In this document: piece after piece, positions 1 to 64,000 of the stretch
How positions within the stretch are numbered: position 1 is the first letter of the stretch
How the letters are laid out: every line of letters starts with the position of its first letter
Assembly (NCBI GenBank): GCA_046881825.1
Contig: JBKSMS010000010.1
Location: forward strand, 12,924-76,923
Length of the DNA stretch: 64,000 nt
Source: Alphaproteobacteria bacterium
Lineage (GTDB): Bacteria > Pseudomonadota > Alphaproteobacteria > Rs-D84
Reading direction: 5' to 3'
Program-made: the position numbers and the translations under genes
Notes under the pieces: generated by a model
What the model was told of the DNA's origin: nothing
The model's input: the letters and a program-made list of their open reading frames with translations, nothing else
The model's database searches: none

Positions 1-377
1 CGATTCCAGCTAAAGCAGGTCATGGTAATAGATACAAAACAAATCCGCGTATTTCAAAAACTGCTCTTGCTTTGGCAGAATGTAAGTGTCAATGTCATCC
101 AGATGAACATATTACTTTCTTATCAAAATTAGGTCAGCAATATATGGAAGCACATCATCTTATACCTATGTGTGCACAGAAAGATTTTGATGTTAACTTG
201 GACAGAATAGAAAATATTGTATCTATTTGTCCAATATGCCATTCTGCAATTCATTTAGGTGCAGACTCTGTCAGATTAGAAATATTAAAAACATTGTATG
301 ATATGAAAATCGATGGTTTAAAAGAAGCAGGTCTAGATATAAGCTTTGGTGATTTATATACAAAATATTATAAATAG
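1..377 (+). CDS. HNH-family endonuclease, 5'-truncated at the window edge (the frame is open from nt 3). Probably the restriction endonuclease of the adjacent R-M system.
   Basis: Translation contains CxxC...HHLIP...N...CPICHSAIH, the ββα-metal HNH signature. No stop lies upstream within the window. It sits next to two DNA methyltransferase genes. Confidence 0.55.
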   Translation, partial: IPAKAGHGNRYKTNPRISKTALALAECKCQCHPDEHITFLSKLGQQYMEAHHLIPMCAQKDFDVNLDRIENIVSICPICHSAIHLGADSVRLEILKTLYDMKIDGLKEAGLDISFGDLYTKYYK

Positions 378-385
378 TTAATATT

Positions 386-1531
386 TTATATATTGTCCAA
401 TAAGTTCTTCATAATGTTTTCTACTAACTTTGGTGGAATACCTTCACCGACAACTTGACGTATCAGCTTTTCATCGGCCCAATCAGGAACATTCCAATCT
501 GTTGGGATAGAAAAAACGATAAATAATTCATACAATGTTAAACATCTTGGGTCTGAATATAAAATTTCCCCAGTTGCAGATTGATATTTTTTGCCAGGAT
601 GTACACAACACAAAGAAGATATAACACCATTATTTTGAGTGATAGTTCTGCTTGGTTTGTTCCAATCAAATCTTCTATATGTATTATAGTGTCCATTGAC
701 TCTGGTACCATCATCTTTTTTAGGATAAAATACTTCATTATCAAAAGCAGTTTTTCCACTTGGTGTATGCATCATAGCTATTACATGTTTTTTTGCATGT
801 TTGGGGGGGGTATGAAATTTGGATAATTTTTCTGCATTATGCTTTTTTGTTTCAAAATCCGGAAATAACTTGATTGTTTCTTCATAGCCTTCTTTAAGCA
901 TTGGGTCAACGGAAGGCAAGTTGTATAATACATCTTTTAATGTTTTTTCTGGTTTTGGTGCAGGCATTTCCCATTTATATTTCATATCTTTGCGTGTTAA
1001 TAAGAATATGTTTCTTTTACGCATTTGTGGTACATCATAATCTTTTGCACAAACAATATTTTGTTTTGCAAAATAGTAATCATTATCTAATTGTTGATGT
1101 ATGTATTCTGGAATCAATAATGTTTTATCCTCAACTTTAATTTTTGTTTTTAATAATTGTGGTACATTTTCTAAGAATATATATTTAGGTTTTATTGCTT
1201 TTATCACTTGTATTGCATAATAAATTAATTGATTGCGCTGGTCTAATGGGTCCATTTTACCGGCTAAACTCATGCCCTGACACGGCGGAGTTGCCAACAA
1301 AAGTTCCACATTAGATTTTTTGCATTCTGTGATGATTTTATTAATAATTTCTTCGTTAGTGATATCGCCTTCAATCATATTAACATCGGGATATAAATGT
1401 CTGTAAAATTTTACTCGAGTTGCGTCTATTTCGTTAGCAACTTTAACATCTATACCGATGTTTTTAAAATAACATTCTGCTACACCAACATTGGCAAATA
1501 AAGAAACCGCATTTATTTTTTTCTTAGACAT
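386..1531 (-). CDS. DNA (cytosine-5) methyltransferase, R-M system subunit, paralog A
   Basis: SLFANVGVAE (motif I variant), PPCQGMS (motif IV PCQ) and ENVPQLL (motif VI ENV). It is 381 aa and clearly paralogous to the next ORF. Confidence 0.85.
   Translation of the reverse strand: MSKKKINAVSLFANVGVAECYFKNIGIDVKVANEIDATRVKFYRHLYPDVNMIEGDITNEEIINKIITECKKSNVELLLATPPCQGMSLAGKMDPLDQRNQLIYYAIQVIKAIKPKYIFLENVPQLLKTKIKVEDKTLLIPEYIHQQLDNDYYFAKQNIVCAKDYDVPQMRKRNIFLLTRKDMKYKWEMPAPKPEKTLKDVLYNLPSVDPMLKEGYEETIKLFPDFETKKHNAEKLSKFHTPPKHAKKHVIAMMHTPSGKTAFDNEVFYPKKDDGTRVNGHYNTYRRFDWNKPSRTITQNNGVISSLCCVHPGKKYQSATGEILYSDPRCLTLYELFIVFSIPTDWNVPDWADEKLIRQVVGEGIPPKLVENIMKNLLDNI
795..802. repeat. G8/C8 homopolymeric tract inside the coding sequence of methyltransferase paralog A (encodes T-P-P), followed by an A7 run
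   Basis: gtttgggggggg is seen directly. A run of eight G is rare in an AT-rich genome. Confidence 0.9.
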
Positions 1532-1542
1532 ATTAACAACTT

Positions 1543-2688
1543 TTATTCTGGTATATTCTTCATGATGTTTTCTACCAATCTTGGTGGAATACCTTCACCA
1601 ATAACTTGTCTTACAAAATGGTCTGATGCCCAAGACGGAATATCCCAATTTGTTGGTAAAGATGTGATTATCATTAATTCATATACTGTTAAAACCCTAG
1701 GGTCTGAATATAAATCATATCCTTCTTTATCTTTTCCTATGTATCTTCCTGGATGAACATTATTTTGTGAACCTATTGTACGATTATACATAGTGACAGT
1801 AAAAGCAGGTTTATCCCAACATTGTCTTTTATAGGTGTTTTTGAAACCTTTTGTAAAACTTCCATCAAGTTTTTTTGGTTTAAACTTATCTATATTATCG
1901 AATGCTGTTTGTCCACTCGGTGTATGCATCATGGCAAATACTTGTCTATAAACGTGTTTTGGTGGATAGAACCATTTAGAAATACTCAAAGCTTTTTTTC
2001 TTTTTTCTTCATATTGCGGAAATATTTTTGCTGCTTCTGATTTTGATAAATCTGTTATTTCTGGGTCTAACTCAGGTAAATCCCCGATAGCATCTAACAT
2101 AGTTATTTGTTTTGTGTGTTTTTTAGGAAAATCCCATATTTTTTTTATGTCTTTACGTGTTAACAATATGATAGCTCGTTCTCTTTGTTGTGGAACACCG
2201 TAATCACAAGCATTTATTAAAAATTGTTTGTTAAAATTATAATGTTTACCTAGTTCTTCCATAAGGTATTCAGGAATTTTTAACACTTTACCATTTATAT
2301 TTATCGGTGTTATTAGTTGCTCTGGAACATTTTCTAAAAAAACATACTTTGGCATTAATTCTTTGATTATGTTAACGGCAGGACAAATCAGATAATTTCG
2401 TGAATCTGACTTATCTTGTTTTCCTGCTGTGCTCATACCTTGACACGGGGGTGTTGCCATTATTAAGTCGATTTGTTCTTTTTTTGATGCTTCAATTATT
2501 TGTTTTTGAATATTTTTATCGGTTATATCGCCTTCAATCATATTAACATCTGGGTATAAATGCCTATAAAATTTTACACGTTGTGGTTCAATTTCATTTG
2601 CAACACAAACACGGACATTGGTTGTATCAAGATAAGTTTCAGCAATACCTACATTGGCAAACAAAGAAAGTGCTTTAATTTTTGGCAT
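1543..2688 (-). CDS. DNA (cytosine-5) methyltransferase, R-M system subunit, paralog B
   Basis: LSLFANVGIAE, PPCQGMS and ENVPEQL motifs. It is 381 aa and has long identical blocks with paralog A (YRHLYPDVNMIEGDIT, RQV.GEGIPP.LVENIMKN). Confidence 0.85.
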   Translation of the reverse strand: MPKIKALSLFANVGIAETYLDTTNVRVCVANEIEPQRVKFYRHLYPDVNMIEGDITDKNIQKQIIEASKKEQIDLIMATPPCQGMSTAGKQDKSDSRNYLICPAVNIIKELMPKYVFLENVPEQLITPININGKVLKIPEYLMEELGKHYNFNKQFLINACDYGVPQQRERAIILLTRKDIKKIWDFPKKHTKQITMLDAIGDLPELDPEITDLSKSEAAKIFPQYEEKRKKALSISKWFYPPKHVYRQVFAMMHTPSGQTAFDNIDKFKPKKLDGSFTKGFKNTYKRQCWDKPAFTVTMYNRTIGSQNNVHPGRYIGKDKEGYDLYSDPRVLTVYELMIITSLPTNWDIPSWASDHFVRQVIGEGIPPRLVENIMKNIPE

Positions 2689-2827
2689 GTTTATTATCCT
2701 TATTTATCATGTTAACAACGGATTTGTGTAATAAAGTTTGCATGGGTTGTTTTTTCTTAATGGCTAACATTTTTAATGCCATATGCTCGCCTTCTGATAA
2801 TCGTATGCTGATTCTTATGTCTTTCAT
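2675..2827 (-). CDS. Small (about 50 aa) putative ribbon-helix-helix DNA-binding protein, overlapping the start of methyltransferase B. Possibly a controller of the R-M module.
   Basis: Manual translation MKDIRISIRLSEGEHMALKMLAIKKKQPMQTLL... gives a beta-strand plus helix pattern like the CopG/Arc family. It overlaps the downstream ATG by 14 nt. It is not in the ORF track because it is under 60 aa. Confidence 0.3.
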   Translation of the reverse strand: MKDIRISIRLSEGEHMALKMLAIKKKQPMQTLLHKSVVNMINKDNKHAKN

Positions 2828-3076
2828 AATTTTTCTTCCTTTCAGTATAGATTAAACACTAAATATAAAATTATGTCAATTAAAAAAACGCCAAAACGCC
2901 AAATTTTTATAATAAATTTATAAGTTTATTATAAAGTATTGATTTAACATCTTGCCCCTTTGGGCAGGATGTTTTTTTCACTATTTAGAAATTTTTTTAT
3001 CTGAAGTTTTTGACTCTTTCACATTCTAAACAACGTCGGTAGGTCAGCTATCGGCAAAAACAAAGGACTACTGCAA

Positions 3077-3272
3077 ATGACTAATTTTGAAACATTGCGA
3101 CAGGAAATTCAATCTTGGTATCCAGATTACCAATTTACAGATGTTGAATTAAATGAAGCAACACAAGATTTAATTAAGTTTTTTGCAGAAGGAGCACTAG
3201 AAATATATAGGCAAAAAAAAGCAGAAAATAAAAATAAAGGTCTGCAAAATGAAAAAAACACGGTAGAATCAA

Positions 3273-3283
<11 letters not shown>
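3077..3283 (+). CDS. Hypothetical small protein immediately upstream of and overlapping the recombinase gene
   Basis: 68-aa ORF, translationally coupled to the recombinase. Confidence 0.3.
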
Positions 3284-4901
<1,618 letters not shown>

Positions 4902-4982
4902 TGGTGTTTATTATATACCTTTATATTCATATGTCAATTAAATAAATGGTTTAAATCTTATTTTTGTCAATATTTATCATTC

Positions 4983-5011
4983 TTGCATTGTATTTTTTTT
5001 ATTGCTAGAAT
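4983..5011 (+). promoter_or_regulatory. Sigma70-like promoter, TTGCAT-17-TAGAAT, for the downstream acyltransferase-lpxK-lpxC operon
   Basis: Hexamers and spacing read directly. An AAGG RBS lies 8 nt before the ATG at 5033. Confidence 0.4.
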
Positions 5012-5032
5012 CTATTCCATAAGGTTTTTTAT

Positions 5033-5791
5033 ATGAAAAAAGCGCTTAAAAAAAGATTAAAACGATTTTTTAGGTATCTTTATGGCTGGGGGGTCGTTCA
5101 ATGGATTTTGGCCCTGGTTTATTATGTTTTAATCTGGTTTGTTTATTTTACTTCGAAAAAAGAAATTACAGGTTTGTCCATATTGAAAAAATATGCCAGA
5201 AAACCAGCGATTTTCGTGTTTTGGCATGGGCGAACAATGATGTTGTCTCCGGTTATAGCACTTAATCGTGTGCGCGGATATGCTATTGCTGATTCCAAAA
5301 AAGACGGGCGTGCTATTGCAAAAATGGAAAAATTATTCGGGCTTAAAACCATATACGGGTCGTCTGCGGGGGGCGGTGTATCCGTTCTGCGTAAAGGTGT
5401 AGAAGCACTTCGTCGTGGTGGAAATTGTTTGGCTTTGTCGCCTGATGGACCATGTGGGCCATCTATGCGCTTTCATGATGGGGCGCTTTATTTCGCAAAA
5501 ATGACTGGGGCACCGATTATTCCAGTTTGTTATTCTTCATCAAGACCTTGGTTTCAAAATCGCTGGGACAGGTATTTGTTGACCAAACCTTTTTCGATTA
5601 TAGCTGGAACTGTTGGCAAGCCTATATTTATCGACAGAAAAACAAAAATAGAAGATTTCGAAAAAATTCGTAAAAATCTGGAAGATATAATGGTCAAGCA
5701 GGCCTATGATTTAGATAAAAAGTTTACAGATTTTCGTGTAGAACAAGATTTAACACCTGATAATTTCAAAGACAAGGCAATAATACTATGA
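5033..5791 (+). CDS. DUF374 / lysophospholipid-acyltransferase-like membrane protein
   Basis: N-terminal TM segment and an FWHGR..DG..A.MA.L-like pattern. Its end overlaps lpxK. Confidence 0.55.
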   Translation: MKKALKKRLKRFFRYLYGWGVVQWILALVYYVLIWFVYFTSKKEITGLSILKKYARKPAIFVFWHGRTMMLSPVIALNRVRGYAIADSKKDGRAIAKMEKLFGLKTIYGSSAGGGVSVLRKGVEALRRGGNCLALSPDGPCGPSMRFHDGALYFAKMTGAPIIPVCYSSSRPWFQNRWDRYLLTKPFSIIAGTVGKPIFIDRKTKIEDFEKIRKNLEDIMVKQAYDLDKKFTDFRVEQDLTPDNFKDKAIIL

Positions 5792-6717
5792 AAACACCAA
5801 AATGGTTTTTGAAACGCGGATTTGTGGCGATTTTATTGTTGCCACTGTCTTTGTTTTATTTGGTTGGTTCAAGATTGGTCTTTCGTATTCGTAAATTGCG
5901 TGAATATAAATCAAAACGACCTGTTATATGCTTTGGTAATATTTTATCGGGGGGCGTTGGTAAAACACCGATAGTTCGTGAAGTTTCAAAATTTTTCGAT
6001 GCACCTGTGGTTATGCGTGGGTATAAAAAATCAAAAGAAACAGGTGATGTTGGCGATGAAGCTAATATGTTATCAAATGATGGTATTTTGGTTCATGTTG
6101 GGGACAGAAAAAGTAATTTGATTTTATTAAATAAACAAAAATCTAATACGCCAATTATAATGGATGATGGGTTCCAAAATTCTGGAATTAAAAAGGATGT
6201 TTCTGTGTTGGTTTTTGATGAAGCCATTGGTTTTGGAAATGGTTTTTTATTGCCGGCTGGACCTTTACGAGAAAGAAAATCTGCTATAAAACGTGCAGAT
6301 GCAATCATATTGATAAAAAGAAAAAATGTGGCAAAAAATTTTGCTTTGCCAACTGATGTTCCAATATTCAAAGCACAAAGTAAAGAAATATGTCCGTATG
6401 ATAAAAAAATGGCAGTTATAGCATTTGCCGGGATTGGTTATCCAAAGAAATTTTTTGATAGTGTTCCATGCCATGTAGTTGAAAAAATTTCTTTTCCAGA
6501 CCATTATCAATACACAGATGATGATATAAAAAGATTGCTTAAAAAGGCTAAATCTAAGAATGCTAAATTGCTGACTACGGAAAAAGATTGGGTGCGTATC
6601 CCAGATTGGGCAAGAAAAGATATAAAATTTTCTGCGCTGGATATAGAAATAGAGAAAGGTTTTTATAATTGGATTAAAGGAAAGGCAAATCATGACAACA
6701 TTGTTAAAAAAAGTTAA
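5788..6717 (+). CDS. lpxK: Tetraacyldisaccharide 4'-kinase
   Basis: ICFGNILSGGVGKTPIV P-loop typical of LpxK. The size of 309 aa fits. Confidence 0.8.
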   Translation: MKTPKWFLKRGFVAILLLPLSLFYLVGSRLVFRIRKLREYKSKRPVICFGNILSGGVGKTPIVREVSKFFDAPVVMRGYKKSKETGDVGDEANMLSNDGILVHVGDRKSNLILLNKQKSNTPIIMDDGFQNSGIKKDVSVLVFDEAIGFGNGFLLPAGPLRERKSAIKRADAIILIKRKNVAKNFALPTDVPIFKAQSKEICPYDKKMAVIAFAGIGYPKKFFDSVPCHVVEKISFPDHYQYTDDDIKRLLKKAKSKNAKLLTTEKDWVRIPDWARKDIKFSALDIEIEKGFYNWIKGKANHDNIVKKS

Positions 6718-7621
6718 ATTATCTGGTGTCGGAATACATTCTGGATTGCCAGTAAATATGACTATTTTACCATCAAAAAAGCCTGGTATTTTTTTTAAGA
6801 GAACAGATTTAAAAAATTCTGATTTGATTCCAGCGACATATGATAATGTCTGTGATACTTTGATGCGTAATACTACAATCGGGGATAAAAAAGGCGCTCA
6901 TGTTCAAACGGTTGAACATTTGATGGCTGCGCTTTTTTTGTTCGGTATCGACAGTGCGATTATAGAAATAAATGGATTTGAAACGCCTATTATGGACGGC
7001 AGCGCGTTCGAATTTTGCAAAGCTATTGAAAAATCTGTCGGTCAAAAAAACAAGATGAAAAAAATTATTGTTAAAAAGACCATTGTTGCGCGCCGTAATG
7101 AATTGGTAAAATATATGCCATTTTGGAAACGCATAAAAACGACTATTTTAAATCATACATTGTGGCGTCGCGGGAACGGATATGTCAAATTATCACCAAA
7201 TGAAAAAGGTTTATTGATAGATGCGACTTTGGTTTATGATGACAAGATTATAGGAACACAATCATATTCTTGTTTGTTGGACGGAACAAAAAAGTCTGTT
7301 GATAATTTTGTGAAAAATATTTCGAAATCAAGGACTTTTGGAAAATATTCTGAATGGGATTGGTTAAAGGCGCATGGTATGGCGCATGGCGCAAATGAAA
7401 AAAATGTGATTGCTGTGAACGACAAAGGTGATGGGACATTAAATAAATTGTATTATCCTGATGAATTCGTTCGTCATAAAATCATAGATGCCATTGGTGA
7501 TATGTTTACCAGTTCAGGGTTTATTTATGGGCATCTTGAATCTTACAAGGGGTCGCATGCGCTTAATAATCTGGTTTTACGTAAATTATTTAGTGATAAA
7601 TCTAATTATGAAATCGTTTAA
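6692..7621 (+). CDS. lpxC: UDP-3-O-acyl-N-acetylglucosamine deacetylase
   Basis: GIHSG, TVEHLMAAL, E.PIMDGSA and FVRHKIIDAIGD (the HKxxD motif) are present. Confidence 0.85.
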   Translation: MTTLLKKVKLSGVGIHSGLPVNMTILPSKKPGIFFKRTDLKNSDLIPATYDNVCDTLMRNTTIGDKKGAHVQTVEHLMAALFLFGIDSAIIEINGFETPIMDGSAFEFCKAIEKSVGQKNKMKKIIVKKTIVARRNELVKYMPFWKRIKTTILNHTLWRRGNGYVKLSPNEKGLLIDATLVYDDKIIGTQSYSCLLDGTKKSVDNFVKNISKSRTFGKYSEWDWLKAHGMAHGANEKNVIAVNDKGDGTLNKLYYPDEFVRHKIIDAIGDMFTSSGFIYGHLESYKGSHALNNLVLRKLFSDKSNYEIV

Positions 7622-7639
7622 ACAACAAAGGAGTAAAAA

Positions 7640-7957
7640 ATGAAAAAAAGTATAGTTTTAATGTCTTTGATTGGGTTGTGTGCTTGCGCAACAACACAAA
7701 ATAGTGGAAATGGTTTAACTAGATTGACAGAGGAACCAAAAAACTGTGAATTTTTGTATAATCTTGATTCCAGTGTGACAACTTATAAATTGTCTGGGGC
7801 ATATGATTATGTTGAAAAAAGCATATTGGAAAACAAAAGCTTAATAGGTGATTCTTACTATATCGTTAATGAAGATGTGATTGACAATGTTGGGGCTGTA
7901 TTTGGACCAGAACATACCTATAAATTCAAAGTAAAGGTCTATGATTGTATTAAATAA
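7640..7957 (+). CDS. Small secreted or lipoprotein-like hypothetical protein
   Basis: N-terminal signal peptide MKKSIVLMSLIGLCACATT. Confidence 0.45.
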   Translation: MKKSIVLMSLIGLCACATTQNSGNGLTRLTEEPKNCEFLYNLDSSVTTYKLSGAYDYVEKSILENKSLIGDSYYIVNEDVIDNVGAVFGPEHTYKFKVKVYDCIK

Positions 7958-7961
7958 TGAA

Positions 7962-7986
7962 AAGTCGTAGAAATACGACTTTTTTA
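7962..7986 (+). terminator. Rho-independent terminator
   Basis: Hairpin agtcgta-gaaa-tacgact followed by TTTTT. Confidence 0.6.
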
Positions 7987-8050
7987 GTATAAATTTCGGC
8001 TTTATTTTTATTATTGATTTATGCTATAATATTTCTATAACGAGAGAGAA

Positions 8051-9307
8051 TTGATAAAACAAGTAATAACTGTTAATCGCAAAAGGTATGCAACAGGTCT
8101 GTTTTGGCAGCCCCTGCGGGTTGGTGTTATTGCTCAAAATTATGCAAGACAATTGGCTAAAAATGGCGGTAAAAAATATACATTGTATGTCGGTTATAAG
8201 TCTATGGTTGGTTTAACCGACACACACGAAGGTGTCAAGGCTGGTATGGCAAGTGCTGCAATAGAAATAGTCAGTGCTTTGTCTGATTTGGTTTCGTTTT
8301 TAGGTGTATTTCAAACAGAAAATAATAATTATTATTTAATCGCTGTTCGTAATGGTGTAATCATTCGTGATATATTATTAACTGATGCAGAAAGTGCCAG
8401 AAAATTATATACACAAATGACTGAAATTCCAGATTGGGGCGCTTTGTTTGCACCTGCTTCGTGGGGGATTGCTAAATCTCAGGAAAAACTTTTGTCTGAT
8501 TTGATGGGACATGGTGCGTATGTAAAATTGCGTGAAATAAGCACTGTGAAAATAATAATTCCATCTGTTGTATTTTTGATTTTGTTCGCGGTATTCGGAT
8601 ATATTGTTTTGAAAAATTCTGTGGCCAATAAAACTGTTAGCAAGCCAACAATAACGGCAGAAAAAATTGCAGAATATAAAAAACAAATAGAAGCTAAAAC
8701 ACAAAAAATAGCTGATAAAATATTGCCGACTGTTACAGAACAAGATGTTGATATAGATTATGCGTATGAACATTTACCAAGGGTTAATGAACGCGCAGAT
8801 TTGTGTTATAAAGCAATTGCTTTTGTAATGCAGCCTGTGATGGGGTGGAATCAAACTTATGCTAGATGTGACGAAGAATATGTATCCGCTAATTTTTCAC
8901 GCGATTTTGGAACTTTGAACGATTTTTATGAAATAGGTGGCGATTTAATGCCTGGGGCTATGGTTCAACAAATGTCCGAAGATGAAATACTTGTTCGTAT
9001 AAAATTACCAGAATTAAAAACTTATACTTCGATTGATGACCGCGATCAGACGACTTTGATGCGTGATATAACAACGGTTTTTCAACAATCAAATATCAAT
9101 GCGAATATCCAAGGTGTCATAGATAAAGTTCTAACAGGTGCTGGGACAGAAAATATCTATGTGACCGAAGTCGGCGTTTCTTCAAAATTAATTCCATCAG
9201 AATTTATGCGGGCTTTTGATGGGTTTAATGGTGTATATATGCCGTCTGTGACATGGCGTACGAATACAAAGATGTGGGATTACGAAGTGGTAATTTATTC
9301 TAAATAA
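8051..9307 (+). CDS. Bitopic GspL/BfpC/PilO(R64)-like pilus or secretion assembly protein (TTG start as given by the track; the true start is uncertain)
   Basis: About 170-aa cytoplasmic N-domain, a single TM helix (IIIPSVVFLILFAVFGYIVL) and a periplasmic C-domain. It is the first gene of an operon with a GspE-family ATPase and a GspF-family platform protein. Confidence 0.45.
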   Translation: MIKQVITVNRKRYATGLFWQPLRVGVIAQNYARQLAKNGGKKYTLYVGYKSMVGLTDTHEGVKAGMASAAIEIVSALSDLVSFLGVFQTENNNYYLIAVRNGVIIRDILLTDAESARKLYTQMTEIPDWGALFAPASWGIAKSQEKLLSDLMGHGAYVKLREISTVKIIIPSVVFLILFAVFGYIVLKNSVANKTVSKPTITAEKIAEYKKQIEAKTQKIADKILPTVTEQDVDIDYAYEHLPRVNERADLCYKAIAFVMQPVMGWNQTYARCDEEYVSANFSRDFGTLNDFYEIGGDLMPGAMVQQMSEDEILVRIKLPELKTYTSIDDRDQTTLMRDITTVFQQSNINANIQGVIDKVLTGAGTENIYVTEVGVSSKLIPSEFMRAFDGFNGVYMPSVTWRTNTKMWDYEVVIYSK

Positions 9308-9318
9308 AGGTGGGAAAC

Positions 9319-10020
9319 ATGTTTAAAAAACTAAATATTATAGTATTTGCAGTTATGATAGCTTTGGGATTTCATATTTCTTCTGGTTGGTCCGAAGAAG
9401 TCTTCATGGACGATTATGTTGAATATGATAATTATTCAGATAATGTTGTTGGACAAAGTGATGCCGAATTAGCTGACCAAATGTCTGTTCAAGCATTACA
9501 AGAATATGATATGACAGGTTCTTTGTTTGAAAAAATCACAATGCTGGAACAAGAAAAAGTTGTTGCTCAACTGGAAAAAGAACGCGCACAATTGGATTTA
9601 GATTTTGACAGATTAAATGCTGAAAGAATTAAATTACAAATGGAATTAGATACTTTGTCTGGGCGTGCAGAACAACAACAACAAGAATTAGAAACTGCAA
9701 AAACTCAGTTGGAAATACAGACGGAAAAGTTAAGAAAACAACGAGAGGCTTTGGATGAAGAAATAGATTATGAATCAATAGTAAAAAAATCAACATCTAA
9801 AAAAGAAGAAGGTAGTTTCAACAGAAGATATAAATTGATAAATGTTGTCGGTGTTGATAATCAATTACAGGCTACTGTTCAAGAAGTATCTACTGGTCAA
9901 AACAAACGTATTGCTGTGGGTAAAGATTTGGATGGATATGTCGTGAAATCTATATCTTTAAATGATGGTATTATTTTTGAAAAAGATGGTGTCGAAGAAA
10001 GTTTAAATATTGGAAAATAA
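9319..10020 (+). CDS. GspM/PilP/BfpU-like membrane-anchored coiled-coil protein. The likely start is the ATG at 9319; the track gives a GTG at 9310.
   Basis: N-terminal TM segment then a long coiled coil. AAGGTGG RBS lies 5 nt upstream of the ATG. Assigned by position in the operon. Confidence 0.4.
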   Translation: MFKKLNIIVFAVMIALGFHISSGWSEEVFMDDYVEYDNYSDNVVGQSDAELADQMSVQALQEYDMTGSLFEKITMLEQEKVVAQLEKERAQLDLDFDRLNAERIKLQMELDTLSGRAEQQQQELETAKTQLEIQTEKLRKQREALDEEIDYESIVKKSTSKKEEGSFNRRYKLINVVGVDNQLQATVQEVSTGQNKRIAVGKDLDGYVVKSISLNDGIIFEKDGVEESLNIGK

Positions 10021-10024
10021 AAAT

Positions 10025-11650
10025 ATGCTGAATACAGATAATAATTTTAAAAATGTTAGAGAATTGTCTGTACCTGCTGGTTTGGACAAAGCTACCAGCA
10101 AGGAAATATTAGATTATTTATTTGCGAAAAATAACAAGCTGTTGACGGCATATTCTGGCGAATTAGCTTTGCCAAAAGATACACAAAATTTAATCGCATA
10201 TTTTTCTGGTGGTGAAATCATTATATCGCGGACACATCAATATGATGGTCGTGTCTTAGCATTTTTAGATTTGTTAAATCAAAAAAAACTTGTTGTTAAA
10301 GAGCCTTATTATTCTGATTTAGGTTTGATTTCAAACATATATAAAAGTAATGATGAAAGATTGGGCAATGATATTCGTTCGCGTACAGAATACGACAACC
10401 AGATGCAGAAAGATTTTGTCGATATTATTGCACGCGCAGCTGCGCAAAAGGTTTCTGATATACATATAGAAGTGGCAGATCAAACAACAATTTATTTTCG
10501 TATTGATGGCAGTATGCAACCAGTATTGGAATATAATTCACAATGGGGCGAATCTTTTGTTAGAGCTGCGTTTGCTTCTGCTGATATTTCTAATTCAAGT
10601 TATTCACAAAATGAATATCAAACCGCTCAAAAAGATGGACGCACACCATTGCGTGGAACCAAAGATTTATATTTGCCGGCTGGGGTTTTAGGTATAAGAA
10701 TGCAATTCAATCCTATTGCATTTGGTTCGCAATATGTTGTTATGCGTCTTTTGTATGACAACCCAAGTCAGGGCGTTAAACTGGAACAAGAATTTACTGA
10801 ATATGAACAGAAATTATTGATGCGTCTGCGTTCTGCACCGACTGGTTTAGTAATTGTTGCGGGACCAACTTCGTCTGGTAAATCTACAACACTTGTTCAT
10901 AATATGGCGTTGATGTTGAAAGAAAGACGATATGAAATCAATCTTATAACTGTGGAAGACCCTGCAGAACAAAAGATTTTTGGTGCGCATCAAATGCCTG
11001 TTGTTAATGCTGTGAACGAAGAACAAAGAGAAGAAAAATTTACAGAAGCTTTAGCTGCGGCATTACGCAGTGACCCTGATACATTGATGGTCGGTGAAAT
11101 AAGAACTTTGTCTGCGGCACAATTAACGGTAAAGGGTGCGCTTTCTGGACATAATGTTTGGACAACTTTGCATGCTAATTCTGCGATGGGTGCGTTAATG
11201 CGTTTGTTGGATATGGGTATCGAAGCATTTAAATTAAAAGATGAAACGATGATACGTGGTTTGATATCGATGAGATTATTTAAAAAACTATGTCCACATT
11301 GTCGTGAAAAACTGTCTGAAAAACATGAACATCCAGCATATAATCGTGTCAAAGATGCGTTCGGTGATTTGGGATTAAAGCAGGTTTTTGTCCGCGGGAC
11401 AGGGTGCGAATATTGTAATGGGACGGGAAATATTGGTCGTATCAAAGCTGGTGAAATTATCATGACAAACAGTGAATTTTTAAATTTTGCATTAGGTGGG
11501 GAAACCGAAGCTGCGTTGAAATATTGGTTGGAAAAAATGAACGGGCGCACATTAAAAGAAGCTGCCATAGAATTGATGTTGCGTGGAATTATTGGTGTGG
11601 ATGAACTGGAACGTTGGGTTGGTATGTTAGACAGACCATGGGTGTATTAA
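10025..11650 (+). CDS. Type II/IV secretion system ATPase (GspE/PilB/BfpD/PilQ(R64) family). The track start is a TTG at 10010.
   Basis: Walker A AGPTSSGKSTT, the Asp box/Walker B motif MVGEIR and His box, and the tetracysteine CPHC...C.YCNGTG. Confidence 0.85.
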   Translation: MLNTDNNFKNVRELSVPAGLDKATSKEILDYLFAKNNKLLTAYSGELALPKDTQNLIAYFSGGEIIISRTHQYDGRVLAFLDLLNQKKLVVKEPYYSDLGLISNIYKSNDERLGNDIRSRTEYDNQMQKDFVDIIARAAAQKVSDIHIEVADQTTIYFRIDGSMQPVLEYNSQWGESFVRAAFASADISNSSYSQNEYQTAQKDGRTPLRGTKDLYLPAGVLGIRMQFNPIAFGSQYVVMRLLYDNPSQGVKLEQEFTEYEQKLLMRLRSAPTGLVIVAGPTSSGKSTTLVHNMALMLKERRYEINLITVEDPAEQKIFGAHQMPVVNAVNEEQREEKFTEALAAALRSDPDTLMVGEIRTLSAAQLTVKGALSGHNVWTTLHANSAMGALMRLLDMGIEAFKLKDETMIRGLISMRLFKKLCPHCREKLSEKHEHPAYNRVKDAFGDLGLKQVFVRGTGCEYCNGTGNIGRIKAGEIIMTNSEFLNFALGGETEAALKYWLEKMNGRTLKEAAIELMLRGIIGVDELERWVGMLDRPWVY

Positions 11651-11654
11651 AATC

Positions 11655-12725
11655 ATGAATAGACTAGAATTACTTTATGCAAAATTCGTTTTCAAAATGG
11701 ACACTAACAAGCGCATGGCTATTTCGCGCAAGGTGGCATCATTATTGCGTAATAATTTTACTTTGATGGATGCTTTGCACAGAATAGAAATGATTGAATC
11801 GCAAAATGGTCGCAAGCCAAATGAACCTTTTGCCATAGCAATGCGTGATATTCAACAAAACCTTGAATGCGGTATGACTTTTGCCCAGGCTACTTATGAT
11901 TGGGTTCCGCGTGAAGAGACATTGTTATTAATTTCGGGCAGTGTGTCTAGTCTTTTGATATCTTTGGAAAACATTGGACGCATAGTTGGTGGAATAAATC
12001 GTATTAAACGTGCAATGTGGTCTGCGGTCATTTATCCATTGTTTTTGTTTGTGTTGACTGTGGCGATAATAATAATGGTTGGTTTGTATCTGGTTCCGCC
12101 ATTAACCGAAGCAGCCGGTTCTAATGTTGTTTGGCGTGGCAGTGCAGCATCATTAGTTTGGGTGTCTGGGGTTGCTAGGGAATATTGGCATGTGTTGGCT
12201 GGTGGATTTGCAATATTAATCTTTTTGATATGGTCGTCTTTGCCAGTGTGGACTGGGAAACTTAGAACACTGTTTGATAAATTGCCACCATGGAATACTT
12301 ATAAATTGCAATTGTCTGTCAGTTGGTTGATGTCATTATCTGCGATGGTGTCTGCGGGTGTTTCTGTGCCTGACGCGATGAGGTTATTATCAGATTATTC
12401 TAATCGTTATTTGTCTGATATTTTGGAATCAGCATTGCATTATATCGCAAACGGTGAAAATTTGGGTAATGCGCTGGCGGCGACCGGCAAAGAATTCCCA
12501 AGTCCTGAAATCATAGGTGATTTGATAATTTATTCTGATATGAACGATTTTGCAAAAAATGTAAATCAAATTGCTAATGATTATATGGAAGAATCTGTTC
12601 GAAAAATGGAAAGTATATCCAGTGTATTAAACAGTATTGGTATTATTCTTGTATCCATAATAATTGGTTGGATTGTTATGGGGACTTTCCAAATGCAAGA
12701 ACAAATCACAGCTGTGTTGATGTAG
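11655..12725 (+). CDS. Polytopic inner-membrane platform protein (GspF/PilC/BfpE/PilR(R64) family)
   Basis: 356 aa with three hydrophobic blocks and the typical size. It lies immediately downstream of the ATPase. Confidence 0.7.
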   Translation: MNRLELLYAKFVFKMDTNKRMAISRKVASLLRNNFTLMDALHRIEMIESQNGRKPNEPFAIAMRDIQQNLECGMTFAQATYDWVPREETLLLISGSVSSLLISLENIGRIVGGINRIKRAMWSAVIYPLFLFVLTVAIIIMVGLYLVPPLTEAAGSNVVWRGSAASLVWVSGVAREYWHVLAGGFAILIFLIWSSLPVWTGKLRTLFDKLPPWNTYKLQLSVSWLMSLSAMVSAGVSVPDAMRLLSDYSNRYLSDILESALHYIANGENLGNALAATGKEFPSPEIIGDLIIYSDMNDFAKNVNQIANDYMEESVRKMESISSVLNSIGIILVSIIIGWIVMGTFQMQEQITAVLM

Positions 12726-12730
12726 TATTA

Positions 12731-13123
12731 TTACGAATGGTTGTGTAATTTCCATGCTTTGTCTTTAAAAATATCTATCGCAGTTTGGAACCAAAAATCA
12801 CGAATGTTTTTTGCACATAATTCGCGTGCAAAAGAATTATAAATTTTTGGGTTTATAAATAAATCATCACAAAAGAATAAATTTATTTTTTTCCAATCCC
12901 CTGGGATTTTTGTGGATAAAAAATTATCGGTATTTTTAGATTGGTTCATAAAGAACGCTTTGGTTGAAGTAAAAAAATACATGTTTCTTGGTGTATCAAT
13001 TAAACCCGAACGCGATACAATAAAAAATTGTAAATCAGATAAATCTATGGTGTCAAAAGTTTGTTTGTTAATTTTATGAAAAATAACATTTCGTATGCAA
13101 ATTGTATTGGTTTGTCGTTTCAT
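12731..13123 (-). CDS. Hypothetical protein
   Basis: 130-aa ORF with no recognisable motifs. Confidence 0.35.
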   Translation of the reverse strand: MKRQTNTICIRNVIFHKINKQTFDTIDLSDLQFFIVSRSGLIDTPRNMYFFTSTKAFFMNQSKNTDNFLSTKIPGDWKKINLFFCDDLFINPKIYNSFARELCAKNIRDFWFQTAIDIFKDKAWKLHNHS

Positions 13124-13144
13124 GTTTTACCCCATTATTAAAAA

Positions 13145-13395
13145 CAAAGACCGTCATAAAACATGGCGGTCGGGGAGTTCATAAATCATACAGACTTGAT
13201 TCCGCGGTCTTTGGGTTGTCCCTGTTTTATAACCGACGGCTCCCCGACCTTACAGTCGGGCGAGCTGACGGTGCTTTAGCACCGGTCTGTATAAGGACTT
13301 ATGACAGTCCCAAACCCAAAATCCATTTGGATTCTGCTGTTATTATAACCATAAATGTCCAAAATTGCAAATCGTAAAATACACTTAAAAGAATT
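13145..13395. other. GC-rich, highly structured intergenic element (about 50% GC against about 32% background). Candidate small or structured RNA; strand undetermined.
   Basis: Several strong inverted repeats are seen directly: gaccgtca/tggcggtc, gtcggggag...ctccccgac, and gacggtgc-ttta-gcaccggtc. It is flanked by a terminator. Confidence 0.3.
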
Positions 13396-13428
13396 GCCCC
13401 AATTATAATAAAAGATGGGGCTTTTTTC
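13396..13428. terminator. Terminator hairpin (bidirectional). A perfect T-run on the plus strand; it also closes the minus-strand gene that ends at 13430.
   Basis: gcccc-N16-ggggc followed by TTTTTTCTTT. Confidence 0.5.
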
Positions 13429-13429
13429 T

Positions 13430-13999
13430 TTATACCATAAATGGCAGGTTTTCCAAAGTTCCTTCGGTCACGCGGACATTTACATCAATCAGCATAAATA
13501 CTGCGTCTGTTGATTTTTGCGGATTTTTAGTAAACGCATTTGGCGCCAGCAAGTGGCTGGTGTTCACAGTCAACTTTGTAACCAAATGGTCATCGTCCAA
13601 TAATGTATAAATCGGTCCAATATCGCGTGGTGTATTTTGTCCAATTTCGTGTTCGTTTTGTGGGCAACGCAAACCGTCCAAAATCGTTTTAACCCGGTTA
13701 TCTATATCAGAATGTGGAACACCCACGATTTCTGGGTGCATCAGCAAAATATCCAATTCTGCAATCATTTTTAAATTCGGTGTAATAATAGGGTTCCAAT
13801 CTATACCACCAATATGACGAGTTATAATAGGGCTTTTTTTTGCATCTGGCATCATGAATTTAGTCAAATTATCCCATGGTTTCAGAGTCACCAATTTTTT
13901 CAATTGTGGGTGGAATTGCATACGGATATCAGCAATATGTTGTGCCCGTTTCTTTGGATTTGTCAATATATCGCCATAGTATAATAATTTAAATTTCAT
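13430..13999 (-). CDS. Hypothetical protein
   Basis: 189-aa ORF. Confidence 0.45.
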   Translation of the reverse strand: MKFKLLYYGDILTNPKKRAQHIADIRMQFHPQLKKLVTLKPWDNLTKFMMPDAKKSPIITRHIGGIDWNPIITPNLKMIAELDILLMHPEIVGVPHSDIDNRVKTILDGLRCPQNEHEIGQNTPRDIGPIYTLLDDDHLVTKLTVNTSHLLAPNAFTKNPQKSTDAVFMLIDVNVRVTEGTLENLPFMV

Positions 14000-14095
14000 G
14001 GTTTAGCCCTTTTGTTTGTTAGATTTTTGTCATTTTCTCTTGATAATTATACCATAAATTGCTATGGTTTGAACAGCAAAAAGAAAGGATTTTAA

Positions 14096-16495
<2,400 letters not shown>

Positions 16496-16506
16496 AGAGA
16501 TCTATT

Positions 16507-16995
16507 ATGATAAATAAAATTGAAGAATATAAGTTATTAAAATATATAAAAAAAAACTTGGATGAATATTCAAAGCTTGTTGATGATTTTGCAAAAAATC
16601 ATGCTTTGGATAAATTGCCGTTCATTGCTTACAAAAGTTGGGTTGATGTATTAAATGGTTATATTCGCATGATTGACGAAGACAAAAGACAAAAGATAGT
16701 TAAAGCTTTGGAAGTGCCAATATATGGTATAAAACAACGTTTTGCGGATGAAACCGTTCAAAAGGGCGCAATAAAAGAGATGCAACAGGTCATAAATTCT
16801 TATCTTAAAGATATGGAAAAAGAATTGGATATTAAACCAGAACAAATAAAAGAAGCTGGGGTTAAAAAGAAGACGAACACTCTTAAAGATGCAGTTGAAA
16901 AAGTTTTGGATAAATATGAAGAAGATAAAAAAACAGCAAAGCAAAACAAAGAAAAAAAACTGTTAAAGGATATTTTTGGAAATATTAATAATTAA
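16507..16995 (+). CDS. Hypothetical K/E-rich protein
   Basis: 162-aa ORF, tightly packed after gyrB. Confidence 0.45.
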   Translation: MINKIEEYKLLKYIKKNLDEYSKLVDDFAKNHALDKLPFIAYKSWVDVLNGYIRMIDEDKRQKIVKALEVPIYGIKQRFADETVQKGAIKEMQQVINSYLKDMEKELDIKPEQIKEAGVKKKTNTLKDAVEKVLDKYEEDKKTAKQNKEKKLLKDIFGNINN

Positions 16996-17012
16996 ATAAA
17001 CCAAAGGATAAG

Positions 17013-17267
17013 ATGTCGAAAAATGTTGTTGATAAATCGGGGGATATTCACAACAATGTTTTGTTGCAGGATTTTTATCGGCCAAAAAAAGAATTATCAA
17101 ATCAATATTATTCGACTGTGAATCCAGAAAAACTTGCAAAGTTAAACGAATTAGAAAAAGCGCGGGAAAAAATAAAACAAGAAATTATCGCTGCTGATAA
17201 ATCAACTGATAATTCTGTTCTTTATGCTGCGTTGGTAAATTTTAAAAAGGAAAATAAAAATGGATAA
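17013..17267 (+). CDS. Hypothetical small protein (C-terminus ...KENKNG), overlapping the downstream gene
   Basis: 84-aa ORF. Its stop overlaps the start of the next gene (ATGGATAAA). Confidence 0.35.
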   Translation: MSKNVVDKSGDIHNNVLLQDFYRPKKELSNQYYSTVNPEKLAKLNELEKAREKIKQEIIAADKSTDNSVLYAALVNFKKENKNG

Positions 17268-17931
17268 ACATAGGTTTAACAGCGCTACTTTGAAACTAAA
17301 AGCACAAAACAGAATATCTGTGTGGGCTGGCGATAACAGTGTTGTAAATAATGCTTGCTTACCCAAAATGCCAAATCCATTTTGTATGATTATAACAGAA
17401 GATGTTTATGATACTTTGAGTGTGGTTGGTAATGTGACAGATAATTATGTTTTTGAGATACCTTTTGTTTTAACAGGGTATTTCGATAAAGAAAATCAGC
17501 AGTTTATAATAGATGATGGTTTGGTACACCATAATTCTGAAAGTGACAGGCTAGAAGCTGTTGCTAGTAATGAAATGAACAAATATGCGAGTGATTTTAT
17601 AAAATCTGCGAAAGTGCAAGAAAATAAAGTTATCGCGTTTGGTCATACCCATCCACGTGTTGGTGGATATTATTTGAATTTTTCATGGGGCGATATCAAA
17701 GCTTATATAGATGCGTATGAACAAAACAGAAATCTTTTCGACAATCATAATATATCAATGTTGGCGTGTTTGATTACTGGGGGTAATTTTAATTTCTTGT
17801 TTTGCAACAAAGAAGATACATACAGGTTTGATAATGTTTTTGTTCAAAAGAAAAATGGGGATTTGATAAAATTGCCGGCTTTTGGGCCAGATGTTTCTAT
17901 GGTAAATAATCGGCAAACCAAGGTTCGGTAA
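17260..17931 (+). CDS. Hypothetical protein with a possible JAB/MPN (JAMM) metalloprotease motif
   Basis: AFGHTHPRVGGYYLNFSWGD fits H-x-H-x(10)-S-x2-D. This is a weak motif-level call. Confidence 0.35.
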   Translation: MDKHRFNSATLKLKAQNRISVWAGDNSVVNNACLPKMPNPFCMIITEDVYDTLSVVGNVTDNYVFEIPFVLTGYFDKENQQFIIDDGLVHHNSESDRLEAVASNEMNKYASDFIKSAKVQENKVIAFGHTHPRVGGYYLNFSWGDIKAYIDAYEQNRNLFDNHNISMLACLITGGNFNFLFCNKEDTYRFDNVFVQKKNGDLIKLPAFGPDVSMVNNRQTKVR

Positions 17932-17932
17932 T

Positions 17933-18598
17933 ATGTTTGATTCAAATTGGTTTTTTGATTTGGAATCACAACTTCGTGAAATGGGATTGGATAGTGATGA
18001 TAAATCTTTTGATGAAATAAAACAAAACTTATCAAATCCGAAAAAATTATCACCTGATGAATTTGCGTCTGCTGTTTTTTATGTAATTTTGGCTGGTGGA
18101 TTTTCACAAAAAACCGCAAAAAAAATCCATGAAATCATAATACAAAAAATGCCAGAAAACCCAGGCACAGAAGATTTATTAAAAATATTTAATAACAAAA
18201 ATAAAATAAATGCTATTTGTAAAATTTGGAACAACAGACAAAATTTTTGTGACGGATTTTATGCGTGTAAAAATTTAAATGAAAAATTATCGTATCTTCA
18301 AAAATTGCCACATATTGGAAAAATAACAGCAAATCATTTGGCACGAAATTTGGGTGAAAATATTGTTAAATATGATATTTGGATACAAAGGCTTGGTGTT
18401 CTGTACGGCAGAAATCCTGCGTTAGCGCAAAAAATAGATAACGGAAAATTGAATACAGAAATAAAAAAATGTTGCGATGATATGTTTGAAAAATTATCGC
18501 GTGAAACAGGTTTGCCAATTGGATATATTGATGTTGTGCTTTGGAAAAGCTCTCAAAACGGGTTGATAAAGGAATTAAAAAATGGATGTCAAAATTGA
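17933..18598 (+). CDS. Helix-hairpin-helix (HhH-GPD-like) DNA glycosylase-family protein, putative
   Basis: LPHIGKITANHLARNLG resembles the HhH LPGIG motif. It sits adjacent to ung. Confidence 0.4.
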   Translation: MFDSNWFFDLESQLREMGLDSDDKSFDEIKQNLSNPKKLSPDEFASAVFYVILAGGFSQKTAKKIHEIIIQKMPENPGTEDLLKIFNNKNKINAICKIWNNRQNFCDGFYACKNLNEKLSYLQKLPHIGKITANHLARNLGENIVKYDIWIQRLGVLYGRNPALAQKIDNGKLNTEIKKCCDDMFEKLSRETGLPIGYIDVVLWKSSQNGLIKELKNGCQN

Positions 18599-19247
18599 AC
18601 AATCTTGGAAAGATGTTTTAAAGAATGAATTTGAAAAAGATTATTTCAAAAAACTAACTGATTTTGTGCGCGGCGAATATTTGTCTGGAAAAACAATTTA
18701 TCCGGAACCTAAAAATATTTTTAATGCATTTAATTTATGTCCACTTGATAAAGTAAAGGTTGTTATTATTGGGCAAGACCCATATCATGAACCAGGGCAA
18801 GCACATGGGCTTTGTTTTTCTGTACAAAGCGGGACGGAATTACCACCATCTTTGATAAATATTTACAAAGAAATTGAATCTGATTTAGGACATAAAAGTA
18901 TTACAAATGGTGATTTGACAACCTGGGCAGAACAGGGTGTTTTATTACTTAATGCAACATTGACTGTGCGGGCGCATGTGGCTGCTTCACATAGTGGAAT
19001 GGGATGGGAAGCTTTTACTGATTCTGTGATAAAAACCGTTGCACAAAATCGTAAAAATGTAGTCTATATGCTGTGGGGGGCTTTTGCACAAAAGAAAGCA
19101 GAATTTCTCGATGTGGCGAATAATTTAATTTTAAAAAGCGCACATCCGTCACCGCTTTCGGCATATCGCGGATTTTTTGGAAATCATCATTTTTCACGTG
19201 CTAATGAATATTTGGTTAAAACAGGGCAGACACCAATAAATTGGTAA
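18582..19247 (+). CDS. ung: Uracil-DNA glycosylase
   Basis: GQDPYH water-activating loop, HPSPLS and the size of 221 aa. Confidence 0.9.
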   Translation: MDVKIEQSWKDVLKNEFEKDYFKKLTDFVRGEYLSGKTIYPEPKNIFNAFNLCPLDKVKVVIIGQDPYHEPGQAHGLCFSVQSGTELPPSLINIYKEIESDLGHKSITNGDLTTWAEQGVLLLNATLTVRAHVAASHSGMGWEAFTDSVIKTVAQNRKNVVYMLWGAFAQKKAEFLDVANNLILKSAHPSPLSAYRGFFGNHHFSRANEYLVKTGQTPINW

Positions 19248-19823
19248 TTAATAATTGTATGTAAAGCCCAAACCATAAAACGCATAAGAATTATTTTCTT
19301 CGGCTGTGTTGGCATTAGAAAAGTGTTGTATAAATAATTCTGCCGCCCATTTGTCGTTAAAGTTATAGCCAAATGTGACTTTGAATTCAAAAATCAATTT
19401 TGCACCAAGACGTTTGTTTTCTTGTGCCTGCAGACCAACGCCCGCGCCAAGTCCAGCATAAAGACGTTCGTATCTAAACAAAGCGATATCTTCGGTTACA
19501 TAAGCCATTGGAATTGTAAAATCTTGCCATTTCCAACCATATTTTTCATCCAACCCCAATGTCATAGAAACATTTAATGAACGACGCGCGGGGATTCTAA
19601 AAAAAGTTGTTGGTTGAGAATATTGTATTGTGCCAATATAAAATGGCACAGGTCGAACAGGTGGTGGTAATAAAATTCCGGTATCAAAGCCCTGACCAAT
19701 ACCAAAGGCAACCTGTTGTTGATAAGTCCCCATGAACGGGTTTTCTTCGGGCAAGATGCAAGAATCTGCCATAGCAAGATTCGGCAAAACAAGCGCAAAT
19801 AAAACGGCTAGTGTTTTTTTCAT
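19248..19823 (-). CDS. Small outer-membrane beta-barrel protein (OmpW/PagL-size class). The likely start is at MKKTLAV.
   Basis: Signal peptide MKKTLAVLFALVLPNLAMA, then an alternating hydrophobic beta-pattern with an aromatic-rich C-terminus. Confidence 0.55.
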   Translation of the reverse strand: MKKTLAVLFALVLPNLAMADSCILPEENPFMGTYQQQVAFGIGQGFDTGILLPPPVRPVPFYIGTIQYSQPTTFFRIPARRSLNVSMTLGLDEKYGWKWQDFTIPMAYVTEDIALFRYERLYAGLGAGVGLQAQENKRLGAKLIFEFKVTFGYNFNDKWAAELFIQHFSNANTAEENNSYAFYGLGFTYNY

Positions 19824-19999
19824 AAACACTATTATATCACAAAACATGTAATAAAACTAATTATTTTTCCATCTTTTTGGAAACGTAAGGATATGTTGAT
19901 AAATACTGGAAAAAAAGGTATAATAAATAACGACAAAATTATAGGTTTTTAACCAAGGTCAAATTTTAATGCACGAAAAGGAAAAAAAGGATAGTTTTT

Positions 20000-22900
20000 A
20001 TGAATAAAGTATATGGTAAATCTGACTTGCAGGAAATATTGGATTTGTATGCAAATCAGGACTCTCGTGATGAGGCAATTGCACGTGCAGAACAATTGTT
20101 GAAAGATTTCGTAAATGAAGATGTAGATATCGAACAATCGGCGCTGGAAGAATTTCAGAAAATAATAGAAACATTTGGAATAACGACCAATGATGCTGGG
20201 GAACAAGTATTCACAGAACTTGGCGCACAAGCAGCGGCACGATTCCAAACAATAATTGATTCTTTGGAAAACGCAGAAAATGCGGTAGATTCGGATCGTA
20301 TTTTTTCTTTGACATCAGACCAGAATCAAATCAAGTTTGACTTGGTTACTTTGAATGTATACAAAGATATGGGATTGGTTGATGCATCGGTTGATCCTGC
20401 AAATATGACACCAAGACAAGTTGCAGAAACGATAAATGGTATCGAACTGACAGATAAAGAACGCAACGAATACGCGAACAAGTTTATTGATAACATCATT
20501 GGTAATGCAGAATTATTTGAGATAACACCGCCAAAGATATTGGCTGATGCATATACGTTCATAAGGGAACAATTGGCAGCCAACCCAAATGATAAAGATC
20601 TGGCTGATCGTTTTACAACATTGGCAAAACGTATCGATTATTTGATAAAAAACTTTGCTTCGAGGGTTGATTATTTTTATTCAGATCCATCAAACATCGC
20701 CGATGTTTATGCTGGATATCGCAAAATGTGTGATATTCGCAGCAAAGATTTGAAAGCAGCACAAGGTGACAACGAAAGCACAAAAAAATACAAAGAAGAA
20801 ATCAAAAAATCTGTTGATGAAACAAAGGCACGATTGGAAGAAATTGTTGCCATGTATTCCGATATGTGGAATTTGAAAGATTTGAAACCAGAAGATGCTT
20901 CAACGCTTGATGCACGCTGGAAAGAAATATCGGAAAAATTGAAAGATGTTGAACTGACAGACGATGTGTTGGCAACGTTAGCAAAATATGAATTCTTGGA
21001 CGAGAACGGCAATCCGATGCCACAATTTATTGATGCGGACGGCAAGCCACAAAAAGATTTTCAACCTGGTTATAAATTAAACCCAGACGGCAGATTGAAT
21101 CGCATTATATCGTTGGCAAAGAATGATGTTACTATGCGGAATGTTGGCGATTTAGAACACGATGTCAAAGACATTGATTTGACAGCCGCATTGTTTGACA
21201 GGGTTCCTTGGAAAGTGGCGGAAATATCCATTCCAGACCAGGTTATTTCAGGAATAGAAAGCAAACCGTCCACAATGATGACACAACAAGATGTTGATGC
21301 TTTTTGGGATAGTTTAGAAAAAGACGGCGGTAACATTTCTGATCAAGGATACCAAGCAGCATTGGATGCACAAGTTAACCAGGCAGCAGGTTTCGCTGGG
21401 TTAATGGCAGAAAAAGTTGGGCCAGACAAACCAATTGTTATGCGGCCATTTGAGGCTGTTGAAGATATAGATAAATTGGCAAGCACAAGATCCGAAAAAA
21501 CTGGTGCGGCAGAACGTAAACAGAAAGTAGGATTCTTCAAACGTATGGCTAAGAATTTCGGTGCAGCGGCAGTTATGTCCGCAGGGCTGACGTTTATTGG
21601 AAAAGCAACAGGTGTTGCTTATGCCGGGGCTGCAGTTGGAACTGCAATCGGTATCGGCAATATGATTATCCAAGGATTCAAGTGGCGCAAAGAGCAAAAG
21701 AAAGCAGGAAAACCGCATGGATTGAAAGCATTCTTTTCAGATAAACGCAATTGGGGACCGGCAGTAGCATCTGGTCTTGGTGTTGCAGCAGTTATTAGCA
21801 TGGCAACAGGAAACCCAGAATTGGCAGCAGGATTTGGTATTGGTGCAATGGCTGTTGGCGGTGGATCTGCGGCAAAGATGGTTTATGATGATGCGCTGAA
21901 CGCCGGTTATACCAAAGGTCAAGCATTGGCCGGTGCAATCGGGGTTGCCGGGGCAACAATTGCTGGTGGATTGGCGGGACGTGCCGCAATGAACGGTGTC
22001 ATCAGTTATGTGAATAACAACACCGAGAGCAATTTATTCAAAACAGAACACACGACAACAAGTGAACACCAAACAGGGACAGAACGTGTATATGACGATG
22101 GTGTGATTAAACATCACGAAGATATGATGTTGAAGAATCACTGGGAAACACCACAATCACTGGATGCGCGTATTGATGGTTTGATGGATGCAGGATTGTC
22201 ACACGATGATGCGATGCGTTATTTGTTGGCGTGGCACGATGCAACAGATCACAATTTAGGACCTGGATATTTTAACAATATTGGCATGAGTCCGGATGCT
22301 TTGGCGGCATTACGTGGATCAATTGATGGGACAAGCATACACTTGACCCCAGAATCAATGGCCGCATTTGAGCATTTTAATCCGCATATTTCTGCAACAA
22401 ACACCGTTGGATATATGCCAGGTGCACCAGTCAGTTATGATTTGCCGGCAAATGCCACATACGATGCTAACGGCGTTTTGATACCAGGGAATGATGTATA
22501 TTCAACATATGTGGAACATGGAGGCCAAGTATTTTCTGATATACCTGTTATGACCACAGAAACAAACAGCGTATTTACACCAAACGAATTGGCGTTCCCT
22601 GCAGGCATAGGCACAGTGGGGATTTATGAACCACGAGTAGTTCCCGCACAATATCTGAATCGTATGCGTGAACGCGCAAGTGCGCTGGCAGATCGTAGTA
22701 CCAAGATTGTTCCGCCATCAAATGAGAACGGCAATGGCGAAAACACACCGGGCGGTAATACACCACCAAGTGGAAATACCCCAGAAGGGATAACTCCGCC
22801 AACTGGTAACACACCGGGTGGAAACACGCCACCGACAGGAAATACACCAGGGGGTAACACACCACCAACTGGCAATACGCCAGGGGGCAATACCGGTAAT

Positions 22901-23752
22901 CCGCCAACAGGAAATACTGGCACACAACAAACAAAGCGCGGATTTTTCAGTAGATGCAAAGATACAATTTATAAAATCATGCAAGCCGGATATCATGGAT
23001 TACAAAAAACACAACAAGGAGTACATAATATGAAAAAGCAAAAAATCATAAATCGAAATGAACGTGCTATTGAACGTATCAAAGGTGTAAAATCTCAGAA
23101 AGAAGAATGGGGCGATATATCTGTTGAAGATATAAACGAAGTCACCAAGAAAAATATTGCTGCTATGGCAAACGAAAATGAAAGATTGATGAAAAGATTA
23201 AGCAGAAAGCATACAAGATTGTTGGCTAAGATGAACCTTGCCGATGCAAAGCAAATGCATAAAATACAAAGCGAATTAAAAGAAATAGAAGCTTTGCAGA
23301 TGAAATATGATGCGTATGAAGATATGGGGGGCGTGGATGCTATGAAGCAATTAAAAGAAATGAAAAAATTAAATAATGAATTGAAAAAACTTGATGCCAA
23401 AGGCGAAATAGATGTTGAAATCGAAAAAGCAAAAGGTAGAAATAAAGTCAAAGATATCAAAGCTGATGGTCGTGCTTCACGTATCAGAAAGGCAGCACAG
23501 GCGATTTCTGGCTTTGTAAAAGGTTTTGGCGACAAAACAAAAGATGATATCACATCTGCTGATAATGCTGTTAAATTGGCAAGGAAAGAACTTGCTAAAT
23601 CAAAAACAGTTGGCAGTAGACGTGTATGGAATGCGGCTATGAAAAGGTTAGAACAACTTGCAAAAAGTCATGAATACACGGAAGAACAGAAAAAAAGAAT
23701 TGCAGAACAAGTCATCCAAGAAACACAGCGTCAGATTGATAACGCAAAATAG
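20000..23752 (+). CDS. Large (1250 aa) repeat-containing protein with no signal peptide. It has Gly/Ala-rich hydrophobic segments, TGNTPG tandem repeats and a K/E-rich C-terminal coiled coil. Putative surface or effector protein.
   Basis: Uninterrupted ORF, composition and repeats seen directly. There is no recognisable enzymatic motif. Confidence 0.65.
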   Translation: MNKVYGKSDLQEILDLYANQDSRDEAIARAEQLLKDFVNEDVDIEQSALEEFQKIIETFGITTNDAGEQVFTELGAQAAARFQTIIDSLENAENAVDSDRIFSLTSDQNQIKFDLVTLNVYKDMGLVDASVDPANMTPRQVAETINGIELTDKERNEYANKFIDNIIGNAELFEITPPKILADAYTFIREQLAANPNDKDLADRFTTLAKRIDYLIKNFASRVDYFYSDPSNIADVYAGYRKMCDIRSKDLKAAQGDNESTKKYKEEIKKSVDETKARLEEIVAMYSDMWNLKDLKPEDASTLDARWKEISEKLKDVELTDDVLATLAKYEFLDENGNPMPQFIDADGKPQKDFQPGYKLNPDGRLNRIISLAKNDVTMRNVGDLEHDVKDIDLTAALFDRVPWKVAEISIPDQVISGIESKPSTMMTQQDVDAFWDSLEKDGGNISDQGYQAALDAQVNQAAGFAGLMAEKVGPDKPIVMRPFEAVEDIDKLASTRSEKTGAAERKQKVGFFKRMAKNFGAAAVMSAGLTFIGKATGVAYAGAAVGTAIGIGNMIIQGFKWRKEQKKAGKPHGLKAFFSDKRNWGPAVASGLGVAAVISMATGNPELAAGFGIGAMAVGGGSAAKMVYDDALNAGYTKGQALAGAIGVAGATIAGGLAGRAAMNGVISYVNNNTESNLFKTEHTTTSEHQTGTERVYDDGVIKHHEDMMLKNHWETPQSLDARIDGLMDAGLSHDDAMRYLLAWHDATDHNLGPGYFNNIGMSPDALAALRGSIDGTSIHLTPESMAAFEHFNPHISATNTVGYMPGAPVSYDLPANATYDANGVLIPGNDVYSTYVEHGGQVFSDIPVMTTETNSVFTPNELAFPAGIGTVGIYEPRVVPAQYLNRMRERASALADRSTKIVPPSNENGNGENTPGGNTPPSGNTPEGITPPTGNTPGGNTPPTGNTPGGNTPPTGNTPGGNTGNPPTGNTGTQQTKRGFFSRCKDTIYKIMQAGYHGLQKTQQGVHNMKKQKIINRNERAIERIKGVKSQKEEWGDISVEDINEVTKKNIAAMANENERLMKRLSRKHTRLLAKMNLADAKQMHKIQSELKEIEALQMKYDAYEDMGGVDAMKQLKEMKKLNNELKKLDAKGEIDVEIEKAKGRNKVKDIKADGRASRIRKAAQAISGFVKGFGDKTKDDITSADNAVKLARKELAKSKTVGSRRVWNAAMKRLEQLAKSHEYTEEQKKRIAEQVIQETQRQIDNAK
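22735..22921 (+). repeat. Intragenic tandem repeat (18/36-nt units encoding GNTPP/TGNTPG, about 10 units)
   Basis: ggtaacacaccgggtggaaacacgccaccgacaggaaatacaccagggggtaacacaccaccaactggcaatacgccaggg... seen directly. Confidence 0.85.
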
Positions 23753-23773
23753 TTATGCGATAAAAAGCAAAAA

Positions 23774-23799
23774 AAGACCCAGAAATGGGTCTTTTTTTA
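23774..23799 (+). terminator. Rho-independent terminator after the large repeat protein
   Basis: agaccc-agaaa-tgggtct followed by TTTTTTT. Confidence 0.65.
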
Positions 23800-24048
23800 T
23801 TCTTTTTTGTTAATTGTGGTTTAAAAAATAGCAAAAGTTTGTGGTGCCCCAGATCCAAAACTCATCGGACTCTGAAGCAACCGTTGAAGTTTAATGGCAA
23901 GAATTTTGTGAAGAAATTATCAGAACAGGAACAATAATCAAAAATATAGGTAAAAAAATAAATTAACGGAAATTCGGGTTAAGCAATCTGAATGCCCCCC
24001 TGTGAAATAACAGGGGTTTCAATCATGTTTTCAAAGAATTTTATAAAA

Positions 24049-24594
24049 TTATTTTGTTTTGTATTCAGATTTCAATTTAGAAAACATAAATGAATCTTTG
24101 TACACATTATGTATAAAATGTTCCTTACGTAAGATGCCTTCCTTTGTAAAATTCATACGTTCTGCAACACCCAAAGATTTTTTATTTTCAGGGTCTATTC
24201 TTAATTCAATCCTGTTAAATCCCCATTCTGTGAAAGCTAATTTTTCAATTAATTTAAAAGCTTCTGTCATAATACCACGACCACCAGCTCTTTTATCAAG
24301 ATAATATCCAACTTCACCACGATTATCAGATTTTGATAATTTTACAAAACCAATACGTCCAACAATTTTATTATTCCATTGAATAAACCATTCTGCTGAA
24401 TCTTTGTCTTGTTCCAACAAAGACTTTTCGTCTTCTGGCTTTTTAACAAAATCCACCCATTCCAACCAAGGTCTAAATTCATCACGATTGTTTTCAATGA
24501 TATCAAAAACAATTTTTAAATTATCAAATGTTGGTGCCAATTTTACCAACTTAATATTTTTGCTTGTGATTTCATTTGGAAATTTCTCAATCAT
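24049..24594 (-). CDS. GNAT-family N-acetyltransferase (RimJ/RimL-like)
   Basis: VGRIGF...GYYL...GRGIMTEA...FNRIEL pattern of the GNAT fold. 181 aa. Confidence 0.75.
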   Translation of the reverse strand: MIEKFPNEITSKNIKLVKLAPTFDNLKIVFDIIENNRDEFRPWLEWVDFVKKPEDEKSLLEQDKDSAEWFIQWNNKIVGRIGFVKLSKSDNRGEVGYYLDKRAGGRGIMTEAFKLIEKLAFTEWGFNRIELRIDPENKKSLGVAERMNFTKEGILRKEHFIHNVYKDSFMFSKLKSEYKTK

Positions 24595-24684
24595 GTATTT
24601 ATCCTTTCAATACGTCTTCTCTAGCCATATATCTTCGCTTGCTTTCTGCGAAACCAATCTCGCTGTAGCGAAAGCGAAAGCGGA

Positions 24685-24758
24685 TGGTGCCCTAAGCAAG
24701 AATCGGACTTGCGACTCGTCCTTACCAAGGACGTGTTTTACCACTAGACTATTAGGGC
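24685..24758 (-). tRNA. tRNA-Thr (anticodon GGT), with encoded CCA and an atypical short D-arm. Possibly a degenerate gene.
   Basis: Reverse complement GCCCTAATAGTCTAGTGGTAAAACACGTCCTTGGTAAGGACGAGTCGCAAGTCCGATTCTTGCTTAGGGCACCA. The acceptor, anticodon and T stems pair well. The D stem is poor. Confidence 0.55.
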
Positions 24759-24810
24759 AATCGCCAGGTATTATACCTAGAAACACAAAAAAATCAACTA
24801 AAATCCCAGA

Positions 24811-25677
24811 TTATTTATGCATGGCGCTTTTGATTTTTTTCGTTAATTTTAAACCACCAGATTTATTACAATGGTCCGGGCTGTCAAAATCTGAATCTTT
24901 GAAATCAGAGCTTAATTGAAAATTCAATAATTTTACATCTGGGTTTTCTTTTAAAAAATCAAACAATTCACGATACACAATACTTTCTTCTGGTAAACAT
25001 TTTAAATAGTCAGACCGATATGGCGGTAAAACAACATAAACTTTATGATGTTTTTGTCTGGCTAATTTTACAATGTCGCCCAAATATTTTATTTGATTAT
25101 TATTACGCATAGTATTTTTAAGATGTTTTGAAACCAAAACATCAGTTGGTTCTTTGAAATGTTCCAGATTATATGTAGCTTGCCCGCGAAACCCAGTTGG
25201 GCAGATAACAGTTTTTATTTGTTTGTTTAATATATCCATGCCTTTTTTATCATCAATCGGTAGTTTAGTAGCATAATCTATACCATATAATCCTTTATAA
25301 GGAATACAGCGAACAAATTCACGCGTTTTTTCTAATTCTAAGCCAGGATGAAAAACAGACCAAAAGAGAATCACATTTCTAAGTTCTTGACCATTATGTT
25401 TTACAACATATTCATATAATTTTGATGCTCTATATAAATCTTGTGAAGAATTAGCCAAACTGAAATCATTTTTTGATGGGATAAAACCATCACGAGCATG
25501 CGAAGACCCCAATATTAAATTTTTTAAATCTTTGCATTGGGTTAGTCCTTTGAATTTCATAATATCGTAGCTAAAATCAGGCAAAGCAACAGGTTTATAA
25601 TAAGACCACACAGGAATTTTGAATAAATATATCTTACGTGTTCCATCAATATCTGTAATTTTTTTAAATAATTTCAT
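24811..25677 (-). CDS. Hypothetical protein
   Basis: 288-aa ORF between two tRNA genes. Confidence 0.45.
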   Translation of the reverse strand: MKLFKKITDIDGTRKIYLFKIPVWSYYKPVALPDFSYDIMKFKGLTQCKDLKNLILGSSHARDGFIPSKNDFSLANSSQDLYRASKLYEYVVKHNGQELRNVILFWSVFHPGLELEKTREFVRCIPYKGLYGIDYATKLPIDDKKGMDILNKQIKTVICPTGFRGQATYNLEHFKEPTDVLVSKHLKNTMRNNNQIKYLGDIVKLARQKHHKVYVVLPPYRSDYLKCLPEESIVYRELFDFLKENPDVKLLNFQLSSDFKDSDFDSPDHCNKSGGLKLTKKIKSAMHK

Positions 25678-25739
25678 AAGGTGACCTTTTGGAGTCTATT
25701 TTATCAATTTGACTGATAAAATCAAAATAAATAAAAACA

Positions 25740-25767
25740 TTGCAAAGTGAAAAAAGTTTGATATAAT
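25740..25767 (+). promoter_or_regulatory. Sigma70-like promoter TTGCAA-16-TATAAT, driving the tRNA(CAT) gene
   Basis: Hexamers read directly. The -10 element ends 10 nt before the tRNA 5' end. Confidence 0.55.
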
Positions 25768-25777
25768 GCGTTGCACT

Positions 25778-25852
25778 GGCAGCGTAGCTCAGTGGTAGAG
25801 CAGAGGAATCATAATCCTTTGGTCGGGGGTCCGAATCCCTCCGCTGCTACCA
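25778..25852 (+). tRNA. tRNA with a CAT anticodon. It is elongator Met or Ile2-lysidine type; the acceptor and anticodon-stem pattern resembles ileX-type tRNAs. CCA is encoded.
   Basis: GGCAGCGTAGCTCAGTGGTAGAGCAGAGGAATCATAATCCTTTGGTCGGGGGTCCGAATCCCTCCGCTGCTACCA gives a complete cloverleaf. Confidence 0.85.
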
Positions 25853-25861
25853 GAATAAACA

Positions 25862-25886
25862 AACGACCCGATGGGTCGTTTTTTTA
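25862..25886 (+). terminator. Rho-independent terminator after the tRNA
   Basis: acgaccc-gat-gggtcgt followed by TTTTTTT. Confidence 0.65.
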
Positions 25887-26021
25887 TTCTGTGCGTCGGG
25901 GTGGTGAAGGGCACCCAGATGGGGGTCCGACCCGCAGGCAAAAGGCAGACAGAAGTATGCCGGTCCCCCGAAGTTTTAACGAAGGGGGATTTGCCCAGGG
26001 GAATGAAGCGCAGCGGAATCA

Positions 26022-26039
26022 ATCCCTCCGCTGCTACCA
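26022..26039 (+). repeat. Direct partial copy no. 1 of the tRNA(CAT) 3' end (18/18 nt, atccctccgctgctacca). An att-type scar.
   Basis: Exact match to tRNA positions 59-76. It is preceded by a GC-rich spacer holding a degenerate T-arm copy (gggggtccgaccc). Confidence 0.7.
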
Positions 26040-26045
26040 AAATTC

Positions 26046-26073
26046 AAACCGCCCGTTTGGGCGGTTGTTTTTA
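26046..26073. terminator. Bidirectional terminator hairpin
   Basis: aaccgccc-gttt-gggcggtt followed by GTTTTTAT. The same stem recurs at 33126-33144. Confidence 0.55.
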
Positions 26074-26934
26074 TCGTTCTTCATTTATTTCAAATACACT
26101 CATTTCCATTCTTTCATTGAAAACGCATCTGGCCTTGTATTTTAATTCTAGATTAAAATCGTTCTTTGCCGAGAACCCAGATATCACTGTCAGACCATGT
26201 TGGTCTATGTGATGAGTGCTGCGTGAGATACTTCTTTTGAATGTTGATGGATTGGTTAGTGTTGATTTGGCTCTTTCATCGCAAAGGCTCATATAGTCAT
26301 ATATTTTATCTTCATATTTTTCTTGGACAGTTAGTGCTTTTGCGCCGCTATTGATTTCTTGTTCTGTTAAATAGAACTTGTGTTTGCCACATGCACCATA
26401 AATAACAACATTATCTTTACTGCCCATATCCTCAACCAATGATACAGATATCAGTTTGTCGCAGTTTTTATTTTTGCGAATTTGTTTTGCTGCTTTGGGT
26501 AATAATGCATTTATTTCTTTAATGCGTTCTACACCATATTTGTCTATGTATTCGTCATATCCCTCGCCACGTTCTGTTCCAATGATGTTTGGCCAAACGG
26601 CGGAATCATCATAGTTAATGCTGTCTTCCTTGGTCCTTGTTTCTTCTTTCTCTGTGTTTTCTGTGGGTTTAGTTTCATTTTCTTCGGCCACTACTTCGTT
26701 GGTCGTATCCGCCTGTTCTGGTTCAACGACAACCGCATATCCAATAAAACCAATTACAGCCAGAACTATCCTTAATGTTTTGTTTATGAAACCATAGTTT
26801 ATTGGTAGCAACATCAAAGCGAACAATAAACCAAAAAGATTAAAGTCAGCAAGTGAGCTTATCAGGAATATTCCACCTATTATCCATCTGATGATATCAA
26901 GAATTTTGTTCTTTGAGTTGTTTTCTTCTTTCAT
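26071..26934 (-). CDS. Hypothetical membrane-anchored protein (island cargo)
   Basis: 287 aa. Two N-terminal TM segments and an acidic low-complexity linker. Confidence 0.45.
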   Translation of the reverse strand: MKEENNSKNKILDIIRWIIGGIFLISSLADFNLFGLLFALMLLPINYGFINKTLRIVLAVIGFIGYAVVVEPEQADTTNEVVAEENETKPTENTEKEETRTKEDSINYDDSAVWPNIIGTERGEGYDEYIDKYGVERIKEINALLPKAAKQIRKNKNCDKLISVSLVEDMGSKDNVVIYGACGKHKFYLTEQEINSGAKALTVQEKYEDKIYDYMSLCDERAKSTLTNPSTFKRSISRSTHHIDQHGLTVISGFSAKNDFNLELKYKARCVFNERMEMSVFEINEER

Positions 26935-27233
26935 ATTGTTCCCTTTATTTTATGTGTTGTTCTGGTTAAGAGCAGAGTACACAAACAATTTGATTTTTTC
27001 CATATTTATTTTCTGAGATTATTTTATCTTGCTTTTCTAAATCAGATTTCTGTATAGTTTAATTCAAGGAAGGAAAGGATAACTGTCAGATGTGGTTATT
27101 TGTTCTGGCTTCTTTGGTTTTTTTGAGAAACAATGACAAAAATGGCGACCATCTGGCCGCCGTTTTTTTTGCATTATTTGCTAATATTCATAAATTATGG
27201 TATTATTGCGGTTAGAATGTATGAGGGATTATT

Positions 27234-27797
27234 ATGAAACGAAATCAAGTGATTTTATTCTATGGTCTGCCGGCAAGTGGTAAATATACGGTTGCAAAAG
27301 AAATTCAGAAAAAATGCGGCGGCGTTTTGTTGGATAACCATTATTTTTATGACTTGTTTGTAGGTATAACAGAAGTTCCAGATGAAATACGTCACGAATG
27401 GTTTCATCGTGTTGGAGATGTTCGCAGGGCTTATATGGATGTGTTAAGAAAGTTTTATCCACGAAAAAAGCAAACGCGATTTATATTTACATCTGTTTTA
27501 TTCCGCGGCGAAAAACTGCCTGCAAATCTACAAAAGTTTGCGCATGATATAAATGCTGATTTTATTCCCATAGAATTAAACGTGCGTAAAGATGTGTTGT
27601 TGAAACGGTGTAATACAGCACAGCGGAAAAAACGCGAAAAAATATCAGACCCGAAACAATATGAAAAGGTGCTGAATAAATGGTTACCAAACGCATTTCA
27701 TTCTAGACATGCCAATAGATTAGTTATAGATGTCAGTGATTTGTCATTGGATAAAACGGTGGCCGCGGTCAGGAAACATCTGCGACAATTTGATTAA
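27234..27797 (+). CDS. P-loop NTPase / small-molecule kinase-like protein (AAA_33 / chloramphenicol-phosphotransferase-like / zeta-toxin-like fold)
   Basis: Walker A FYGLPASGKYT near the N-terminus. 187 aa. Confidence 0.55.
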   Translation: MKRNQVILFYGLPASGKYTVAKEIQKKCGGVLLDNHYFYDLFVGITEVPDEIRHEWFHRVGDVRRAYMDVLRKFYPRKKQTRFIFTSVLFRGEKLPANLQKFAHDINADFIPIELNVRKDVLLKRCNTAQRKKREKISDPKQYEKVLNKWLPNAFHSRHANRLVIDVSDLSLDKTVAAVRKHLRQFD

Positions 27798-27809
27798 AAG
27801 GATACAGAC

Positions 27810-28577
27810 ATGCAAAAATGGGAAATCGCATTAAATAAGTTTTTGGAACGATATATTCATGAACCTTGGTTCGAGGGGGCGTTGTTGTGCGGTTCTTATA
27901 CCACAGGCAACCAGACCAAGTTTTCAGACATAGATGTTGTTATTGTTGGCAAGAATAATATGGGCTGGCAGGAAAAGTCCAATTGCTATGTTGATGGGTT
28001 CTTGATGGAATATACAATCAACCCTGTTTATAAACTGGAAGAATATATGGCAACATATATGAAAAACCATCGCCATATAGACCAGAATATGTTTGTGTAT
28101 GGAAAAATCTTGTATGATAAAAATGGGGTTATGAAAAAACTGCGCCAAAAATGTGTGCGCGATATTAAAAAGCCTTTCAAGCCATATTCAGAATACACAA
28201 AATCTTTTATCAAATACCATCTGTGGGACAAGTATGATGAACTGTTGTCGTTGGATGCGCGCGGATATCATATTGATATGCAATATTGGGCGGTGGTGGA
28301 TGCCTTGATATCTGCATACTATGATTTCAAGAATATGCCGCACCCACCACGCAGTAAAATTGAACCAATCTTGACCGACCCAGAATTTGCAAAGCGATAT
28401 CATATTCAGGCAATGCCGCCCAAGACATTTACAGATAAATTGTTGGCATGTATGAACGCAAAATCCAAGACCGCAAAAATGGACGCGGTAAAGGCATTTT
28501 ATAACTATGTCATGCGTGCTGGCGGTGGATTTGATATTGGCAAATTCCGCGGCTATCAAAAGATTGAAAAACGATAA
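27810..28577 (+). CDS. Nucleotidyltransferase-domain protein resembling aminoglycoside/lincosamide nucleotidyltransferases (ANT/KNTase-like)
   Basis: LLCGSYTTGNQTKFSDIDVVIV fits the G-S-x9-13-D-x-D/E pol-beta NTase signature, with a helical C-terminal domain. The 255-aa size is like KNTase. Confidence 0.6.
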   Translation: MQKWEIALNKFLERYIHEPWFEGALLCGSYTTGNQTKFSDIDVVIVGKNNMGWQEKSNCYVDGFLMEYTINPVYKLEEYMATYMKNHRHIDQNMFVYGKILYDKNGVMKKLRQKCVRDIKKPFKPYSEYTKSFIKYHLWDKYDELLSLDARGYHIDMQYWAVVDALISAYYDFKNMPHPPRSKIEPILTDPEFAKRYHIQAMPPKTFTDKLLACMNAKSKTAKMDAVKAFYNYVMRAGGGFDIGKFRGYQKIEKR

Positions 28578-28587
28578 GGAAACAAAA

Positions 28588-28968
28588 ATGAAACGCGCAA
28601 TTAAATTCAAATTGAAAAATGGTCGGGTTGTGACTATCCGTCTATTGCGTGCCGATGATTATGATGCGTTTGTAAAATTTAATAAAGAGTTTGCAAATGG
28701 ACCCAGCGCAAAAATGAATTTTGAATATCCTGGTGCGCCTGTTGAACCGAAAGAAAACTATGTAAAAGTGTGGTCGAACAAGAACTATTTATACATTGCG
28801 GCATTTGATGGCGAAAAAATAGTCGGCTATGCACAAATTCGCAAATTGATGACAGGTGTAAAATGGCCACGTGGTGGTATGCCAAATGCGGAATATTTTA
28901 AGTTAGAATATGATGGTGAAAAGTTCACCGTAATTGATACGCCGGATTGGTTGTCGCAGGTGGTGTAG
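28588..28968 (+). CDS. Small GNAT-like protein (N-terminal half of an acetyltransferase fold; possibly truncated)
   Basis: IRLLRADDYDAFVKF...LYIAAFDGEKIVGYAQI, without a clear acetyl-CoA P-loop. 127 aa. Confidence 0.35.
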   Translation: MKRAIKFKLKNGRVVTIRLLRADDYDAFVKFNKEFANGPSAKMNFEYPGAPVEPKENYVKVWSNKNYLYIAAFDGEKIVGYAQIRKLMTGVKWPRGGMPNAEYFKLEYDGEKFTVIDTPDWLSQVV

Positions 28969-28978
28969 CGGTCTTGGG

Positions 28979-30097
28979 TTATCTTTCCGGGGATGGCGAT
29001 TGTAATGCGTTGGATTTTTCAATTTCGTCCATCGTAACTGCAAATGCATCGGTGCCGTCTGCGCATTTAATATCAGGTTCAAACCCGTTTGTTTCAAAAT
29101 CTTTTATGCTTAGTTCACGATATACTGCGCCAACAGTGAACTTCATATGTGTATATGGTAATAAAATATATTGGTTGTATCCATATACTTCGCATCCGTT
29201 TGTGTTTGTGCCGACAATGGTTGTTTTGGGATAGTGTTTCATTCTGAAAATAAACATTTCTGCCGAAGAAGAAACGCCACGATTTGTTAATATATATACT
29301 GTATGTCTTGCGTTTTTGGGGTCGTATTTTTGTGTTGGTTTAATACTATTGTCGTGGATTATAAACGGGTCGTCTAGTGAGTCTGTGTCAAAATTGTTTC
29401 CAATTCGTTCTGGATAAAGTTTGTGTACATGCTTTGCATCGGGATTGTTACGAATGATTTCTTTGTTTGCATTTGGATATTTTTGTCCAAGTATATATTC
29501 AGCAATCTTGTCAGTGGGACGATTGTCGCCACCACCACTATCGCGAAGGTCGATGATAAGTGTTTTTGATTGTGACAGAATTGCGCGCCATTGTTTTTCA
29601 AATATTTTGCGTTCCGCGTCTGTCCATCCAGATAGTGTTGGTACTGCTATGATTCCAATATCACCACGTTGTTCGGTATGGAATTTTTTACCGCTTGCAA
29701 TATTTTTTCCGACATTTGGTCTTGGCTTGCGCAGTGCGGTGCGCGCACCCATGTTTTGCCCAACCATGTTCAGTTGTATATGGTTATCTGGTATAATCTC
29801 AATCGCAGGGCGCAGTTGTTCCAGAAATTCTGCCGATGTCATATCGTGTGCATTTTTATGAACATCAATCAATGTCTTCAGGATTTTGCGCTTTAGCACC
29901 TCATTATGAAATGGCCAACCACAATATACATTTATTAAAACTCGTGCAAAGACCGATACTTCATGTTTAACCTGTTCGGCGGTCAGTTTGGTATTTGGGG
30001 TCTTAGATTTTGTGTTCCCGGCTTCAACTAAATCTTCCGTTTCGGAATCTCGTAATAAAAATTCTTCCATTTCACTGATGGTTGGTATTTTGGTCAT
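28979..30097 (-). CDS. S41-family peptidase (C-terminal processing / tail-specific protease-like)
   Basis: LIIDLRDSGGGD and NRGVSSSAEMF (the S41 catalytic Ser region). 372 aa. Confidence 0.65.
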   Translation of the reverse strand: MTKIPTISEMEEFLLRDSETEDLVEAGNTKSKTPNTKLTAEQVKHEVSVFARVLINVYCGWPFHNEVLKRKILKTLIDVHKNAHDMTSAEFLEQLRPAIEIIPDNHIQLNMVGQNMGARTALRKPRPNVGKNIASGKKFHTEQRGDIGIIAVPTLSGWTDAERKIFEKQWRAILSQSKTLIIDLRDSGGGDNRPTDKIAEYILGQKYPNANKEIIRNNPDAKHVHKLYPERIGNNFDTDSLDDPFIIHDNSIKPTQKYDPKNARHTVYILTNRGVSSSAEMFIFRMKHYPKTTIVGTNTNGCEVYGYNQYILLPYTHMKFTVGAVYRELSIKDFETNGFEPDIKCADGTDAFAVTMDEIEKSNALQSPSPER

Positions 30098-30130
30098 ACA
30101 GTCACCATAACTTATTTATTTTACTGAGTA

Positions 30131-30354
30131 TTATTTTAACACAATTTTGGGGTTTTTGCCAGTTGTATATGGATGATTTAAGATGGGTAAAAACTTTACA
30201 TAGAAAAATGCTTAAAAAAGGCGGAAATGTGGGTGGTGTAGCGATTTTTGTTAAAGTGATTTTTGGATTTAATCTGATTAACGCTTATGGACAATTTTAC
30301 ATATACTAGACATAGAAAATTGGTGTGCCGGTGAAAGTGGCGGATTTCTGCGGG
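30131..30354. repeat. Island repeat copy R1 (about 225 bp), immediately 5' of the S41 peptidase start. Followed by tRNA fragment no. 2.
   Basis: Near-identical to 39916-40139. It shares the core ...aaaaactttacatagaaaaatg...gattaacgcttatggacaattttacatatac...gacatagaaaattggtgtgccggtgaaagtggcggatttctgcgg with R2 and R3. Confidence 0.85.
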
Positions 30355-30387
30355 GTGCGTGAGGGAAAATACTTTGTGCGCTGGTAT

Positions 30388-30414
30388 ATCATAATCCTTT
30401 GGTCAGGGGTTCGA
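30388..30414 (+). repeat. Partial tRNA(CAT) copy no. 2 (anticodon loop to T-arm, 25/27 nt, diverged)
   Basis: atcataatcctttggtcaggggttcga versus tRNA atcataatcctttggtcgggggtccga. Confidence 0.6.
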
Positions 30415-30512
30415 CAAAAAAGCAGGTTTTGCAACTTTGTTTTGTTGTTCAAGCGATAATTTAACTCAATTATCTGGGCTTATTGCGGATTTTAAATTTT
30501 TGTTATTTTCTA

Positions 30513-30896
30513 TTACTTTTTTTCAACTAAGCCTCTGTCACTCCATCTTGAAAATAATTTTTTTATTTCTAACACATCGTCATTAGATCTGCTCAATTTT
30601 TGTGCCGATGTAAAATCACCGAAATCCATAAGTTCCATATGCAGCTTGCCGCCGGAATCTCGATAAATTGCAAAATTATGCCATATATCATTATGTATAA
30701 GTCCGTTGTTATTCATATTTTGTATTTCACTTAATATTGTATTTTGTTCTTCGATAGTAATTGGTTTGTTTCTCAAACACTCAAGTATTTCTGCATCCTT
30801 CCTAAGCTCATCAACACTATCTACATGCGTGGCTTCCATAATAAAATATTGTGTATCTGGTGTTCTTGGCAATGTTATTTCAGGATGAGCATCCAT
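30513..30896 (-). pseudogene. Fragment of a protein-kinase-like (APH/Kdo-kinase type) gene, likely a pseudogene
   Basis: GLIHNDIWHNFAI...MELMDFGD (catalytic loop and DFG) in only 127 aa. Frame decay appears downstream. Confidence 0.4.
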
Positions 30897-31061
30897 AAAT
30901 GCTTTCAGTACTGTTTGATCGTCCCATCAGCAGAAACAGATGTTTTCTATTTTTTCAACTTTCGAACTAGGTGAAAGTGTTGTCTTACAAAAGAAAACGT
31001 GCACTTAAGGGCAAGTTTTGAAACTGTGATTATGGTCGGCCAGTATAACGCAAACCTTTTA

Positions 31062-31631
31062 TTATGAATTGTAAAGCAGTTGTTTTATCCAAGAAATCAA
31101 ATTAAATCTTTGTTTTTCTTGTTTTATATATTTGGGTGGAATAATGCCTTTTCTAAGCACAATCATATAATGTCGTACTGCGCCATATAGCAATTCATTT
31201 TTTATATCAACCTTTTCCCATGTTAAAGGCGATGTATCAATTTCATTTGGCTTAACTTTATAAAAATAGTTGTCGCACCCTTTGTGTATATGCAGTTTTC
31301 GACCTTTTTTTGCCAAATCGTCCCGACACCATATTGATTCTACAAGGCCGTTTTTGATTAAGTCGTCCAGTTCAAAAGAAAACAAGATAGAACTTTTTAC
31401 CATTTTTTTCAGAATTGGGTCATTTCCACGCCATTTCACCGGTTCGGTTAAACAAGAAATGCTTCTGCTGCGCCCAGGAAATGTTTTGTCCATCCATGCA
31501 ATAACATCTTTGCGTTTGTTTGATTTTACGTATGATGAATATCGTTTTAGGTCTGTTGGATGCTTTGCGTATGAAAATAAACCATTGGTCAATATAGTGT
31601 TATTCTTTGGGGCATAGTGATACAGTTTCAT
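31062..31631 (-). CDS. Hypothetical protein (island cargo)
   Basis: 189-aa ORF. Confidence 0.4.
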   Translation of the reverse strand: MKLYHYAPKNNTILTNGLFSYAKHPTDLKRYSSYVKSNKRKDVIAWMDKTFPGRSRSISCLTEPVKWRGNDPILKKMVKSSILFSFELDDLIKNGLVESIWCRDDLAKKGRKLHIHKGCDNYFYKVKPNEIDTSPLTWEKVDIKNELLYGAVRHYMIVLRKGIIPPKYIKQEKQRFNLISWIKQLLYNS

Positions 31632-31672
31632 TTTGATTCCTTATAGTAAATATAATAGCAAATTGTGACGAA

Positions 31673-31850
31673 TTTTTACCAGTTAAAAACTTTACATAGA
31701 AAAATGGTTAAAAAATGGCAGAAATGTGAGTGGTGTAGCTGTTTTTAGGTAAGTGCTTTTTGTATTTAATCTGATTAACGCTTATGGACAATTTTACATA
31801 TACCAGACATAGAAAATTGGTGTGCTGTGGGAAGTGGCGGATTTCTGCGG
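31673..31850. repeat. Island repeat copy R2, immediately 5' of the 189-aa gene. Followed by tRNA fragment no. 3.
   Basis: Matches the R1/R4 core but lacks the 25-nt ttgtatatggatgatttaagatgggt segment. Confidence 0.8.
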
Positions 31851-31883
31851 AGTTCGTGTGGAAAAATATTTATGCGCTGAAAT

Positions 31884-31928
31884 ATCATAATCCTTTGGTC
31901 GGGGGTCCGAATCCCTCCGCTGCTACCA
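31884..31928 (+). repeat. Partial tRNA(CAT) copy no. 3 (anticodon loop to CCA, 45/45 nt identical)
   Basis: atcataatcctttggtcgggggtccgaatccctccgctgctacca is identical to tRNA positions 32-76. A terminator hairpin follows at 31936-31965. Confidence 0.85.
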
Positions 31929-32071
31929 AAAATTCAACCCCGATTTATTCGGGGTTTAATTTTTGATATAGTCGCGAGTGGATGAGGACCCCGGGTCCGA
32001 CAACAAGTAGATTTTGGAAGTGAAACGCACCAAAATCGTTACGGTTGCCCCGCAGACACGAAGTGTTGAGG

Positions 32072-32091
32072 GAATCCCTCCGCCGCTACCA
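32072..32091 (+). repeat. Partial tRNA(CAT) 3'-end copy no. 4 (19/20 nt), followed by a hairpin terminator
   Basis: gaatccctccgccgctacca; cccgg-tgtt-ccggg + T6 at 32098-32118. Confidence 0.7.
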
Positions 32092-32456
32092 GAATTTCCC
32101 GGTGTTCCGGGATTTTTTATTTAACAAAAATTTCCCGATTTCGCCCGAATTTATCAGTTTTAGCAGATATATTTACATGCGTAATCCTTTTGCTTGCTTT
32201 ACACTATGAATTATAAAGGGGAATACACAGAAAGTCGCGGCAAAAGGCTGCGAACGATGACAAAGGTTTACAAAGGGGTATGACTCTTTACAAAAGTGAT
32301 ATAAATGTATTTAAAAGTTTTTCATATGAACAATAAAATAGTACTTGATTTTTTGTATCCATTTGGATACAATACGGATGTATAATAAACCAAAAAGGAT
32401 TAAGATGAAAAGAAGGGGCGTAGAGGCTGGACGTTATCAGTCGGGAGAAAAACAAA

Positions 32457-32750
32457 ATGGTAATCATAGAAACAATAGAATACAGTAAATGGTTTGATAA
32501 ATTAAAAGACGGAAAAGCAAAGGCAAAGATAGGTGTTCGGGTTCGGCGCATCGCGGCACAGGATCACTTTGGTGATTTTAAACCGGTTGGTGATGGGATT
32601 TGTGAATTGCGTATAGATTACGGTCCTGGATATAGAATTTATTATACACAGCGTGGTGAAGAGATTGTCTTGCTGTTGATCGGGGGCGATAAGTCAACGC
32701 AGCAATCAGATATAAAAAAGGCTAAACAAATTTTGGCAAACTACCAGTAG
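32457..32750 (+). CDS. Type II toxin-antitoxin toxin, RelE/HigB-like ('addiction module killer', COG3657-type)
   Basis: 97 aa, IEYSKWFDKL...GDGICELRIDYGPGYRIYY pattern. It comes first of a pair with an HTH antidote gene. Confidence 0.7.
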   Translation: MVIIETIEYSKWFDKLKDGKAKAKIGVRVRRIAAQDHFGDFKPVGDGICELRIDYGPGYRIYYTQRGEEIVLLLIGGDKSTQQSDIKKAKQILANYQ

Positions 32751-32804
32751 CAATAAATACTACTGCGTTAGCAAAACAAAAAATATTACTCAAAGGAGTA
32801 AGGA

Positions 32805-33122
32805 ATGAAAAACGTAAAAAAGGCGACAGAATGGAATATTCTTGATCACCTTAAAACAGAAGAAGATATCGCTAACTATCTAGAGGCTGCATTAGAAGAA
32901 AATGATATAGAATTTTTCTTAATTGCTCTTGGTGATGTTGCAAAAGCACGTAGCATAAATAAGATAGCAAAAGAAATAGGGGTAGGACGCGAATCTTTGT
33001 ATAAAAGTTTCTCTGGCGCACGTCGTCCAAATGTAGAAACTGTTTTTAAAGCAATAGATGCGTTAGGTTTAAAAGTTAATTTTACACCTAAAAGTACATA
33101 TAATCAAAGTGTAGCAGCATAA
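32805..33122 (+). CDS. HigA-family antitoxin (XRE-type HTH 'addiction module antidote')
   Basis: 105 aa, LGDVAKARSINKIAKEIGVGRESLYKSFSG HTH. It lies immediately downstream of the toxin and is followed by a terminator at 33126-33150. Confidence 0.7.
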   Translation: MKNVKKATEWNILDHLKTEEDIANYLEAALEENDIEFFLIALGDVAKARSINKIAKEIGVGRESLYKSFSGARRPNVETVFKAIDALGLKVNFTPKSTYNQSVAA

Positions 33123-33207
33123 TATACCGCCCGTTTTGGGCGGTTTTTTGTATATTGTGTTTATGATTAAATTCTGATACTATTATACCTGTATAAAGAG
33201 GTGTATT

Positions 33208-33990
33208 ATGAAGATTCCCGCAAAGTTTATAAAAAGAGCAAATGAACAATTAAAAAAGTATCAGGTTATTGTTAGAAAATTAAAAAGACAAGAAGTTAAT
33301 GAGACGGATACAGTTAAAGTTATTAACGATATTTTTGCGGATCTTTTTGGATATGATAAATATACCGAAATAACTAGTGAATATGCAATTCGTGGAACCT
33401 TTTGTGATTTGGCAATAAAGCAACAAAGTGGTAAGATTTACATGTTAGTAGAAGCAAAAGGGGTGTCTATTCCTTTAAAAGAAAATCATATTAAACAGGC
33501 TACAGATTACGGTGTTAATCATGGAACAAAGTGGGTTGTATTAACAAATTCTGTAGATTGGAAGGTTTATAAAATTAAATACAGTCAACCAATAGAACGA
33601 GAATTGGTTTTTGAATTCAATTTATTAGACATGGATTTAAAAAAAGAAAAACAACTTGAGGTTGTTTTTGCTCTTAGTAAAGAAGGTCAGGATCTTTCTG
33701 TAATAGATGAGATTTATTCAAATAATCAAGTGAAAAATAAGTATGTCCTTGCGGGGTTGATAGATAGTCCTGAGATATATAAGCTTATAAAAAAACAAAT
33801 AAAGCTGTATTTTGAAAATAGTATCAAAATAACAGATGAAGAGATTTCTAATTTTATAAAGTTTGATATATTTAAGCGAGAGGTTTGGGATAGTGATGAG
33901 GCGAAAGAATATCAAAAGGTTTTGAAAAAGATGATTAAAAAAGCGGAAAAAAAGAAACAGTTATCTGTTGCAAAACAAGATGTGCAATAA
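33208..33990 (+). CDS. PD-(D/E)xK nuclease-fold protein (HsdR-N-terminal-domain-like) with a K-rich tail
   Basis: CDLAIKQQSGKIYMLVEAKG fits D...(hydrophobic)E.K. 260 aa. Confidence 0.45.
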   Translation: MKIPAKFIKRANEQLKKYQVIVRKLKRQEVNETDTVKVINDIFADLFGYDKYTEITSEYAIRGTFCDLAIKQQSGKIYMLVEAKGVSIPLKENHIKQATDYGVNHGTKWVVLTNSVDWKVYKIKYSQPIERELVFEFNLLDMDLKKEKQLEVVFALSKEGQDLSVIDEIYSNNQVKNKYVLAGLIDSPEIYKLIKKQIKLYFENSIKITDEEISNFIKFDIFKREVWDSDEAKEYQKVLKKMIKKAEKKKQLSVAKQDVQ

Positions 33991-34028
33991 AATAATATAA
34001 AAATAAATGAGCGCCATACGGCGCTCAT

Positions 34029-37000
34029 TTATTTACTCTCTTGTTCTATAAACTTTTTTAATTTAATAACTTCCCTATCTTTTGATCTAAACCAACTTGT
34101 TGACCATATTCTATAGAATTTATATCCATAGCTTTCTAGAATTTTTTGACGCTGCATATCTTCTGCAAACGCTTCTTCAGAGCCATGATATGCTTTCCCG
34201 TCACATTCCAGAGCTATATCCTTGCCGCCAACTTTCAACAAAAAGTCAAGTCTATATCCCCCAACTTTGTATTGAGGCTTAATAGCATCTTGTGGCAGTA
34301 TTTTTAATAACTCTTCATACACTTCTTCTTCAAATGGCGATTCTGTTAATCCTTCAGCGGAACTATTTGTATCACGTCTAGGTGTTTCATAAGAGTATTC
34401 TTTTATCGTTTTTAAAACAGTATCTACTGTTGCAAGATCGCCAAGTGCATGTGCTTTCACATAGGCTAAGTAAGCATAAAATACAGCTATGCGGTTGTTT
34501 TCCTGCTTTTCTTCTAATCTGGATTTATAGTCAGCAAATTTCATCTCTGGAATTGAGGTCACTAAAAACAGTTGCTGTTTTGCTCGTGTTATAAGTACAT
34601 TAAGCAGCCTATATCCTTCATCCCTATTTATAACAAACTGTTCTTTAAACTTACCGTCATGAGCAGGTCCGTATGTTGTGGAAATAATGATAATATCTCT
34701 TTCGTCACCTTGGATATTTTCTAGATTCTTTACAAACAAAGGATCTTTATGTTGTTCCAGTTCTGCATATATCTTGGCGAATTCTGTATCTTCTGCTGCA
34801 ACCTCATGTAACATCAATTTAATTAAATTGCGTTGCTGCACATTAAATGTTGCAATACCAACAGATGGCAGTTTCCCAGGATACATGGTAGGCAATGCTT
34901 TTATTATCTCAATAACTTTATATGCCTCCTTTTCATTCATTCTATCTGCATACACACCATCAACATGGTAATATGTAAATGGGGTATTTGTAGCAATGCG
35001 TGCAGGCAATGGACACAAATTACAGCCATAAAAAGCGCAATTTGAAAACTCAATCAATGCAGGATGCTTACTTCTGTAATGGAAATCTAAATAAGAAGCA
35101 AATTCTTTGACATTTTTAAAGCCCTCTGCGTATTCAAGTAAAGATTCTGAGTCAAGTGGCGCTAAATCAAAACCGTCGCCATCACCATCGTTCCCATCAA
35201 CGTTCCCTCCATCCATATTTTTTGCAAACCAGTTAGACGGAGGCATCTGATGTTTATCTCCTGCTATGATTTTATATTGTCCACGTATCATTGAGGTGTA
35301 AACATCTTCTATTCTTAACTGACTGGCCTCATCAAATATTACCAGATTAAACAGCCCCTGTTTTAATGGAAGCAAGGCATTCGCAACAATTGGGTTAACC
35401 ATTATTACGGGGAATAAATCAGTAAATGCGTCAAACTCTTTGTCAATAATTTGTCTCAAAGACAGTTTCTTAGCGTATTTTCCTCTTTTTAATGCAAACA
35501 ATGTTTTGAAACCATATTTACTATCCAGGGTCGCAATTGCATTTTCTCGTTCATAATACCAGGTTTTAAAGATTTTTTTCGTATTATTCTTTTGTAGTTT
35601 TATAAACAACTCTCTCAATGAGGCCAATTCTGGCTCTTTTGCAGATGTTAAAAACTGTTTCTTTGTCTTTTTGGCATGATTTAACAAGAAGTAATAATAA
35701 TAAACAGCTTGGAATAAATCTTCCCAATAAGAATCATCTTGCTCAAGCAAAAGAGAATCAAACAATACTACATCTCTTTTATACTCTTGTAGCCATGAAA
35801 CATATATTTCTAACTCATCAAGTTTATCTAACAACGAAACTAGCTTTGTCTTAATTTTTTCCGCACACTCTTTGGCACCTTGGGTTGTTCTATAATCAAA
35901 ATCCTTTGCTACAACACCATTAAAACTATTAGCAACAGTATCCTTTACCTCTTCGTAAATCTGTTGGCCTGCCACTATAGAGTTTAATATATTGTGCAGA
36001 TTATCTACTTCAGATACACGTTCTTTAAGCTTATTTTGTATATCTTCTAGTTCTAATGCCAGATTTTTCTGTCGTGCATGCAAATCCGCGCTTATATCAT
36101 TTACATTGCTTTCAATATCAGCTAAATGAGATCTGATATGTTCATAAATTAGATTTTGAGTATTTTTGGTTTGAATAGAAACGTTTTCTGCTTCTTTCTT
36201 GATCGATAGCAGGGCAGCACTTTCACAGTCATTATACGAACAAAAATCTCCATATTTTGTTGTATACTCATCTATTTTTCTTAACAACTGCTTGTAATTC
36301 TTACGTACTTTTTTTGCATATTTATGACTTTCTGAAAGCTTTTTAGAGAAAAGCCTTGTTACAATATTTGAATTATAAGCATTAAAATCTTCCCCAAGTA
36401 TTTCAATTCCTTCTGCAAAAGCCTCTTGAATATCTTCTACATCATCCAAAATAGAATAGAGTCTTCTAAGCTTATCCTTAGCATTTTCATCTAACTGCAT
36501 ACTTTCGCATTTGCAATTAAATCTTCTGGCAACAGTAAGTATATCTTCACATAACGCTCCTGCGCTTTTAATCCAATCAGCCAGATTATCTTTACTTTCT
36601 GTTATTATATTGTGTTTATTTTGCAATTCGCTTAATTTTACCTGACATTCGCGCATAGCATTATCAAAATGTTGTACACTTTGAATTTTTCCTTTATCTA
36701 CAATTTGTAGCAAATCAATATCCTTGCCACAAGACTTTGAAACGATAGATAGTTGATTGTTTATTTCGGCAATCATATCAACAAATTCTTGTTTTTTACC
36801 TACACTCAATAATTTTGAAGCGTTTGTGGAGTTTGCCTTTATTTCATTACAAATCCCCAAGGACTTGGATAGTTTATCAGTCTTGGTATACATGGATGTT
36901 GTGCCAATATCTAAGATTGTATTATCAATAAAGTTGATAAGCTTATTGATATGCTTTACGGCAACATCTATATTCTTTTCAATCAAAATTTTTCCACTAA

Positions 37001-38606
37001 CAGATAAATCGATTTCTTTATCCAAATTAAACAAGTCAAACGAGGTTATATCTATATGCTTGCAGGCGGAATGTGTTTCTGCCCCACGTTTGACCAAATT
37101 ACAATAATTTACAAATTCTGCAGAATTAAATTCCCAACCTGTGGCTACATGCTCCAGATTATCTCTAATTGATGCAAAGGCATCACGTTTGGATTTCTTT
37201 AAGAACAAACCAATCAAATCAGACCATGTTTTTTGTTCAAAAATAGGTTCGCTAGAAGCTTTGTATGAAGCGTTAATAGAATCTCTTAATCTATTAAAAT
37301 TTTCTTGATCTCTTTCAAACTCCACTTCATTAAATGCTTTGGTCGGATTGTATTGCTGTAAAGCACGTGCTTTGTCGACCACAGCTCTGCGGTCTTTGTT
37401 AACATCATCAACAACTATACAAAAAGTGTCTAAACCCTTTTCCGACAAATTGTGTTTCAAGACGTCTAATGCAGTTTTCTTCTCACAGACAACCAATGTC
37501 TTGGCACCATTTGCCAGTGCGTTAGAAATGATCGCTGAGATTGCCTGACTCTTACCTGTCCCCGGAGGCCCTTGAATAATCTTAAACTCATTGTCATTTA
37601 GAGTTCTTATTATTTCTTCTTGACTAGGATCTGTATCAAAGGAAGCCTCAGATGAAGTAGAAAAACGCTCTAATTCCATATCTTCCGCATTAAACTGATC
37701 TATATTTTTTTGTAATTCTAAAACGGATTCTATAATGGTTTCTTTTTGTGAACGAAAAAGCCCAAAGACCCCAGACCACTGAACAAAACCATTACCAGAG
37801 CATAATTTTTCCAAATGCTCTTTTGTGCCAACAGGTTCCAATTTCAGAGACAGATCGTCAAATTTTATATTCAATTTCTTCAATATATCCTTCAGATACT
37901 TTTGTATTTCATTTTCTTGAAGTACCCCATCGTCAATATCTTCTATATCCAGGCGTTCCAATTGAAGTTTTTCTGAATTTTCAATGTACGACATTAAAAT
38001 TTCATTCATTTTGATTGGACTATCTTCGTTTTTTGAAATAATCCACTCATTTTTACGGTTAGACTTTCTGATATCCAGCGACCACAAGAACAAAGGAGCT
38101 ACGATAGTCTTTTTTTCATCTTTCTTGTCTGGCAATACCAGCAATGGATACCCAAAGGCAAAATTTTTCAGTCCGGTATCAATAAAAGAATCTTCGTTAT
38201 CTATAGCCATAGAATCTAGGCGCTTTCCAACGATAACAAGCCTGTCTTTTATTTCTGCATCCATACGGGTTAATTTCTTGTCTTCCCAAGAAAATCGGAA
38301 ATCAAATTTATCTTTAGTCAATAGAGTTTCTAAAAACTTCTTTGCATATGTATCTTTTTTTGTTTTTGATGTGTCAGAAAACAAATTTAAATCTGGTTCT
38401 ACGTTGGCTATAGATAAGTCGCATAAATCTAATCTGTTTTTTAGTCGACCAGGCACAGCCATCAAATGTATTGGCGTACGTCCAACCAAGCCTGTTAATT
38501 TCTTATAAATGCCTTCCAAAAACTTTTTATCAAATTTTATTTGTGACTTCATGATAAACTCCGACACTATTTCTTTAATTATACAATATATATTCCTAAT
38601 AATCAA
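34029..38606 (-). CDS. Giant (1525 aa) Upf1-like SF1 helicase with an N-terminal DUF4011-like region and a C-terminal DUF559/Vsr-like endonuclease domain. Defense-island type.
   Basis: Walker A GPPGTGKS, DEASQ (motif II), GDKHQMPP (motif III), ITRAK (motif VI), and a C-terminal GGYRLDF...ECDG.AYHG..E....D..R...L...G restriction-endonuclease-like patch. Confidence 0.85.
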   Translation of the reverse strand: MIIRNIYCIIKEIVSEFIMKSQIKFDKKFLEGIYKKLTGLVGRTPIHLMAVPGRLKNRLDLCDLSIANVEPDLNLFSDTSKTKKDTYAKKFLETLLTKDKFDFRFSWEDKKLTRMDAEIKDRLVIVGKRLDSMAIDNEDSFIDTGLKNFAFGYPLLVLPDKKDEKKTIVAPLFLWSLDIRKSNRKNEWIISKNEDSPIKMNEILMSYIENSEKLQLERLDIEDIDDGVLQENEIQKYLKDILKKLNIKFDDLSLKLEPVGTKEHLEKLCSGNGFVQWSGVFGLFRSQKETIIESVLELQKNIDQFNAEDMELERFSTSSEASFDTDPSQEEIIRTLNDNEFKIIQGPPGTGKSQAISAIISNALANGAKTLVVCEKKTALDVLKHNLSEKGLDTFCIVVDDVNKDRRAVVDKARALQQYNPTKAFNEVEFERDQENFNRLRDSINASYKASSEPIFEQKTWSDLIGLFLKKSKRDAFASIRDNLEHVATGWEFNSAEFVNYCNLVKRGAETHSACKHIDITSFDLFNLDKEIDLSVSGKILIEKNIDVAVKHINKLINFIDNTILDIGTTSMYTKTDKLSKSLGICNEIKANSTNASKLLSVGKKQEFVDMIAEINNQLSIVSKSCGKDIDLLQIVDKGKIQSVQHFDNAMRECQVKLSELQNKHNIITESKDNLADWIKSAGALCEDILTVARRFNCKCESMQLDENAKDKLRRLYSILDDVEDIQEAFAEGIEILGEDFNAYNSNIVTRLFSKKLSESHKYAKKVRKNYKQLLRKIDEYTTKYGDFCSYNDCESAALLSIKKEAENVSIQTKNTQNLIYEHIRSHLADIESNVNDISADLHARQKNLALELEDIQNKLKERVSEVDNLHNILNSIVAGQQIYEEVKDTVANSFNGVVAKDFDYRTTQGAKECAEKIKTKLVSLLDKLDELEIYVSWLQEYKRDVVLFDSLLLEQDDSYWEDLFQAVYYYYFLLNHAKKTKKQFLTSAKEPELASLRELFIKLQKNNTKKIFKTWYYERENAIATLDSKYGFKTLFALKRGKYAKKLSLRQIIDKEFDAFTDLFPVIMVNPIVANALLPLKQGLFNLVIFDEASQLRIEDVYTSMIRGQYKIIAGDKHQMPPSNWFAKNMDGGNVDGNDGDGDGFDLAPLDSESLLEYAEGFKNVKEFASYLDFHYRSKHPALIEFSNCAFYGCNLCPLPARIATNTPFTYYHVDGVYADRMNEKEAYKVIEIIKALPTMYPGKLPSVGIATFNVQQRNLIKLMLHEVAAEDTEFAKIYAELEQHKDPLFVKNLENIQGDERDIIIISTTYGPAHDGKFKEQFVINRDEGYRLLNVLITRAKQQLFLVTSIPEMKFADYKSRLEEKQENNRIAVFYAYLAYVKAHALGDLATVDTVLKTIKEYSYETPRRDTNSSAEGLTESPFEEEVYEELLKILPQDAIKPQYKVGGYRLDFLLKVGGKDIALECDGKAYHGSEEAFAEDMQRQKILESYGYKFYRIWSTSWFRSKDREVIKLKKFIEQESK

Positions 38607-38649
38607 TTATTCCAGGCTAGGTTAATGAAACTGTATATATTTGTATTTG

Positions 38650-38795
38650 GTATGATTAAGTAGGGGTAAAAACTTTACATAGAAAAATGGTTAAAAAATG
38701 GCGGAAATGTGAGTGGTGTAGCGGTTTTTAGGTAAGTGCTTTTTGTATTTAATCTGATTAACGCTTATGGACAATTTTACATATACTGGACATAA
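38650..38795. repeat. Island repeat copy R3 (truncated), immediately 5' of the giant helicase start
   Basis: Shares ...gggtaaaaactttacatagaaaaatggttaaaaaatggcggaaatgtgagtggtgtagcggtttttaggtaagtgctttttgtatttaatctgattaacgcttatggacaattttacatatactggacata with R2. Confidence 0.8.
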
Positions 38796-38808
38796 TGTTG
38801 GACATGTT

Positions 38809-39888
38809 TTAATAGTCGAATGCCTGTTGTGCTTGTGCCCTTTTTAACTCGTCCATACTGAACGGTCTTTGTTGAACTTGTTTGCCAAGTTCTTCTGTTG
38901 CTGAACGCAATGATTCTGTTCTACGTTCACGTTCTATTCCGCGTTTCTCTTCTATTATTTCTTGCAATTCTTCGGGAGGCAGTTCTTGTTCTTCTGGGGT
39001 TAGGTCGGATAATATTTTTAATTCACGTTCTATTTGTTTGTGCACGCCAGGTGACCAGTATTTTTCGTTTGCTACCTGTGCCAAGAATTTTTTTGCATCT
39101 TCAAGTGAAACGCGACTGGCTTTTTCCAGAAATACTTCGTGGTCAGTAAAAGGTTTGTCCAGTTTCGCCCTAATCATATATGGTTCGCCATTTCTGAACG
39201 TCATCAAATGTTTGAACGATTTGCCAACTTGGAAATCGTCTTTGGAAATTCTTTTTGTAAACTCACCTTTGGGAAAGGTGGGGTTTCTTGGTTCTATTAT
39301 AATCCAATCACCATTATTTAGTTTTACACAAGGAACTGTGTGCCCTGAACGGCCGTTCAGCAAATGGTCCCAGACGGTTGTGAACATAAACTTGACGTAT
39401 TGTTTTCGTTCTGAATGTTCTTTTGTAAATTCATCTATAAACGCAACAGCACCATTTGAACAAGATGTTGTGAAGCCATATTTCATAAATATACCTGGTG
39501 TGGCATTTAATTTATTGCGTTTATCGTCATAGTTTTTGAGGTTTTTTTTCAGTTCTTTTTTGGAAAGTTTTGGTATTACTTTTACGATTTCTTTTATTTC
39601 ATCCCCGATTGTTTTTTTAAATTCTGATGGGGTTTTAGCGTGGCTTTTTTCGTTTCTTTGAATTTTTTTGAATAAAACACACCAAATAAATACATCAAGG
39701 TGTTCGAGTGGTTCGTGTTCTGTTTTGCCAGTTTTGTTTAATATATGCTGGTTCGCGGCTGCGATTAACGTAGGCTCTGTTTTTAATGCATCGGTGATAA
39801 GATTTTTTAAACTGCTCAATCCTGTTTTTTTGTCTCTTAACTTGTTTATAGTTTCGTTTATTGCGGATAATCTTTCTTCGTCTGTCAT
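38809..39888 (-). CDS. Hypothetical protein (island cargo)
   Basis: 359-aa ORF with no motif recognised. Confidence 0.45.
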   Translation of the reverse strand: MTDEERLSAINETINKLRDKKTGLSSLKNLITDALKTEPTLIAAANQHILNKTGKTEHEPLEHLDVFIWCVLFKKIQRNEKSHAKTPSEFKKTIGDEIKEIVKVIPKLSKKELKKNLKNYDDKRNKLNATPGIFMKYGFTTSCSNGAVAFIDEFTKEHSERKQYVKFMFTTVWDHLLNGRSGHTVPCVKLNNGDWIIIEPRNPTFPKGEFTKRISKDDFQVGKSFKHLMTFRNGEPYMIRAKLDKPFTDHEVFLEKASRVSLEDAKKFLAQVANEKYWSPGVHKQIERELKILSDLTPEEQELPPEELQEIIEEKRGIERERRTESLRSATEELGKQVQQRPFSMDELKRAQAQQAFDY

Positions 39889-39915
39889 GGTTGCTCCTGA
39901 TGATTTATTTTATTG

Positions 39916-40139
39916 ATATTTTAACACAATTTTGGGATTTTTGCCAGTTGTATATGGATGATTTAAGATGGGTAAAAACTTTACATAGAAAAATGGGGCA
40001 AAAATGGCGGAAATGTGAGTGGTGTAGCGATTTTTGTTTTAGTGAATTTTGTATTTAATATGATTAACGCTTATGGACAATTTTACATATACTGGACATA
40101 GAAAATTGGTGTGCCGGTGAAAGTGGCGGATTTATCCCG
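39916..40139. repeat. Island repeat copy R4, immediately 5' of the 359-aa gene. This is the right end of the island, and no tRNA fragment follows.
   Basis: Near-identical to R1 over about 220 bp. Confidence 0.85.
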
Positions 40140-40372
40140 GTTTTTCGTTCAAGAATTTCTTGACTTTTTGATGTTTGCAGGGCAAAATATCTGCCGTGTG
40201 ACATGCTGATGCGACTGACAACCGCGGAGTGTTATATAAATCTAAAAAGTAAAAAAAGCAGGGTGGCACCGCGCGAAAAAATCTTAGCGCCCCTGTGTTT
40301 TAAGATTTGAATTGGTGCCGCATCCAATAGATTTTTACGGCACCGAAGCAAAAACAAAAAAGGTGTAGTAAA

Positions 40373-42142
40373 ATGTTATCTTTGAAATCTAAATACAGAA
40401 CGCATACTTGCGGCGAATTAAACGAAAAAAATGTTGGTGAAACTGTGACGCTATCTGGGTGGGTTCATCGTAAACGCGATCACGGTTCTTTGTTGTTTGT
40501 TGATTTGCGTGATAATTATGGAATAACTCAGTGTGTATTTGATGGGGGCGATGAAAATCTGGAAAAAATTCGTCCTGAATCTGTTATTCAAATTACTGGC
40601 AAAGTTGTTGCGCGTGATAAAGATGCCGTTAATGATAAAATTCCAACAGGGCATATCGAAATTCAATCTGGTAAATGGGAAGTGTTAACTAATGCCGAAG
40701 TTTTGCCTTTTCAGGTATTTGGTGATGAAGATACAAGTGAAGAATTGCGCTATCAATATCGTTTCTTGGATTTGCGGCGTGAAAAATTGCATCACAATAT
40801 TTTAATGCGGAACAAGATGATTAAATGGTTGCGTGATAAAATGTGGGATTTGGGATTTTCTGAATTTCAAACACCACTGCTTACCGCTGATTCGCCAGAA
40901 GGTGCACGTTGTTTCTTAGTGCCAAGTCGTTTGCATCATGGAAAATTTTATGCGTTACCACAGGCACCACAGATGTTTAAACAACTATTGCAAGTATCTG
41001 GATTTGATAGATATTTTCAAATTGCACCTTGTTTTCGTGATGAAGATTTACGCGCAGACAGATTATTAGAATTTTATCAATTAGATATCGAAATGTCTTT
41101 TGTTGATTTACCTGAAATTCAGGCGGTTGGGGAACAAGTAATCCCAGAAATGGTTCGGACTTTTGCACCTGATGCAAATGTTTATCCAGAAATTCCGCAT
41201 ATATCTTTTGATGATGCTATGTTGAAATATGGGTCTGATAAACCTGATATGCGTAATCCTATTTTAATCAGTGATGTGACAGAAATATTCCGTGGTTCTG
41301 ATTTTGGAATTTTCGCAAATGCGATTGAAAATGGTGCCGTAGTGCGTGCAATACCAGCACCAAATTCTGCTGAGAAACCTCGTTCTTGGTTTGATAAATT
41401 GGGTGAATATGCTGTCAAAGAATTGGGGCTTGGCGGATTGGGATATATTGTGTTCGCTGAAGAAGCAAAAGGGCCTGTGGCTAAAAAATTAGACGCAGAA
41501 AGAATTAAAAAATTACACGAAATCGCAGGGGAAAAATCTTCTCTTTTCTTTATCTGCGATAATGTGGATGTTGCTGCCAAAGCAGCAGGTCGTTTGCGTA
41601 ACAAATTGGGTGCTGATTTAGGTTTGGTAAATGAACGCGATTTTGCGTTTTGTTGGGTTGATAATTTCCCGTTCTTTGAACCAGATGAAAATCGTGGTGG
41701 TGCGCCAATGTTTACGCATAATCCTTTTTCGTATCCTTTGGCGACAATGGAAGAATTATCAACAAAAGACCCGTTCACTATCAAAGCAGCGCAATTTGAT
41801 ATGGTCGTCAATGGTCTTGAAATTTGTAGCGGGGGGCTTCGCAACTATAATCCAGAAGTTATGAAGAAATGTTTTGATATTGCTGGATATTCAATCGAAG
41901 CAGTTGAAAAGAATTTTAATGCTCTTTATACTGCGTTCAAATATGGCGCACCACCACATGGTGGATGTGCTTTTGGAATCGATAGGTTGGTTTCAGAAAT
42001 ATTGGGTGACGGTGACAGTGTGCGCGAAACCGTTGCGTTTCCGGCAAATCAACGTGGTCAAGATTTGTTGATGGGGTCGCCTAATGAAGTAAGTGAACAG
42101 CAATTGCGCGATGTTCATATCAAAATTCGTAATAAAAATTAG
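40373..42142 (+). CDS. aspS: Aspartate--tRNA ligase
   Basis: 589 aa. N-terminal anticodon-binding OB fold and a class II core with the FRDE..R motif, GGxAFGIDR and QAPQMFKQLL. Confidence 0.9.
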   Translation: MLSLKSKYRTHTCGELNEKNVGETVTLSGWVHRKRDHGSLLFVDLRDNYGITQCVFDGGDENLEKIRPESVIQITGKVVARDKDAVNDKIPTGHIEIQSGKWEVLTNAEVLPFQVFGDEDTSEELRYQYRFLDLRREKLHHNILMRNKMIKWLRDKMWDLGFSEFQTPLLTADSPEGARCFLVPSRLHHGKFYALPQAPQMFKQLLQVSGFDRYFQIAPCFRDEDLRADRLLEFYQLDIEMSFVDLPEIQAVGEQVIPEMVRTFAPDANVYPEIPHISFDDAMLKYGSDKPDMRNPILISDVTEIFRGSDFGIFANAIENGAVVRAIPAPNSAEKPRSWFDKLGEYAVKELGLGGLGYIVFAEEAKGPVAKKLDAERIKKLHEIAGEKSSLFFICDNVDVAAKAAGRLRNKLGADLGLVNERDFAFCWVDNFPFFEPDENRGGAPMFTHNPFSYPLATMEELSTKDPFTIKAAQFDMVVNGLEICSGGLRNYNPEVMKKCFDIAGYSIEAVEKNFNALYTAFKYGAPPHGGCAFGIDRLVSEILGDGDSVRETVAFPANQRGQDLLMGSPNEVSEQQLRDVHIKIRNKN

Positions 42143-42151
42143 ACATTAAAA

Positions 42152-42178
42152 TACCCCGCGTTTGCGGGGTGTTTTTTA
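42152..42178. terminator. Bidirectional terminator between convergent aspS and the AsmA-like gene
   Basis: accccgc-gttt-gcggggt followed by GTTTTTT. Confidence 0.65.
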
Positions 42179-44677
42179 AAATTTATTGTGTGATTTTACA
42201 AATGCTTTCATATATTCAAAATCAAAATGCATCATAATTTCAGATAAAGAAAAGTTGCGCGTATCATCAGATGCGATGATAATGTTTATTGATTCTGCAT
42301 CAGGAGATGTGCCACGTAAAACTAAATCTAAGTCGGCATTCATTTCATTGTTTTTGATTTCCAATATGCCAGATGCATCAACATGTTTCATTGTTAAAAC
42401 CAATGGACGTAATGTTTTTATGTCCCCGCTTTCATATGTTCCGACAATATGCATTTTCTTTATTGTTGTTATACCTTCTTTTAATGCTTTTGATAAAAAG
42501 TGTTCACTGTTTAATAAAGTCAGTTGTTGGGCCGAAGCATAAAAATCATCAAACCCAAATCCATATAATTTTCCACCATCAAACGAAGCATCAAATGTGC
42601 CGTTTAAATTATCAATAATATCATGTGCTATCTTTCCAGATGTGTTTAGTTTTATGTCCGCAGTAATAACTGTATCAAAAATGTTCAAAGGCATATTTAA
42701 TGGTAATAAGTGTTCGTTTAGAACAAACTTATTTAGTTGGATGTTTAATGCATATTTTGTGTTATGCTTTTTTATCTTGGCTAAAAGATTACCATGTCTT
42801 GAATCGCTTATTGAAAAAGTTTGTGTGTCGTTGTGCAAAGAATATATAAAATTATCATATTTTTGATTGTTGTAAATCAATGTGTCTGCCGACAAAGCAA
42901 GATTTATATTTAAATCAAATGGTATCATAATCGGCGATTGTGCAAAAAAGGACATTTCTTCAAAATTATCCATAAAATAAGGGTTCAATAAATAATCAAG
43001 ATCTAAAACATCAATTTTTAAAGTTAAAGATTTATTGTTTTCAGAACCAGTAAATTTCTGGCGACCAATTTCAAATATTAAATTTGATATATTCCCATTT
43101 TTATAATTTCCAGACATCGTATAAGGTAAATCACGTAAAGATTGTAAATCTGCATTTTCAAACCATGTCTTGAAATTAGGACCGTGGATAATGAAAAAAT
43201 CTTTGGTTGTAGATAATTGCCATTGTTTAGAATCTGGGATAAATGTCATCGAATCTTTGGTCCAAACAAAATCTCCTGCTTCGTTGCGCATAAAATCTGG
43301 GATAAAAGGTAAATCAATTTTTGCCCAGTTTAATGATTTTTGATTTAATCGAGAATAAGATACGGAAGGTATGTTGTCTTTTAAAATCATTATGCCCTTC
43401 ATATCAGGAACATCAAATTTTATATAACCATTTGTTCCAAGTAGTTTCGCCATTTTTATAACAGTATTAAAATCTTTAAATGGTTCTGCTGAATAAAGTT
43501 CGCCTTCAAAATGGTCTGTATCAATTCTTAATGTTCCAGAAACTATACCGCCATAAGAAAAGTTTTCACATGTCCATTTGTTCGGTGTCCCACTAAAAAG
43601 ACATGTGCTTAATACGCCAAATTCTGGGACTGCCACATGTAAATTGTGTCCACCATCTTTGTCAATTGTTCCGCCGTGTATTTGTAAATCATCCGCAATA
43701 ATAGTGTCTACCTTGATATCATGTTCTGAACCAAGTGTGACAATTTTTACATGCTTAAAAACATAATCACCGAATTTTAAAGTCCCATAAAAATCTATAT
43801 CTAAAGATATGTTTTGAACAATATCAGGATTTGTTGAAAAAAATGATAAATCGTAATCAGCATTATTGGATCTTAATTTTACTATTTTATATCCGTTGTT
43901 TTGTATATCTATGGAACCGGTTATTCCATTGGCTGATATATTATTGATTTTTATTCCGTATTTTCCATCCCATAACAAATCTGCTTTGATAGGGAATTGA
44001 CCTTCTATGCGTGGTTTTTCAAATTCAAACCAACGGTTCACATTTTGAGCAGTAATTTCAAGATGTGCCATAGCTGTTCCGTCTTTGAATAGTTCGCCGG
44101 ACATATGTAAATCGTTGTTTTTGTTTTTTATTACAAACATATTATTATAGGATTGAATTTCGTATTTATGTTGATCTGTACGAATAATCGCGTTAACTTT
44201 GCGGTTGGTCAGTGTAGCATCAATAATAGTGTATTCTTTGTTAAGAAAACGAACATTTGAATTATGAACCCTTATAGTATTCTTTATTGAAAACGGGGTT
44301 AATCTTTCAATTAATACAGATGCGCCAGAAACAGAAATATCACTGGATACTTGTGCATTTTTTAAATCAAATATATCTAGAAATGGTATTGTAAATATGC
44401 AAGAAGATATTGTGCCATTTGGTACAGTTATATCATTTGCTATAATCGTTGTCGTGCCAAGTAAACTAAAATGAATATCACCGTTAATTTTTGCAGGAAT
44501 GCCTGTTTGAGACAGAATTATATTTTCTATTTTTGGTTTAAGAAAATTAAGATTAATTGTTGGTGGTATTACTATGATAGCCAAAGTAAACGCTGATAAT
44601 ATAATCGCTATAAATGATACAATTTTATGTTTAAAAAAATTTTTAGAAGCCATGATTCTCTTTCCTTGTATTTTCAT
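42176..44677 (-). CDS. AsmA-family outer-membrane assembly protein, putative
   Basis: 833 aa. N-terminal signal-anchor and a long beta-rich body of the typical size. Confidence 0.5.
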
Positions 44678-44717
44678 TATAATGGATTATATTAGTGTAT
44701 GTGAACAAAAAAATAAA

Positions 44718-46712
44718 ATGAAAGATGCAAAAAGTGTATTTTCGCTGGAATCTGATTACAAGCCGATGGGTGACCAACCTTTGGCAATATCTGAATTGGT
44801 TAAAGGTGTAAACCAAGGTAAAAAATCCCAGGTTTTGCTGGGGGTGACTGGATCTGGTAAAACTTTTACTATGGCGAATGTAATTCAAAAATTATCGCGT
44901 CCAACTATGATTATGGCACCAAATAAAATTTTGGCTGCACAATTATATACGGAAATGAAATCTTTTTTTCCTCATAATCATGTGGAATATTTTGTGTCCT
45001 TTTATGATTATTATCAACCCGAAGCTTATGTTCCAACAACTGATACTTATATTGACAAAGATGCATCTATCAATGAACAGTTGGACCGAATGAGACATTC
45101 TGCAACGCGCGCTATGTTAGAAGAACGCGATGTTATTGTTGTGTCGTCTGTGTCTTCTATTTATGGTATTGGGTCGCCTGAACAATATTCTGAAATGAAA
45201 TTGACATTAAATGTTGGCGATAGAATATCCGAAAAACAAGTTATGCGTGCGTTGGTCGATATTCAATACAAAAGAAATGATGTTGGTTTTGCACGTGGAA
45301 ATTTTCGCGCGCGTGGTGATACATTAGACATATTCCCATCCCATTCACAAGACAGGGCATGGAAAATATCTTTCTTTGGTGATGAAATAGATGAAATTTG
45401 GGAATTTGATACTTTGACTGGGGGAAAATTACAAAAACTGGACAGAATTACTGTGTATCCAAATACGCATTATGCAACACCTATGCCGTCAGTGATGCAG
45501 GCAATTGGGAATATTCGCAAAGATTTAGACGAAAGATTAAAATATTTTCATGAAAATATGAAATATGTGGAAGAACAAAGATTGCGCGAACGCGTTGGTT
45601 TTGATATAGAAATGATGGAATCAACAGGAACTTGTCGTGGTATTGAAAATTATTCTAGATATTTAACTGGCAGATTACCAGGGCAACCACCACCAACTTT
45701 GTTTGAATATTTACCAAAAGATGCTGTTTTGTTTTTAGATGAAAGTCATGTGACTGTTCCACAGATTGGCGCTATGGCACGCGGGGACAGGGCACGCAAA
45801 GAAACTTTGGCACAATATGGTTTTAGGCTTCCTTCGTGTGTAGATAATCGTCCGCTGACTTTTGAAGAATGGGATATGTTGCGTCCGCAAACTATATTTG
45901 TATCTGCAACACCTGCACAATGGGAATTGGAACAGTCGGGTGGTATTGTTGCAGAACAGGTGATACGACCAACGGGGCTGTTGGACCCGGTTTGTGAAGT
46001 GCGTCCTACAACACATCAAGTGGATGATTTATTAGGAGAGGTTAAAAATACCAAAGGTCGTGTTATCGTAACAACACTAACAAAAAAGATGGCAGAACAA
46101 TTGACCGACTATTTTGTTGAAAATGGTGTTCGTGCGCGATATTTACATTCTGATATAGAAACTCTGGAACGCATAGATTTATTACGCGATTTAAGATTGG
46201 GAAAATATGATGTGTTGGTCGGTATAAATTTATTGCGCGAAGGATTGGATGTTCCAGAATGTGAATTAGTCGCAATTATGGATGCAGACAAAGAAGGATT
46301 TTTGCGTTCAACTCGTTCGCTTATTCAAACCATTGGTCGTGCGGCACGAAATGCAAATGGGCGTGTGATTTTATATGCTGATACAATAACTGAATCTATG
46401 CGGGCGGCATTGGATGAAACAACGCGAAGACGTGAAAAACAAGAAAAGTATAACAAAGAACATGGTATCATTCCAAAAACTATTTCTAAATCTGTGTTCG
46501 AAGAAGTCAAAGAAAAAGAAGAAAAAACTGACAAAGCGCGAAAATTTGTTTATAATAAAAATGGTGTTTGGGATGCGACATCTTTGCGTAAAGAGATTGC
46601 TGAATTGAACAAAAAAATGCGCAAGGCGGCAGAAAATCTTGAATTTGAAGAAGCAGCTGCTTTGCGTGATGCAATTCATAAAATGGAAGATGATTTATTA
46701 TTAGTGGAATAA
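44718..46712 (+). CDS. uvrB: Excinuclease ABC subunit B. Start taken at the internal ATG; the track ORF starts at 44574 and overlaps the upstream gene.
   Basis: GVTGSGKTF Walker A, a beta-hairpin region, helicase motifs and the C-terminal UvrB/UvrC interaction helix ...[17 protein letters not shown]. Confidence 0.95.
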
Positions 46713-46714
46713 AA

Positions 46715-47113
46715 ATGAAAGAATACATTTTAAATAATTTAGAAGAAACTCATAATTGGGCAAAAGATTTTGCAAAAACTTTGCGTGCACCACAAACTGT
46801 TGCTTTGCATGGTGATTTGGGTATGGGAAAATCTGAAATAGCGCGCACGATTATTAAAACTTTGCGCGGGTCGGATACTGTTGTCCCAAGTCCAACTTTT
46901 ACTCTTGTTCAAAATTATGATGGGATTTCTCATTTTGATTTATACAGAATAGGCGATGTTTCAGAACTGGAAGAAATTGGATTAAAATATGCAATCGATA
47001 ATGATATCACTTTGATTGAATGGCCAGATGTTGCAAAAGATGTATTGCCAAAAAATACTATACATATTTATATCACCCAAAATGGCGATGGACGAAAATT
47101 AGTGATTCAATAA
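46715..47113 (+). CDS. tsaE: tRNA threonylcarbamoyladenosine biosynthesis protein TsaE
   Basis: LHGDLGMGKSEIAR P-loop. 132 aa. Confidence 0.8.
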   Translation: MKEYILNNLEETHNWAKDFAKTLRAPQTVALHGDLGMGKSEIARTIIKTLRGSDTVVPSPTFTLVQNYDGISHFDLYRIGDVSELEEIGLKYAIDNDITLIEWPDVAKDVLPKNTIHIYITQNGDGRKLVIQ

Positions 47114-48883
47114 ACTTTGTACTGCCAATGGAAAATCTGGTGATTTTGCAAGGTAAGAACCACTTACCAACAAATCTGCCCCAGCATCCCAGCATAATTT
47201 AGCCGTATCGGGATTTATTCCGCCATCAACACTTATCAAATATTTAAGTCCGTGTTTCTTGCGTGTATAATTTAGCATTTTTATATTTTTAATTGCGCGT
47301 TCGTCAAATGTTTGTCCCGCCGCCCCAGGTTGAACACCCATTACCATTATTTCATCAATCTGTGTCAATATTGGTTTTAATATTTCAATATTAGAATCTG
47401 GATTTAACGCAATTCCACACCTTTTTCCGGCTGATTTTATAATATTGATTGCATCCCTGACACCAGATGTATTAGTGGAAATTATAATTGTATCTGCCCC
47501 AGCATTTATCGCATCGCGCGCCCAAATGGACGGGCTTTCTGTCATTAAATGAACATGTAAATATGATTTAGTTTTTGTTCTGATGTTTGATAGTTCTTCT
47601 ATACTTCCTGCGATTTTATCAACATAAAATCCGTCCATTATATCGACATGTATCGCAGAAATCCCCGCAGATGCAAACATTGTATATGTTGTCATATCAT
47701 TCATGTTAAAACAAAGCGTGCTGGGCATTATAGGAATAAATTTTGCCTTTTTAGTGCGTTTTTTCCTTTTGAAAAGTCGTGTAATTTTTTCAATAACATT
47801 TTGAATTTTTTGCTGTTTTTGTATATATGCGTTGCGTTCTGGTAAATGTGATGCCCATATATATTCTGACAAAGCATTCACAGTTGCGCTGTCGCCCAGA
47901 TTTTCCACAGGTAAATTAAACGCGCGTTCAATAAATGTATTTATGTTGTTTATAGATGTCCCACCACCAGTTAAAATAATCTTTTCCGGTTTGTACTGGT
48001 TTATATATTTTTCAGATTGTGCATGTACCGTTTCCATTAATTCTGTAAGTTTCGGAATAAATATATCATTTATATCTGATACAGAAAAAGAAGCAAACTT
48101 TTCAGATGAATCTGCCGGGGTAAATCTGTCCATTTCATTAGGTAATGCGCTGCTGACTGATATTTTTAATGTGTCAGCATCGTTCATACTGATTTGCAGA
48201 CCGTCTGATATAGCGCGTGTTATATCGCGTTGACCGAATTTGATTTTATTTACATACAATGGTCCACGCATTGTCCATATAGATACTGTTGTAAATTCGT
48301 TACCCAAATCTAGGAATAAAACTTTTTCTTTGGGTTTTTTATATATAGCATTTTGTAAAAATGTAGAATCAAAGAACCCACCAGATTTTATATATGCACG
48401 ACGCAAAATATCTGATATGTATCGTGTCTGTTCTTCATCATAAGAAATTACACTGAATATAGATTTCAATTGCGTGTCTATTTGTCCAATAGGCGAATTA
48501 TTTATGTTCTGTAAATGTTCGGTCCCATAAAACACGGGGATAATATGCATCGCATAAAATCCGTCCGGTTTAGTTATTTTTCCAATTTGGTGTTTTAAAT
48601 CAAGGTCTGTTATTTTGTGTTCTTCACGCCATGTAATTATGTCAGTAAATGTTTGAAAATCCATTTCCCCAAAATTACCAGTTATAAAAGCAGAATTAAA
48701 ATGAGTGTTTAATTCTTGTCCTAATTCATCAACAACACTTTTAACTGCAAATAATGTATTAGGGCTTTTTACAAAGTGCATCGCAGAGCGAATAATTTTT
48801 GCATCCCTTACACAGTGAGCAAAACCACGAACACCGTAAGTCCCAATGTCCAGACACAAAAAAGATGAATTAGATAATTTCAT
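47099..48883 (-). CDS. ftsA: In-frame fusion ORF. The N-terminal about 370 aa is cell-division protein FtsA; the C-terminal about 220 aa is ribulose-phosphate 3-epimerase.
   Basis: FtsA actin-fold motifs LDLGNEFTTVSI and IILTGGGTSI are present. There is no stop, then MPSTL... HVDIMDGFYV ... VDGGINP, which are Rpe motifs. Confidence 0.75.
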   Translation of the reverse strand: MKLSNSSFLCLDIGTYGVRGFAHCVRDAKIIRSAMHFVKSPNTLFAVKSVVDELGQELNTHFNSAFITGNFGEMDFQTFTDIITWREEHKITDLDLKHQIGKITKPDGFYAMHIIPVFYGTEHLQNINNSPIGQIDTQLKSIFSVISYDEEQTRYISDILRRAYIKSGGFFDSTFLQNAIYKKPKEKVLFLDLGNEFTTVSIWTMRGPLYVNKIKFGQRDITRAISDGLQISMNDADTLKISVSSALPNEMDRFTPADSSEKFASFSVSDINDIFIPKLTELMETVHAQSEKYINQYKPEKIILTGGGTSINNINTFIERAFNLPVENLGDSATVNALSEYIWASHLPERNAYIQKQQKIQNVIEKITRLFKRKKRTKKAKFIPIMPSTLCFNMNDMTTYTMFASAGISAIHVDIMDGFYVDKIAGSIEELSNIRTKTKSYLHVHLMTESPSIWARDAINAGADTIIISTNTSGVRDAINIIKSAGKRCGIALNPDSNIEILKPILTQIDEIMVMGVQPGAAGQTFDERAIKNIKMLNYTRKKHGLKYLISVDGGINPDTAKLCWDAGADLLVSGSYLAKSPDFPLAVQSLLNH

Positions 48884-49566
48884 TTTTGTTCTTTGACTAA
48901 AATTCTAGCTTTGTCGCGCATATCAATAATATCCAATTTTTTTGATAATAATTTATGCGTTTGATTTAATACTTTGATTTTATTTATCGCCGATGCTGGG
49001 TCTTGTTCTGGCAGATATATAGTAGTACCAATCTTGGTATGTATATTCCAGCGTCTGGATTCTACCATATTAACATAGTCAATATATTTTGATATAGAAG
49101 ATACATTAGATATTATATCGTTAAGGTTGTTTGGCAAATCGCCCTGAAACACAATTGAATTATCGTTGCGTTCTGTTGATGGCGTGTTTATTTTTGTCCC
49201 GTCTGCGGAAAGAGGATAATAATATGCACCATCTGTCCAAGTCGCAATAACCTTGTGCTTTTCTATCTTTACGATGATTTTTCCGTTTGGTAATCTGCGA
49301 ACCGCAGAATTTTTTACGCCTGGAATATTAGAAACCCGATAATTTAATTGATGTAAATCTGCAGCGCGCAAACTGGTCCCCGGGGCGACCCCCAGCGAAA
49401 GTTTGATAATTTCATCGTCTTTGGCATTTGTGCCGTATGTTTCGATGCTTTTGATTGTTGATATTGGACCGCGACCCATTTGACTGGTTATAATGCGGAC
49501 AGCAAAATAGATTGCCAATATAATTGACAAGACAAAATACAACCAAAACCAGATGGATTTTTTCAT
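48880..49566 (-). CDS. ftsQ: Cell division protein FtsQ
   Basis: N-terminal TM and POTRA-like domain. It is immediately upstream of and overlaps ftsA. Confidence 0.75.
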   Translation of the reverse strand: MKKSIWFWLYFVLSIILAIYFAVRIITSQMGRGPISTIKSIETYGTNAKDDEIIKLSLGVAPGTSLRAADLHQLNYRVSNIPGVKNSAVRRLPNGKIIVKIEKHKVIATWTDGAYYYPLSADGTKINTPSTERNDNSIVFQGDLPNNLNDIISNVSSISKYIDYVNMVESRRWNIHTKIGTTIYLPEQDPASAINKIKVLNQTHKLLSKKLDIIDMRDKARILVKEQK

Positions 49567-49615
49567 GCCATTTATTATATCACATTTTTAATAAATATCC
49601 AACAATACAATTTTT

Positions 49616-49996
49616 TTATTGTCCGCGCAGTAAATAACCGCGTCTTAACATACACTTACGATAATATCCAACGGTCTTTGAGGCCCTGTTGCGGGGAACA
49701 GAAAGCAGTGCGCGTTGCCCGACATCGCGATATTCATTAGATTGAAATGTCACCCAAAGTCCATCCCAATCTGGCATTTGGGCGCTTTGATTTGGGGACA
49801 ATAGTTTCGCTATTCTTGAACGGGGGACATAACTTGTTTCTTTTATCCCCAGGCAATTCTTATGATCGCGAACAAACTGTTCGACCGTCACAGCATCATT
49901 TTCCCAATTCAATATAGTAGCATCATCAATCGACCCACGATTGGCAGATGCGCAAGCCGTCAAAGCTAAAAATAAAAATAAATATTTCATTTTCAT
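49616..49996 (-). CDS. Hypothetical lipoprotein
   Basis: Signal peptide with LTAC lipobox. Confidence 0.45.
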   Translation of the reverse strand: MKMKYLFLFLALTACASANRGSIDDATILNWENDAVTVEQFVRDHKNCLGIKETSYVPRSRIAKLLSPNQSAQMPDWDGLWVTFQSNEYRDVGQRALLSVPRNRASKTVGYYRKCMLRRGYLLRGQ

Positions 49997-50070
49997 ATTT
50001 TATATTATAATTTAATTGCGTTTGTGTGGCAATAGTTTTTATAATGTAAAAAAAGGGATGGGAAGAAATA

Positions 50071-50394
50071 ATGGCTATATCAATTCAAAATTATGTAAAG
50101 TTAGCTAATTTTTACAACGAAATGGCAAAGGTTTTATCCGCTATTTGTGTTGAAAAAGGTGGCATTGCGTTGGAAAACTATGTCGGGCGATTTTTTGCTG
50201 CGGATGTTTTAGAATATATAGTAGAATATGGAAACAGGTTGAAAAAAGCAGGGGCAAAAATCGAACCCGATGTTGCTAGGGTGATGGATTTGTTTGAAAA
50301 ACAATTTGAAAAGGTTAAAAATTTGGTGACTCCAAATCAAAAACCTATACATGAAATGACACTGGAAGAATTTGAAAAAATTATGAATATATAG
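50071..50394 (+). CDS. Hypothetical protein
   Basis: 107-aa ORF. Confidence 0.35.
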   Translation: MAISIQNYVKLANFYNEMAKVLSAICVEKGGIALENYVGRFFAADVLEYIVEYGNRLKKAGAKIEPDVARVMDLFEKQFEKVKNLVTPNQKPIHEMTLEEFEKIMNI

Positions 50395-50430
50395 TAGTAT
50401 CAAAAAAACAAAAAATAAAAAGGACGGAAA

Positions 50431-51765
50431 ATGGCATTCAATAAAATAAAAAAATTAGCATTTATATGTGTGTGCATTGGTGTGATGTTGTCCGGTTGTG
50501 TAAAGCATGAATATACCGAAGATGAATTATATGACACGATAAATGTTGTTGAAAATGTTGTAATTGATGAAAATTCTGTGCCAATTTTCCCTAAAAAAGC
50601 GGCTTTGACAACAGATACAGCACAACATTTTGCGCTGGATTTGCCAAAAAGATGTTTGGTGAATTGGGATAATCAAAGTGTTGTTTCTGTTATTCCCGAA
50701 GAAAAAATAGAAATTATTCGTCTTAATACAGGGACTGCTTTGCCCGATTTAAAGGTGTCTGATTACAGTTTCAAAAAGATGCCTGTCAAAGAAGTTTTGG
50801 AAAAGTTGTTGGTTGATACAGATATAAGTATTGTTGAAGACCAGGTTGCTTTGGAAAAAATATCAGGTTCTATTTCAACCAGTTCTTTATCTGATGCTGT
50901 GGAATTGATAACAAAAATAGGACATGTGTATTACACTTATGACGGTGAATTTGGGGAAATTCATTTAAAAGCTAATGGAAAATGGCTTATAAAGATGCCT
51001 AAAAACGAAACTATGATTATGGCCATGTTGGATGCGATGCGTGGTGCCGGAATTCATAATTTGTTGATAAATTGGCAAGACAAAACTGTCGTTTTCGAAG
51101 GCGATTACCAGACAGAACGCGAAGTTTCAAAGATAATTGCTGATGTTGCTTCAAAGAAATATGTTCTGGCATGGGATGTCGATGTGTATCGCGTGTATCC
51201 AAAAACAGACAATCCAATTATTTGGATGAATATGTTACCGGCTTTCGGGGAAAATAATATTCGTATGTCTATTCCTGGGGTTGTGGGGCGTGCGTTGGTG
51301 GTAAGCCCTGAAATAAACACAAAAACTTTGCAAGAATTTATATCAAGTCAAGCGAGTATGGTTTTGATTTCCCAAGGAACTTTTGCTGTGCCTAACGGGT
51401 GGCAAACTAGATTTGATATTGGTCAATGTGGCAAAGAAGACAGGTTAGAAACAGATTTAATTATTGGTGCAACTGGGACTTATGGTGATTTTGGGGATTC
51501 TAAGAAAATAGATGCGAAAATAGTTTTGTCAACCAGTAATGGTGAATTGTCTTCGTTCACGATACCGTCCAGTGTTGGTGATAACTATGTAATTATTGGT
51601 ATTCCAACACACTCGTTTGTGACTACACCAGAAACTTTGATATCGCCATTTGCAGAATTGGTTGTGTTTATGTCGCCGCGTCTTATTTCAATCGTGGATG
51701 CGACACAAGCACCAAAAACAAAAACATTGTCTGGTGATGAATTACGTGAATTTTTGAATCAATAG
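50431..51765 (+). CDS. Hypothetical lipoprotein
   Basis: LSGC lipobox. 444 aa. Confidence 0.5.
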   Translation: MAFNKIKKLAFICVCIGVMLSGCVKHEYTEDELYDTINVVENVVIDENSVPIFPKKAALTTDTAQHFALDLPKRCLVNWDNQSVVSVIPEEKIEIIRLNTGTALPDLKVSDYSFKKMPVKEVLEKLLVDTDISIVEDQVALEKISGSISTSSLSDAVELITKIGHVYYTYDGEFGEIHLKANGKWLIKMPKNETMIMAMLDAMRGAGIHNLLINWQDKTVVFEGDYQTEREVSKIIADVASKKYVLAWDVDVYRVYPKTDNPIIWMNMLPAFGENNIRMSIPGVVGRALVVSPEINTKTLQEFISSQASMVLISQGTFAVPNGWQTRFDIGQCGKEDRLETDLIIGATGTYGDFGDSKKIDAKIVLSTSNGELSSFTIPSSVGDNYVIIGIPTHSFVTTPETLISPFAELVVFMSPRLISIVDATQAPKTKTLSGDELREFLNQ

Positions 51766-51775
51766 CGGGGTAAAA

Positions 51776-53032
51776 ATGTTGTTTTCAAATCTTGAAAAAA
51801 AGATTGCTTTCAGATATCTGCGCGCTAAAAAGCGCGGGTTCGGTTCTGTGATTTCATGGGTGTCTTTGATTGGTATTACTTTGGGGGTTGCGACTTTGAT
51901 AGTTGTGATGTCTGTTATGGGCGGGTTTCATGATACTTTGCTTTCGCGCATAATTGGTATGAATGGGCATGTAGTTGTGTATCATCAAAACGGGACTATT
52001 TCAGACTATGATTTTTTAATGGACAAAATGCGCCAAAACAAAGTTGTTGAAAAATATGTTGTATCTATGGTTCCCATTGCCGAAGGGCAAATTATGGCAT
52101 CTGCAAACGGAAATAATTCAGGGGCGATGGTTCGTGGAATTCGTATGCCAGATTTAATTTCTAAAAAAACAAGTGGAACGCGCATATATGGAAAAAGTTT
52201 AGATAAAATCAAAGATGGGGAATTAATTATTGGTTCTACTTTGTCACGCAATTTGCGTGTGTCAGCCGGGGATAAAGTATCTTTAATAGCCGCAAACGGT
52301 GGAACAGCAACGCCTTTTGGGACTATGCCGCGTATTATGTCGTATCCAGTGGTTTCTTCGTTCTTTATGGGGATGTATGAATACGACAGTGGGTATATAT
52401 TTATGCCGTTAGAGACAGCACAAAAATATTTGAATATTGAAAATTCTGTGACACATATTGATTTGTTCTTAACAGATGCCGAAGAAAGTGGTCGGGTTGT
52501 CAAAGCGCTTAATGCGTTATTACCAGATGGTTTTGTTGTTCGTGATTGGCGCGATTTAAATCGTGGTTTTGTTGGCGCTTTGCAGGTTGAATCCAGTGTT
52601 ATGTTTTTGATATTGATGTTGATAGTTATTGTTGCTGCATTTAATATCATTTCTTCACTAGTTATGCTGGTCAAAGATAAGAATAAAGATATTGCTGTTT
52701 TGCGAACATTTGGTGTGTCGCGTAAATCTATGATGAAGATATTTATTTTGTCTGGAACATCTATTGGGATTATAGGTGCAACATTTGGAACTTTGTTGGG
52801 GGTGGTCATAGCGATATATATTGAACCAATAAGAAAGTTTTTCCAATTTGTGACAGGACATGATTTGTTTCCTGCTGAATTATATTCTTTGTCAGAATTG
52901 CCATCAAAAGTTGTTCCGTCTACTGTGATAGGAATCGCAGTAATTGCAATCGTATTGGCGTTTTTGGCAACATTATATCCTGCGTGGAAAGCAGCAAACA
53001 CAGACCCCGTAGAAGTTTTAAGAAATGAATAG
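51776..53032 (+). CDS. lolE: Lipoprotein-releasing system transmembrane permease (FtsX/MacB family)
   Basis: Four TM helices with a large periplasmic loop. 418 aa. It is followed by lolD. Confidence 0.8.
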   Translation: MLFSNLEKKIAFRYLRAKKRGFGSVISWVSLIGITLGVATLIVVMSVMGGFHDTLLSRIIGMNGHVVVYHQNGTISDYDFLMDKMRQNKVVEKYVVSMVPIAEGQIMASANGNNSGAMVRGIRMPDLISKKTSGTRIYGKSLDKIKDGELIIGSTLSRNLRVSAGDKVSLIAANGGTATPFGTMPRIMSYPVVSSFFMGMYEYDSGYIFMPLETAQKYLNIENSVTHIDLFLTDAEESGRVVKALNALLPDGFVVRDWRDLNRGFVGALQVESSVMFLILMLIVIVAAFNIISSLVMLVKDKNKDIAVLRTFGVSRKSMMKIFILSGTSIGIIGATFGTLLGVVIAIYIEPIRKFFQFVTGHDLFPAELYSLSELPSKVVPSTVIGIAVIAIVLAFLATLYPAWKAANTDPVEVLRNE

Positions 53033-53041
53033 GTGTAGTAC

Positions 53042-53752
53042 ATGGCAAGCATATTAAATTCTTTATCAAAAATAACCAGAAAAGATATAGTGATGTCCGT
53101 TCGCGATATTAAAAAAACTTTTGTCGAAGCGGGGCAGCCATTAAAAGTTCTGCACGGGGGTGGATTTGATTTGTATCGTGGCGAAATAGTTGCGCTGGTT
53201 GGGCAAAGCGGTTCTGGAAAAACTACATTGTTGCAATGTGTAGGATTATTGGACAAGCCAACCAGTGGGGATATTTTTATAAATGGTATGCCGATTGATA
53301 AAATCAATGAAGAAACACGAACATTGTTGCGTCGTAAAAAAATTGGATTTGTTTATCAAAAACATAATTTGCTGTCTGATTTCACGGCATTGGAAAATGT
53401 TGTTTTGCCGATGATGGCTGCCGGTGTCAAAGAAGATGTTGCATGTCCGCGTGCTATGAAATTATTACAAAGCGCGAATGTTTCACACAGGGCGGGACAT
53501 TTTCCGGCAGAGATGTCTGGCGGGGAACAGCAACGCGTTGCGATTGCGCGTGCGATTGCGAATAATCCTGAAATTTTATTGGCTGATGAACCTACTGGTT
53601 CTTTGGATCCACAACATGCATCAATGGTTTTTGATTTGCTGTTAAGTTTAGTGCGTAAAAATAAAATGACAATGTTGTTTGTGACACACGATATGAATTT
53701 GGCAAAAAAAGCCGATAGAATTATTACCATCAAAAATGGTATAGTAAAATAA
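53042..53752 (+). CDS. lolD: Lipoprotein-releasing system ATP-binding protein
   Basis: GQSGSGKTTLL, LSGGEQQRVAIARA and LLADEPTGSLD. Confidence 0.9.
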   Translation: MASILNSLSKITRKDIVMSVRDIKKTFVEAGQPLKVLHGGGFDLYRGEIVALVGQSGSGKTTLLQCVGLLDKPTSGDIFINGMPIDKINEETRTLLRRKKIGFVYQKHNLLSDFTALENVVLPMMAAGVKEDVACPRAMKLLQSANVSHRAGHFPAEMSGGEQQRVAIARAIANNPEILLADEPTGSLDPQHASMVFDLLLSLVRKNKMTMLFVTHDMNLAKKADRIITIKNGIVK

Positions 53753-53772
53753 ACAATACCAAGGAGAGAGAA

Positions 53773-54435
53773 ATGAAACAATTAAACATAACAAAAACGG
53801 AACAAAAGAAAAATCGCGTATACGGCATAATTGGTATGGTTGGGCTGTTTTTGGTTGGTGCGGTATTTGGTTATATTATTAATGGTTCTGACCATGTAAA
53901 TCGTTCAGTTATGTCTCAAAATCAATGCAAGCAGTTATCAGACAGAATCAGCAGTTTGATTTACACTAATAATTTTGAACAATTAAAAATTGTAAATGAA
54001 TTATATTCTGAAAATTGTTTAAACCGTGAATTTGGACAACCAAAGCCACAACCGCAACCAAAAGTTGAAGAAAGAAAATTACCAGAAACAACATGTGGTA
54101 AAATTGAAATATTGTTAAATGAACAAGTAAGACCTGGTGATTCTATTAATCCAGAAGATCATATTGATAATGCAAAAATTTATGCGAATTTGTCTGAACG
54201 CGGTTGTCCCGAAAATTCGGAAAAATATAAAAATTTGGCTAAACAAGAATTAGAAATCGCGCGCGCTTTGGATGATGATAAATTGAAAGATGAACAAGAT
54301 TCTATCGAAATCGTTGAAACTTATAAAAGATTGCAAATGCAAGCCGAAGCTGAACGCATGATTGAAAAGGCGAAACAGTTGACTAACCCAGCAATAGATT
54401 TTATAATTCAATTGGAAAAAATCATAGAAGAATAG
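53773..54435 (+). CDS. Hypothetical membrane-anchored protein
   Basis: 220 aa. N-terminal TM segment. Confidence 0.4.
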   Translation: MKQLNITKTEQKKNRVYGIIGMVGLFLVGAVFGYIINGSDHVNRSVMSQNQCKQLSDRISSLIYTNNFEQLKIVNELYSENCLNREFGQPKPQPQPKVEERKLPETTCGKIEILLNEQVRPGDSINPEDHIDNAKIYANLSERGCPENSEKYKNLAKQELEIARALDDDKLKDEQDSIEIVETYKRLQMQAEAERMIEKAKQLTNPAIDFIIQLEKIIEE

Positions 54436-54445
54436 GTGAGGTATT

Positions 54446-54730
54446 ATGAAAAAGAAAGCGATTAAAAAATCAGAAAAACAAACAACAAAACCGACAAAAA
54501 AATCATATTTTTGGTATTGGATTTTGTGTGCATTTTTAATTGGTGGCGCGCTTGGTTATGGTGCGCATTGGACGATTATAAATTGGAATGGATTTTTTGC
54601 AACTTGTCCAAATGGGGAAAGTCCTGATAAAAATGGGTGCTGTGCCGGGGAAACATATACTGATGCCGGGAATGGTTGGATGGTGTGTTGCCCAGAAATC
54701 GGTGAAAATTGCTTTCCGCCTGTGAAATAG
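54446..54730 (+). CDS. Small Cys-rich membrane or secreted peptide (6 Cys in the C-terminal 40 aa)
   Basis: TM segment, then CPNGESPDKNGCCAGETYTDAGNGWMVCCPEIGENC. Confidence 0.35.
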   Translation: MKKKAIKKSEKQTTKPTKKSYFWYWILCAFLIGGALGYGAHWTIINWNGFFATCPNGESPDKNGCCAGETYTDAGNGWMVCCPEIGENCFPPVK

Positions 54731-54737
54731 GAATACA

Positions 54738-55202
54738 ATGGAAGATTTAGAAAAAACTTTATCTGAATACTTGGATGATTTGCTGGTTGCAGATGGTGTG
54801 TTAGAAGCGCGTAAAACAGAATTTCATTCGTCTGGGCGTGGCAATTTTAGTATGGTGGTTCAGGTTAAGCAAGACCCGCGTGTAAAGTTCAAAATAGAAA
54901 TTTATCCAAATGAAACAGAAGAACCACATTTCAAAGTGACATATCAAAATGTCACCTGTCGGTTTAAGCTGTTGAATTGTGAACCGATGAAGGCTGAATT
55001 GAAAAAGGGGATACCATCGCCAATACAAAAAATCATGAAACAAATACAAAAGACTTGGGCTGATAACAAAGAAGAGTTGATAAAAAAGTGGAATGAATCT
55101 CGTCCAACCAGTCAACATGCATGGGCATCAAAAAATAAAATAGATTGTTGCAAAAAAATCATAAGTTGGAATATAATCATATTGTGTCAAAAAGGAGTCT
55201 AA
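54738..55202 (+). CDS. Hypothetical protein, DUF4160-like (EPHFKV pattern)
   Basis: Weak motif resemblance only. Confidence 0.3.
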   Translation: MEDLEKTLSEYLDDLLVADGVLEARKTEFHSSGRGNFSMVVQVKQDPRVKFKIEIYPNETEEPHFKVTYQNVTCRFKLLNCEPMKAELKKGIPSPIQKIMKQIQKTWADNKEELIKKWNESRPTSQHAWASKNKIDCCKKIISWNIIILCQKGV

Positions 55203-55336
55203 AATGATTACACTTATATTTATCGTATTGAAATTAACAAACGTTCTTAAATGTTCATGGTGGTGGATATTATTGACATTGGCATTAGATGGTGGTGTTT
55301 TTGGTCGCATATTCTAATAGTATTTACAATAATGAA

Positions 55337-55363
55337 AACGCACCCGTCGGGTGCGTTTTTTGT
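55337..55363 (+). terminator. Rho-independent terminator
   Basis: acgcaccc-gtc-gggtgcgt followed by TTTTTTG. Confidence 0.6.
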
Positions 55364-55460
55364 TCTGGTGGGAGTATGCTTGCACTAATCGAGCAGAAAA
55401 TAAACAAGAATTCACAGAATTCATGCAACGGGTAAAAGAGTTTAGAGAAAAATGGTTAAT

Positions 55461-55507
55461 TTCACCCACGGGTGAAATTTGATAAAATGTTGTATGTGTG
55501 GTATAAT
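55461..55507 (+). promoter_or_regulatory. Palindromic operator (TTCACCCACGGGTGAA) abutting a sigma70 promoter, TTGATA-17-(TGg)TATAAT
   Basis: Read directly. It is paralogous to 56173-56219. Confidence 0.55.
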
Positions 55508-55525
55508 GCTAGAAAGGGGTTATTT

Positions 55526-56134
55526 ATGGATAAATCAAGTACATTTAATCAAGCGTCAGAAAATTTAAATCAACATAAATACTATCATGGTACACATATT
55601 GAATTACTTGATGATTATTTACAACCCAGAAAAAATTTTAACAGTCTTCAAAATGGTATTGTTTCTGGTGCTTTTGTAACTTCTAATGAGGCTCATGCCA
55701 AGTTTTTTGCAATAAATCATTGTATTGGTACGGGCCATACAAAATTAGATCATAACAAAATATATCTGGAACGTTTATCAAATAACATAATACCTGAATT
55801 TTATGTTTATGTTGTATATGAAACACCAGATAATAAATTTGTTCATGATCATGGAACCGAATATTATTCAACAAAACCGATAAAGATTGCATATCGCAAA
55901 AAATTTAACACAGTTGAAGAAATAAAACGGCTCGGTTATGAAATATATGTATTAAATGAACCGTTAAAAACAAACAAAGGCACAGATACTAATTTCGATG
56001 TACAACAAGAAATGCAAGAGAGAATTAATCAGAAACAATTTCATCGTGTTGATATAACCAGTATGATAAAAAAACAATCAAAAAACAAATTACAAACAAT
56101 ATTTCACAAATTATTCCATTCAAAAAATGATTAA
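55526..56134 (+). CDS. Hypothetical protein with an N-terminal YYHGT motif. A possible H-Y-E-class ADP-ribosyltransferase-like fold; speculative.
   Basis: ATG with an AAAGGGG RBS sits downstream of the promoter. The track ORF starts at 55472, inside the promoter. Confidence 0.4.
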   Translation: MDKSSTFNQASENLNQHKYYHGTHIELLDDYLQPRKNFNSLQNGIVSGAFVTSNEAHAKFFAINHCIGTGHTKLDHNKIYLERLSNNIIPEFYVYVVYETPDNKFVHDHGTEYYSTKPIKIAYRKKFNTVEEIKRLGYEIYVLNEPLKTNKGTDTNFDVQQEMQERINQKQFHRVDITSMIKKQSKNKLQTIFHKLFHSKND

Positions 56135-56172
56135 AACAGAGCATATAGATTCGAATAAATAAAAAGGGTTAA

Positions 56173-56219
56173 TTTCACCCTGGGGTGAAAATTGATAAAA
56201 TGCCAAAGATATGATATAA
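56173..56219 (+). promoter_or_regulatory. Second copy of the operator-promoter module (TTCACCCTGGGGTGAA; TTGATA-17-TATAAT)
   Basis: Read directly. Confidence 0.55.
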
Positions 56220-56247
56220 TAATACCCGTTATTATGGAGTTATATAA

Positions 56248-57024
56248 ATGCATTTGAATTGGGAACAAAAAGATTTTGATAAAGATATAGATTTTATATT
56301 ATTTCATCAAAAAGATAAAACACCTGTGTGGTGGCACAAACAGTTATTCAATGCATATCCTGATTTAGATTACGATTATTGTTGGAATTCTGGTATTAGC
56401 GAAGAGCAACGGTTTAAATATATAATCAAGCAAATGAAAATTCAGGCACAAAAACGACAACCTGTTATAGAAAAATCAATAAATATATTCCAAAAAGCAT
56501 GGATGGATATTGCTGATAATCTAAATGATGCATACAGTTCCGCTTTTGATAACGATTGTTTAAATATATTAAACTCAATGACAGCAGAAGTTGGTTTAAA
56601 TCCAATATGCCCGCGATATATTGAAAATCATAAATTTGATATATATCATTATTTTGATGTACAACATGCGATACTAATGGCATTACATGAAATTACTCAT
56701 TTTGTGTGGTTTTATTTTTGGCAACAACATTTCAAAGACAACATAAACGACTATGATTATCCAAACCTAAAATGGTTGTTATCAGAAATAGTTGTTGAAA
56801 CAATTATTCGTAATTCAAAGATAAACGATTTGATTAAACAACCAAAATATATTGCCTATTCGTATTTCTATGATATGAAAATTGGTGATGAACTGATTTT
56901 TGAAACTATGCGAAAAATGTATCTAAATCGGAAAGACATTTTTGATTTTATGGAAAAATCTTTTGATTGGGTAAAAAATAATGAAACTGAATTAAGAAAC
57001 AAGATAGCAGAAGCTGAAAAATAA
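56248..57024 (+). CDS. Hypothetical protein with an HExxH (LHEITHFVWF) zinc-metallopeptidase-like motif
   Basis: 258-aa ORF. GGAG RBS. Confidence 0.45.
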   Translation: MHLNWEQKDFDKDIDFILFHQKDKTPVWWHKQLFNAYPDLDYDYCWNSGISEEQRFKYIIKQMKIQAQKRQPVIEKSINIFQKAWMDIADNLNDAYSSAFDNDCLNILNSMTAEVGLNPICPRYIENHKFDIYHYFDVQHAILMALHEITHFVWFYFWQQHFKDNINDYDYPNLKWLLSEIVVETIIRNSKINDLIKQPKYIAYSYFYDMKIGDELIFETMRKMYLNRKDIFDFMEKSFDWVKNNETELRNKIAEAEK

Positions 57025-57394
57025 TAGTAAAAACTGCCTCGGTGTGTTCGAACAAGGCAAACCCTTGAAAATCTAAGTTGTTCGAAGATTAGTGAATTTT
57101 AGTGTTTTTCGTATACGCTTCTTTCGAACCACCAAAAAAGTAAGAAATCTAAAAGAAAACCGCACTTTAAAGGTGCGGTGTATCTTTTGGTGGGCAAGAC
57201 TTGGCGGGTGGGGCCTCGATGAACATTAATTAAAATTAAAAAAATCTTGTGAACTGCGATTTTTTAATATTTTATTAAATGTTCATTCTCGTAGTCGCCA
57301 TGCGCACCTATTATTCACGAAAATTTCATTTTCGTATGACACTGTCGTGTCATGGCGCTCTGGCGGCTCCACCCGCTCTCACTTTTTGCAAAAT

Positions 57395-57424
57395 AAAAAA
57401 CACACCGCAAGGGTGTGATTTTTA
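57395..57424 (-). terminator. Terminator downstream of the tRNA-Gly/tRNA-Tyr operon (bidirectional hairpin)
   Basis: cacacc-gcaa-gggtgtg flanked by T-runs on both strands. Confidence 0.55.
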
Positions 57425-57427
57425 TTT

Positions 57428-57513
57428 TGGTGGGAGCGGGTGGAGTCGAACCACCTCAGTCAAAGACAACAGATTTACAGTCTGCCCCGGCTCTCCGACT
57501 CCGGCGCGCGCCC
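57428..57513 (-). tRNA. tRNA-Tyr (anticodon GTA), type II with a long variable arm and encoded CCA
   Basis: Reverse complement GGGCGCGCGCCGGAGTCGGAGAGCCGGGGCAGACTGTAAATCTGTTGTCTTTGACTGAGGTGGTTCGACTCCACCCGCTCCCACCA. It has one acceptor mismatch and lacks U8. Confidence 0.7.
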
Positions 57514-57535
57514 TGAACTAAGTTACCACAATCTG

Positions 57536-57610
57536 TGGTGCGAGCAGAGGGAATCGAACCCTCATTTCAAGCTTGGAAGGCTTGCATTCTAGCCTTTGAA
57601 CTATGCTCGC
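57536..57610 (-). tRNA. tRNA-Gly (anticodon TCC), with encoded CCA
   Basis: Reverse complement GCGAGCATAGTTCAAAGGCTAGAATGCAAGCCTTCCAAGCTTGAAATGAGGGTTCGATTCCCTCTGCTCGCACCA gives a perfect cloverleaf. Confidence 0.85.
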
Positions 57611-57662
57611 AATGAATTCAAAGCCCTACGATTATATCGTATTTTTTTTTAAACGCAAGTGT

Positions 57663-59279
57663 TTATTCTTCGATTTCAACTACATCAATATATGAGCGTG
57701 AAATCGTTTCAGGTTTGGCTGTTTCGTATTCTGGGTTTGATACAACTTCGGTTTTTTCTGATTCATAGATTTGAACAGGAGCGTAAGTTTGTTGACTGAT
57801 CCCGTAATCAGATGCTGCGTTTGCGCCAATTGTTGTTGTTCTGTATGCAGATTTTCTGCGCAATTCATCAGGTATGCTGATGTAATCACCAGGGTTTATT
57901 CCTGGGGTAGCCAATTCGCGTTCGGAAACATCGCGCAGATCAGTCGTTCTGATGTTATACAGTGGTGTTAAAAAGTTTGTTGGGGCATCACTTATAGTTG
58001 CAGCATTCCCAGAACCATTTAATTCCATTATACGCAACGCGCGTTCTGATTCGCCAGATGGTTGAAGGCGAAATGCACCCGTGGTCCCCAGATATCCGTT
58101 TGGATCATAAAGATAAGCTGATTGATTCTTTGGTGAATACAACATACTCAAAGCCAGATTTGCCGCATCGTATCCAAATGCTGCTAAATAATCAGGGTCT
58201 TTGCCAGCCATCATATTATAAAGGCTGATGAAATTAGTCGAAATTTCCGGCAAAGTTGCATACTTTGCGCCACTCATTGTTAAATCAGATGCTATATCAG
58301 ATCCGTGCCAAAGTGTTGTTCCGTAAAATGCAGCATCGCGATTGCTGACCCCGTAATAGCGCAAAAACGAAGCCAAGGTTTTTGAATCGTCCCCATTACC
58401 CAAGAATAAAATCGCGTCATATGGTAATCTGCCCAATGTTTCTGTGCGGGATATTTTTTCAAGTTGTGCGCGCAGATTTCGTTTGTCTTGGGGTGACAAA
58501 GATTCTTTGGCCAAAATATCCGATAAAACTTCGCGGGCGCGGGTATTAGCAGCAGCACGCGCATTATACATCGTCGCCCTTTGAGCTGTATCTTTGATAG
58601 AATATGAATTACCAGGCAGATAATAGAACAATCCATTTATCGGCATATTGTATGCAGAAGAAACACGGTCGGCAACCGCAGCCATTTGTTTTCCAGAATT
58701 ATCATTTGGCGCCAAAACAACCATGTTTCGCGCACCGTCTTTTTGCATTTGACGAACGATAGTTTCAATGCTTTGTGTTGGGATTAAATTTGTTGTCACA
58801 ACATTGTCGCCCAATGCATTTACATCCGATGTAAATGAAATTACAGGTATTTGTGACGATTTCATGTCGCGCAGATTTTCAACATCTTCTGCAAAAAGTG
58901 GTCCAATTATAACATTTGGGTTAGTGCTAAGTGCAGTGCGTATCGCATCATATCTTGAAGATTTATCGTTTGGTAAATCAAAGAAAGAGACCTTGATATT
59001 CTGTTTTGTTTTGCGCAAAAATGCCGTTTCAACAGATGTTTTTATGTCGTTTCCAACCATCTTGGCATCGCCAGTCATCGGCAAAAGGACAGCAACATTT
59101 GCGTATGGACCTGAACTATCTGTGCCATACATGGATGTTGAATAAAGATATCCAGATTGAATATCTGTCGGCGCAGAAGTCCCAATTTGCGTTGTTTTCA
59201 TAGCGTGTTGCCCGCTGCATCCAGCCAACAAGACCCCTAATAAAATTAAAAATTTATTCATATACATTGAAAATCCCAC
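57663..59279 (-). CDS. Periplasmic-binding-fold lipoprotein (LpoA/LppC-like penicillin-binding-protein activator family, putative)
   Basis: LLAGCSG lipobox. 538 aa. Type-1 periplasmic binding protein-like pattern. Confidence 0.45.
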   Translation of the reverse strand: MGFSMYMNKFLILLGVLLAGCSGQHAMKTTQIGTSAPTDIQSGYLYSTSMYGTDSSGPYANVAVLLPMTGDAKMVGNDIKTSVETAFLRKTKQNIKVSFFDLPNDKSSRYDAIRTALSTNPNVIIGPLFAEDVENLRDMKSSQIPVISFTSDVNALGDNVVTTNLIPTQSIETIVRQMQKDGARNMVVLAPNDNSGKQMAAVADRVSSAYNMPINGLFYYLPGNSYSIKDTAQRATMYNARAAANTRAREVLSDILAKESLSPQDKRNLRAQLEKISRTETLGRLPYDAILFLGNGDDSKTLASFLRYYGVSNRDAAFYGTTLWHGSDIASDLTMSGAKYATLPEISTNFISLYNMMAGKDPDYLAAFGYDAANLALSMLYSPKNQSAYLYDPNGYLGTTGAFRLQPSGESERALRIMELNGSGNAATISDAPTNFLTPLYNIRTTDLRDVSERELATPGINPGDYISIPDELRRKSAYRTTTIGANAASDYGISQQTYAPVQIYESEKTEVVSNPEYETAKPETISRSYIDVVEIEE

Positions 59280-59317
59280 TCCTTATATGCTATTATTCTA
59301 ATGTAAAAGGATTTAAA

Positions 59318-60106
59318 ATGCAATCAGGACTTTACATTATTGGCACCCCAATTGGAAATTTGTCTGATTTGTCGCCAAGAGCTGTCGAAATTTTGAAAAA
59401 TGTCGATTTAATTGCGGCTGAAGATACGCGTGTTTTTGGAAAACTGGCGCATCATTTTGGAATAAAAACCAAAGTTGTATCGTGTCATGAACACAATGAA
59501 AGGGCGGTAAGCGAATCGTTGATTGAAAAAATACAAAATGGTATGGCAATCGCAACTGTATCTGATGCCGGAATGCCAGGAATAAGCGATCCGGGCTTTC
59601 GTATCATAAGCGCGGCGCGCAATGCAGGTGTTGATGTGTTTGTTGTTCCTGGACCAACAGCGGCAATATCTGCGCTGGTGTTATCTGGTTTTCCAACAGA
59701 CAGATTTACTTTCTGTGGTTTTTTTGATGAAAAAAAATTGCGCGAAGATAACAAAATTCGTCACACTATTATTTATTATGAAAGTCCAAATCGCGTTATG
59801 AATACAATTAAAACTTTGGCATCTGTTATGCCAGAAAGAAAAATAGCAATCGTTCGTGAAATTACAAAAATTCATGAAGAAACTATTATTGGCTATCCGG
59901 CAGATTTGGTGAACATAGAGCCACCGCGTGGGGAAATAGTGATTGTTGTTGCGCCTGCGCCAGATAAAAAAATGACAGATGAAGAAATAAGTGAAATAGT
60001 GAACGATGTTGTTGTGAATTCTACTAAATCAGCTGCGGCACAGTTGGCGGTGCGCACTGGGATTTCAAAAAAAGAAGCGTATAAAAAATTGGTGAAAAAA
60101 TCATGA
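59318..60106 (+). CDS. rsmI: 16S rRNA (cytidine1402-2'-O)-methyltransferase
   Basis: LYIIGTPIGNLSDLSPRA...IAAEDTR (tetrapyrrole-methylase fold, RsmI N-terminus). Confidence 0.8.
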   Translation: MQSGLYIIGTPIGNLSDLSPRAVEILKNVDLIAAEDTRVFGKLAHHFGIKTKVVSCHEHNERAVSESLIEKIQNGMAIATVSDAGMPGISDPGFRIISAARNAGVDVFVVPGPTAAISALVLSGFPTDRFTFCGFFDEKKLREDNKIRHTIIYYESPNRVMNTIKTLASVMPERKIAIVREITKIHEETIIGYPADLVNIEPPRGEIVIVVAPAPDKKMTDEEISEIVNDVVVNSTKSAAAQLAVRTGISKKEAYKKLVKKS

Positions 60107-60657
60107 TAAAATTTGTAGGTTCTTTTGAAAATGTTAAATCTTTGCCGAATACACGGTTTGCTGAATATGCTTTTGTCGGGCGCAGTAATGTTGGAAAATC
60201 TTCGCTGATAAATGCGATTGTAAATGAAAAAATTGCGCGGACTTCTAATACGCCGGGGCGGACACAAAGTTTAAATCTTTTTAACATAAATGATAAATCT
60301 ATGATTGTAGATTTGCCGGGATACGGATATGCGCGTGTGTCAAAAGAACAAGCGATGAAGTGGCTTGAAAGATTAGAAGAATATTTGTTAAATCGTTCAC
60401 AGCTCCGTCGGCTTTTTATATTGATAGATTCGCGTGTTGGTGTGAAAGATAGCGATTTAGATTTAATGGATTTCTGTGATAATAATGGGATTTGTTATCA
60501 AATTGTGTATACTAAAAAAGACAAACGCGTTCGTGAAACAGAACAGGTAAAAATACAACATGATAATCATCCTGCGATGGTCGAATGTATTTTAGAAACA
60601 TCTGCTGAAAAGAAAACAGGATTGGACGAATTAAGGAATATCATCGGTGTTAAATAA
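60103..60657 (+). CDS. engB: Ribosome biogenesis GTP-binding protein YihA/EngB
   Basis: FVGRSNVGKSSLINA G1 motif and DLPGYGYA G3 motif. Confidence 0.85.
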   Translation: MIKFVGSFENVKSLPNTRFAEYAFVGRSNVGKSSLINAIVNEKIARTSNTPGRTQSLNLFNINDKSMIVDLPGYGYARVSKEQAMKWLERLEEYLLNRSQLRRLFILIDSRVGVKDSDLDLMDFCDNNGICYQIVYTKKDKRVRETEQVKIQHDNHPAMVECILETSAEKKTGLDELRNIIGVK

Positions 60658-63130
60658 AAATGTATTTAATGTTTCTGACCCATCAAAAATGCTGGATGCG
60701 TTATGGGGTGAAATTGTCCAATACAAAAATGATTTTTCGCGTGTTTTGATTTTTTTACCTTCAAATCGTGCGATAAGAAGTGTTGAAAAAATGATTGTCC
60801 AAAAAATTGGACATGCTGTTGTTTTACCTAATTTAATTCCGTTGGGAAATGGCGCTGAAGAAGATGGAAAAGAATATACTGATACTGTATCTAACCAGGA
60901 ACGCGTTATTATTCTGGCGCGTTTGTTGTCGGGTGATGCGCGCGTTAAAAATATAGCAACTGCATTACCGCTGGCACATGATTTTATTCGTATGCAAGAT
61001 TATCTGGAAAACGAAGGTGTAAATATAAATGATATAAATTGGTCTGAAATCATAGATGATAAATATGCGATGCATTTTCAAAACAAAGCGCGTATTTTGG
61101 ATATTTTGAAACAATTACCAAATGATAAATTAACTACGACACAAAAAAGAAATGCTGATATTTTATCTTGGAAAAAGCATTTGGGTGAATATGATAGTGT
61201 GATTGTTTGTGCTTCAACTGCTTCGGTTCCTGCGACTGCGGATTTAATGGCAGAGATAGCAAATCAAAAAAACGGTAAAATTATTTTATCTGGAAAAATA
61301 TCTGGGGCAGAAGAAGATTTTGTATTAGATACTAATCCTTATAATAATGAATACAAATTTTTACAGAAAATAGGTTTGGATGTCAAAGATGTGCAAACAC
61401 TGGATGTTGGGGAAAACAGGTGTTTTGACATTATGAATATCGCTTTTGGAAACAGCGGACAACATGTTAAGGATAAATTACAAACATGTAAATTGATTGA
61501 ATGTAATCGTGAAAGCGAAGAAGCCCAATGTGTGGCACAGATTGCTAAAAACGCAATATTGCAAAATAAATCTGTATTGGTGATTACGCCGGATGCTGCC
61601 GCGAATCAGAGAATAAAATCAGAAATGATGCGTGTGTGTATAGATGCTGATTTTTCTTCTGGGACACCTGGGACAATGACTGATTTAGGGCGTGCGATAT
61701 TAAACCTTTTTGATTGTTGGATGGAAAACGCACCAAAAGATTTTGAAAAACTATACGAACAAAGCGATTATAATTTGTTCAATATGTTGGTGCGATTTGT
61801 TGATGAAAACAACGATTATGATTTTCAGCCGAATTTTAATATTGAAAACGAAAATGATATTCCAATATGGAATGCGATAAAAGAAACAGCTGATATATTA
61901 TCCGCTAATGATATTATTTTGAATTTGGCAGATGCGCGTTCTTTCATTATGGATGCAATCGGTAATGTTTCAATTAGACCAGCAAAAACAGAAGATTGTC
62001 GTGTATGTGTAATTGGAACGATTGAATCGCGTATGCAAACAGCGGATGTTGTGATTTTAACTGGGCTTAACGAAGGAATGTTTCCATCCGTTGGTTATGA
62101 AAATGCTTGGTTGCCACGAAAAATCAGTGAAAAAATAGGGCTGCCGTCACCAAACCGCAAGGTCGCGTTACAGGCACTCGATTTCATGATATTGTCTTGT
62201 GGAAAATCGGTTTATTGGTTGCGGTCTAAACAATCTGGTGGGACATTGAATACAGAATCGCGATTTTTATCACGCGTTCGTGTTACGGTTGGCGATATAC
62301 TGTTGGGGGATGATATTTTGAATTCCGTTCGTAAAATAGATGATGTGGAATATGAACCGCTTGATTATTCACCACCAACACCACCAATTGATAAAAGCGA
62401 TGTTTATGTGACTGAAATAGAATTATTGATACATAATCCATATGCTTTTTATGTGAAACATATTTTGCGCTTGCGGAAAACAGATGACTATTGGGTTTTG
62501 CCTGATGCGCGACAGTTTGGAAATCTGGTTCATGATGTGATTGAAAATGCGCATGATTTTAATGCTGAAAAATTGATACAAGAGATGGATGCACGGGCAA
62601 AGCAGGTTTTACCAGATGATTCGATTTTGTTTTATTTCTGGCACAAAAGATTTTGTGAAATTGCAAATTTTGTGGCTGAATTTTTTAAAGATAAACAAAT
62701 TCAGTATAAAGAAATTTTGGGGTCTGTAAATATCGCAGGACGTAATGTGCGGGCACGTGCTGATTTAATTTGGGACGGCGTTGTTATGGATATAAAAACA
62801 GGCAGTGCCCCAACGAAAAAACAATTAATGGAAGGGACCATGCCACAAATTGCGCTGGAAGGTTTCATAATGCAAAATGGTGGTTTTCCGATAAAGATGA
62901 AAGATGTTTCAATCACACCAATTCTGCAATTTTTACAATTAAAAAATAATGATTTGAAATTGGTTGAATATGCGGATGAAACCGCGCAAGAAATGATAGA
63001 TAATACTGTGCAAAAAGTAAAAGAGTTATTCGGACAATACAGCACTGATAAAGTTGCTGAATATGAATACCGAGATACAGTCGGTGCAAAATATCACGAA
63101 TATGATGATTTAGCCAGGGTCGGAGATTAA
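60647..63130 (+). CDS. AddB-like double-strand-break repair protein (alphaproteobacterial type; inactivated helicase fold plus a C-terminal PD-(D/E)xK nuclease)
   Basis: 827 aa. A.D.IWDGVVMDIKTG near the C-terminus fits a PD-(D/E)xK patch. The assignment is mainly by size and context. Confidence 0.5.
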   Translation: MLNKNVFNVSDPSKMLDALWGEIVQYKNDFSRVLIFLPSNRAIRSVEKMIVQKIGHAVVLPNLIPLGNGAEEDGKEYTDTVSNQERVIILARLLSGDARVKNIATALPLAHDFIRMQDYLENEGVNINDINWSEIIDDKYAMHFQNKARILDILKQLPNDKLTTTQKRNADILSWKKHLGEYDSVIVCASTASVPATADLMAEIANQKNGKIILSGKISGAEEDFVLDTNPYNNEYKFLQKIGLDVKDVQTLDVGENRCFDIMNIAFGNSGQHVKDKLQTCKLIECNRESEEAQCVAQIAKNAILQNKSVLVITPDAAANQRIKSEMMRVCIDADFSSGTPGTMTDLGRAILNLFDCWMENAPKDFEKLYEQSDYNLFNMLVRFVDENNDYDFQPNFNIENENDIPIWNAIKETADILSANDIILNLADARSFIMDAIGNVSIRPAKTEDCRVCVIGTIESRMQTADVVILTGLNEGMFPSVGYENAWLPRKISEKIGLPSPNRKVALQALDFMILSCGKSVYWLRSKQSGGTLNTESRFLSRVRVTVGDILLGDDILNSVRKIDDVEYEPLDYSPPTPPIDKSDVYVTEIELLIHNPYAFYVKHILRLRKTDDYWVLPDARQFGNLVHDVIENAHDFNAEKLIQEMDARAKQVLPDDSILFYFWHKRFCEIANFVAEFFKDKQIQYKEILGSVNIAGRNVRARADLIWDGVVMDIKTGSAPTKKQLMEGTMPQIALEGFIMQNGGFPIKMKDVSITPILQFLQLKNNDLKLVEYADETAQEMIDNTVQKVKELFGQYSTDKVAEYEYRDTVGAKYHEYDDLARVGD

Positions 63131-63900
63131 TCCCCGATTTCCAGCATTAATCCACAGTGGTCGGTGGGTTTGTTGTGCAATCTGGGGGCCATATCAATTT
63201 CACAATTTTTAATCATTTTTGTCGCGGTTTTGTTGCAAAGGAAATAATCAAGACGCAAGCCCTGTTTGTTGCCAACTGTATCACGACCACGATATCCATA
63301 CCATGTGTAATCTATTGTATCTGGATGTAATTTACGCCATGCGTCAACCCATCCAAAATCCAACCATTTTTGCATAATTGCACGTGCGTCAGGCGCTGAA
63401 ATTGATGAACCGATGTAATTTTTTGGATTCCATATATCTTTATCGGTAATTGCCACATTAAAATCACCGCCGATTATAACTGGTTCTTCGCTGTCCAGGT
63501 ATTTTGCGATATATTTAGTAAACGCGTTCATCCATTCTAATTTATAAGGAAACTTTGGCGATTCTGTGCAATCACCGTTCGGCATATATACATTTATAAC
63601 ACGAATATGTCCGTCAATGACGCATTCCAAAAAACGCGCGTTTATATCAGGGTATGTTGGCAGACCTAAAATCACATCTTCCATAGAATATTTGGAAAAA
63701 GTTGCGACCCCGTTCCATGATTTTTGACCAAAAACCTTTATATTATACCCGTATTCATCCAGTAAATTATACGGAAAATTAGCAGTTTCAACCTTTAATT
63801 CTTGGACCATTATGGTGTCGTATTCCCCAGATTTTAAAATGTCCATAAAGCTTTCTATATGGGCGCGAATTGAATTTATATTAAGTGTTAGTATTTTCAT
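63127..63900 (-). CDS. xth: Exodeoxyribonuclease III
   Basis: MKILTLNINSIRA, IMVQELK, GDFNV and the HCGL-D C-terminus (EEP nuclease fold). Confidence 0.85.
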   Translation of the reverse strand: MKILTLNINSIRAHIESFMDILKSGEYDTIMVQELKVETANFPYNLLDEYGYNIKVFGQKSWNGVATFSKYSMEDVILGLPTYPDINARFLECVIDGHIRVINVYMPNGDCTESPKFPYKLEWMNAFTKYIAKYLDSEEPVIIGGDFNVAITDKDIWNPKNYIGSSISAPDARAIMQKWLDFGWVDAWRKLHPDTIDYTWYGYRGRDTVGNKQGLRLDYFLCNKTATKMIKNCEIDMAPRLHNKPTDHCGLMLEIGD

Positions 63901-64000
63901 ATTTGCAATCTTTGTTTTATAGTATTATAATACACCTTGTCCAATATAAAAACAACAAGGATTTTATGTTATGAACATGTATCAGTTTCTAGAGCAGGTG

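Follow-up and report, generated by a model that had tools for sequence, protein, structure and literature searches.

A tRNA-Met island of stacked cassettes without an integrase in Candidatus Enterousia

An island of 14 kb lies 3' of the tRNA-Met gene in the gut alphaproteobacterium Candidatus Enterousia, whose MAG has a size of 0.90 Mb, i.e. a streamlined genome (PMC12306168). In the window (the whole stretch of DNA analysed, 64 kb of the ~0.9-Mb genome) the island spans 25.85-40.14 kb and is made up of at least five cassettes (0.9-6.7 kb) and two gene-less mini-elements (~170-190 bp). On balance, it is probably an array built by tandem and nested accretion from cassettes that lack an integrase and were either moved in trans or have decayed. 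Related genomes contain an empty site and reshuffled cassettes, the cassettes have recently been transferred between species, and the island lacks an integrase. It differs from known islands in the stacking of at least five units, none with an integrase, and in the near-identity of cassettes in distantly related species.

The comparison set comprised ~30 loci, given L-numbers such as L002 and L032, in MAGs of Ca. Enterousia and its relatives. The survey of junctions covered 31 sources and 58 core motifs, counts that do not represent independent events because many copies share descent. All data are MAG-derived and some junctions could be assembly chimeras; the island of the window was found again in an independent contig.

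Anatomy of the island

The sequence-only reading had described a tRNA gene followed by four partial copies of its 3' end and by a repeat, here termed R, that occurs four times. All are present, with minor shifts in coordinates. The features are as follows.

25778-25852, + strand: intact tRNA-Met(CAT) (ARAGORN and Rfam, 66.3 bits), putative integration target, attL side
25853-26039, + strand: mini-element U_A, with a terminator (25861-25881), a GC-rich structured stretch with GGGTCCGA followed by C, then fragment 1
26021-26039, + strand: fragment 1, 19/19 identical to the tRNA end
26040-26984, - strand: cassette 1a, with a type-b terminator (26047-26066) and a membrane protein of ~287-288 aa (26071-26934)
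~26985-27180, + strand: degenerate fifth junction, a 'type d' P' arm without R or a tRNA fragment
27181-30131, mixed strands: cassette 1b cargo, four ORFs (Pfam)
27234-27797, + strand: AAA/kinase-like gene of cassette 1b (Pfam)
27810-28577, + strand: nucleotidyltransferase of cassette 1b (Pfam)
to 28968, + strand: ORF of 126-153 aa, cassette 1b
28979-30097, - strand: S41 peptidase of cassette 1b (Pfam)
30132-30387, + strand: R1, a full P arm (left extension, R-left, invariant core, R-right)
30388-30414, + strand: fragment 2, tRNA positions 31-57 with 2 mismatches
30441-31683, - strand: cassette 2 cargo, proteins of 127 aa (30513-30896) and 189 aa (31062-31631)
31684-31883, + strand: R2, a P arm
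31884-31928, + strand: fragment 3, tRNA positions 31-75, 45/45 identical, att core of the anticodon-loop class
31929-32091, + strand: mini-element U_B, with a terminator (31936-31956), a GC-rich structured stretch with GGGTCCGA followed by C, then fragment 4
32073-32091, + strand: fragment 4, 18/19 identical
32092-32200, + strand: P' arm of type c, with a terminator (32097-32112) and TTTACATGCG at 32172-32181
32201-38639, mixed strands: cassette 3 cargo, a toxin-antitoxin pair, an HSDR_N_2 protein and a helicase-nuclease (Pfam)
32457-32750, + strand: Gp49/HigB-like toxin, cassette 3
32805-33122, + strand: HTH antitoxin, cassette 3
33208-33990, + strand: HSDR_N_2 protein, cassette 3
34001-34034: bidirectional terminator, cassette 3
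34029-38606, - strand: helicase-nuclease of 1507-1525 aa, cassette 3
38640-38805, + strand: R3 (the repeat itself 38640-38800), a hybrid in which R-left and core run into a P'-like right part (CATATACTGGACATAATGTTGGACATG), without a tRNA piece
38806-39916, - strand: cassette 4 cargo, a 359-aa protein (38809-39888)
39917-40140, + strand: R4, a P arm with its tRNA piece deleted, the right edge of the island

The intact tRNA-Met(CAT) gene is 100% identical among related loci, and its 3' part occurs four more times downstream, always on the + strand; the 19-mer of the tRNA end is found four times in the window (0 expected). Both in the window and across the ~30 loci, fragments start either at tRNA position 31, the first base of the anticodon loop, or at position 57 in the T loop, and the pieces thus fall into two att classes of 45 nt and 19 nt respectively. 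The anticodon loop (A) and T/J are catalogued crossover subsites of tDNA islands with tyrosine integrases (PMC4383910), in keeping with the earlier suggestion that identity beginning at the anticodon loop is an att-core signature; the T-loop class is an addition to it. The 45/45 identity of fragment 3 was reproduced at the same coordinates, while the ends of two other fragments had to be moved: fragment 1, formerly placed at 26022-26039, starts at 26021, and fragment 4, formerly 32072-32091 (19/20), is 32073-32091. Fragment 2 breaks off in the T loop and is continued by ~20 nt from the start of a B-type T-loop insert (CAAAAAAGCAGGTTTTGCAA), the whole unit occupying 30388-30440 (+ strand). In L017 and L024 the arrangement tRNA[31-57], insert, tRNA[57-75] is intact, and in three independent tRNA[31-57] plus insert junctions the T loop is broken at the same base.

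U_A is conserved across species at 94-97%. It lies between the tRNA and P' in L023 and is missing from L029, L024 and L026; in L006 and L026 one internal hairpin of U_A is replaced by another hairpin. Units related to U_B are tandemly repeated in L008. Excess structure was seen only for these GC-rich units (U_A, MFE -61.8 kcal/mol, z = -1.7; U_B, MFE -42.8, z = -2.8) and not for R, which did not exceed shuffled sequences (R2: minus strand, z = +1.7; plus strand, z = -0.2) and matched no Rfam family. The two 'gaat' flanks had been taken as a single type, a grouping that does not hold: the flank of the full tRNA opens a GC-rich mini-element, whereas that of fragment 4 is a type-c P' arm.

Repeat R and the P' arm

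The two invariant cores of R occur in just these four copies in 64 kb (0 expected). In the ~30 related loci R is found in the same tRNA-Met island, so that it is not the genome-wide dispersed element considered earlier as a competing possibility. All 58 core motifs share the orientation of the tRNA. The normal layout is the invariant core, a spacer of 73-74 nt and then tRNA positions 31-75; the distance from core to position 31 is 73 nt at R2/fragment 3 and 73-74 nt in 18/18 such junctions. The motif TTTACATAKA occurs eight times in the window, only within R (0.7 expected).

R and the P' arm share a block of 20-35 nt (TTTTACATATACTNGACATA... / GACATAGAAAAT) whose copies stand ~215 nt apart. 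Moreover, the 20-mer of the R core is also present in P' arms, and repeats of TTTACATA and GACATAGAAAAT are found in both arms. Type-c P' adjoins the full tRNA in L004, L020, L024, L026 and L029 and 45-nt fragments in L010 and L011. In the window copy the segment between two TTTACAT repeats is deleted; intact copies have TTTTACATATACTGGACATAA...GGACATAGAAAATATGTTTACATGCG. Three further junctions are degenerate. The stretch 26985-27180 is 87% identical to positions 279-440 of L006, where the copy comes after a 45-nt tRNA fragment. Within R3, window positions 38775-38805 match the P' arms of L023, L026 and L029 in their core region, and in R4 GGCGGATTT runs directly into ATCCCGGTTTTT, which is the 3' half of a terminator.

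Read as one unit, R, the 45-nt tRNA half and P' resemble a lambda-type attP junction. As in attP, the putative arm motifs surround a stem-loop core with dyad symmetry (the anticodon arm) at fixed spacing, and are repeated on both sides (~-75 to -190 and +125 to +170), a likeness read from the sequence. The shared block of 20-35 nt with exact identity is long for an arm-type site, which in lambda attP is typically ~10 bp, and this counts against our main reading.

Under that reading, the island would have grown as one unit after another integrated site-specifically into the 3' part of a single tRNA-Met(CAT) gene. Each cassette would begin on the left with a copied tRNA 3' end, followed by a terminator and the conserved P' arm, and would finish on the right with R and then a displaced tRNA piece. 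The anticodon stem-loop would be the crossover core, and the 20-35 nt block on the two arms is placed like putative arm-type protein-binding sites. A second class of recombination at the T loop would give the 19-nt pieces, and deletions between short repeats of the two arms may have produced R3, R4 and 26985-27180.

Cargo, related genomes and the search for a recombinase

The 15 island ORFs were screened with Pfam, PHROGs, NCBIfam and PADLOC. Five of the 15 matched nothing, and one more, the membrane protein of cassette 1a, matched only phrog_29597 (function not assigned by PHROGs). In these four databases no match was found for either protein of cassette 2 or for the 359-aa protein of cassette 4. 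The large helicase is a defence candidate (PADLOC PDC-S37, 6e-137; Hhe, 4e-80) with an MTES_1575 nuclease domain. The cassette 1b genes were seen in no other locus sampled. Next to the tRNA, relatives have PagL, and the window has the ~287-288-aa protein. Outside the island, type IV pilus/T2SS-like genes occupy 8051-12725.

An empty site is seen in L029, L024 and L026, which run from tRNA-Met through a 19-nt piece and P' to the toxin-antitoxin pair. The extra block of the window (25853-32072, 6.2 kb) is bounded by 19-nt direct repeats, and U_A is the only difference between L023 and L029. Between genomes, cassette genes have 96-100% identity, compared with 66-80% for the core genes gyrB, UDG, PagL and aspS. 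Cassette 3 in particular is 98-100% identical in L011, L017, L024 and L026 (core genes, 72-80%), and the neighbours of the helicase cassette differ in L011, L017 and L026. Likewise, the 359-aa protein is 96% identical in L002 and has other neighbours there. The order of genes is not common to related genomes, as it would have been had the segments not been independently acquired; the empty site, the changed neighbours and the contrast in identity between cassettes and core genes all bear out the tandem or nested array proposed from the sequence alone. New units would enter at the intact tRNA and shift older ones outward, which would account for the toxin-antitoxin/helicase cassette lying mid-island in the window and next to the tRNA in most relatives.

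The absence of an integrase, noted at first for the window island, extends to every one of the ~30 related islands, including precomputed annotations for 10 loci (±10 kb). Among the 15 island ORFs the four databases gave no integrase, excisionase, transposase or conjugation domain, and ~57 further ORFs from L002-L020 contained neither PF00589 nor another recombinase. The sole tyrosine recombinase hit was an Xer-like gene 5 kb outside the island of L016. Neither R nor P' was found beside an integrase, as in an autonomous relative, in GTDB representatives, JGI metagenomes or IMG/VR, and viral contigs gave no link to the island. No recombinase able to act on these sites was identified in the 64 kb searched of the ~0.9-Mb genome. 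With cassettes lacking a recombinase, the enzyme would either work in trans, encoded elsewhere, or have disappeared; most likely it would be one or two tyrosine integrases. The type of integrase, mobilisation in trans, current activity and a promoter role for R are inferred.

Known systems and competing explanations

The island resembles Islander-type tDNA islands (Williams 2002; PMC4383910) in its intact tRNA, its direct 3' fragments and its A and T/J breakpoints; newer units likewise lie next to the tRNA, and a new tRNA 3' end and terminator come with the element. A displaced fragment, a crossover subsite and empty/occupied polymorphism are all present, and an internal tyrosine integrase is absent. 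Islander-type islands each carry their own, and tandems of at least three are rare (4/3919; PMC4383910), unlike the at least five very small units seen here, often of 1-2 genes, with no integrase in this island or in ~30 related ones. Streptococcal CIMEs (cis-mobilizable elements), which undergo accretion-mobilisation (PMC5704250; Pavlovic 2004; Bellanger 2011), share with each cassette the retention of attL/attR and the loss of integration and transfer genes. They too are stacked at the 3' end of a target gene, by site-specific accretion, and have chimeric att sites where two units meet. CIMEs are recognisably decayed ICEs/IMEs with a related autonomous ICE in the same species (PMC5704250); here no autonomous partner was found in the three collections, and the cassettes look compact and organised, with arms that may bear promoters, convergent cargo, internal terminators and near-identity across species.

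The tycheposon islands of Prochlorococcus (bioRxiv 10.1101/2020.12.28.424599) likewise occupy tRNA-adjacent sites in a streamlined host, carry adaptive or defensive cargo, and their stacked elements and remnants are separated by partial tRNA repeats. A tycheposon is by definition an element with a tRNA-proximal integrase and replication genes, and the Prochlorococcus islands keep fragmented integrases (bioRxiv 10.1101/2020.12.28.424599). In contrast, both integrase and replication module (primase/helicase) are absent here, the large helicase being a defence candidate of the PDC-S37/Hhe type. Integron arrays are similar in having small, mostly single-operon cassettes without a recombinase, a toxin-antitoxin cassette among them, at one fixed chromosomal site with a conserved end recombination site. 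Unlike integrons, which have intI with attI and a Pc promoter at the head of the array, this array has no intI beside it, its apparent site is long, double-stranded and of lambda type with arms rather than a folded attC, and the cassettes lie in both orientations and seem to bring their own promoters.

It is possible, if rather doubtful, that this is a working integron-like capture system on a tRNA gene, in which promoter-bearing cassettes with a portable ~375-bp attP are exchanged among Enterousia by a recombinase encoded elsewhere or supplied transiently. The gene-less, GC-rich structured T-loop mini-elements of ~170-190 bp would be its second tier, either non-autonomous 'miniature integrative elements' or small tRNA-like RNAs. 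On this view, Enterousia species with genomes of ~0.9 Mb would take up, rearrange and trade such integrase-free cassettes.

Alternatively, the junctions could be dead relics, scars of elements that once bore integrases, with cassettes now moving by DNA uptake or transduction and RecA and with tRNA, R and P' serving as portable homology. The lack of an integrase in any of ~30 islands is consistent with this, as is the resemblance of R3, R4, 26985-27180 and the L032 junctions to repeat-mediated deletions. Arm identity of 85-98% across 150-250 nt is enough for RecA, and the pilus-like genes could import DNA. We nevertheless consider this unlikely: the 6.2-kb block and U_A end in exact 19-nt repeats of the tRNA end rather than long homology, three independent junctions break at one T-loop base, and complete attP-like junctions remain intact with fixed spacing. 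Moreover, no room for an integrase fragment or pseudogene is left in the island, because its intergenic gaps are <400 nt.

Junctions of R-left, core and P'-right recur, twice in L032 and once in the window (R3), so that crossover, or frequent homologous recombination, could take place at the core itself. Cassette circles with one core (TTTTACATATACTNGACATA; TTTTACATATAC core) would then integrate ~80 nt 3' of tRNA-Met, the tRNA pieces being a by-product of one old duplication. The 359-aa cassette does lie between two cores (38776 and 40082) without a tRNA piece, L032, L027, L030 and L031 hold arrays of such junctions, and 'empty' loci have a single core 3' of the tRNA. This explanation is improbable, however, as junctions with a tRNA piece outnumber the short ones (18 vs ~7), the core lacks dyad symmetry, and neither the R-right/tRNA boundary exactly at the anticodon loop nor the 19-nt repeats around the inserted block is predicted by it.

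Genes on the left of R mostly start 60-250 nt from the core and 22/25 face away from it. In the window each R copy sits directly 5' of a minus-strand gene start, as the sequence-only reading stated. Its view of R as a conserved 5' module travelling with each gene is right about the position and too simple about the nature of R, which appears to be the P arm of an attP-like junction as well as an upstream region. For the gene to its left, R doubles as the upstream region and probably as the promoter, although promoter-like matches in the region are no more frequent than chance. R1 carries a minus-strand promoter-like CTGGCA-18-TGtTAAAAT (30162-30133) directed at the S41 gene, and the left extension common to R1 and R4 has an extended -10-like site right before the start codon. 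That R is mainly regulatory (a shared promoter/operator or small RNA spread by gene conversion, with an incidental link to the tRNA) would suit these neighbouring starts and the extension of R1 and R4 but is highly improbable, given its lack of excess folding or an Rfam match, its confinement to this island in constant tRNA orientation at a fixed distance from tRNA position 31, and a best-conserved part 60-250 nt from the gene start, beyond a likely promoter. On the other side of the island's edge, R4 is followed by TTGACT-17-CAAAAT, a weak T-box-like match (40227-40294) and aspS (40373-42142).

tRNA fragments and an attP-like junction

The analysis supports a view of the locus as a tRNA-anchored accretion island of integrase-less cassettes, in keeping with the tandem or nested array proposed in the sequence-only reading. 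A single intact tRNA-Met(CAT) was identified by ARAGORN and Rfam. The four direct partial 3′ copies previously noted downstream of it were confirmed, as were the four copies of a novel repeat (R1-R4), with slight corrections to the coordinates.

Positions of the intact tRNA, its fragments, the repeat R and two GC-rich mini-elements (U_A, U_B).
25778-25852, + strand, intact tRNA-Met(CAT)
25853-26039, U_A, gene-less, bounded by a 19-nt tRNA end
26021-26039, + strand, fragment 1, tRNA positions 57-75, 19/19 identity
30132-30387, + strand, R1
30388-30414, + strand, fragment 2, tRNA positions 31-57, 2 mismatches
31684-31883, + strand, R2
31884-31928, + strand, fragment 3, tRNA positions 31-75, 45/45 identity
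31929-32091, U_B, gene-less, bounded by a 19-nt tRNA end
32073-32091, + strand, fragment 4, tRNA positions 57-75, 18/19 identity
38640-38800, + strand, R3
39917-40140, + strand, R4

The 45-nt pieces begin at the first base of the anticodon loop and the 19-nt pieces within the T loop. For pieces spanning positions 31-57 (fragment 2 and those in the related loci L017 and L024), the end point is precisely the start of the 19-nt pieces. These two starting points are the A and T/J subsites of tDNA islands, which are targets of tyrosine integrases (PMC4383910).

The two invariant cores of R occur within the 64 kb only in the four R copies (0 expected). R1 and R2 run directly into tRNA position 31, and R3 and R4 carry no tRNA piece. 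Alignment of 28 R copies gave the invariant core TTTTGTATTTAATnTGATTAACGCTTATGGACAATTTTACATATnC, flanked by one of three alternative left modules and one of two right modules, followed by GAAAGTGGCGGATTTCTGCGG...GCGCTGGTAT and then by tRNA position 31. In a census of 58 core motifs from 31 sources all were oriented as the tRNA, and 18 had tRNA position 31 downstream at a constant 73-74 nt. The flanks that follow tRNA ends fall into a few types, the commonest being the conserved arm P′ (type c), found directly after the full tRNA in L004, L020, L024, L026 and L029 and elsewhere after 45-nt or 19-nt pieces. P′ consists of a terminator and then, ~80 nt past the CCA, GCAGATTGTTTTACATATACTGGACATAATTTCGGACATAGAAAATATGTTTACATGCG, which includes a 20-mer identical to that of the R core. 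TTTACATAKA occurs eight times in the window against 0.7 expected, always inside R. Given the dyad symmetry of the core (the anticodon arm) and the motifs repeated on both arms, R, the tRNA half and P′ together form a putative lambda-type attP layout.

Several junctions are degenerate. R3 consists of R-left and core joined to a P′-like right part, the structure that a deletion between the copies of their common 20-mer in R and P′ would leave. The right part of R4 runs into a terminator's 3′ half. At 26985-27180 there is a type-d P′ arm with neither R nor a tRNA piece, and the type-c arm of the window is missing the sequence between its two TTTACAT repeats. As comparable short junctions recur in L032, L027, L030 and L031, the R core itself is possibly a crossover or homologous-recombination hotspot.

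Other identities for these sequences were considered. R joined to the tRNA half does not make a working chimeric tRNA, since the five bases ahead of position 31 fail to pair with the anticodon stem's 3′ strand. By-eye inspection of the R core and the tRNA junction found no convincing XerD arm of a dif/Xer-like site. R showed no excess RNA folding (z = +1.7 and -0.2), and neither R nor the GC-rich spacers matched Rfam at gathering score, weak matches being at chance level. A phage origin was also rejected. The R-core 22-mer matched no contig in IMG/VR, where the R core, the 45-nt tRNA half and two U motifs were likewise unmatched, and three matches to the 20-mer alone, which had no flanking similarity, were taken as chance.

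Distribution and acquisition of the cassettes

The window matches MAG GCA_046881865.1, Candidatus Enterousia 101_22-10 (order Rs-D84, Alphaproteobacteria), a 0.90 Mb genome from farm-animal gut. The R-core 22-mer was found at 19 loci in GTDB species representatives, many at contig ends and all from Enterousia or unclassified gut alphaproteobacterial MAGs, and on two contigs in JGI metagenomes. The neighbourhood seen in the window (PagL, tRNA-Met, tRNA-Thr, aspS, TsaE/AsmA/UvrB) is present in 12 of the 19. Ten further loci were retrieved via the antitoxin protein, with the usual order PagL, tRNA-Met, P′, toxin-antitoxin, variable cassettes, a conserved pair of 165/181-aa genes, tRNA-Thr, aspS. 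This recurrence of one neighbourhood means that R is specific to the tRNA-Met island in relatives, and the idea of a dispersed intergenic repeat, which the sequence-only reading had held open, fails.

In another Enterousia MAG (L018, 760-1560) a cassette beside a different 77-nt tRNA(CAT) lies between a type-c P′ arm and an R-like core; since the arms adjoin that tRNA, they may be used at a second tRNA target. L002 (JAFQTD010000033.1, 5144 nt) has an exact 91-nt terminal overlap inside R; the contig is a cassette pair on a circle of 5053 nt or else an assembly fragment bounded by a repeat.

Independent acquisition of the segments, as earlier proposed, was borne out by an empty site, changed neighbours and a contrast in identity. 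L029, L024 and L026 align collinearly with window 25750-25856 and resume at 32072-32925, so the window has an extra 6.2-kb block (25853-32072) with 19-nt direct repeats at both ends. L023 and L029 differ solely by U_A, which is thus a presence/absence unit between genomes, with its 19-nt repeats. In L026 the toxin-antitoxin/HSDR_N/helicase cassette lies directly at the tRNA. The next neighbour of the helicase cassette is the 165/181-aa pair in L017 and another cassette in L011. Overall, core genes share 66-80% identity with the window, against 96-100% for cassette genes.

Identity of core and cassette genes in relatives to the window copy.
gyrB, core, 78-80%
UDG, core, 73-77%
PagL, core, 66-68%
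aspS, core, 72-78%
Toxin-antitoxin, cassette, 98-99% (ten genomes)
HSDR_N, cassette, 99-100%
Helicase, cassette, 98-99%
359-aa gene, cassette, 96-100%

This contrast shows recent interspecies transfer of the cassettes. None of the other loci sampled had the tRNA-proximal cassettes of the window (26040-31883), a pattern that fits newer arrivals entering at the intact tRNA.

U units are ~170-190 nt long. In each, a terminator is followed by a short left part that ends in GGGTCCGA|C, then by a structured right part and the 19-nt tRNA end. The right part is about 80-90 nt at about 58% GC, against 35% for the genome. GGGTCCGA is the 5′ half of the tRNA T arm, so each unit reads as a T arm split by a structured insert. 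Different left and right parts are combined as mosaics, with the join after GGGTCCGA. In fragment 2 of the window, as in L017 and L024, the right part comes straight after tRNA positions 31-57. L008 carries tandem repeats of the units, and further U-type sites lie at L008 2711-3058, L017 6135-6270 and L024 12507-12642. Folding is moderately better than shuffled (z = -1.7 for U_A, -2.8 for U_B), and in some copies one internal hairpin is swapped at the same place for an unrelated hairpin. ARAGORN and Rfam found no tmRNA or two-piece tmRNA in the CCA-ended spacers, and A-type and B-type units pair their 19-nt ends differently, against a tmRNA reading. U units may be minimal non-autonomous elements of a T-loop att class, or small RNAs; they would be a simple test case for the minimum size of an integrative element.

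Cargo and the search for a recombinase

The island ORFs encode a Gp49/HigB-like toxin with an HTH antitoxin, an HSDR_N_2 protein, an AAA/kinase-like protein, a nucleotidyltransferase, a small ORF, an S41 peptidase, proteins of unknown function (127, 189 and 359 aa) and a 287-aa membrane protein whose sole match is a PHROG family of unknown function. A helicase of 1507-1525 aa includes an MTES_1575 nuclease domain and has matches in PADLOC to two candidate defence families, PDC-S37 (6e-137) and Hhe. Cassettes of relatives carry Macro-domain, Fic, Hsp70-like and DarT genes (cargo sites L004 3755-4795, L002 184-1371, L006 5174-6481 and one ORF among L002-L019). The island is a hotspot for defence and toxin genes across the genus.

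The gene left of R is on the opposite strand in 22 of 25 copies, its start mostly 60-250 nt from the core, an orientation suggesting that R may act as a promoter. R1 and R4 have a common left extension with a CTGGCA-18-TGtTAAAAT match directly before the start codon. Promoter-like sites in a promoter scan did not exceed shuffled expectation, and so lend promoters no statistical support. Cassettes 1b and 3 (the latter holding the toxin-antitoxin, HSDR_N_2 and helicase genes) have cargo genes that converge, reading inward from P′ on one side and R on the other, and in cassette 3 a bidirectional terminator (34001-34034) separates the two gene sets. The right edge of the island adjoins a promoter-like site, followed by a weak T-box-leader-like match (40227-40294; 23.6 bits against a gathering score of 93) and by aspS at 40373; this match puts the edge right at the regulatory region of an essential gene.

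No integrase, excisionase or transposase was found in the 15 island ORFs with Pfam, PHROGs, NCBIfam or PADLOC. The earlier observation that the island lacks an integrase thus held, and extends to the related islands examined, for which about 57 ORFs of L002-L020 and the precomputed Pfam annotation of ten ±10-kb loci were scanned. The sole tyrosine recombinase in any locus is a 283-aa Xer-like protein with HVLRH...LGH...Y motifs (L016 943-1794, MAG SIG46), ~5 kb outside the distal end of the island, past serS and tRNA-Thr; it is probably a chromosomal dimer resolvase. The distal 165/181-aa pair, considered as a hidden recombinase, has no family match, the first having a signal-peptide-like N terminus, and the neighbour beside the tRNA, where an integron-style recombinase might sit, is PagL. 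As had been noted, the only recombinase found in the window, scanned except for a few ORFs at 54.7-55.2 and 59.3-63.9 kb, is a large serine recombinase (3273-4901), which lies at an initiator tRNA-fMet and has no repeats in common with the cassettes.

The cassettes would instead be moved in trans by tyrosine integrases encoded outside the island. The anatomy of the island and the independent acquisition of its segments are held with high confidence; the full mechanism, trans-acting tyrosine integrases included, we favour moderately.

Relation to known islands and to the rest of the window

The closest known systems are tandem tDNA islands, CIMEs stacked by accretion and the tycheposon islands of Prochlorococcus. 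The locus has the structure of tandem tDNA islands but lacks their internal integrase (PMC4383910). It fits the descriptive definition of accretion-stacked CIMEs, although no autonomous partner is known (PMC5704250). Unlike an integron it has neither intI nor a folded attC, and unlike tycheposon islands it has no integrase or replication module (10.1101/2020.12.28.424599). Its unusual features are the genus-wide absence of an integrase, the compact organised cassettes and the tier of gene-less mini-elements.

As Ca. Enterousia genomes are below 1 Mb and uncultured, the 14-kb island represents a large part of their flexible gene pool, and it concentrates defence genes at one locus (PDC-S37/Hhe-type helicase-nuclease and toxin-antitoxin, with Fic, DarT and Macro in relatives). 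Species with core genes 20-30% apart have these defence genes in nearly identical form. Were mobilisation in trans to hold, tRNA-targeting integrases could run an integron-like cassette economy in streamlined gut bacteria, a parallel to the role of tycheposons in Prochlorococcus. Islander-type filters and other integrase-requiring island finders would miss the class entirely, because they require an integrase.

Elsewhere in the window, the serine recombinase ORF (3273-4901, +, 542 aa) runs antisense through the whole initiator-type tRNA-fMet (4821-4897, -), so that its last ~27 codons are the complement of the tRNA. Two C5 DNA methylase genes lie directly upstream (386-2688), and the window holds no partial copies of tRNA-fMet. 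The ORF appears to mark one end of another, separate integrated element with its att site within the recombinase gene. A precomputed annotation gives a 594-aa product at 47099-48883 (-) Pfam matches to both FtsA and ribulose-phosphate 3-epimerase, either an odd fusion or a mis-call. Finally, 20000-25677, between PagL and tRNA-Met, holds a 1250-aa ORF without Pfam match, a GNAT gene, an inverted tRNA-Thr and a 288-aa ORF, with GC reaching 46% at 21-23 kb against a background of ~35%. In relatives PagL is directly next to tRNA-Met, and tRNA-Thr is found at the island's far end. Across the tRNA from the island, this stretch forms a second segment that is variable or rearranged.

What the first reader, a model, noticed from the sequence alone, without database searches (positions are those of the whole stretch)
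30131..30354. A repeat family of about 225 bp (R1-R4) that always lies directly upstream of minus-strand cargo genes
The four copies are at 30131-30354, 31673-31850, 38650-38795 and 39916-40139. R1 and R4 are nearly identical over about 220 bp. R2 lacks a 25-nt internal segment. R3 is truncated at its gene-distal end.

In R1 and R2 the repeat continues through a conserved tggcggatttctgcgg, a short spacer and then the tRNA fragment. In R4 it ends with ...ggcggatttatcccgg.

No convincing ORF is present; the two track ORFs over it, 30082..30309 and 39861..40058, merely translate the repeat. No obvious hairpin terminator lies within it.

There are three candidate functions. It could be an arm-type recombinase binding region, the remains of attP. 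It could be a shared promoter or 5'-UTR regulatory module, or riboregulator, co-mobilised with cargo genes. Or it could be a small RNA gene.
Basis: seen in the sequence. Interest (0 to 1): 0.65.

Follow-up and report, generated by a model that had tools for sequence, protein, structure and literature searches.

The report
Repeated att-site arm of tRNA-Met islets
The 225-bp repeat is real and is most likely the conserved recombination-site arm left at the tRNA-distal end of small, integrase-less gene islets stacked behind a tRNA-Met gene in a gut alphaproteobacterium with a tiny genome, but no recombinase that would move them was found.

Summary
Four direct copies (R1-R4) lie at the stated coordinates, and about 130 nt is shared by all four.

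The repeat is not local. I found 33 copies, all in one orientation, in 14 species-level Candidatus Enterousia genomes and in metagenome contigs. R is 88-95% identical between species (core 96-98%), while aspS is only 72-78% identical. R therefore travels with horizontally exchanged cargo.

In nine full-length units from the related loci, plus R2 here, R is followed by a decayed tRNA remnant and then an exact copy of tRNA-Met from the anticodon loop to CCA. Further copies are cut short there. The arrays start at the intact tRNA-Met gene. That is the signature of attR junctions.

Conservation within R is concentrated in a 21-nt block and in direct ACATA-type motifs. A related site, S, lies downstream of several tRNA 3' ends.

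Best reading (confidence 0.5): R is the element-side (P) arm of att junctions of islets that accreted in tandem. R3 is an R/S fusion and R4 is a deletion variant.

Weakness: no tyrosine integrase was found next to any copy.

The small-RNA reading is not supported. A promoter role is possible but secondary. 21 of 25 neighbouring genes start facing R.

The parts
25778..25852 (+). Intact tRNA-Met (CAT). It is the start of the array and the presumed integration target (attL side).
   Evidence: ARAGORN. Rfam tRNA model, 66 bits. A TTGCAA-16-TATAAT promoter lies just upstream.
30131..30354 (+). R1, a full-length copy with the left extension. Motif M1 is at 30193-30210, the invariant core at 30261-30314 and motif M3 at 30305-30322.
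30336..30414 (+). Right end of R1. It starts at AGTGGCGGATTT and runs through a decayed tRNA remnant of about 50 nt. The tRNA-Met fragment follows at 30388-30414. That fragment is truncated in the T arm, carries a variant T loop (TTCGA) and is fused to X-like sequence.
31673..31850 (+). R2. It lacks 24 nt of the left extension. M1 is at 31689-31706, the core at 31758-31811 and M3 at 31802-31819.
31833..31928 (+). Right end of R2, the decayed tRNA remnant (to 31883), and an exact copy of tRNA-Met nt 31-75 (31884-31928, anticodon loop to CCA). Together these form an attR-type junction.
   Evidence: (D7, 98%).
32145..32180 (+). S site (CCGAATTTATCAGTTTTAGCAGAT followed by TTTACAT...). It is a diverged relative of the R core and lies downstream of a tRNA 3' end and its terminator. 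In this window it is internally deleted between two TTTACAT repeats.
38650..38806 (+). R3. The left part and core of R (to 38794) are joined to an S-type right half (GGACATAATGTTGGACAT). The product is an R/S fusion that lacks the tRNA fragment.
   Evidence: (head of L031).
39916..40139 (+). R4, a full-length copy at the far end of the array. After GGCGGATTT it runs into a terminator remnant and then the aspS promoter. The tRNA fragment has been deleted.
28979..30097 (-). Cargo gene whose start faces R1: an S41 peptidase.
   Evidence: Pfam E = 1.9e-18.
30513..31631 (-). Two orphan cargo genes (127 aa and 189 aa). The 189-aa gene starts facing R2.
   Evidence: no Pfam family.
34029..38552 (-). 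Cargo gene whose start faces R3: a helicase-nuclease of 1507 aa as called in the public assembly. It is a candidate defence gene with its own TTGATT-17-TATAAT promoter at 38606-38578.
   Evidence: Pfam. PADLOC PDC-S37 E = 5.6e-137 and Hhe E = 3.7e-80. Promoter scan.
38809..39888 (-). Cargo gene whose start faces R4: an orphan protein of 359 aa.
   Evidence: no family. A homologue with R on the same side is present in L001.
25853..26066 (+). X module: a terminator, a GC-rich body of about 130 nt, a 19-nt copy of the tRNA 3' end (26021-26039) and a second terminator. It is a separate small insertion at the T loop and is not part of R. A second copy lies at 31929-32112.

Best explanation
R is the element-side arm (the P-arm side of an attR junction) of a family of small integrative islets. 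These islets inserted into the anticodon-loop-to-3'-end segment of the tRNA-Met gene and accumulated in tandem.

Each unit is built as follows: a tRNA 3' end with its terminator, often an S site, one or a few cargo genes, R, a decayed tRNA remnant, and a tRNA-Met fragment.

The constrained parts of R are a 21-nt block (TTTTGTATTTAAT.TGATTAA) and direct ACATA-type motifs (ACTTTACATAGAAAAATG, TTTACATATAC, AGACATAGAAAATTG). I infer these are binding sites for a recombinase and its accessory proteins supplied in trans.

Later deletions between short repeats produced R3 (an R/S fusion) and R4 (tRNA fragment lost).

Shown: the anatomy, the conservation pattern, the link to tRNA-Met fragments, and exchange between species.

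Inferred: that the motifs bind a recombinase, that integration was integrase-mediated, and that the system is still active.
For: 1. R is followed by an exact copy of tRNA-Met nt 31-75. This is seen complete in nine units from eight related loci and in R2 here. Copies in L004, L007, L016 and R1 are truncated. The identity block always begins at the first base of the anticodon loop. The arrays begin at the intact tRNA-Met gene.

2. All 33 copies have the same orientation.

3. R is 88-95% identical between species and its core 96-98%. aspS is 72-78% identical. The neighbouring helicase cargo is 98-99% identical in three species. R therefore belongs to a horizontally moving pool.

4. The most divergent copies keep only block A and the ACATA motifs. 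The 18-nt motif is repeated 112 bp apart within R and occurs nowhere else in the window (7 matches against 0.83 expected).

5. S, a relative of the R core, follows 7 of the 24 tRNA 3' ends tabulated (an eighth sits behind L017's variant tRNA). Conservation stops at the outermost motif on both sides.

6. The tRNA fragment of R1 carries a T-loop variant that differs from this genome's own tRNA-Met. This is expected if older junctions keep older 3' halves.

7. The same helicase cassette is joined to three different sequences to the right of R. This shows recombination within R.
Against: No tyrosine integrase was found in the window. It was also not found in about 50 ORFs flanking R in 20 loci. 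Some of these were scanned with Pfam and the rest were read by eye only.

The only recombinase in the window is a large serine recombinase at tRNA-fMet, 21 kb away. It has no homologue in any R locus.

No phage, plasmid or viral contig carries R or the 45-nt tRNA block.

Only about half of the copies whose right end can be read keep a tRNA fragment.

Left ends are heterogeneous (S, S2, X), so a single two-armed attP is not established.

The sequence immediately left of the anticodon loop shows no dyad symmetry with the right side.

The right-hand break points of R are not at a single nucleotide (after GACATA, after GTGGAAA, or after GGCGGATTT).
Confidence: 0.5

Rival explanations
1. R is a fossil att arm that now serves only as portable homology. 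The units were created once by integrase-mediated insertion. Today they are shuffled, duplicated and exchanged between species by homologous recombination or slippage between R, S and tRNA copies, after DNA uptake or transfer by gene-transfer agents. No dedicated recombinase is involved.
For: No recombinase is linked to any copy. The break points differ between copies and lie at short repeats: the R/S fusions share a 19-nt identity, the S site in the window is deleted between two TTTACAT repeats, and R4 and the L008 copy are deleted into a terminator. The same cargo is joined to different right-hand variants of R.
Against: Block A and the ACATA motifs remain invariant in copies that are otherwise 15-25% diverged. 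This points to constraint on specific sites rather than on homology in general. Conservation ends exactly at the outermost motifs.
Confidence: 0.2
2. This is an integron-like cassette system. The R core and S are equivalent recombination sites of about 55 bp, playing the roles of attC and attI. Single-gene circular cassettes, each made of a gene plus R, are inserted next to tRNA-Met by an unlinked or unknown recombinase that crosses over near GACATA.
For: S is about 70% similar to the whole R core, not only to the motifs (by eye). Some units hold a single gene of 1.1-1.3 kb (L019 and R3-R4). Four classes of sequence diverge at the same point after GACAT. All sites are in direct orientation.
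Against: This model does not explain the exact 45-nt tRNA-Met copies that follow R. No integrase lies next to either end of the array. R has no inverted-repeat or hairpin architecture like attC. The site lies 5' of the gene, not 3'. Not all break points fall at GACATA.
Confidence: 0.15
3. R is mainly a shared promoter, operator or 5' leader module that drives or co-regulates the adjacent minus-strand cargo genes.
For: 21 of 25 neighbouring ORFs start facing R, at gaps of 1-330 nt. The left extension of R1 and R4 carries an extended -10 site (CTGGCA-18-TAAAAT preceded by TG). The R(c) variant carries TTGACA-16-TATTTT pointing towards the cargo (read). Block A contains the palindrome TTAATC.GATTAA.
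Against: Promoter-like hits in the region are no more frequent than in shuffled sequence (51 found against 57.8 expected). The helicase gene has its own 10/12 promoter outside R. Four copies have a plus-strand gene ending at R instead. A promoter role does not explain the link to tRNA fragments. The candidate -10 element in the invariant core (TAAATA) lacks the conserved final T.
Confidence: 0.1
4. R encodes or drives an RNA. Either R itself is a small RNA, or a plus-strand promoter in the core (TTAACG-18-TATACT) transcribes a tRNA-like chimera running from AGUGGCG through the tRNA 3' half to CCA, about 96 nt long and followed by a terminator.
For: AGUGGCG can pair with the acceptor 3' strand CGCUGCU in 8 of 9 units. 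The unit length is constant at 96-97 nt counted from that A. Each unit is followed by a terminator.
Against: No pairs show compensatory changes, and the most divergent copy breaks the stem. The complementarity is explained by the spacer being a decayed tRNA: L001 keeps GCGTAGCTCA and CGCTGCTA. There is no Rfam, ARAGORN or Infernal tRNA call. The fold z-scores are 0.18 and -0.74.
Confidence: 0.04
5. R is a purely local segmental duplication with no wider meaning.
For: R1 and R4 are nearly identical within one 10-kb region.
Against: R is present in 14 species-level genomes and in further metagenome contigs, next to unrelated cargo genes.
Confidence: 0.01

Closest known systems
Tandem genomic islands at tRNA or tmRNA genes made by tyrosine integrases of the anticodon-loop sublocation class. 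Examples are tRNA-linked pathogenicity islands and the ssrA-linked islands of Dehalococcoides (PMC3146451, seen by title and abstract).
   Same: An intact RNA gene sits at one end. Direct repeats of its 3' segment bound each unit. The units are stacked in tandem and carry accessory or defence cargo. Conserved element sequence lies next to the repeat.
   Different: Those islands carry their own integrase, next to the att site in the classical examples (from my own knowledge). None was found here in any of about 25 loci. Many units here hold only one gene.
Cis-mobilizable elements (CIMEs) and site-specific accretion, as described for ICESt1/ICESt3 of Streptococcus thermophilus. This comparison rests on my own knowledge; the term appears in the papers listed.
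   Same: Elements bounded by att sites that lack recombination and transfer genes, stacked in tandem, and presumed to depend on a related integrase supplied in trans.
   Different: CIMEs coexist with a recognisable parent ICE that uses the same att site. No parent element was found here. Half of the R copies have lost the tRNA repeat.
Integron gene cassettes, attC sites, and CALINs (attC clusters that lack an integrase).
   Same: Arrays of mostly single-gene units separated by a conserved site in direct orientation. No integrase lies within the units. Chromosomal arrays show species-level conservation of the site, as with the Vibrio cholerae repeats.
   Different: R has no attC-type dyad symmetry or folded-strand signal. 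It lies 5' of the genes. It is tied to tRNA fragments. No IntI or attI-Pc platform is present.
Minimal mobile elements of Neisseria and similar hotspots maintained by homologous recombination. This comparison rests on my own knowledge.
   Same: Variable cassettes sit between conserved flanks, with no mobility genes. Exchange between lineages is inferred from high cargo identity.
   Different: Those hotspots have no internal repeated site and no duplications of tRNA fragments.

Membership tests
attR/attP arm of a tRNA-targeting tyrosine-integrase element | A direct repeat of the tRNA 3' segment lies at the far end of the element, and the intact tRNA lies at the near end. | tested here: met
   tRNA-Met nt 31-75 is copied exactly after R2 and complete in nine units from eight related loci. 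The intact tRNA is at 25778-25852.
attR/attP arm of a tRNA-targeting tyrosine-integrase element | A tyrosine integrase gene lies within the element, usually next to the att site. | tested here: not met
   No Phage_integrase hit in any Pfam-scanned window ORF or locus ORF. The remaining flanking ORFs were read by eye only. Whole genomes could not be searched.
attR/attP arm of a tRNA-targeting tyrosine-integrase element | Repeated arm-type binding motifs flank the core. | tested here: inconclusive
   Direct ACATA-type motifs are present, conserved in divergent copies and confined to R and S. Binding to a protein cannot be tested here.
attR/attP arm of a tRNA-targeting tyrosine-integrase element | Excision to a circle that carries attP and leaves an empty attB. 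| not testable with these tools
   Short Logan contigs simply end at the repeats and their ends do not overlap.
Cis-mobilizable element (CIME) | Bounded by att sites and lacking recombination and transfer genes. | tested here: met
   Units such as 30415-31928 (window) and tRNA through R in L019 carry only cargo genes.
Cis-mobilizable element (CIME) | A related autonomous element with the same att site and integrase exists in the same taxon. | tested here: inconclusive
   None was found in 20 loci, in viral contigs, or in phage and plasmid collections. Complete genomes were not searchable.
Integron cassette / attC | attC architecture: imperfect inverted repeats that fold as a single-stranded hairpin. 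| tested here: not met
   No inverted repeats. Fold z-scores are 0.18 and -0.74.
Integron cassette / attC | An IntI integrase with attI and the Pc promoter lies next to the array. | tested here: not met
   The array is flanked by tRNA-Met, an ORF with only a sub-threshold DUF1574 hit, and aspS in the window; in related loci PagL-like and membrane-protein genes flank it. There is no recombinase.
Small RNA or riboregulator | A match to a curated RNA family, or a conserved structure supported by covariation. | tested here: not met
   Rfam at gathering and E-value thresholds finds only tRNAs. No pairs show compensatory changes.
MITE or insertion-sequence end | Terminal inverted repeats and target-site duplications. 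| tested here: not met
   No inverted repeats within R or between copies. All copies are in direct orientation.

The most novel reading that the evidence does not exclude
Candidatus Enterousia has genomes under 1 Mb. It may maintain a chromosomal gene-cassette system at tRNA-Met that is functionally like an integron but mechanistically distinct. Single-gene units carrying a conserved site of about 55 bp (the R core, with S as the docking site) would be captured, stacked and exchanged between species. The recombinase would be unlinked or of an unknown type, and the site would sit at the promoter-proximal (5') side of each gene.
Probability: 0.15. Interest if true: 0.75.

Novelty: new variant of a known kind. 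Interest (0 to 1): 0.45.

Why it matters
If the reading is right, this locus is a compact hotspot for acquiring genes from other species in a lineage with strongly reduced genomes (about 0.75-1.0 Mb). Its cargo includes defence genes, toxin-antitoxin genes and orphan genes.

The units contain no recombinase of their own. Finding the enzyme that recognises R, or showing that none exists, would tell how such minimal genomes keep a flexible accessory gene pool.

It would also settle whether att-only islets can persist as a cassette system. The conserved 55-nt core is a ready-made marker for finding these arrays in metagenomes.

Tried and rejected
- Rfam at gathering and relaxed thresholds found nothing for R or X.

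- Single-sequence folding of both strands showed no signal.

- RNAalifold on the unit from the right end of R to CCA predicted an acceptor-like closing stem but no covariation. I now read that stem as a relic of a decayed tRNA.

- RNAalifold on seven X modules gave no consensus structure.

- I considered a hammerhead-like reading of GAUGAG...CGAC in X and rejected it by eye, because an essential A is replaced.

- blastn of R against phage and plasmid collections found nothing.

- Viral-contig scans for the R core and for the 45-nt tRNA block found nothing. The scan for the S motif gave three chance hits in AT-rich phage coding sequence.

- The metagenome scan gave only two real extra loci, L023 and L024. 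L025 was a chance match.

- I looked for circular units among Logan contigs. The contigs simply end at repeats.

- I looked for integrases among about 50 flanking ORFs and found none. I did find a large serine recombinase at tRNA-fMet, but it has no homologue near any R copy, and serine recombinases do not create 45-nt repeats.

- I compared the core with dif/Xer sites and attC boxes by eye and found no convincing match.

- A 15-codon ORF starting at the ATGGAC inside the core has no ribosome-binding site and no conserved length, so I rejected it.

Full report
**Observation.**
- Two sub-motifs of 22 and 31 nt each occur exactly four times in 64 kb. Shuffled sequence gave none.
- All four copies share about 130 nt, from GTAAAAACTTTACATAG to GGACATA.
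- R1, R2 and R4 continue for a further 35-40 nt, to AGTGGCGGATTT.
- R1 and R4 also share a left extension that reaches to within 12-20 nt of the start codon of the neighbouring gene.
- R contains no ORF of note, no terminator and no inverted repeat.

**Setting.** An intact tRNA-Met (CAT) gene lies at 25778-25852, and aspS starts at 40373. The 14.5 kb between them is an island of accessory genes:
- an S41 peptidase, a nucleotidyltransferase and a kinase-like protein;
- a HigB/HigA pair and an HSDR_N nuclease-domain protein;
- a 1507-aa helicase-nuclease that matches the PADLOC candidates PDC-S37 and Hhe;
- several orphan genes.

Partial copies of the tRNA-Met 3' end lie at 26021-26039, 30388-30414, 31884-31928 and 32073-32091. 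All but the truncated 30388-30414 copy, which is fused directly to X-like sequence, have their own terminator. The sequence comes from a Candidatus Enterousia genome (Alphaproteobacteria, order Rs-D84). This is a gut lineage with genomes of about 0.75-1.0 Mb.

**Distribution.** An exact 22-mer from the core found 19 loci in 14 species-level Enterousia or Rs-D84 genomes. A metagenome scan found two more genuine loci. A profile search of all this sequence gave 33 copies. Within every locus they share one orientation. Many contigs end inside R, as expected for a multi-copy repeat.

Between species, aspS is 72-78% identical at the DNA level. R is 88-95% identical and its core 96-98%. The helicase cargo is 98-99% identical in three different species. 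R therefore belongs to DNA that moves between species. It is neither a local duplication nor a vertically inherited regulatory region.

**Anatomy.** Alignment of all copies shows an invariant core of about 54 nt: TTTTGTATTTAAT[C/A]TGATTAACGCTTATGGACAATTTTACATATAC.[A/G]GACATA.
- To its left there are at least three unrelated variants.
- To its right there are two alternative segments of about 27 nt. Both converge again on GAAAGTGGCGG[A/T]TTT.
- The three most divergent copies keep only block A (TTTTGTATTTAAT.TGATT) and the ACATA-type motifs.
- The 18-nt motif ACTTTACATAGAAAAATG recurs 112 bp downstream as ACTAGACATAGAAAATTG.
- This motif is found only in R copies in the window.

In nine full-length units from eight related loci, and in R2 here, R is followed by a spacer of about 50 nt and then by tRNA-Met nt 31-75. 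That fragment is exact and always starts at the first base of the anticodon loop. Copies in L004, L007, L016 and R1 are truncated there.

The spacer looks like a decayed, internally deleted tRNA. In L001 it retains GCGTAGCTCA and CCTCAGCGCTGCTAA. This explains why AGTGGCG at the right end of R can pair with the acceptor 3' strand. RNAalifold finds that stem but no compensatory changes.

**A second site, S.** A sequence of the form CCGAATTTATCAGTTTTAGCAGAT-N3-TTTACATATACTGGACATAA-N4-GGACATAGAAA lies 50-110 nt downstream of several tRNA 3' ends.
- It has the same orientation as R.
- By eye it is about 70% similar to the whole R core.
- Variable cargo begins within a few bases of its last motif.
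- In the window, S is at 32145-32180 and has lost its middle by deletion between two TTTACAT repeats.

S explains R3. R3 consists of the left part and core of R joined to an S-type right half (GGACATAATGTTGGACAT). The same S variant is seen intact in contig L031. Similar R/S fusions occur in L014 and L017. R4 and the copy in L008 end in the remnant of the terminator that normally follows the tRNA fragment, so they are deletion variants.

Of the 24 tRNA 3' ends tabulated:
- 11 are followed by an X module;
- 7 are followed by S (L017's variant tRNA adds an eighth);
- 2 are followed by a different conserved sequence, S2, which also occurs at about 27030-27170 in the window;
- 4 are followed by other sequence, either cargo or the chromosomal flank.

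**Interpretation.** The sequence order R, decayed tRNA, tRNA fragment, terminator, then S or X is what a tandem stack of elements inserted into the anticodon-loop-to-3'-end segment of a tRNA gene should leave. On this reading R is the element-side arm of each attR junction.
- The constrained block and the phased direct motifs fit protein-binding sites in such an arm.
- Conservation that stops at the outermost motif fits the limit of a functional att region.
- The tRNA fragment after R1 carries a T-loop variant that differs from this genome's own tRNA-Met. This is expected if old junctions keep old 3' halves.

**The main weakness.** I found no tyrosine integrase in the window. I also found none among about 50 ORFs flanking R in 20 loci; some were scanned with Pfam and the rest read by eye. 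No phage, plasmid or viral contig carries R or the tRNA block.

The window does hold a large serine recombinase at 3273-4901, abutting tRNA-fMet. It has no relative near any R copy. By established knowledge, this enzyme class does not generate 45-nt repeats.

The recombinase is therefore either supplied in trans or lost. Right-hand break points are not all at one nucleotide, and left ends are heterogeneous. Homologous recombination and slippage clearly contribute to the present arrangement.

**Other readings.**
- *Promoter or leader.* This has some support. 21 of 25 neighbouring ORFs start facing R. The R1 and R4 extension carries an extended -10 site, and the R(c) variant carries TTGACA-16-TATTTT pointing towards the cargo. 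Against it, promoter-like hits are no more frequent than in shuffles, and the helicase gene has its own consensus promoter outside R. A promoter also does not explain the tRNA fragments.
- *Integron-like system.* Here the R core and S would be equivalent recombination sites. This is not excluded. However, R lacks attC architecture, the arrays have no adjacent integrase, and the tRNA fragments are left unexplained.
- *Small RNA.* This is not supported.

**Verdict.** The finding is a real, conserved feature that moves between species. It is best described as the att-site arm of integrase-less tRNA-Met islets. That makes it a variant of the known tandem-island or cis-mobilizable-element theme.

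It has two unusual aspects. No linked recombinase was found anywhere. Many units hold only one gene, which resembles a cassette system. I rate it of moderate interest, and the decisive tests listed separately are clear.

Noticed in passing
window 25853-26066 and 31929-32112; also L001, L004, L005, L007 (two in tandem), L010, L013, L018, L023: X modules. Each has a terminator, a GC-rich body of 100-130 nt in an AT-rich genome, a 19-nt copy of the tRNA-Met 3' end (from the T loop to CCA), and another terminator. At least three body types exist. They follow 11 of 24 tRNA 3' ends. They look like tiny insertions at the T loop, or possibly a tRNA-linked structured RNA. There is no Rfam hit and no consensus fold.
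   Followed up: partly
window 3273-4901 (+), tRNA-fMet 4821-4897 (-), and 386-2688 (-): A large serine recombinase (Resolvase, Recombinase and Zn_ribbon_recom domains). Its last ~27 codons run antisense through the initiator tRNA-Met gene. Two C5 cytosine methylase genes lie next to it. This is probably a separate integrated element at tRNA-fMet. It has no homologue in any R locus.
   Followed up: partly
window 32145-32180; L003, L007, L009, L010, L017, L019, L023, L008: The S site, a diverged relative of the R core, lies downstream of tRNA 3' ends. In L008 it sits with no cargo directly before the conserved membrane-protein gene. In the window it is internally deleted between two TTTACAT repeats.
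   Followed up: yes
window 34029-38552 (-); L010 366-4943; L016 1296-5873: A helicase-nuclease gene of 1507 aa (AAA_11/AAA_12 plus MTES_1575; PADLOC PDC-S37 and Hhe). It is 98-99% identical at the DNA level in three species whose aspS genes are only 72-78% identical. This indicates recent transfer between species.
   Followed up: partly
window about 27030-27170; L005 about 250-400; L001 about 360-500: A second conserved 'left-end' sequence, S2 (..CAGTATAGTTCAATTCAAGGAAGGAAAGGATAACTG..GACAAAAATGGCGACCATCTGGCCGCC). In L005 and L001 it directly follows a tRNA 3' end and terminator. In the window it lies inside the first unit with no tRNA copy next to it.
   Followed up: no
window 30388-30450: The tRNA fragment after R1 has a variant T arm (AGGGGTTCGA against GGGGGTCCGA in this genome's own gene). 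It is fused at CGA to X-type sequence (CAAAAAAGCAGGTTTTGCAA). L016 shows the same fusion.
   Followed up: partly
L023 1265-1305: A 13-codon remnant of the 5' end of the 359-aa orphan gene is still attached to its R copy. The rest of the gene has been replaced. This is evidence for turnover of cargo next to R.
   Followed up: no
window 34001-34034: A perfect 15-bp-stem bidirectional terminator lies between the convergent HSDR_N gene and the helicase gene.
   Followed up: no
L003 3206-4920; L001 3774-4961 and L011 3615-4808; L001 567-1661: Cargo in related arrays includes a likely DarT/DarG pair (a macro domain plus a DUF4433-like protein, judged by eye), a Fic-domain protein (motif HPFNDGNGR), and an orphan protein with an HExxH motif. 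This suggests a mixed repertoire of toxins, effectors and defence genes.
   Followed up: no

Follow-up and report, generated by a model that had tools for sequence, protein, structure and literature searches.

A tRNA-Met-associated island of an alphaproteobacterium with a toxin-antitoxin pair, an HSDR_N_2 nuclease and a probable defence helicase-nuclease related to Hhe and ProA

An uncultured alphaproteobacterium carries, adjoining a tRNA-Met gene, a mobile island of ~6.6 kb, which we analyzed within a 64,000-nt stretch of its DNA (the window). The reading that we favor, with moderate confidence, is that the segment described here is the cargo of this island, which targets the 3’ end of tRNA-Met, and that it consists of three self-contained conflict modules: a toxin-antitoxin pair, a stand-alone HSDR_N_2 nuclease, and a large helicase-nuclease. 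The four open reading frames (ORFs) that a preliminary description of this DNA had placed in the segment are all present at the same coordinates. That description saw them as a single anti-phage or anti-mobile-element module on a tRNA island; the island setting holds and the large protein matches anti-phage profiles, but the parts look like independent modules. The block is a genuine yet fairly ordinary defense island, and our findings agree with expectations and overturn none. It nevertheless offers a compact example of defense cargo, on an island in which no integrase was found, that has moved between species whose core genes are 77% identical.

The island and its borders

The island block (32167-38793; strand not applicable) is common to the window and a metagenome contig, L004, and comprises the three modules and part of a repeat, R3. 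The two copies align over 6637 nt and are 96.5% identical there, whereas the core genes gyrB, aspS and uvrB are 77% identical, and the L004 copy is bordered by tRNA-Met (16518-16621) and by a 100%-identical 47-nt tRNA-Met fragment (9655-9701) as direct repeats. Because its identity so exceeds that of the core genes and because tRNA-Met repeats lie on both flanks in L004, we conclude that the block is a horizontally moving island. L004 thus displays the hallmarks of a tRNA-integrated island, namely a tRNA gene, a direct repeat of its 3’ end and identity above that of the core genes. An integrase of its own was not found in the sequence scanned: no recombinase domain occurs among 10 ORFs between 24049 and 39888, and the sole recombinase located by tblastn in the window is a serine recombinase at 3273-4901.

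In the window, the block lies within an array of incomplete copies of tRNA-Met. One such site, at 32073-32118 on the plus strand and ~50 nt before the start of L004 homology (32167), holds part of the tRNA-Met 3’ end and, after it, a terminator-like hairpin (32097-32112). The 30-nt tRNA-Met copy at this site shares 73% identity with the reference copy (26021-26050), and window positions 32072-32118 are 95.7% identical to L004 positions 9676-9630. The island repeats are placed as previously described, with R2 (31684-31945) to the left of the block and R3 (38667-38794; strand not applicable) 5’ of the helicase-nuclease gene. R3 is truncated relative to the repeat found at the island end and shares 96.9% identity with R2 across 128 nt; in L004 the full-length repeat runs on into the tRNA-Met fragment. 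A search of the repeats and intergenic regions with Rfam matched only the two tRNAs.

The window and L004 copies are 99-100% identical across 33001-38600 and 76-88% identical across 32201-33000. The toxin is only 74% identical between them, compared with ~99.5% for the remainder of the island, which suggests that the modules have been exchanged separately.

The helicase-nuclease and its relatives

The helicase-nuclease gene (34029-38552, minus strand) was delimited from HMM matches, the GenBank product and motifs, and would encode 1507 aa plus a stop codon. The 1525 aa reported earlier hold for the mechanical ORF (34029-38606, minus strand), which begins at a TTG at 38606, but the ATG at 38552 is the likelier start, because the GenBank product MFQ6695735.1, encoded on the same contig as the window’s AspRS and HSDR_N proteins, is 1507 aa long and because a GGAG lies 7 nt upstream of this ATG. 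Further upstream is a sigma-70-like sequence, TTGATT-17-TATAAT (38578-38606, minus strand), that matches the consensus at 10 of 12 positions; since a scan of the region found promoter-like sites in no excess over shuffles, it is a candidate promoter only. Residue numbers below refer to the 1507-aa product, and all coordinates of its domains lie on the minus strand.

The protein comprises, in order, a divergent DUF4011-like N-terminal domain, an Upf1-like SF1B helicase and a Vsr-fold MTES_1575 nuclease. The GPPGTGKS, DEASQ, GDKHQMPP, ITRAK and ECDG.AYHG motifs of the preliminary description are all there, and neither the helicase nor the nuclease motifs vary across 23-41 homologues at 33-83% identity. 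Walker A (motif I, GPPGTGKS; residues 328-335, 37548-37571) is invariant in 41 homologues, and Walker B (DEASQ; residues 1074-1078, 35319-35333) and motif III (GDKHQMPP; residues 1098-1105, 35238-35261) fall in invariant columns of the homologue alignment. RecA2 (AAA_12; residues 1146-1332, 34557-35117), recognized from HMM, motifs and fold, contains QGDERD and ITRAK (1321-1325). Like Upf1-like SF1B helicases, the protein thus combines motifs I, II, III and VI with a fold of two RecA domains, and the assignment is borne out both by sequence (IGHMBP2 at 2.6e-07, and also Sen1 and Upf1) and by fold (Foldseek probability 1.0 for IGHMBP2, Dna2, Upf1, Sen1 and SETX); a search for close relatives with solved structures returned none. 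RecA1 is split between motifs I and II by an all-helical insert of ~610 aa (residues ~410-1020, 35493-37325). DSSP assigns helices throughout the insert, one of them of ~96 residues; these include long coiled-coil helices, and Foldseek finds weak similarity to the coiled coils of Smc5/6, MukB and Rad50.

The C-terminal Vsr-fold restriction endonuclease-like domain (residues 1407-1502, 34047-34334) belongs to the MTES_1575 family (defined in PMC3710099), with 84.9 bits against a cut-off of 38.2. It contains ECDGKAYHG at 1449-1457, and the nuclease patch D1436...E1449-C-D1451-G-K1453..H1456 is invariant or nearly so in homologues, consistent with membership of the Vsr-fold MTES_1575/DUF559 group. 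The fusion of DUF4011, helicase and DUF559 proposed earlier needs some adjustment. The profile searches did detect AAA_12 (62.2 bits) and AAA_11 (39.5 bits), but DUF4011 (22.4 bits, cut-off 22.2) and DUF559 (20.8 bits, cut-off 20.6) lie only at threshold, and the strong nuclease match is to MTES_1575.

The alpha/beta N-terminal domain (residues 1-300, 37653-38552) was delimited with AF2, HMM and hhalign. Its AF2 model has a pLDDT of 76, and no PDB fold matched it at E<0.1. The domain occurs in 270 representative clusters and lies at or near the N terminus in the full-length matches listed. The DUF4011 (PF13195) match covers just the C-terminal half of the profile; homologues give marginal matches at the same place (19.8-26 bits), as against 128.6 bits for true Hhe. 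Profile-profile comparison by hhalign gave a probability of 82% (E 1e-5, 115 columns), and comparison of the family profile with one Hhe N-terminal sequence was not significant. The domain is a possible sensor or regulatory domain.

The best-scoring defense profiles, the PADLOC single-gene candidate PDC-S37 (PDLC05009; 6e-137, 456.5 bits; best stretch at profile positions 497-1341 of 1550) and NCBIfam ‘anti-phage protein ProA’ (NF058533; 1.5e-135, 453.6 bits; profile positions 485-1705 of 1903), cover both the helicase and the nuclease parts. For ProA, ~480 N-terminal profile positions go without a match and the score does not reach a third of the 1500-bit equivalog cut-off; no source paper for ProA or PDC-S37 was found in the literature searched. 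The Hhe profile (NF042953) matched at 3.9e-80 in three stretches, the best at residues 1031-1353, with 332.5 bits against an equivalog cut-off of 2000. Since both scores are far below the curated cut-offs, the protein is neither Hhe nor ProA proper, and these profiles place it in a separate clade of the Hhe/ProA/PDC-S37 superfamily; for the same reason, any transfer of function spans a large distance.

Hhe (HheA, ‘DUF4011 domain-containing anti-phage protein Hhe’) has been validated as a single-gene anti-phage defense that combines helicase and nuclease (Gao et al., 2020 set), with phage DNA-metabolism functions as candidate triggers, so that the earlier statement that this architecture has no demonstrated function is outdated. 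Both proteins are single large polypeptides with the same domain order: an N-terminal domain (DUF4011 in Hhe, divergent and DUF4011-like here), an SF1 Upf1-like helicase (AAA_11/AAA_12) that is interrupted beyond Walker A by a long helical stretch, and then a C-terminal MTES_1575 Vsr-like nuclease. Hhe is also found on mobile DNA, between IS elements on Klebsiella plasmids. Identity to bona fide Hhe is 25% over residues 735-1497 (~770 C-terminal residues) and 33% in the region of Walker A. However, the protein studied here is shorter (1507 versus 1893 aa), and its first ~300 residues have no detectable pairwise similarity to Hhe (22 bits to DUF4011, against 129 in Hhe). The motor core is shared with IGHMBP2, Upf1, Sen1/SETX and Dna2, the last of which likewise joins a nuclease to a motor, but in Dna2 the nuclease is of the PD-(D/E)xK type and N-terminal rather than Vsr-fold and C-terminal. 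Unlike these Upf1-like enzymes of eukaryotic RNA and DNA processing, the present protein has the ~610-aa coiled-coil insert in RecA1 and is island cargo.

Several other assignments were considered and rejected. A conjugative relaxase-helicase (TraA/TraI) or RecD2 does not fit, as no relaxase family was detected and TIGR01448, with a cut-off of 500, scored 25.1 bits. For Mokosh (MkoA/MkoC) the matches (82-83 bits) were partial and confined to the RecA2 region, with no PLD domain, and DpdJ, MADS mad8 and type IV DinG gave only partial matches, to the P-loop or RecA2.

Relatives are distributed patchily across Bacteroidota, Patescibacteria, Alphaproteobacteria and archaea. A conserved neighborhood, suggested earlier as a check, did not emerge: no partner is conserved across ~200 related loci, nor did a conserved neighbor appear when 147 ORFs flanking the gene at 23 loci were scanned with Pfam and PADLOC. 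Defense genes and mobile elements recur beside the relatives, with Mrr, EcoRI-type methylases, GmrSD, HicAB, HipBA, Wadjet JetC/D, type I/II/IV R-M, MADS, BstA_C, and serine or tyrosine recombinases. In Bacteroidota many neighbors are housekeeping genes, so the defense-island signal is patchy rather than uniform.

The two smaller modules

The toxin-antitoxin pair proved to be HigB/HigA-like, as proposed. A RelE/ParE-fold toxin of the HI1419 family (97 aa; 32457-32750, plus strand) matches TIGR02683 at 127.6 bits (cut-off 62.85) and Pfam Gp49 at 1.3e-08. After a 54-nt gap on the same strand, it is followed by an HTH antitoxin of the HI1420 family (105 aa; 32805-33122), which matches TIGR02684 at 101.6 bits (cut-off 53.7), PF21716 at 1.3e-26, and HTH_3. 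With this toxin-first layout and these scores the pair is an ordinary member of the HI1419/HI1420 group (TIGR02683/TIGR02684; COG3657/COG3636), with no notable difference from it. A hairpin resembling an intrinsic terminator (33126-33144, plus strand; 8-bp stem with six GC pairs, then TTTTTT) would end its transcription unit. RelE-fold toxins of such families cleave mRNA and are neutralized by the HTH antitoxin; the pair would most likely stabilize the island and may add abortive-infection capacity.

The stand-alone 260-aa nuclease (33208-33990, plus strand), convergent with the helicase-nuclease gene, is indeed an HsdR-N-like PD-(D/E)xK protein. It matches PF13588 (HSDR_N_2) at 40.1 bits (cut-off 25; 4.4e-10) and has a C-terminal helical extension. 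The E...D...ExK motif is intact, its residues E58, D67, E82 and K84 being conserved in 100% of 120 homologues. In both respects the protein is like the stand-alone HSDR_N_2/Mrr-like proteins of 250-290 aa that make up its family, hundreds of which are annotated ‘predicted type IV restriction endonucleases’; it matched no PADLOC model and no solved structure. Between the two convergent genes is a perfect 15-bp hairpin (34001-34034), found on both strands, which could serve as a bidirectional terminator.

Relationships among the modules and possible function

In our reading the three modules are most probably independent, because no partner is conserved in ~200 loci and because the toxin-antitoxin segment has a different divergence; the terminator-like hairpins at 33126-33144 and 34001-34034 would also divide the segment into separate transcription units. 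Full independence is less than certain, since the HSDR_N_2 and helicase-nuclease genes travel together at >99% identity and are convergent again in a second locus, L084. The two could instead form a two-gene system in which, for example, the small PD-(D/E)xK protein recognizes modified or foreign DNA and recruits or licenses the large motor-nuclease, with the toxin-antitoxin pair as an unrelated passenger. Their spacing (38 bp, with one hairpin in common), their 99-100% identity to L004 beside a toxin-antitoxin segment at 76-88%, and adjacent GenBank accession numbers in three MAGs would all suit such a system. L084, where a helicase-nuclease (44% identity) and an HSDR_N_2 protein (57%) lie in an unrelated serine-recombinase, prophage-like element, would add an independent case, although there an NTF2_3 gene separates the pair. 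However, when an HMM built from 120 HSDR_N_2 homologues was run against all ORFs of 203 loci, the only helicase-derived loci to score were L004 (the same island) and L084, and HSDR_N_2 was rejected as an obligate partner. It is absent within ±10 kb (contigs permitting) in ~195 other loci, including those of relatives at 82%, 63% and 59%, and from four further near-clade contexts; convergent orientation also precludes co-transcription, and the nearest non-island HSDR_N_2 homologue (69%) adjoins hsdM/hsdS with no such helicase. We consider a two-gene system doubtful. That all three modules act as one system, with the toxin-antitoxin pair controlling or backing up the helicase-nuclease, is highly improbable. 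In the window as in L004, the three do lie side by side on one island, and a type II toxin-antitoxin system is reported to modulate the helicase-nuclease defense Hachiman (PMC13064477), but the toxin has diverged apart from the rest of the island, the pair has its own terminator, and tblastn found no HI1419/HI1420 homologues near other members of the helicase-nuclease family. Other relatives have toxin-antitoxin pairs of other types (HipBA, HicAB) as neighbors, as would be expected if such pairs were generic addiction modules.

A further question is whether the large protein serves immunity at all. It might be a Dna2- or Upf1-like processing enzyme that acts in repair, in restarting replication, or in excising and replicating the island, or else a weapon used between competing mobile elements. 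Its structural neighbors Dna2, Upf1, IGHMBP2 and Sen1 are enzymes that process DNA and RNA. Some relatives lie in integrative elements beside recombinases and replication-type genes (AAA_25, DUF2924, FtsK), several Bacteroidota homologues have housekeeping neighbors, and in P. aeruginosa a DUF4011 gene is a conserved core gene flanking a defense hotspot rather than variable cargo. Yet this gene moves horizontally on its island (96.5% versus 77% for core genes), the family is patchily distributed and, with a single weak match, almost missing from sequenced phage genomes, its best profile matches are anti-phage models, and no integrase or replication gene that it might assist was detected in the island’s surroundings. 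A role outside immunity thus seems unlikely, and homology suggests an anti-phage activity.

As an immune protein, the helicase-nuclease might work as follows. The motor would load onto single-stranded or branched nucleic acid arising from phage or plasmid replication and translocate with ATP (SF1B motors move 5’ to 3’), its activity being gated by the N-terminal domain and coiled coil. The C-terminal nuclease would then cleave DNA and halt the invader, perhaps at some expense to the host cell; substrate and trigger are inferred. The protein also marks a shorter clade of the Hhe/ProA superfamily, with a large coiled-coil insert and an N-terminal domain that has no match among solved PDB structures. 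A bolder and rather unlikely reading is that this clade of ~1,150-1,650-aa proteins, with its own ~300-aa N-terminal domain and an SMC-like coiled coil in an SF1B motor, is a mechanistically distinct single-gene immune sensor-effector and that, in this alphaproteobacterial lineage, it also forms a two-nuclease system with the convergent HSDR_N_2 protein. Study of the clade could help explain how single-polypeptide helicase-nucleases such as Hhe sense infection.

Gene content and transcription of the block

We read the block at 32457-38606 best as a small tRNA-Met island that moves horizontally and holds three independent conflict modules, the largest of which would be a single-gene helicase-nuclease defence of the type described by the anti-phage profiles Hhe, ProA and PDC-S37. 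The preliminary description had placed four ORFs here, and all four lie where it put them. On the plus strand they comprise a RelE/ParE-fold toxin of the HI1419 family (32457-32750, 97 aa; TIGR02683 at 127.6 bits against a cut-off of 62.85, and Pfam Gp49), a helix-turn-helix antitoxin of the HI1420 family (32805-33122, 105 aa; TIGR02684 at 101.6 bits, cut-off 53.7) and a stand-alone HSDR_N_2 nuclease (33208-33990, 260 aa; PF13588 at 40.1 bits, cut-off 25). The minus strand encodes the giant ORF (34029-38606), in which every motif quoted earlier was found. The profile search that had been proposed also gave matches throughout, with TIGR02683, TIGR02684 and HSDR_N_2 in the small genes and AAA_11, AAA_12, DUF4011 and DUF559 in the giant one. 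In the latter, the MTES_1575 Vsr-fold nuclease match is strong (84.9 bits), the AAA_11 match is confined to the Walker A part, and the DUF4011 (22.4 bits, cut-off 22.2) and DUF559 (20.8 bits, cut-off 20.6) matches are at threshold level.

The length of 1525 aa first given for the giant ORF holds for the mechanical reading frame, but the product is probably 1507 aa, starting at ATG 38552; GenBank product MFQ6695735.1 ('MAG: Alphaproteobacteria bacterium'), whose contig also carries the window's AspRS and HSDR_N proteins, has this length. There is a GGAG 7 nt 5' of that ATG, and a candidate promoter (TTGATT-17-TATAAT, minus strand, 38606-38578) lies upstream of it. A hairpin with a T-run follows the antitoxin gene (33126-33144), and a perfect 15-bp hairpin, terminator-like on both strands, separates the convergent HSDR_N_2 and helicase-nuclease genes (34001-34034); the block therefore holds three transcription units rather than one operon.

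Anatomy and affinities of the helicase-nuclease

Among solved structures, the protein resembles in sequence only the Upf1-like SF1B helicases (IGHMBP2 at 2.6e-07, Sen1 and Upf1). In an AlphaFold model of residues 310-1507 (pLDDT 80.6, pTM 0.40), RecA1 starts at Walker A (residues 328-335), is broken up by an all-helical insert of about 610 residues (~410-1020) that includes one helix of about 96 residues, and picks up again at Walker B (1074-1078); RecA2 follows and then, after a helical linker, a small alpha/beta nuclease. Foldseek matched the motor to IGHMBP2, Dna2, Upf1, Sen1 and SETX with probability 1.0, while the helical insert showed weak similarity to the coiled coils of Smc5/6, MukB and Rad50 and to nothing else. 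In alignments of 23-41 homologues at 33-83% identity, the helicase motifs are invariant or nearly so, as is the nuclease patch (D1436, E1449, D1451, K1453 and H1456, numbered on the 1507-aa product). The catalytic residues are intact, and from their conservation we conclude that selection maintains the protein's enzymatic activity.

Residues 1-335 were modelled as an alpha/beta domain (pLDDT 76, pTM 0.69), for which no fold in the PDB gave a match below E 0.1. A phmmer search of 1.84 billion representatives with residues 1-300 found matches in only 270 clusters; among the full-length matches listed (about 1,150-1,650 aa) the domain sits at or near the N terminus, the remaining ones being shorter fragments. 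A remote relationship to DUF4011 is probably real: threshold-level Pfam DUF4011 matches recur at the same position in homologues, and when profiles were compared with each other, the N-domains of DUF4011-type relatives matched with a probability of 82% (E 1e-5, 115 columns). Comparison of the family profile with one Hhe sequence alone was not significant for this domain.

The helicase-nuclease belongs to the same superfamily as Hhe, ProA and PDC-S37, with PADLOC E-values of 6e-137 for PDC-S37 and 3.9e-80 for Hhe. We also considered membership of the NCBIfam Hhe or ProA equivalog families, which is ruled out by scores (332.5 and 453.6 bits) below the curated cut-offs (2000 and 1500 bits, respectively). 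An authentic 1893-aa Hhe, encoded on a Klebsiella plasmid, shares its domain order with our protein, with 25% identity over residues 735-1497 and 33% around Walker A, but no pairwise match in the N-terminal 300 residues. Ours would be a new member, in a distinct clade, of a kind of defence protein already known. Hhe itself is recognised as a single-gene helicase-plus-nuclease anti-phage system and appears in a review table with the systems of Gao 2020, so the earlier statement of 'no demonstrated function' for this architecture no longer holds. Candidate Hhe triggers reported in a PhageMaP preprint are Bas63 g40 and, from T7, several class II DNA-metabolism genes. The literature searched yielded no source paper for the names 'ProA' or 'PDC-S37'.

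By analogy, the protein very probably works in the same general way as the rest of its superfamily. Judging from Hhe, SF1B motors and Vsr-fold nucleases, it would translocate 5' to 3' on an invader's replication intermediates, driven by ATP and gated by the N-domain and coiled coil, and the C-terminal nuclease would cleave DNA.

A solo gene or one of a set

Full-length relatives (1,300-1,540 aa) occur in MAGs of Alphaproteobacteria, in many Bacteroidota, in Patescibacteria and in one Asgard archaeon MAG; a few relatives lie in IMG/VR contigs, and phage genomes gave one weak match only. Their surroundings vary. The 82% relative lies in a HipBA and tyrosine-integrase island, the 63% relative near Mrr, two EcoRI-type methylases, GmrSD-HNH, HicAB and DUF3800, the 59% relative in an integrase/AAA_25 element, and the 44-45% relatives in serine-recombinase elements, while other near relatives neighbour GmrSD, HNH, AAA_14/DUF4143, BstA_C and integrases. 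When the 147 ORFs on either side of 23 family loci were scanned with Pfam and PADLOC, no partner recurred; what turned up was a scatter of Wadjet, type I/II/IV restriction-modification, GmrSD, MADS and bSEFIR, three serine recombinases and housekeeping genes. Of the neighbourhood conservation suggested earlier, the defence and mobile-element setting recurs and a fixed gene set does not. The gene behaves as a solo module, often, not always, in such surroundings.

Specific evidence counts against a role outside immunity, on behalf of the element or in DNA repair. It likewise counts against a fully integrated system of three modules: the other family members have no toxin or antitoxin homologue nearby. 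A lineage-specific pairing of HSDR_N_2 with the helicase-nuclease is a minority hypothesis. It is kept alive by one contig (L084) in which a 44%-identical helicase-nuclease gene and a 57%-identical HSDR_N_2 gene are convergent as in the window, with an NTF2-like gene in between, on a prophage-like serine-recombinase element. However, when an HMM built from 120 HSDR_N_2 homologues was run against every ORF of 203 loci, it matched only there, in L004 (a metagenome contig with a copy of the same island) and in L087, itself fetched via HSDR_N_2. L084 is thus one independent recurrence and not a conserved system. The nearest other HSDR_N_2 homologue (69%) adjoins hsdM/hsdS; 'predicted type IV restriction endonuclease' is the annotation that the family carries, and its E58, D67, E82 and K84 are all 100% conserved.

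Among the 44%-identity relatives, a DUF2924 gene lies directly upstream of the helicase-nuclease in two contigs (L084 12321-13656; L206 3647-4096) and an NTF2_3 gene directly downstream in L084; these may be lineage-specific accessory genes.

A mobile tRNA-Met island

Window positions 32167-38793 match L004 at 96.5% identity over 6637 nt, whereas identity in the core genes gyrB, aspS and uvrB reaches only 77-78%. The L004 block abuts a tRNA-Met gene on one side and, on the other, a 47-nt copy of the tRNA-Met 3' end that is 100% identical; the ~250-nt island-end repeat R adjoins this copy. In the window the block belongs to an array of small cassettes (25778-40156) that follows the tRNA-Met gene at 25778-25852. 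The array has four partial copies of the tRNA-Met 3' end (26021-26050, 30364-30414, 31860-31939 and 32073-32102) and four R copies of ~150-250 nt (30132-30370, 31684-31945, 38667-38794 and 39917-40156), each upstream of minus-strand cargo (an S41 peptidase, a 189-aa ORF, the helicase-nuclease and a 359-aa ORF). The third copy, R3, truncated at 38794, does lie at the 5' end of the giant gene as first described. A scan of 10 ORFs between 24049 and 39888 gave no recombinase domain. The repeat and the att-like copies also occur in L004, and a left end of ~150 nt is shared (window 32167-32316 with L004 16401-16252 and 9540-9391); the whole has the look of a cassette family mobilised in trans. With the domain anatomy and the defence and mobile-element context, this mobility supports the original interpretation as defence cargo on a tRNA island, and the observation behind it is confirmed with small corrections; the defence island is an ordinary one, though neatly delimited.

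Identity to L004 is mosaic: 99-100% over 33001-38600 except at 34801-35400, and 76-88% in the toxin-antitoxin segment (32201-33000), with protein identities of 74% (toxin), 93% (antitoxin) and 99.6% (HSDR_N_2). The toxin-antitoxin module therefore has a history separate from that of the two nuclease genes, which suggests its exchange within an island otherwise recently shared. The patch at 34801-35400 (83-96% identity; residues ~1050-1250) spans an acidic, Gly/Asp-rich loop (NMDGGNVDGNDGDGDGFD) of low confidence that joins motif III to RecA2; either a tract of recombination or rapid evolution of a surface could account for it.

Elsewhere in the window, 2942-4875, which includes most of a serine recombinase ORF (3273-4901) by a tRNA-Met (4821-4897), is 92% identical (protein 94.5%) to L086 12318-14250, from another Alphaproteobacteria MAG. 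In that MAG a helicase-nuclease paralogue (P0009, at 45% identity to the one in the window) immediately precedes the segment, whereas in the window its upstream cargo consists of two ORFs of 381 aa each (386-1531 and 1543-2688). Helicase-nuclease genes are therefore cargo that related elements swap. The cassette at 27234-28968 encodes a P-loop kinase-like protein (AAA_18/AAA_33, weak), a Polbeta/NTP_transf_2 nucleotidyltransferase (27810-28577) and an overlapping 153-aa ORF, and may be an MNT-type toxin-antitoxin or other defence-like pair. Finally, a 1250-aa ORF at 20000-23752 is locally GC-rich (0.45-0.46 against about 0.35) and contains 33-nt tandem repeats (22742-22906) encoding Asn-Thr-Pro-Gly-Gly-type units, which suggests a secreted or surface protein.
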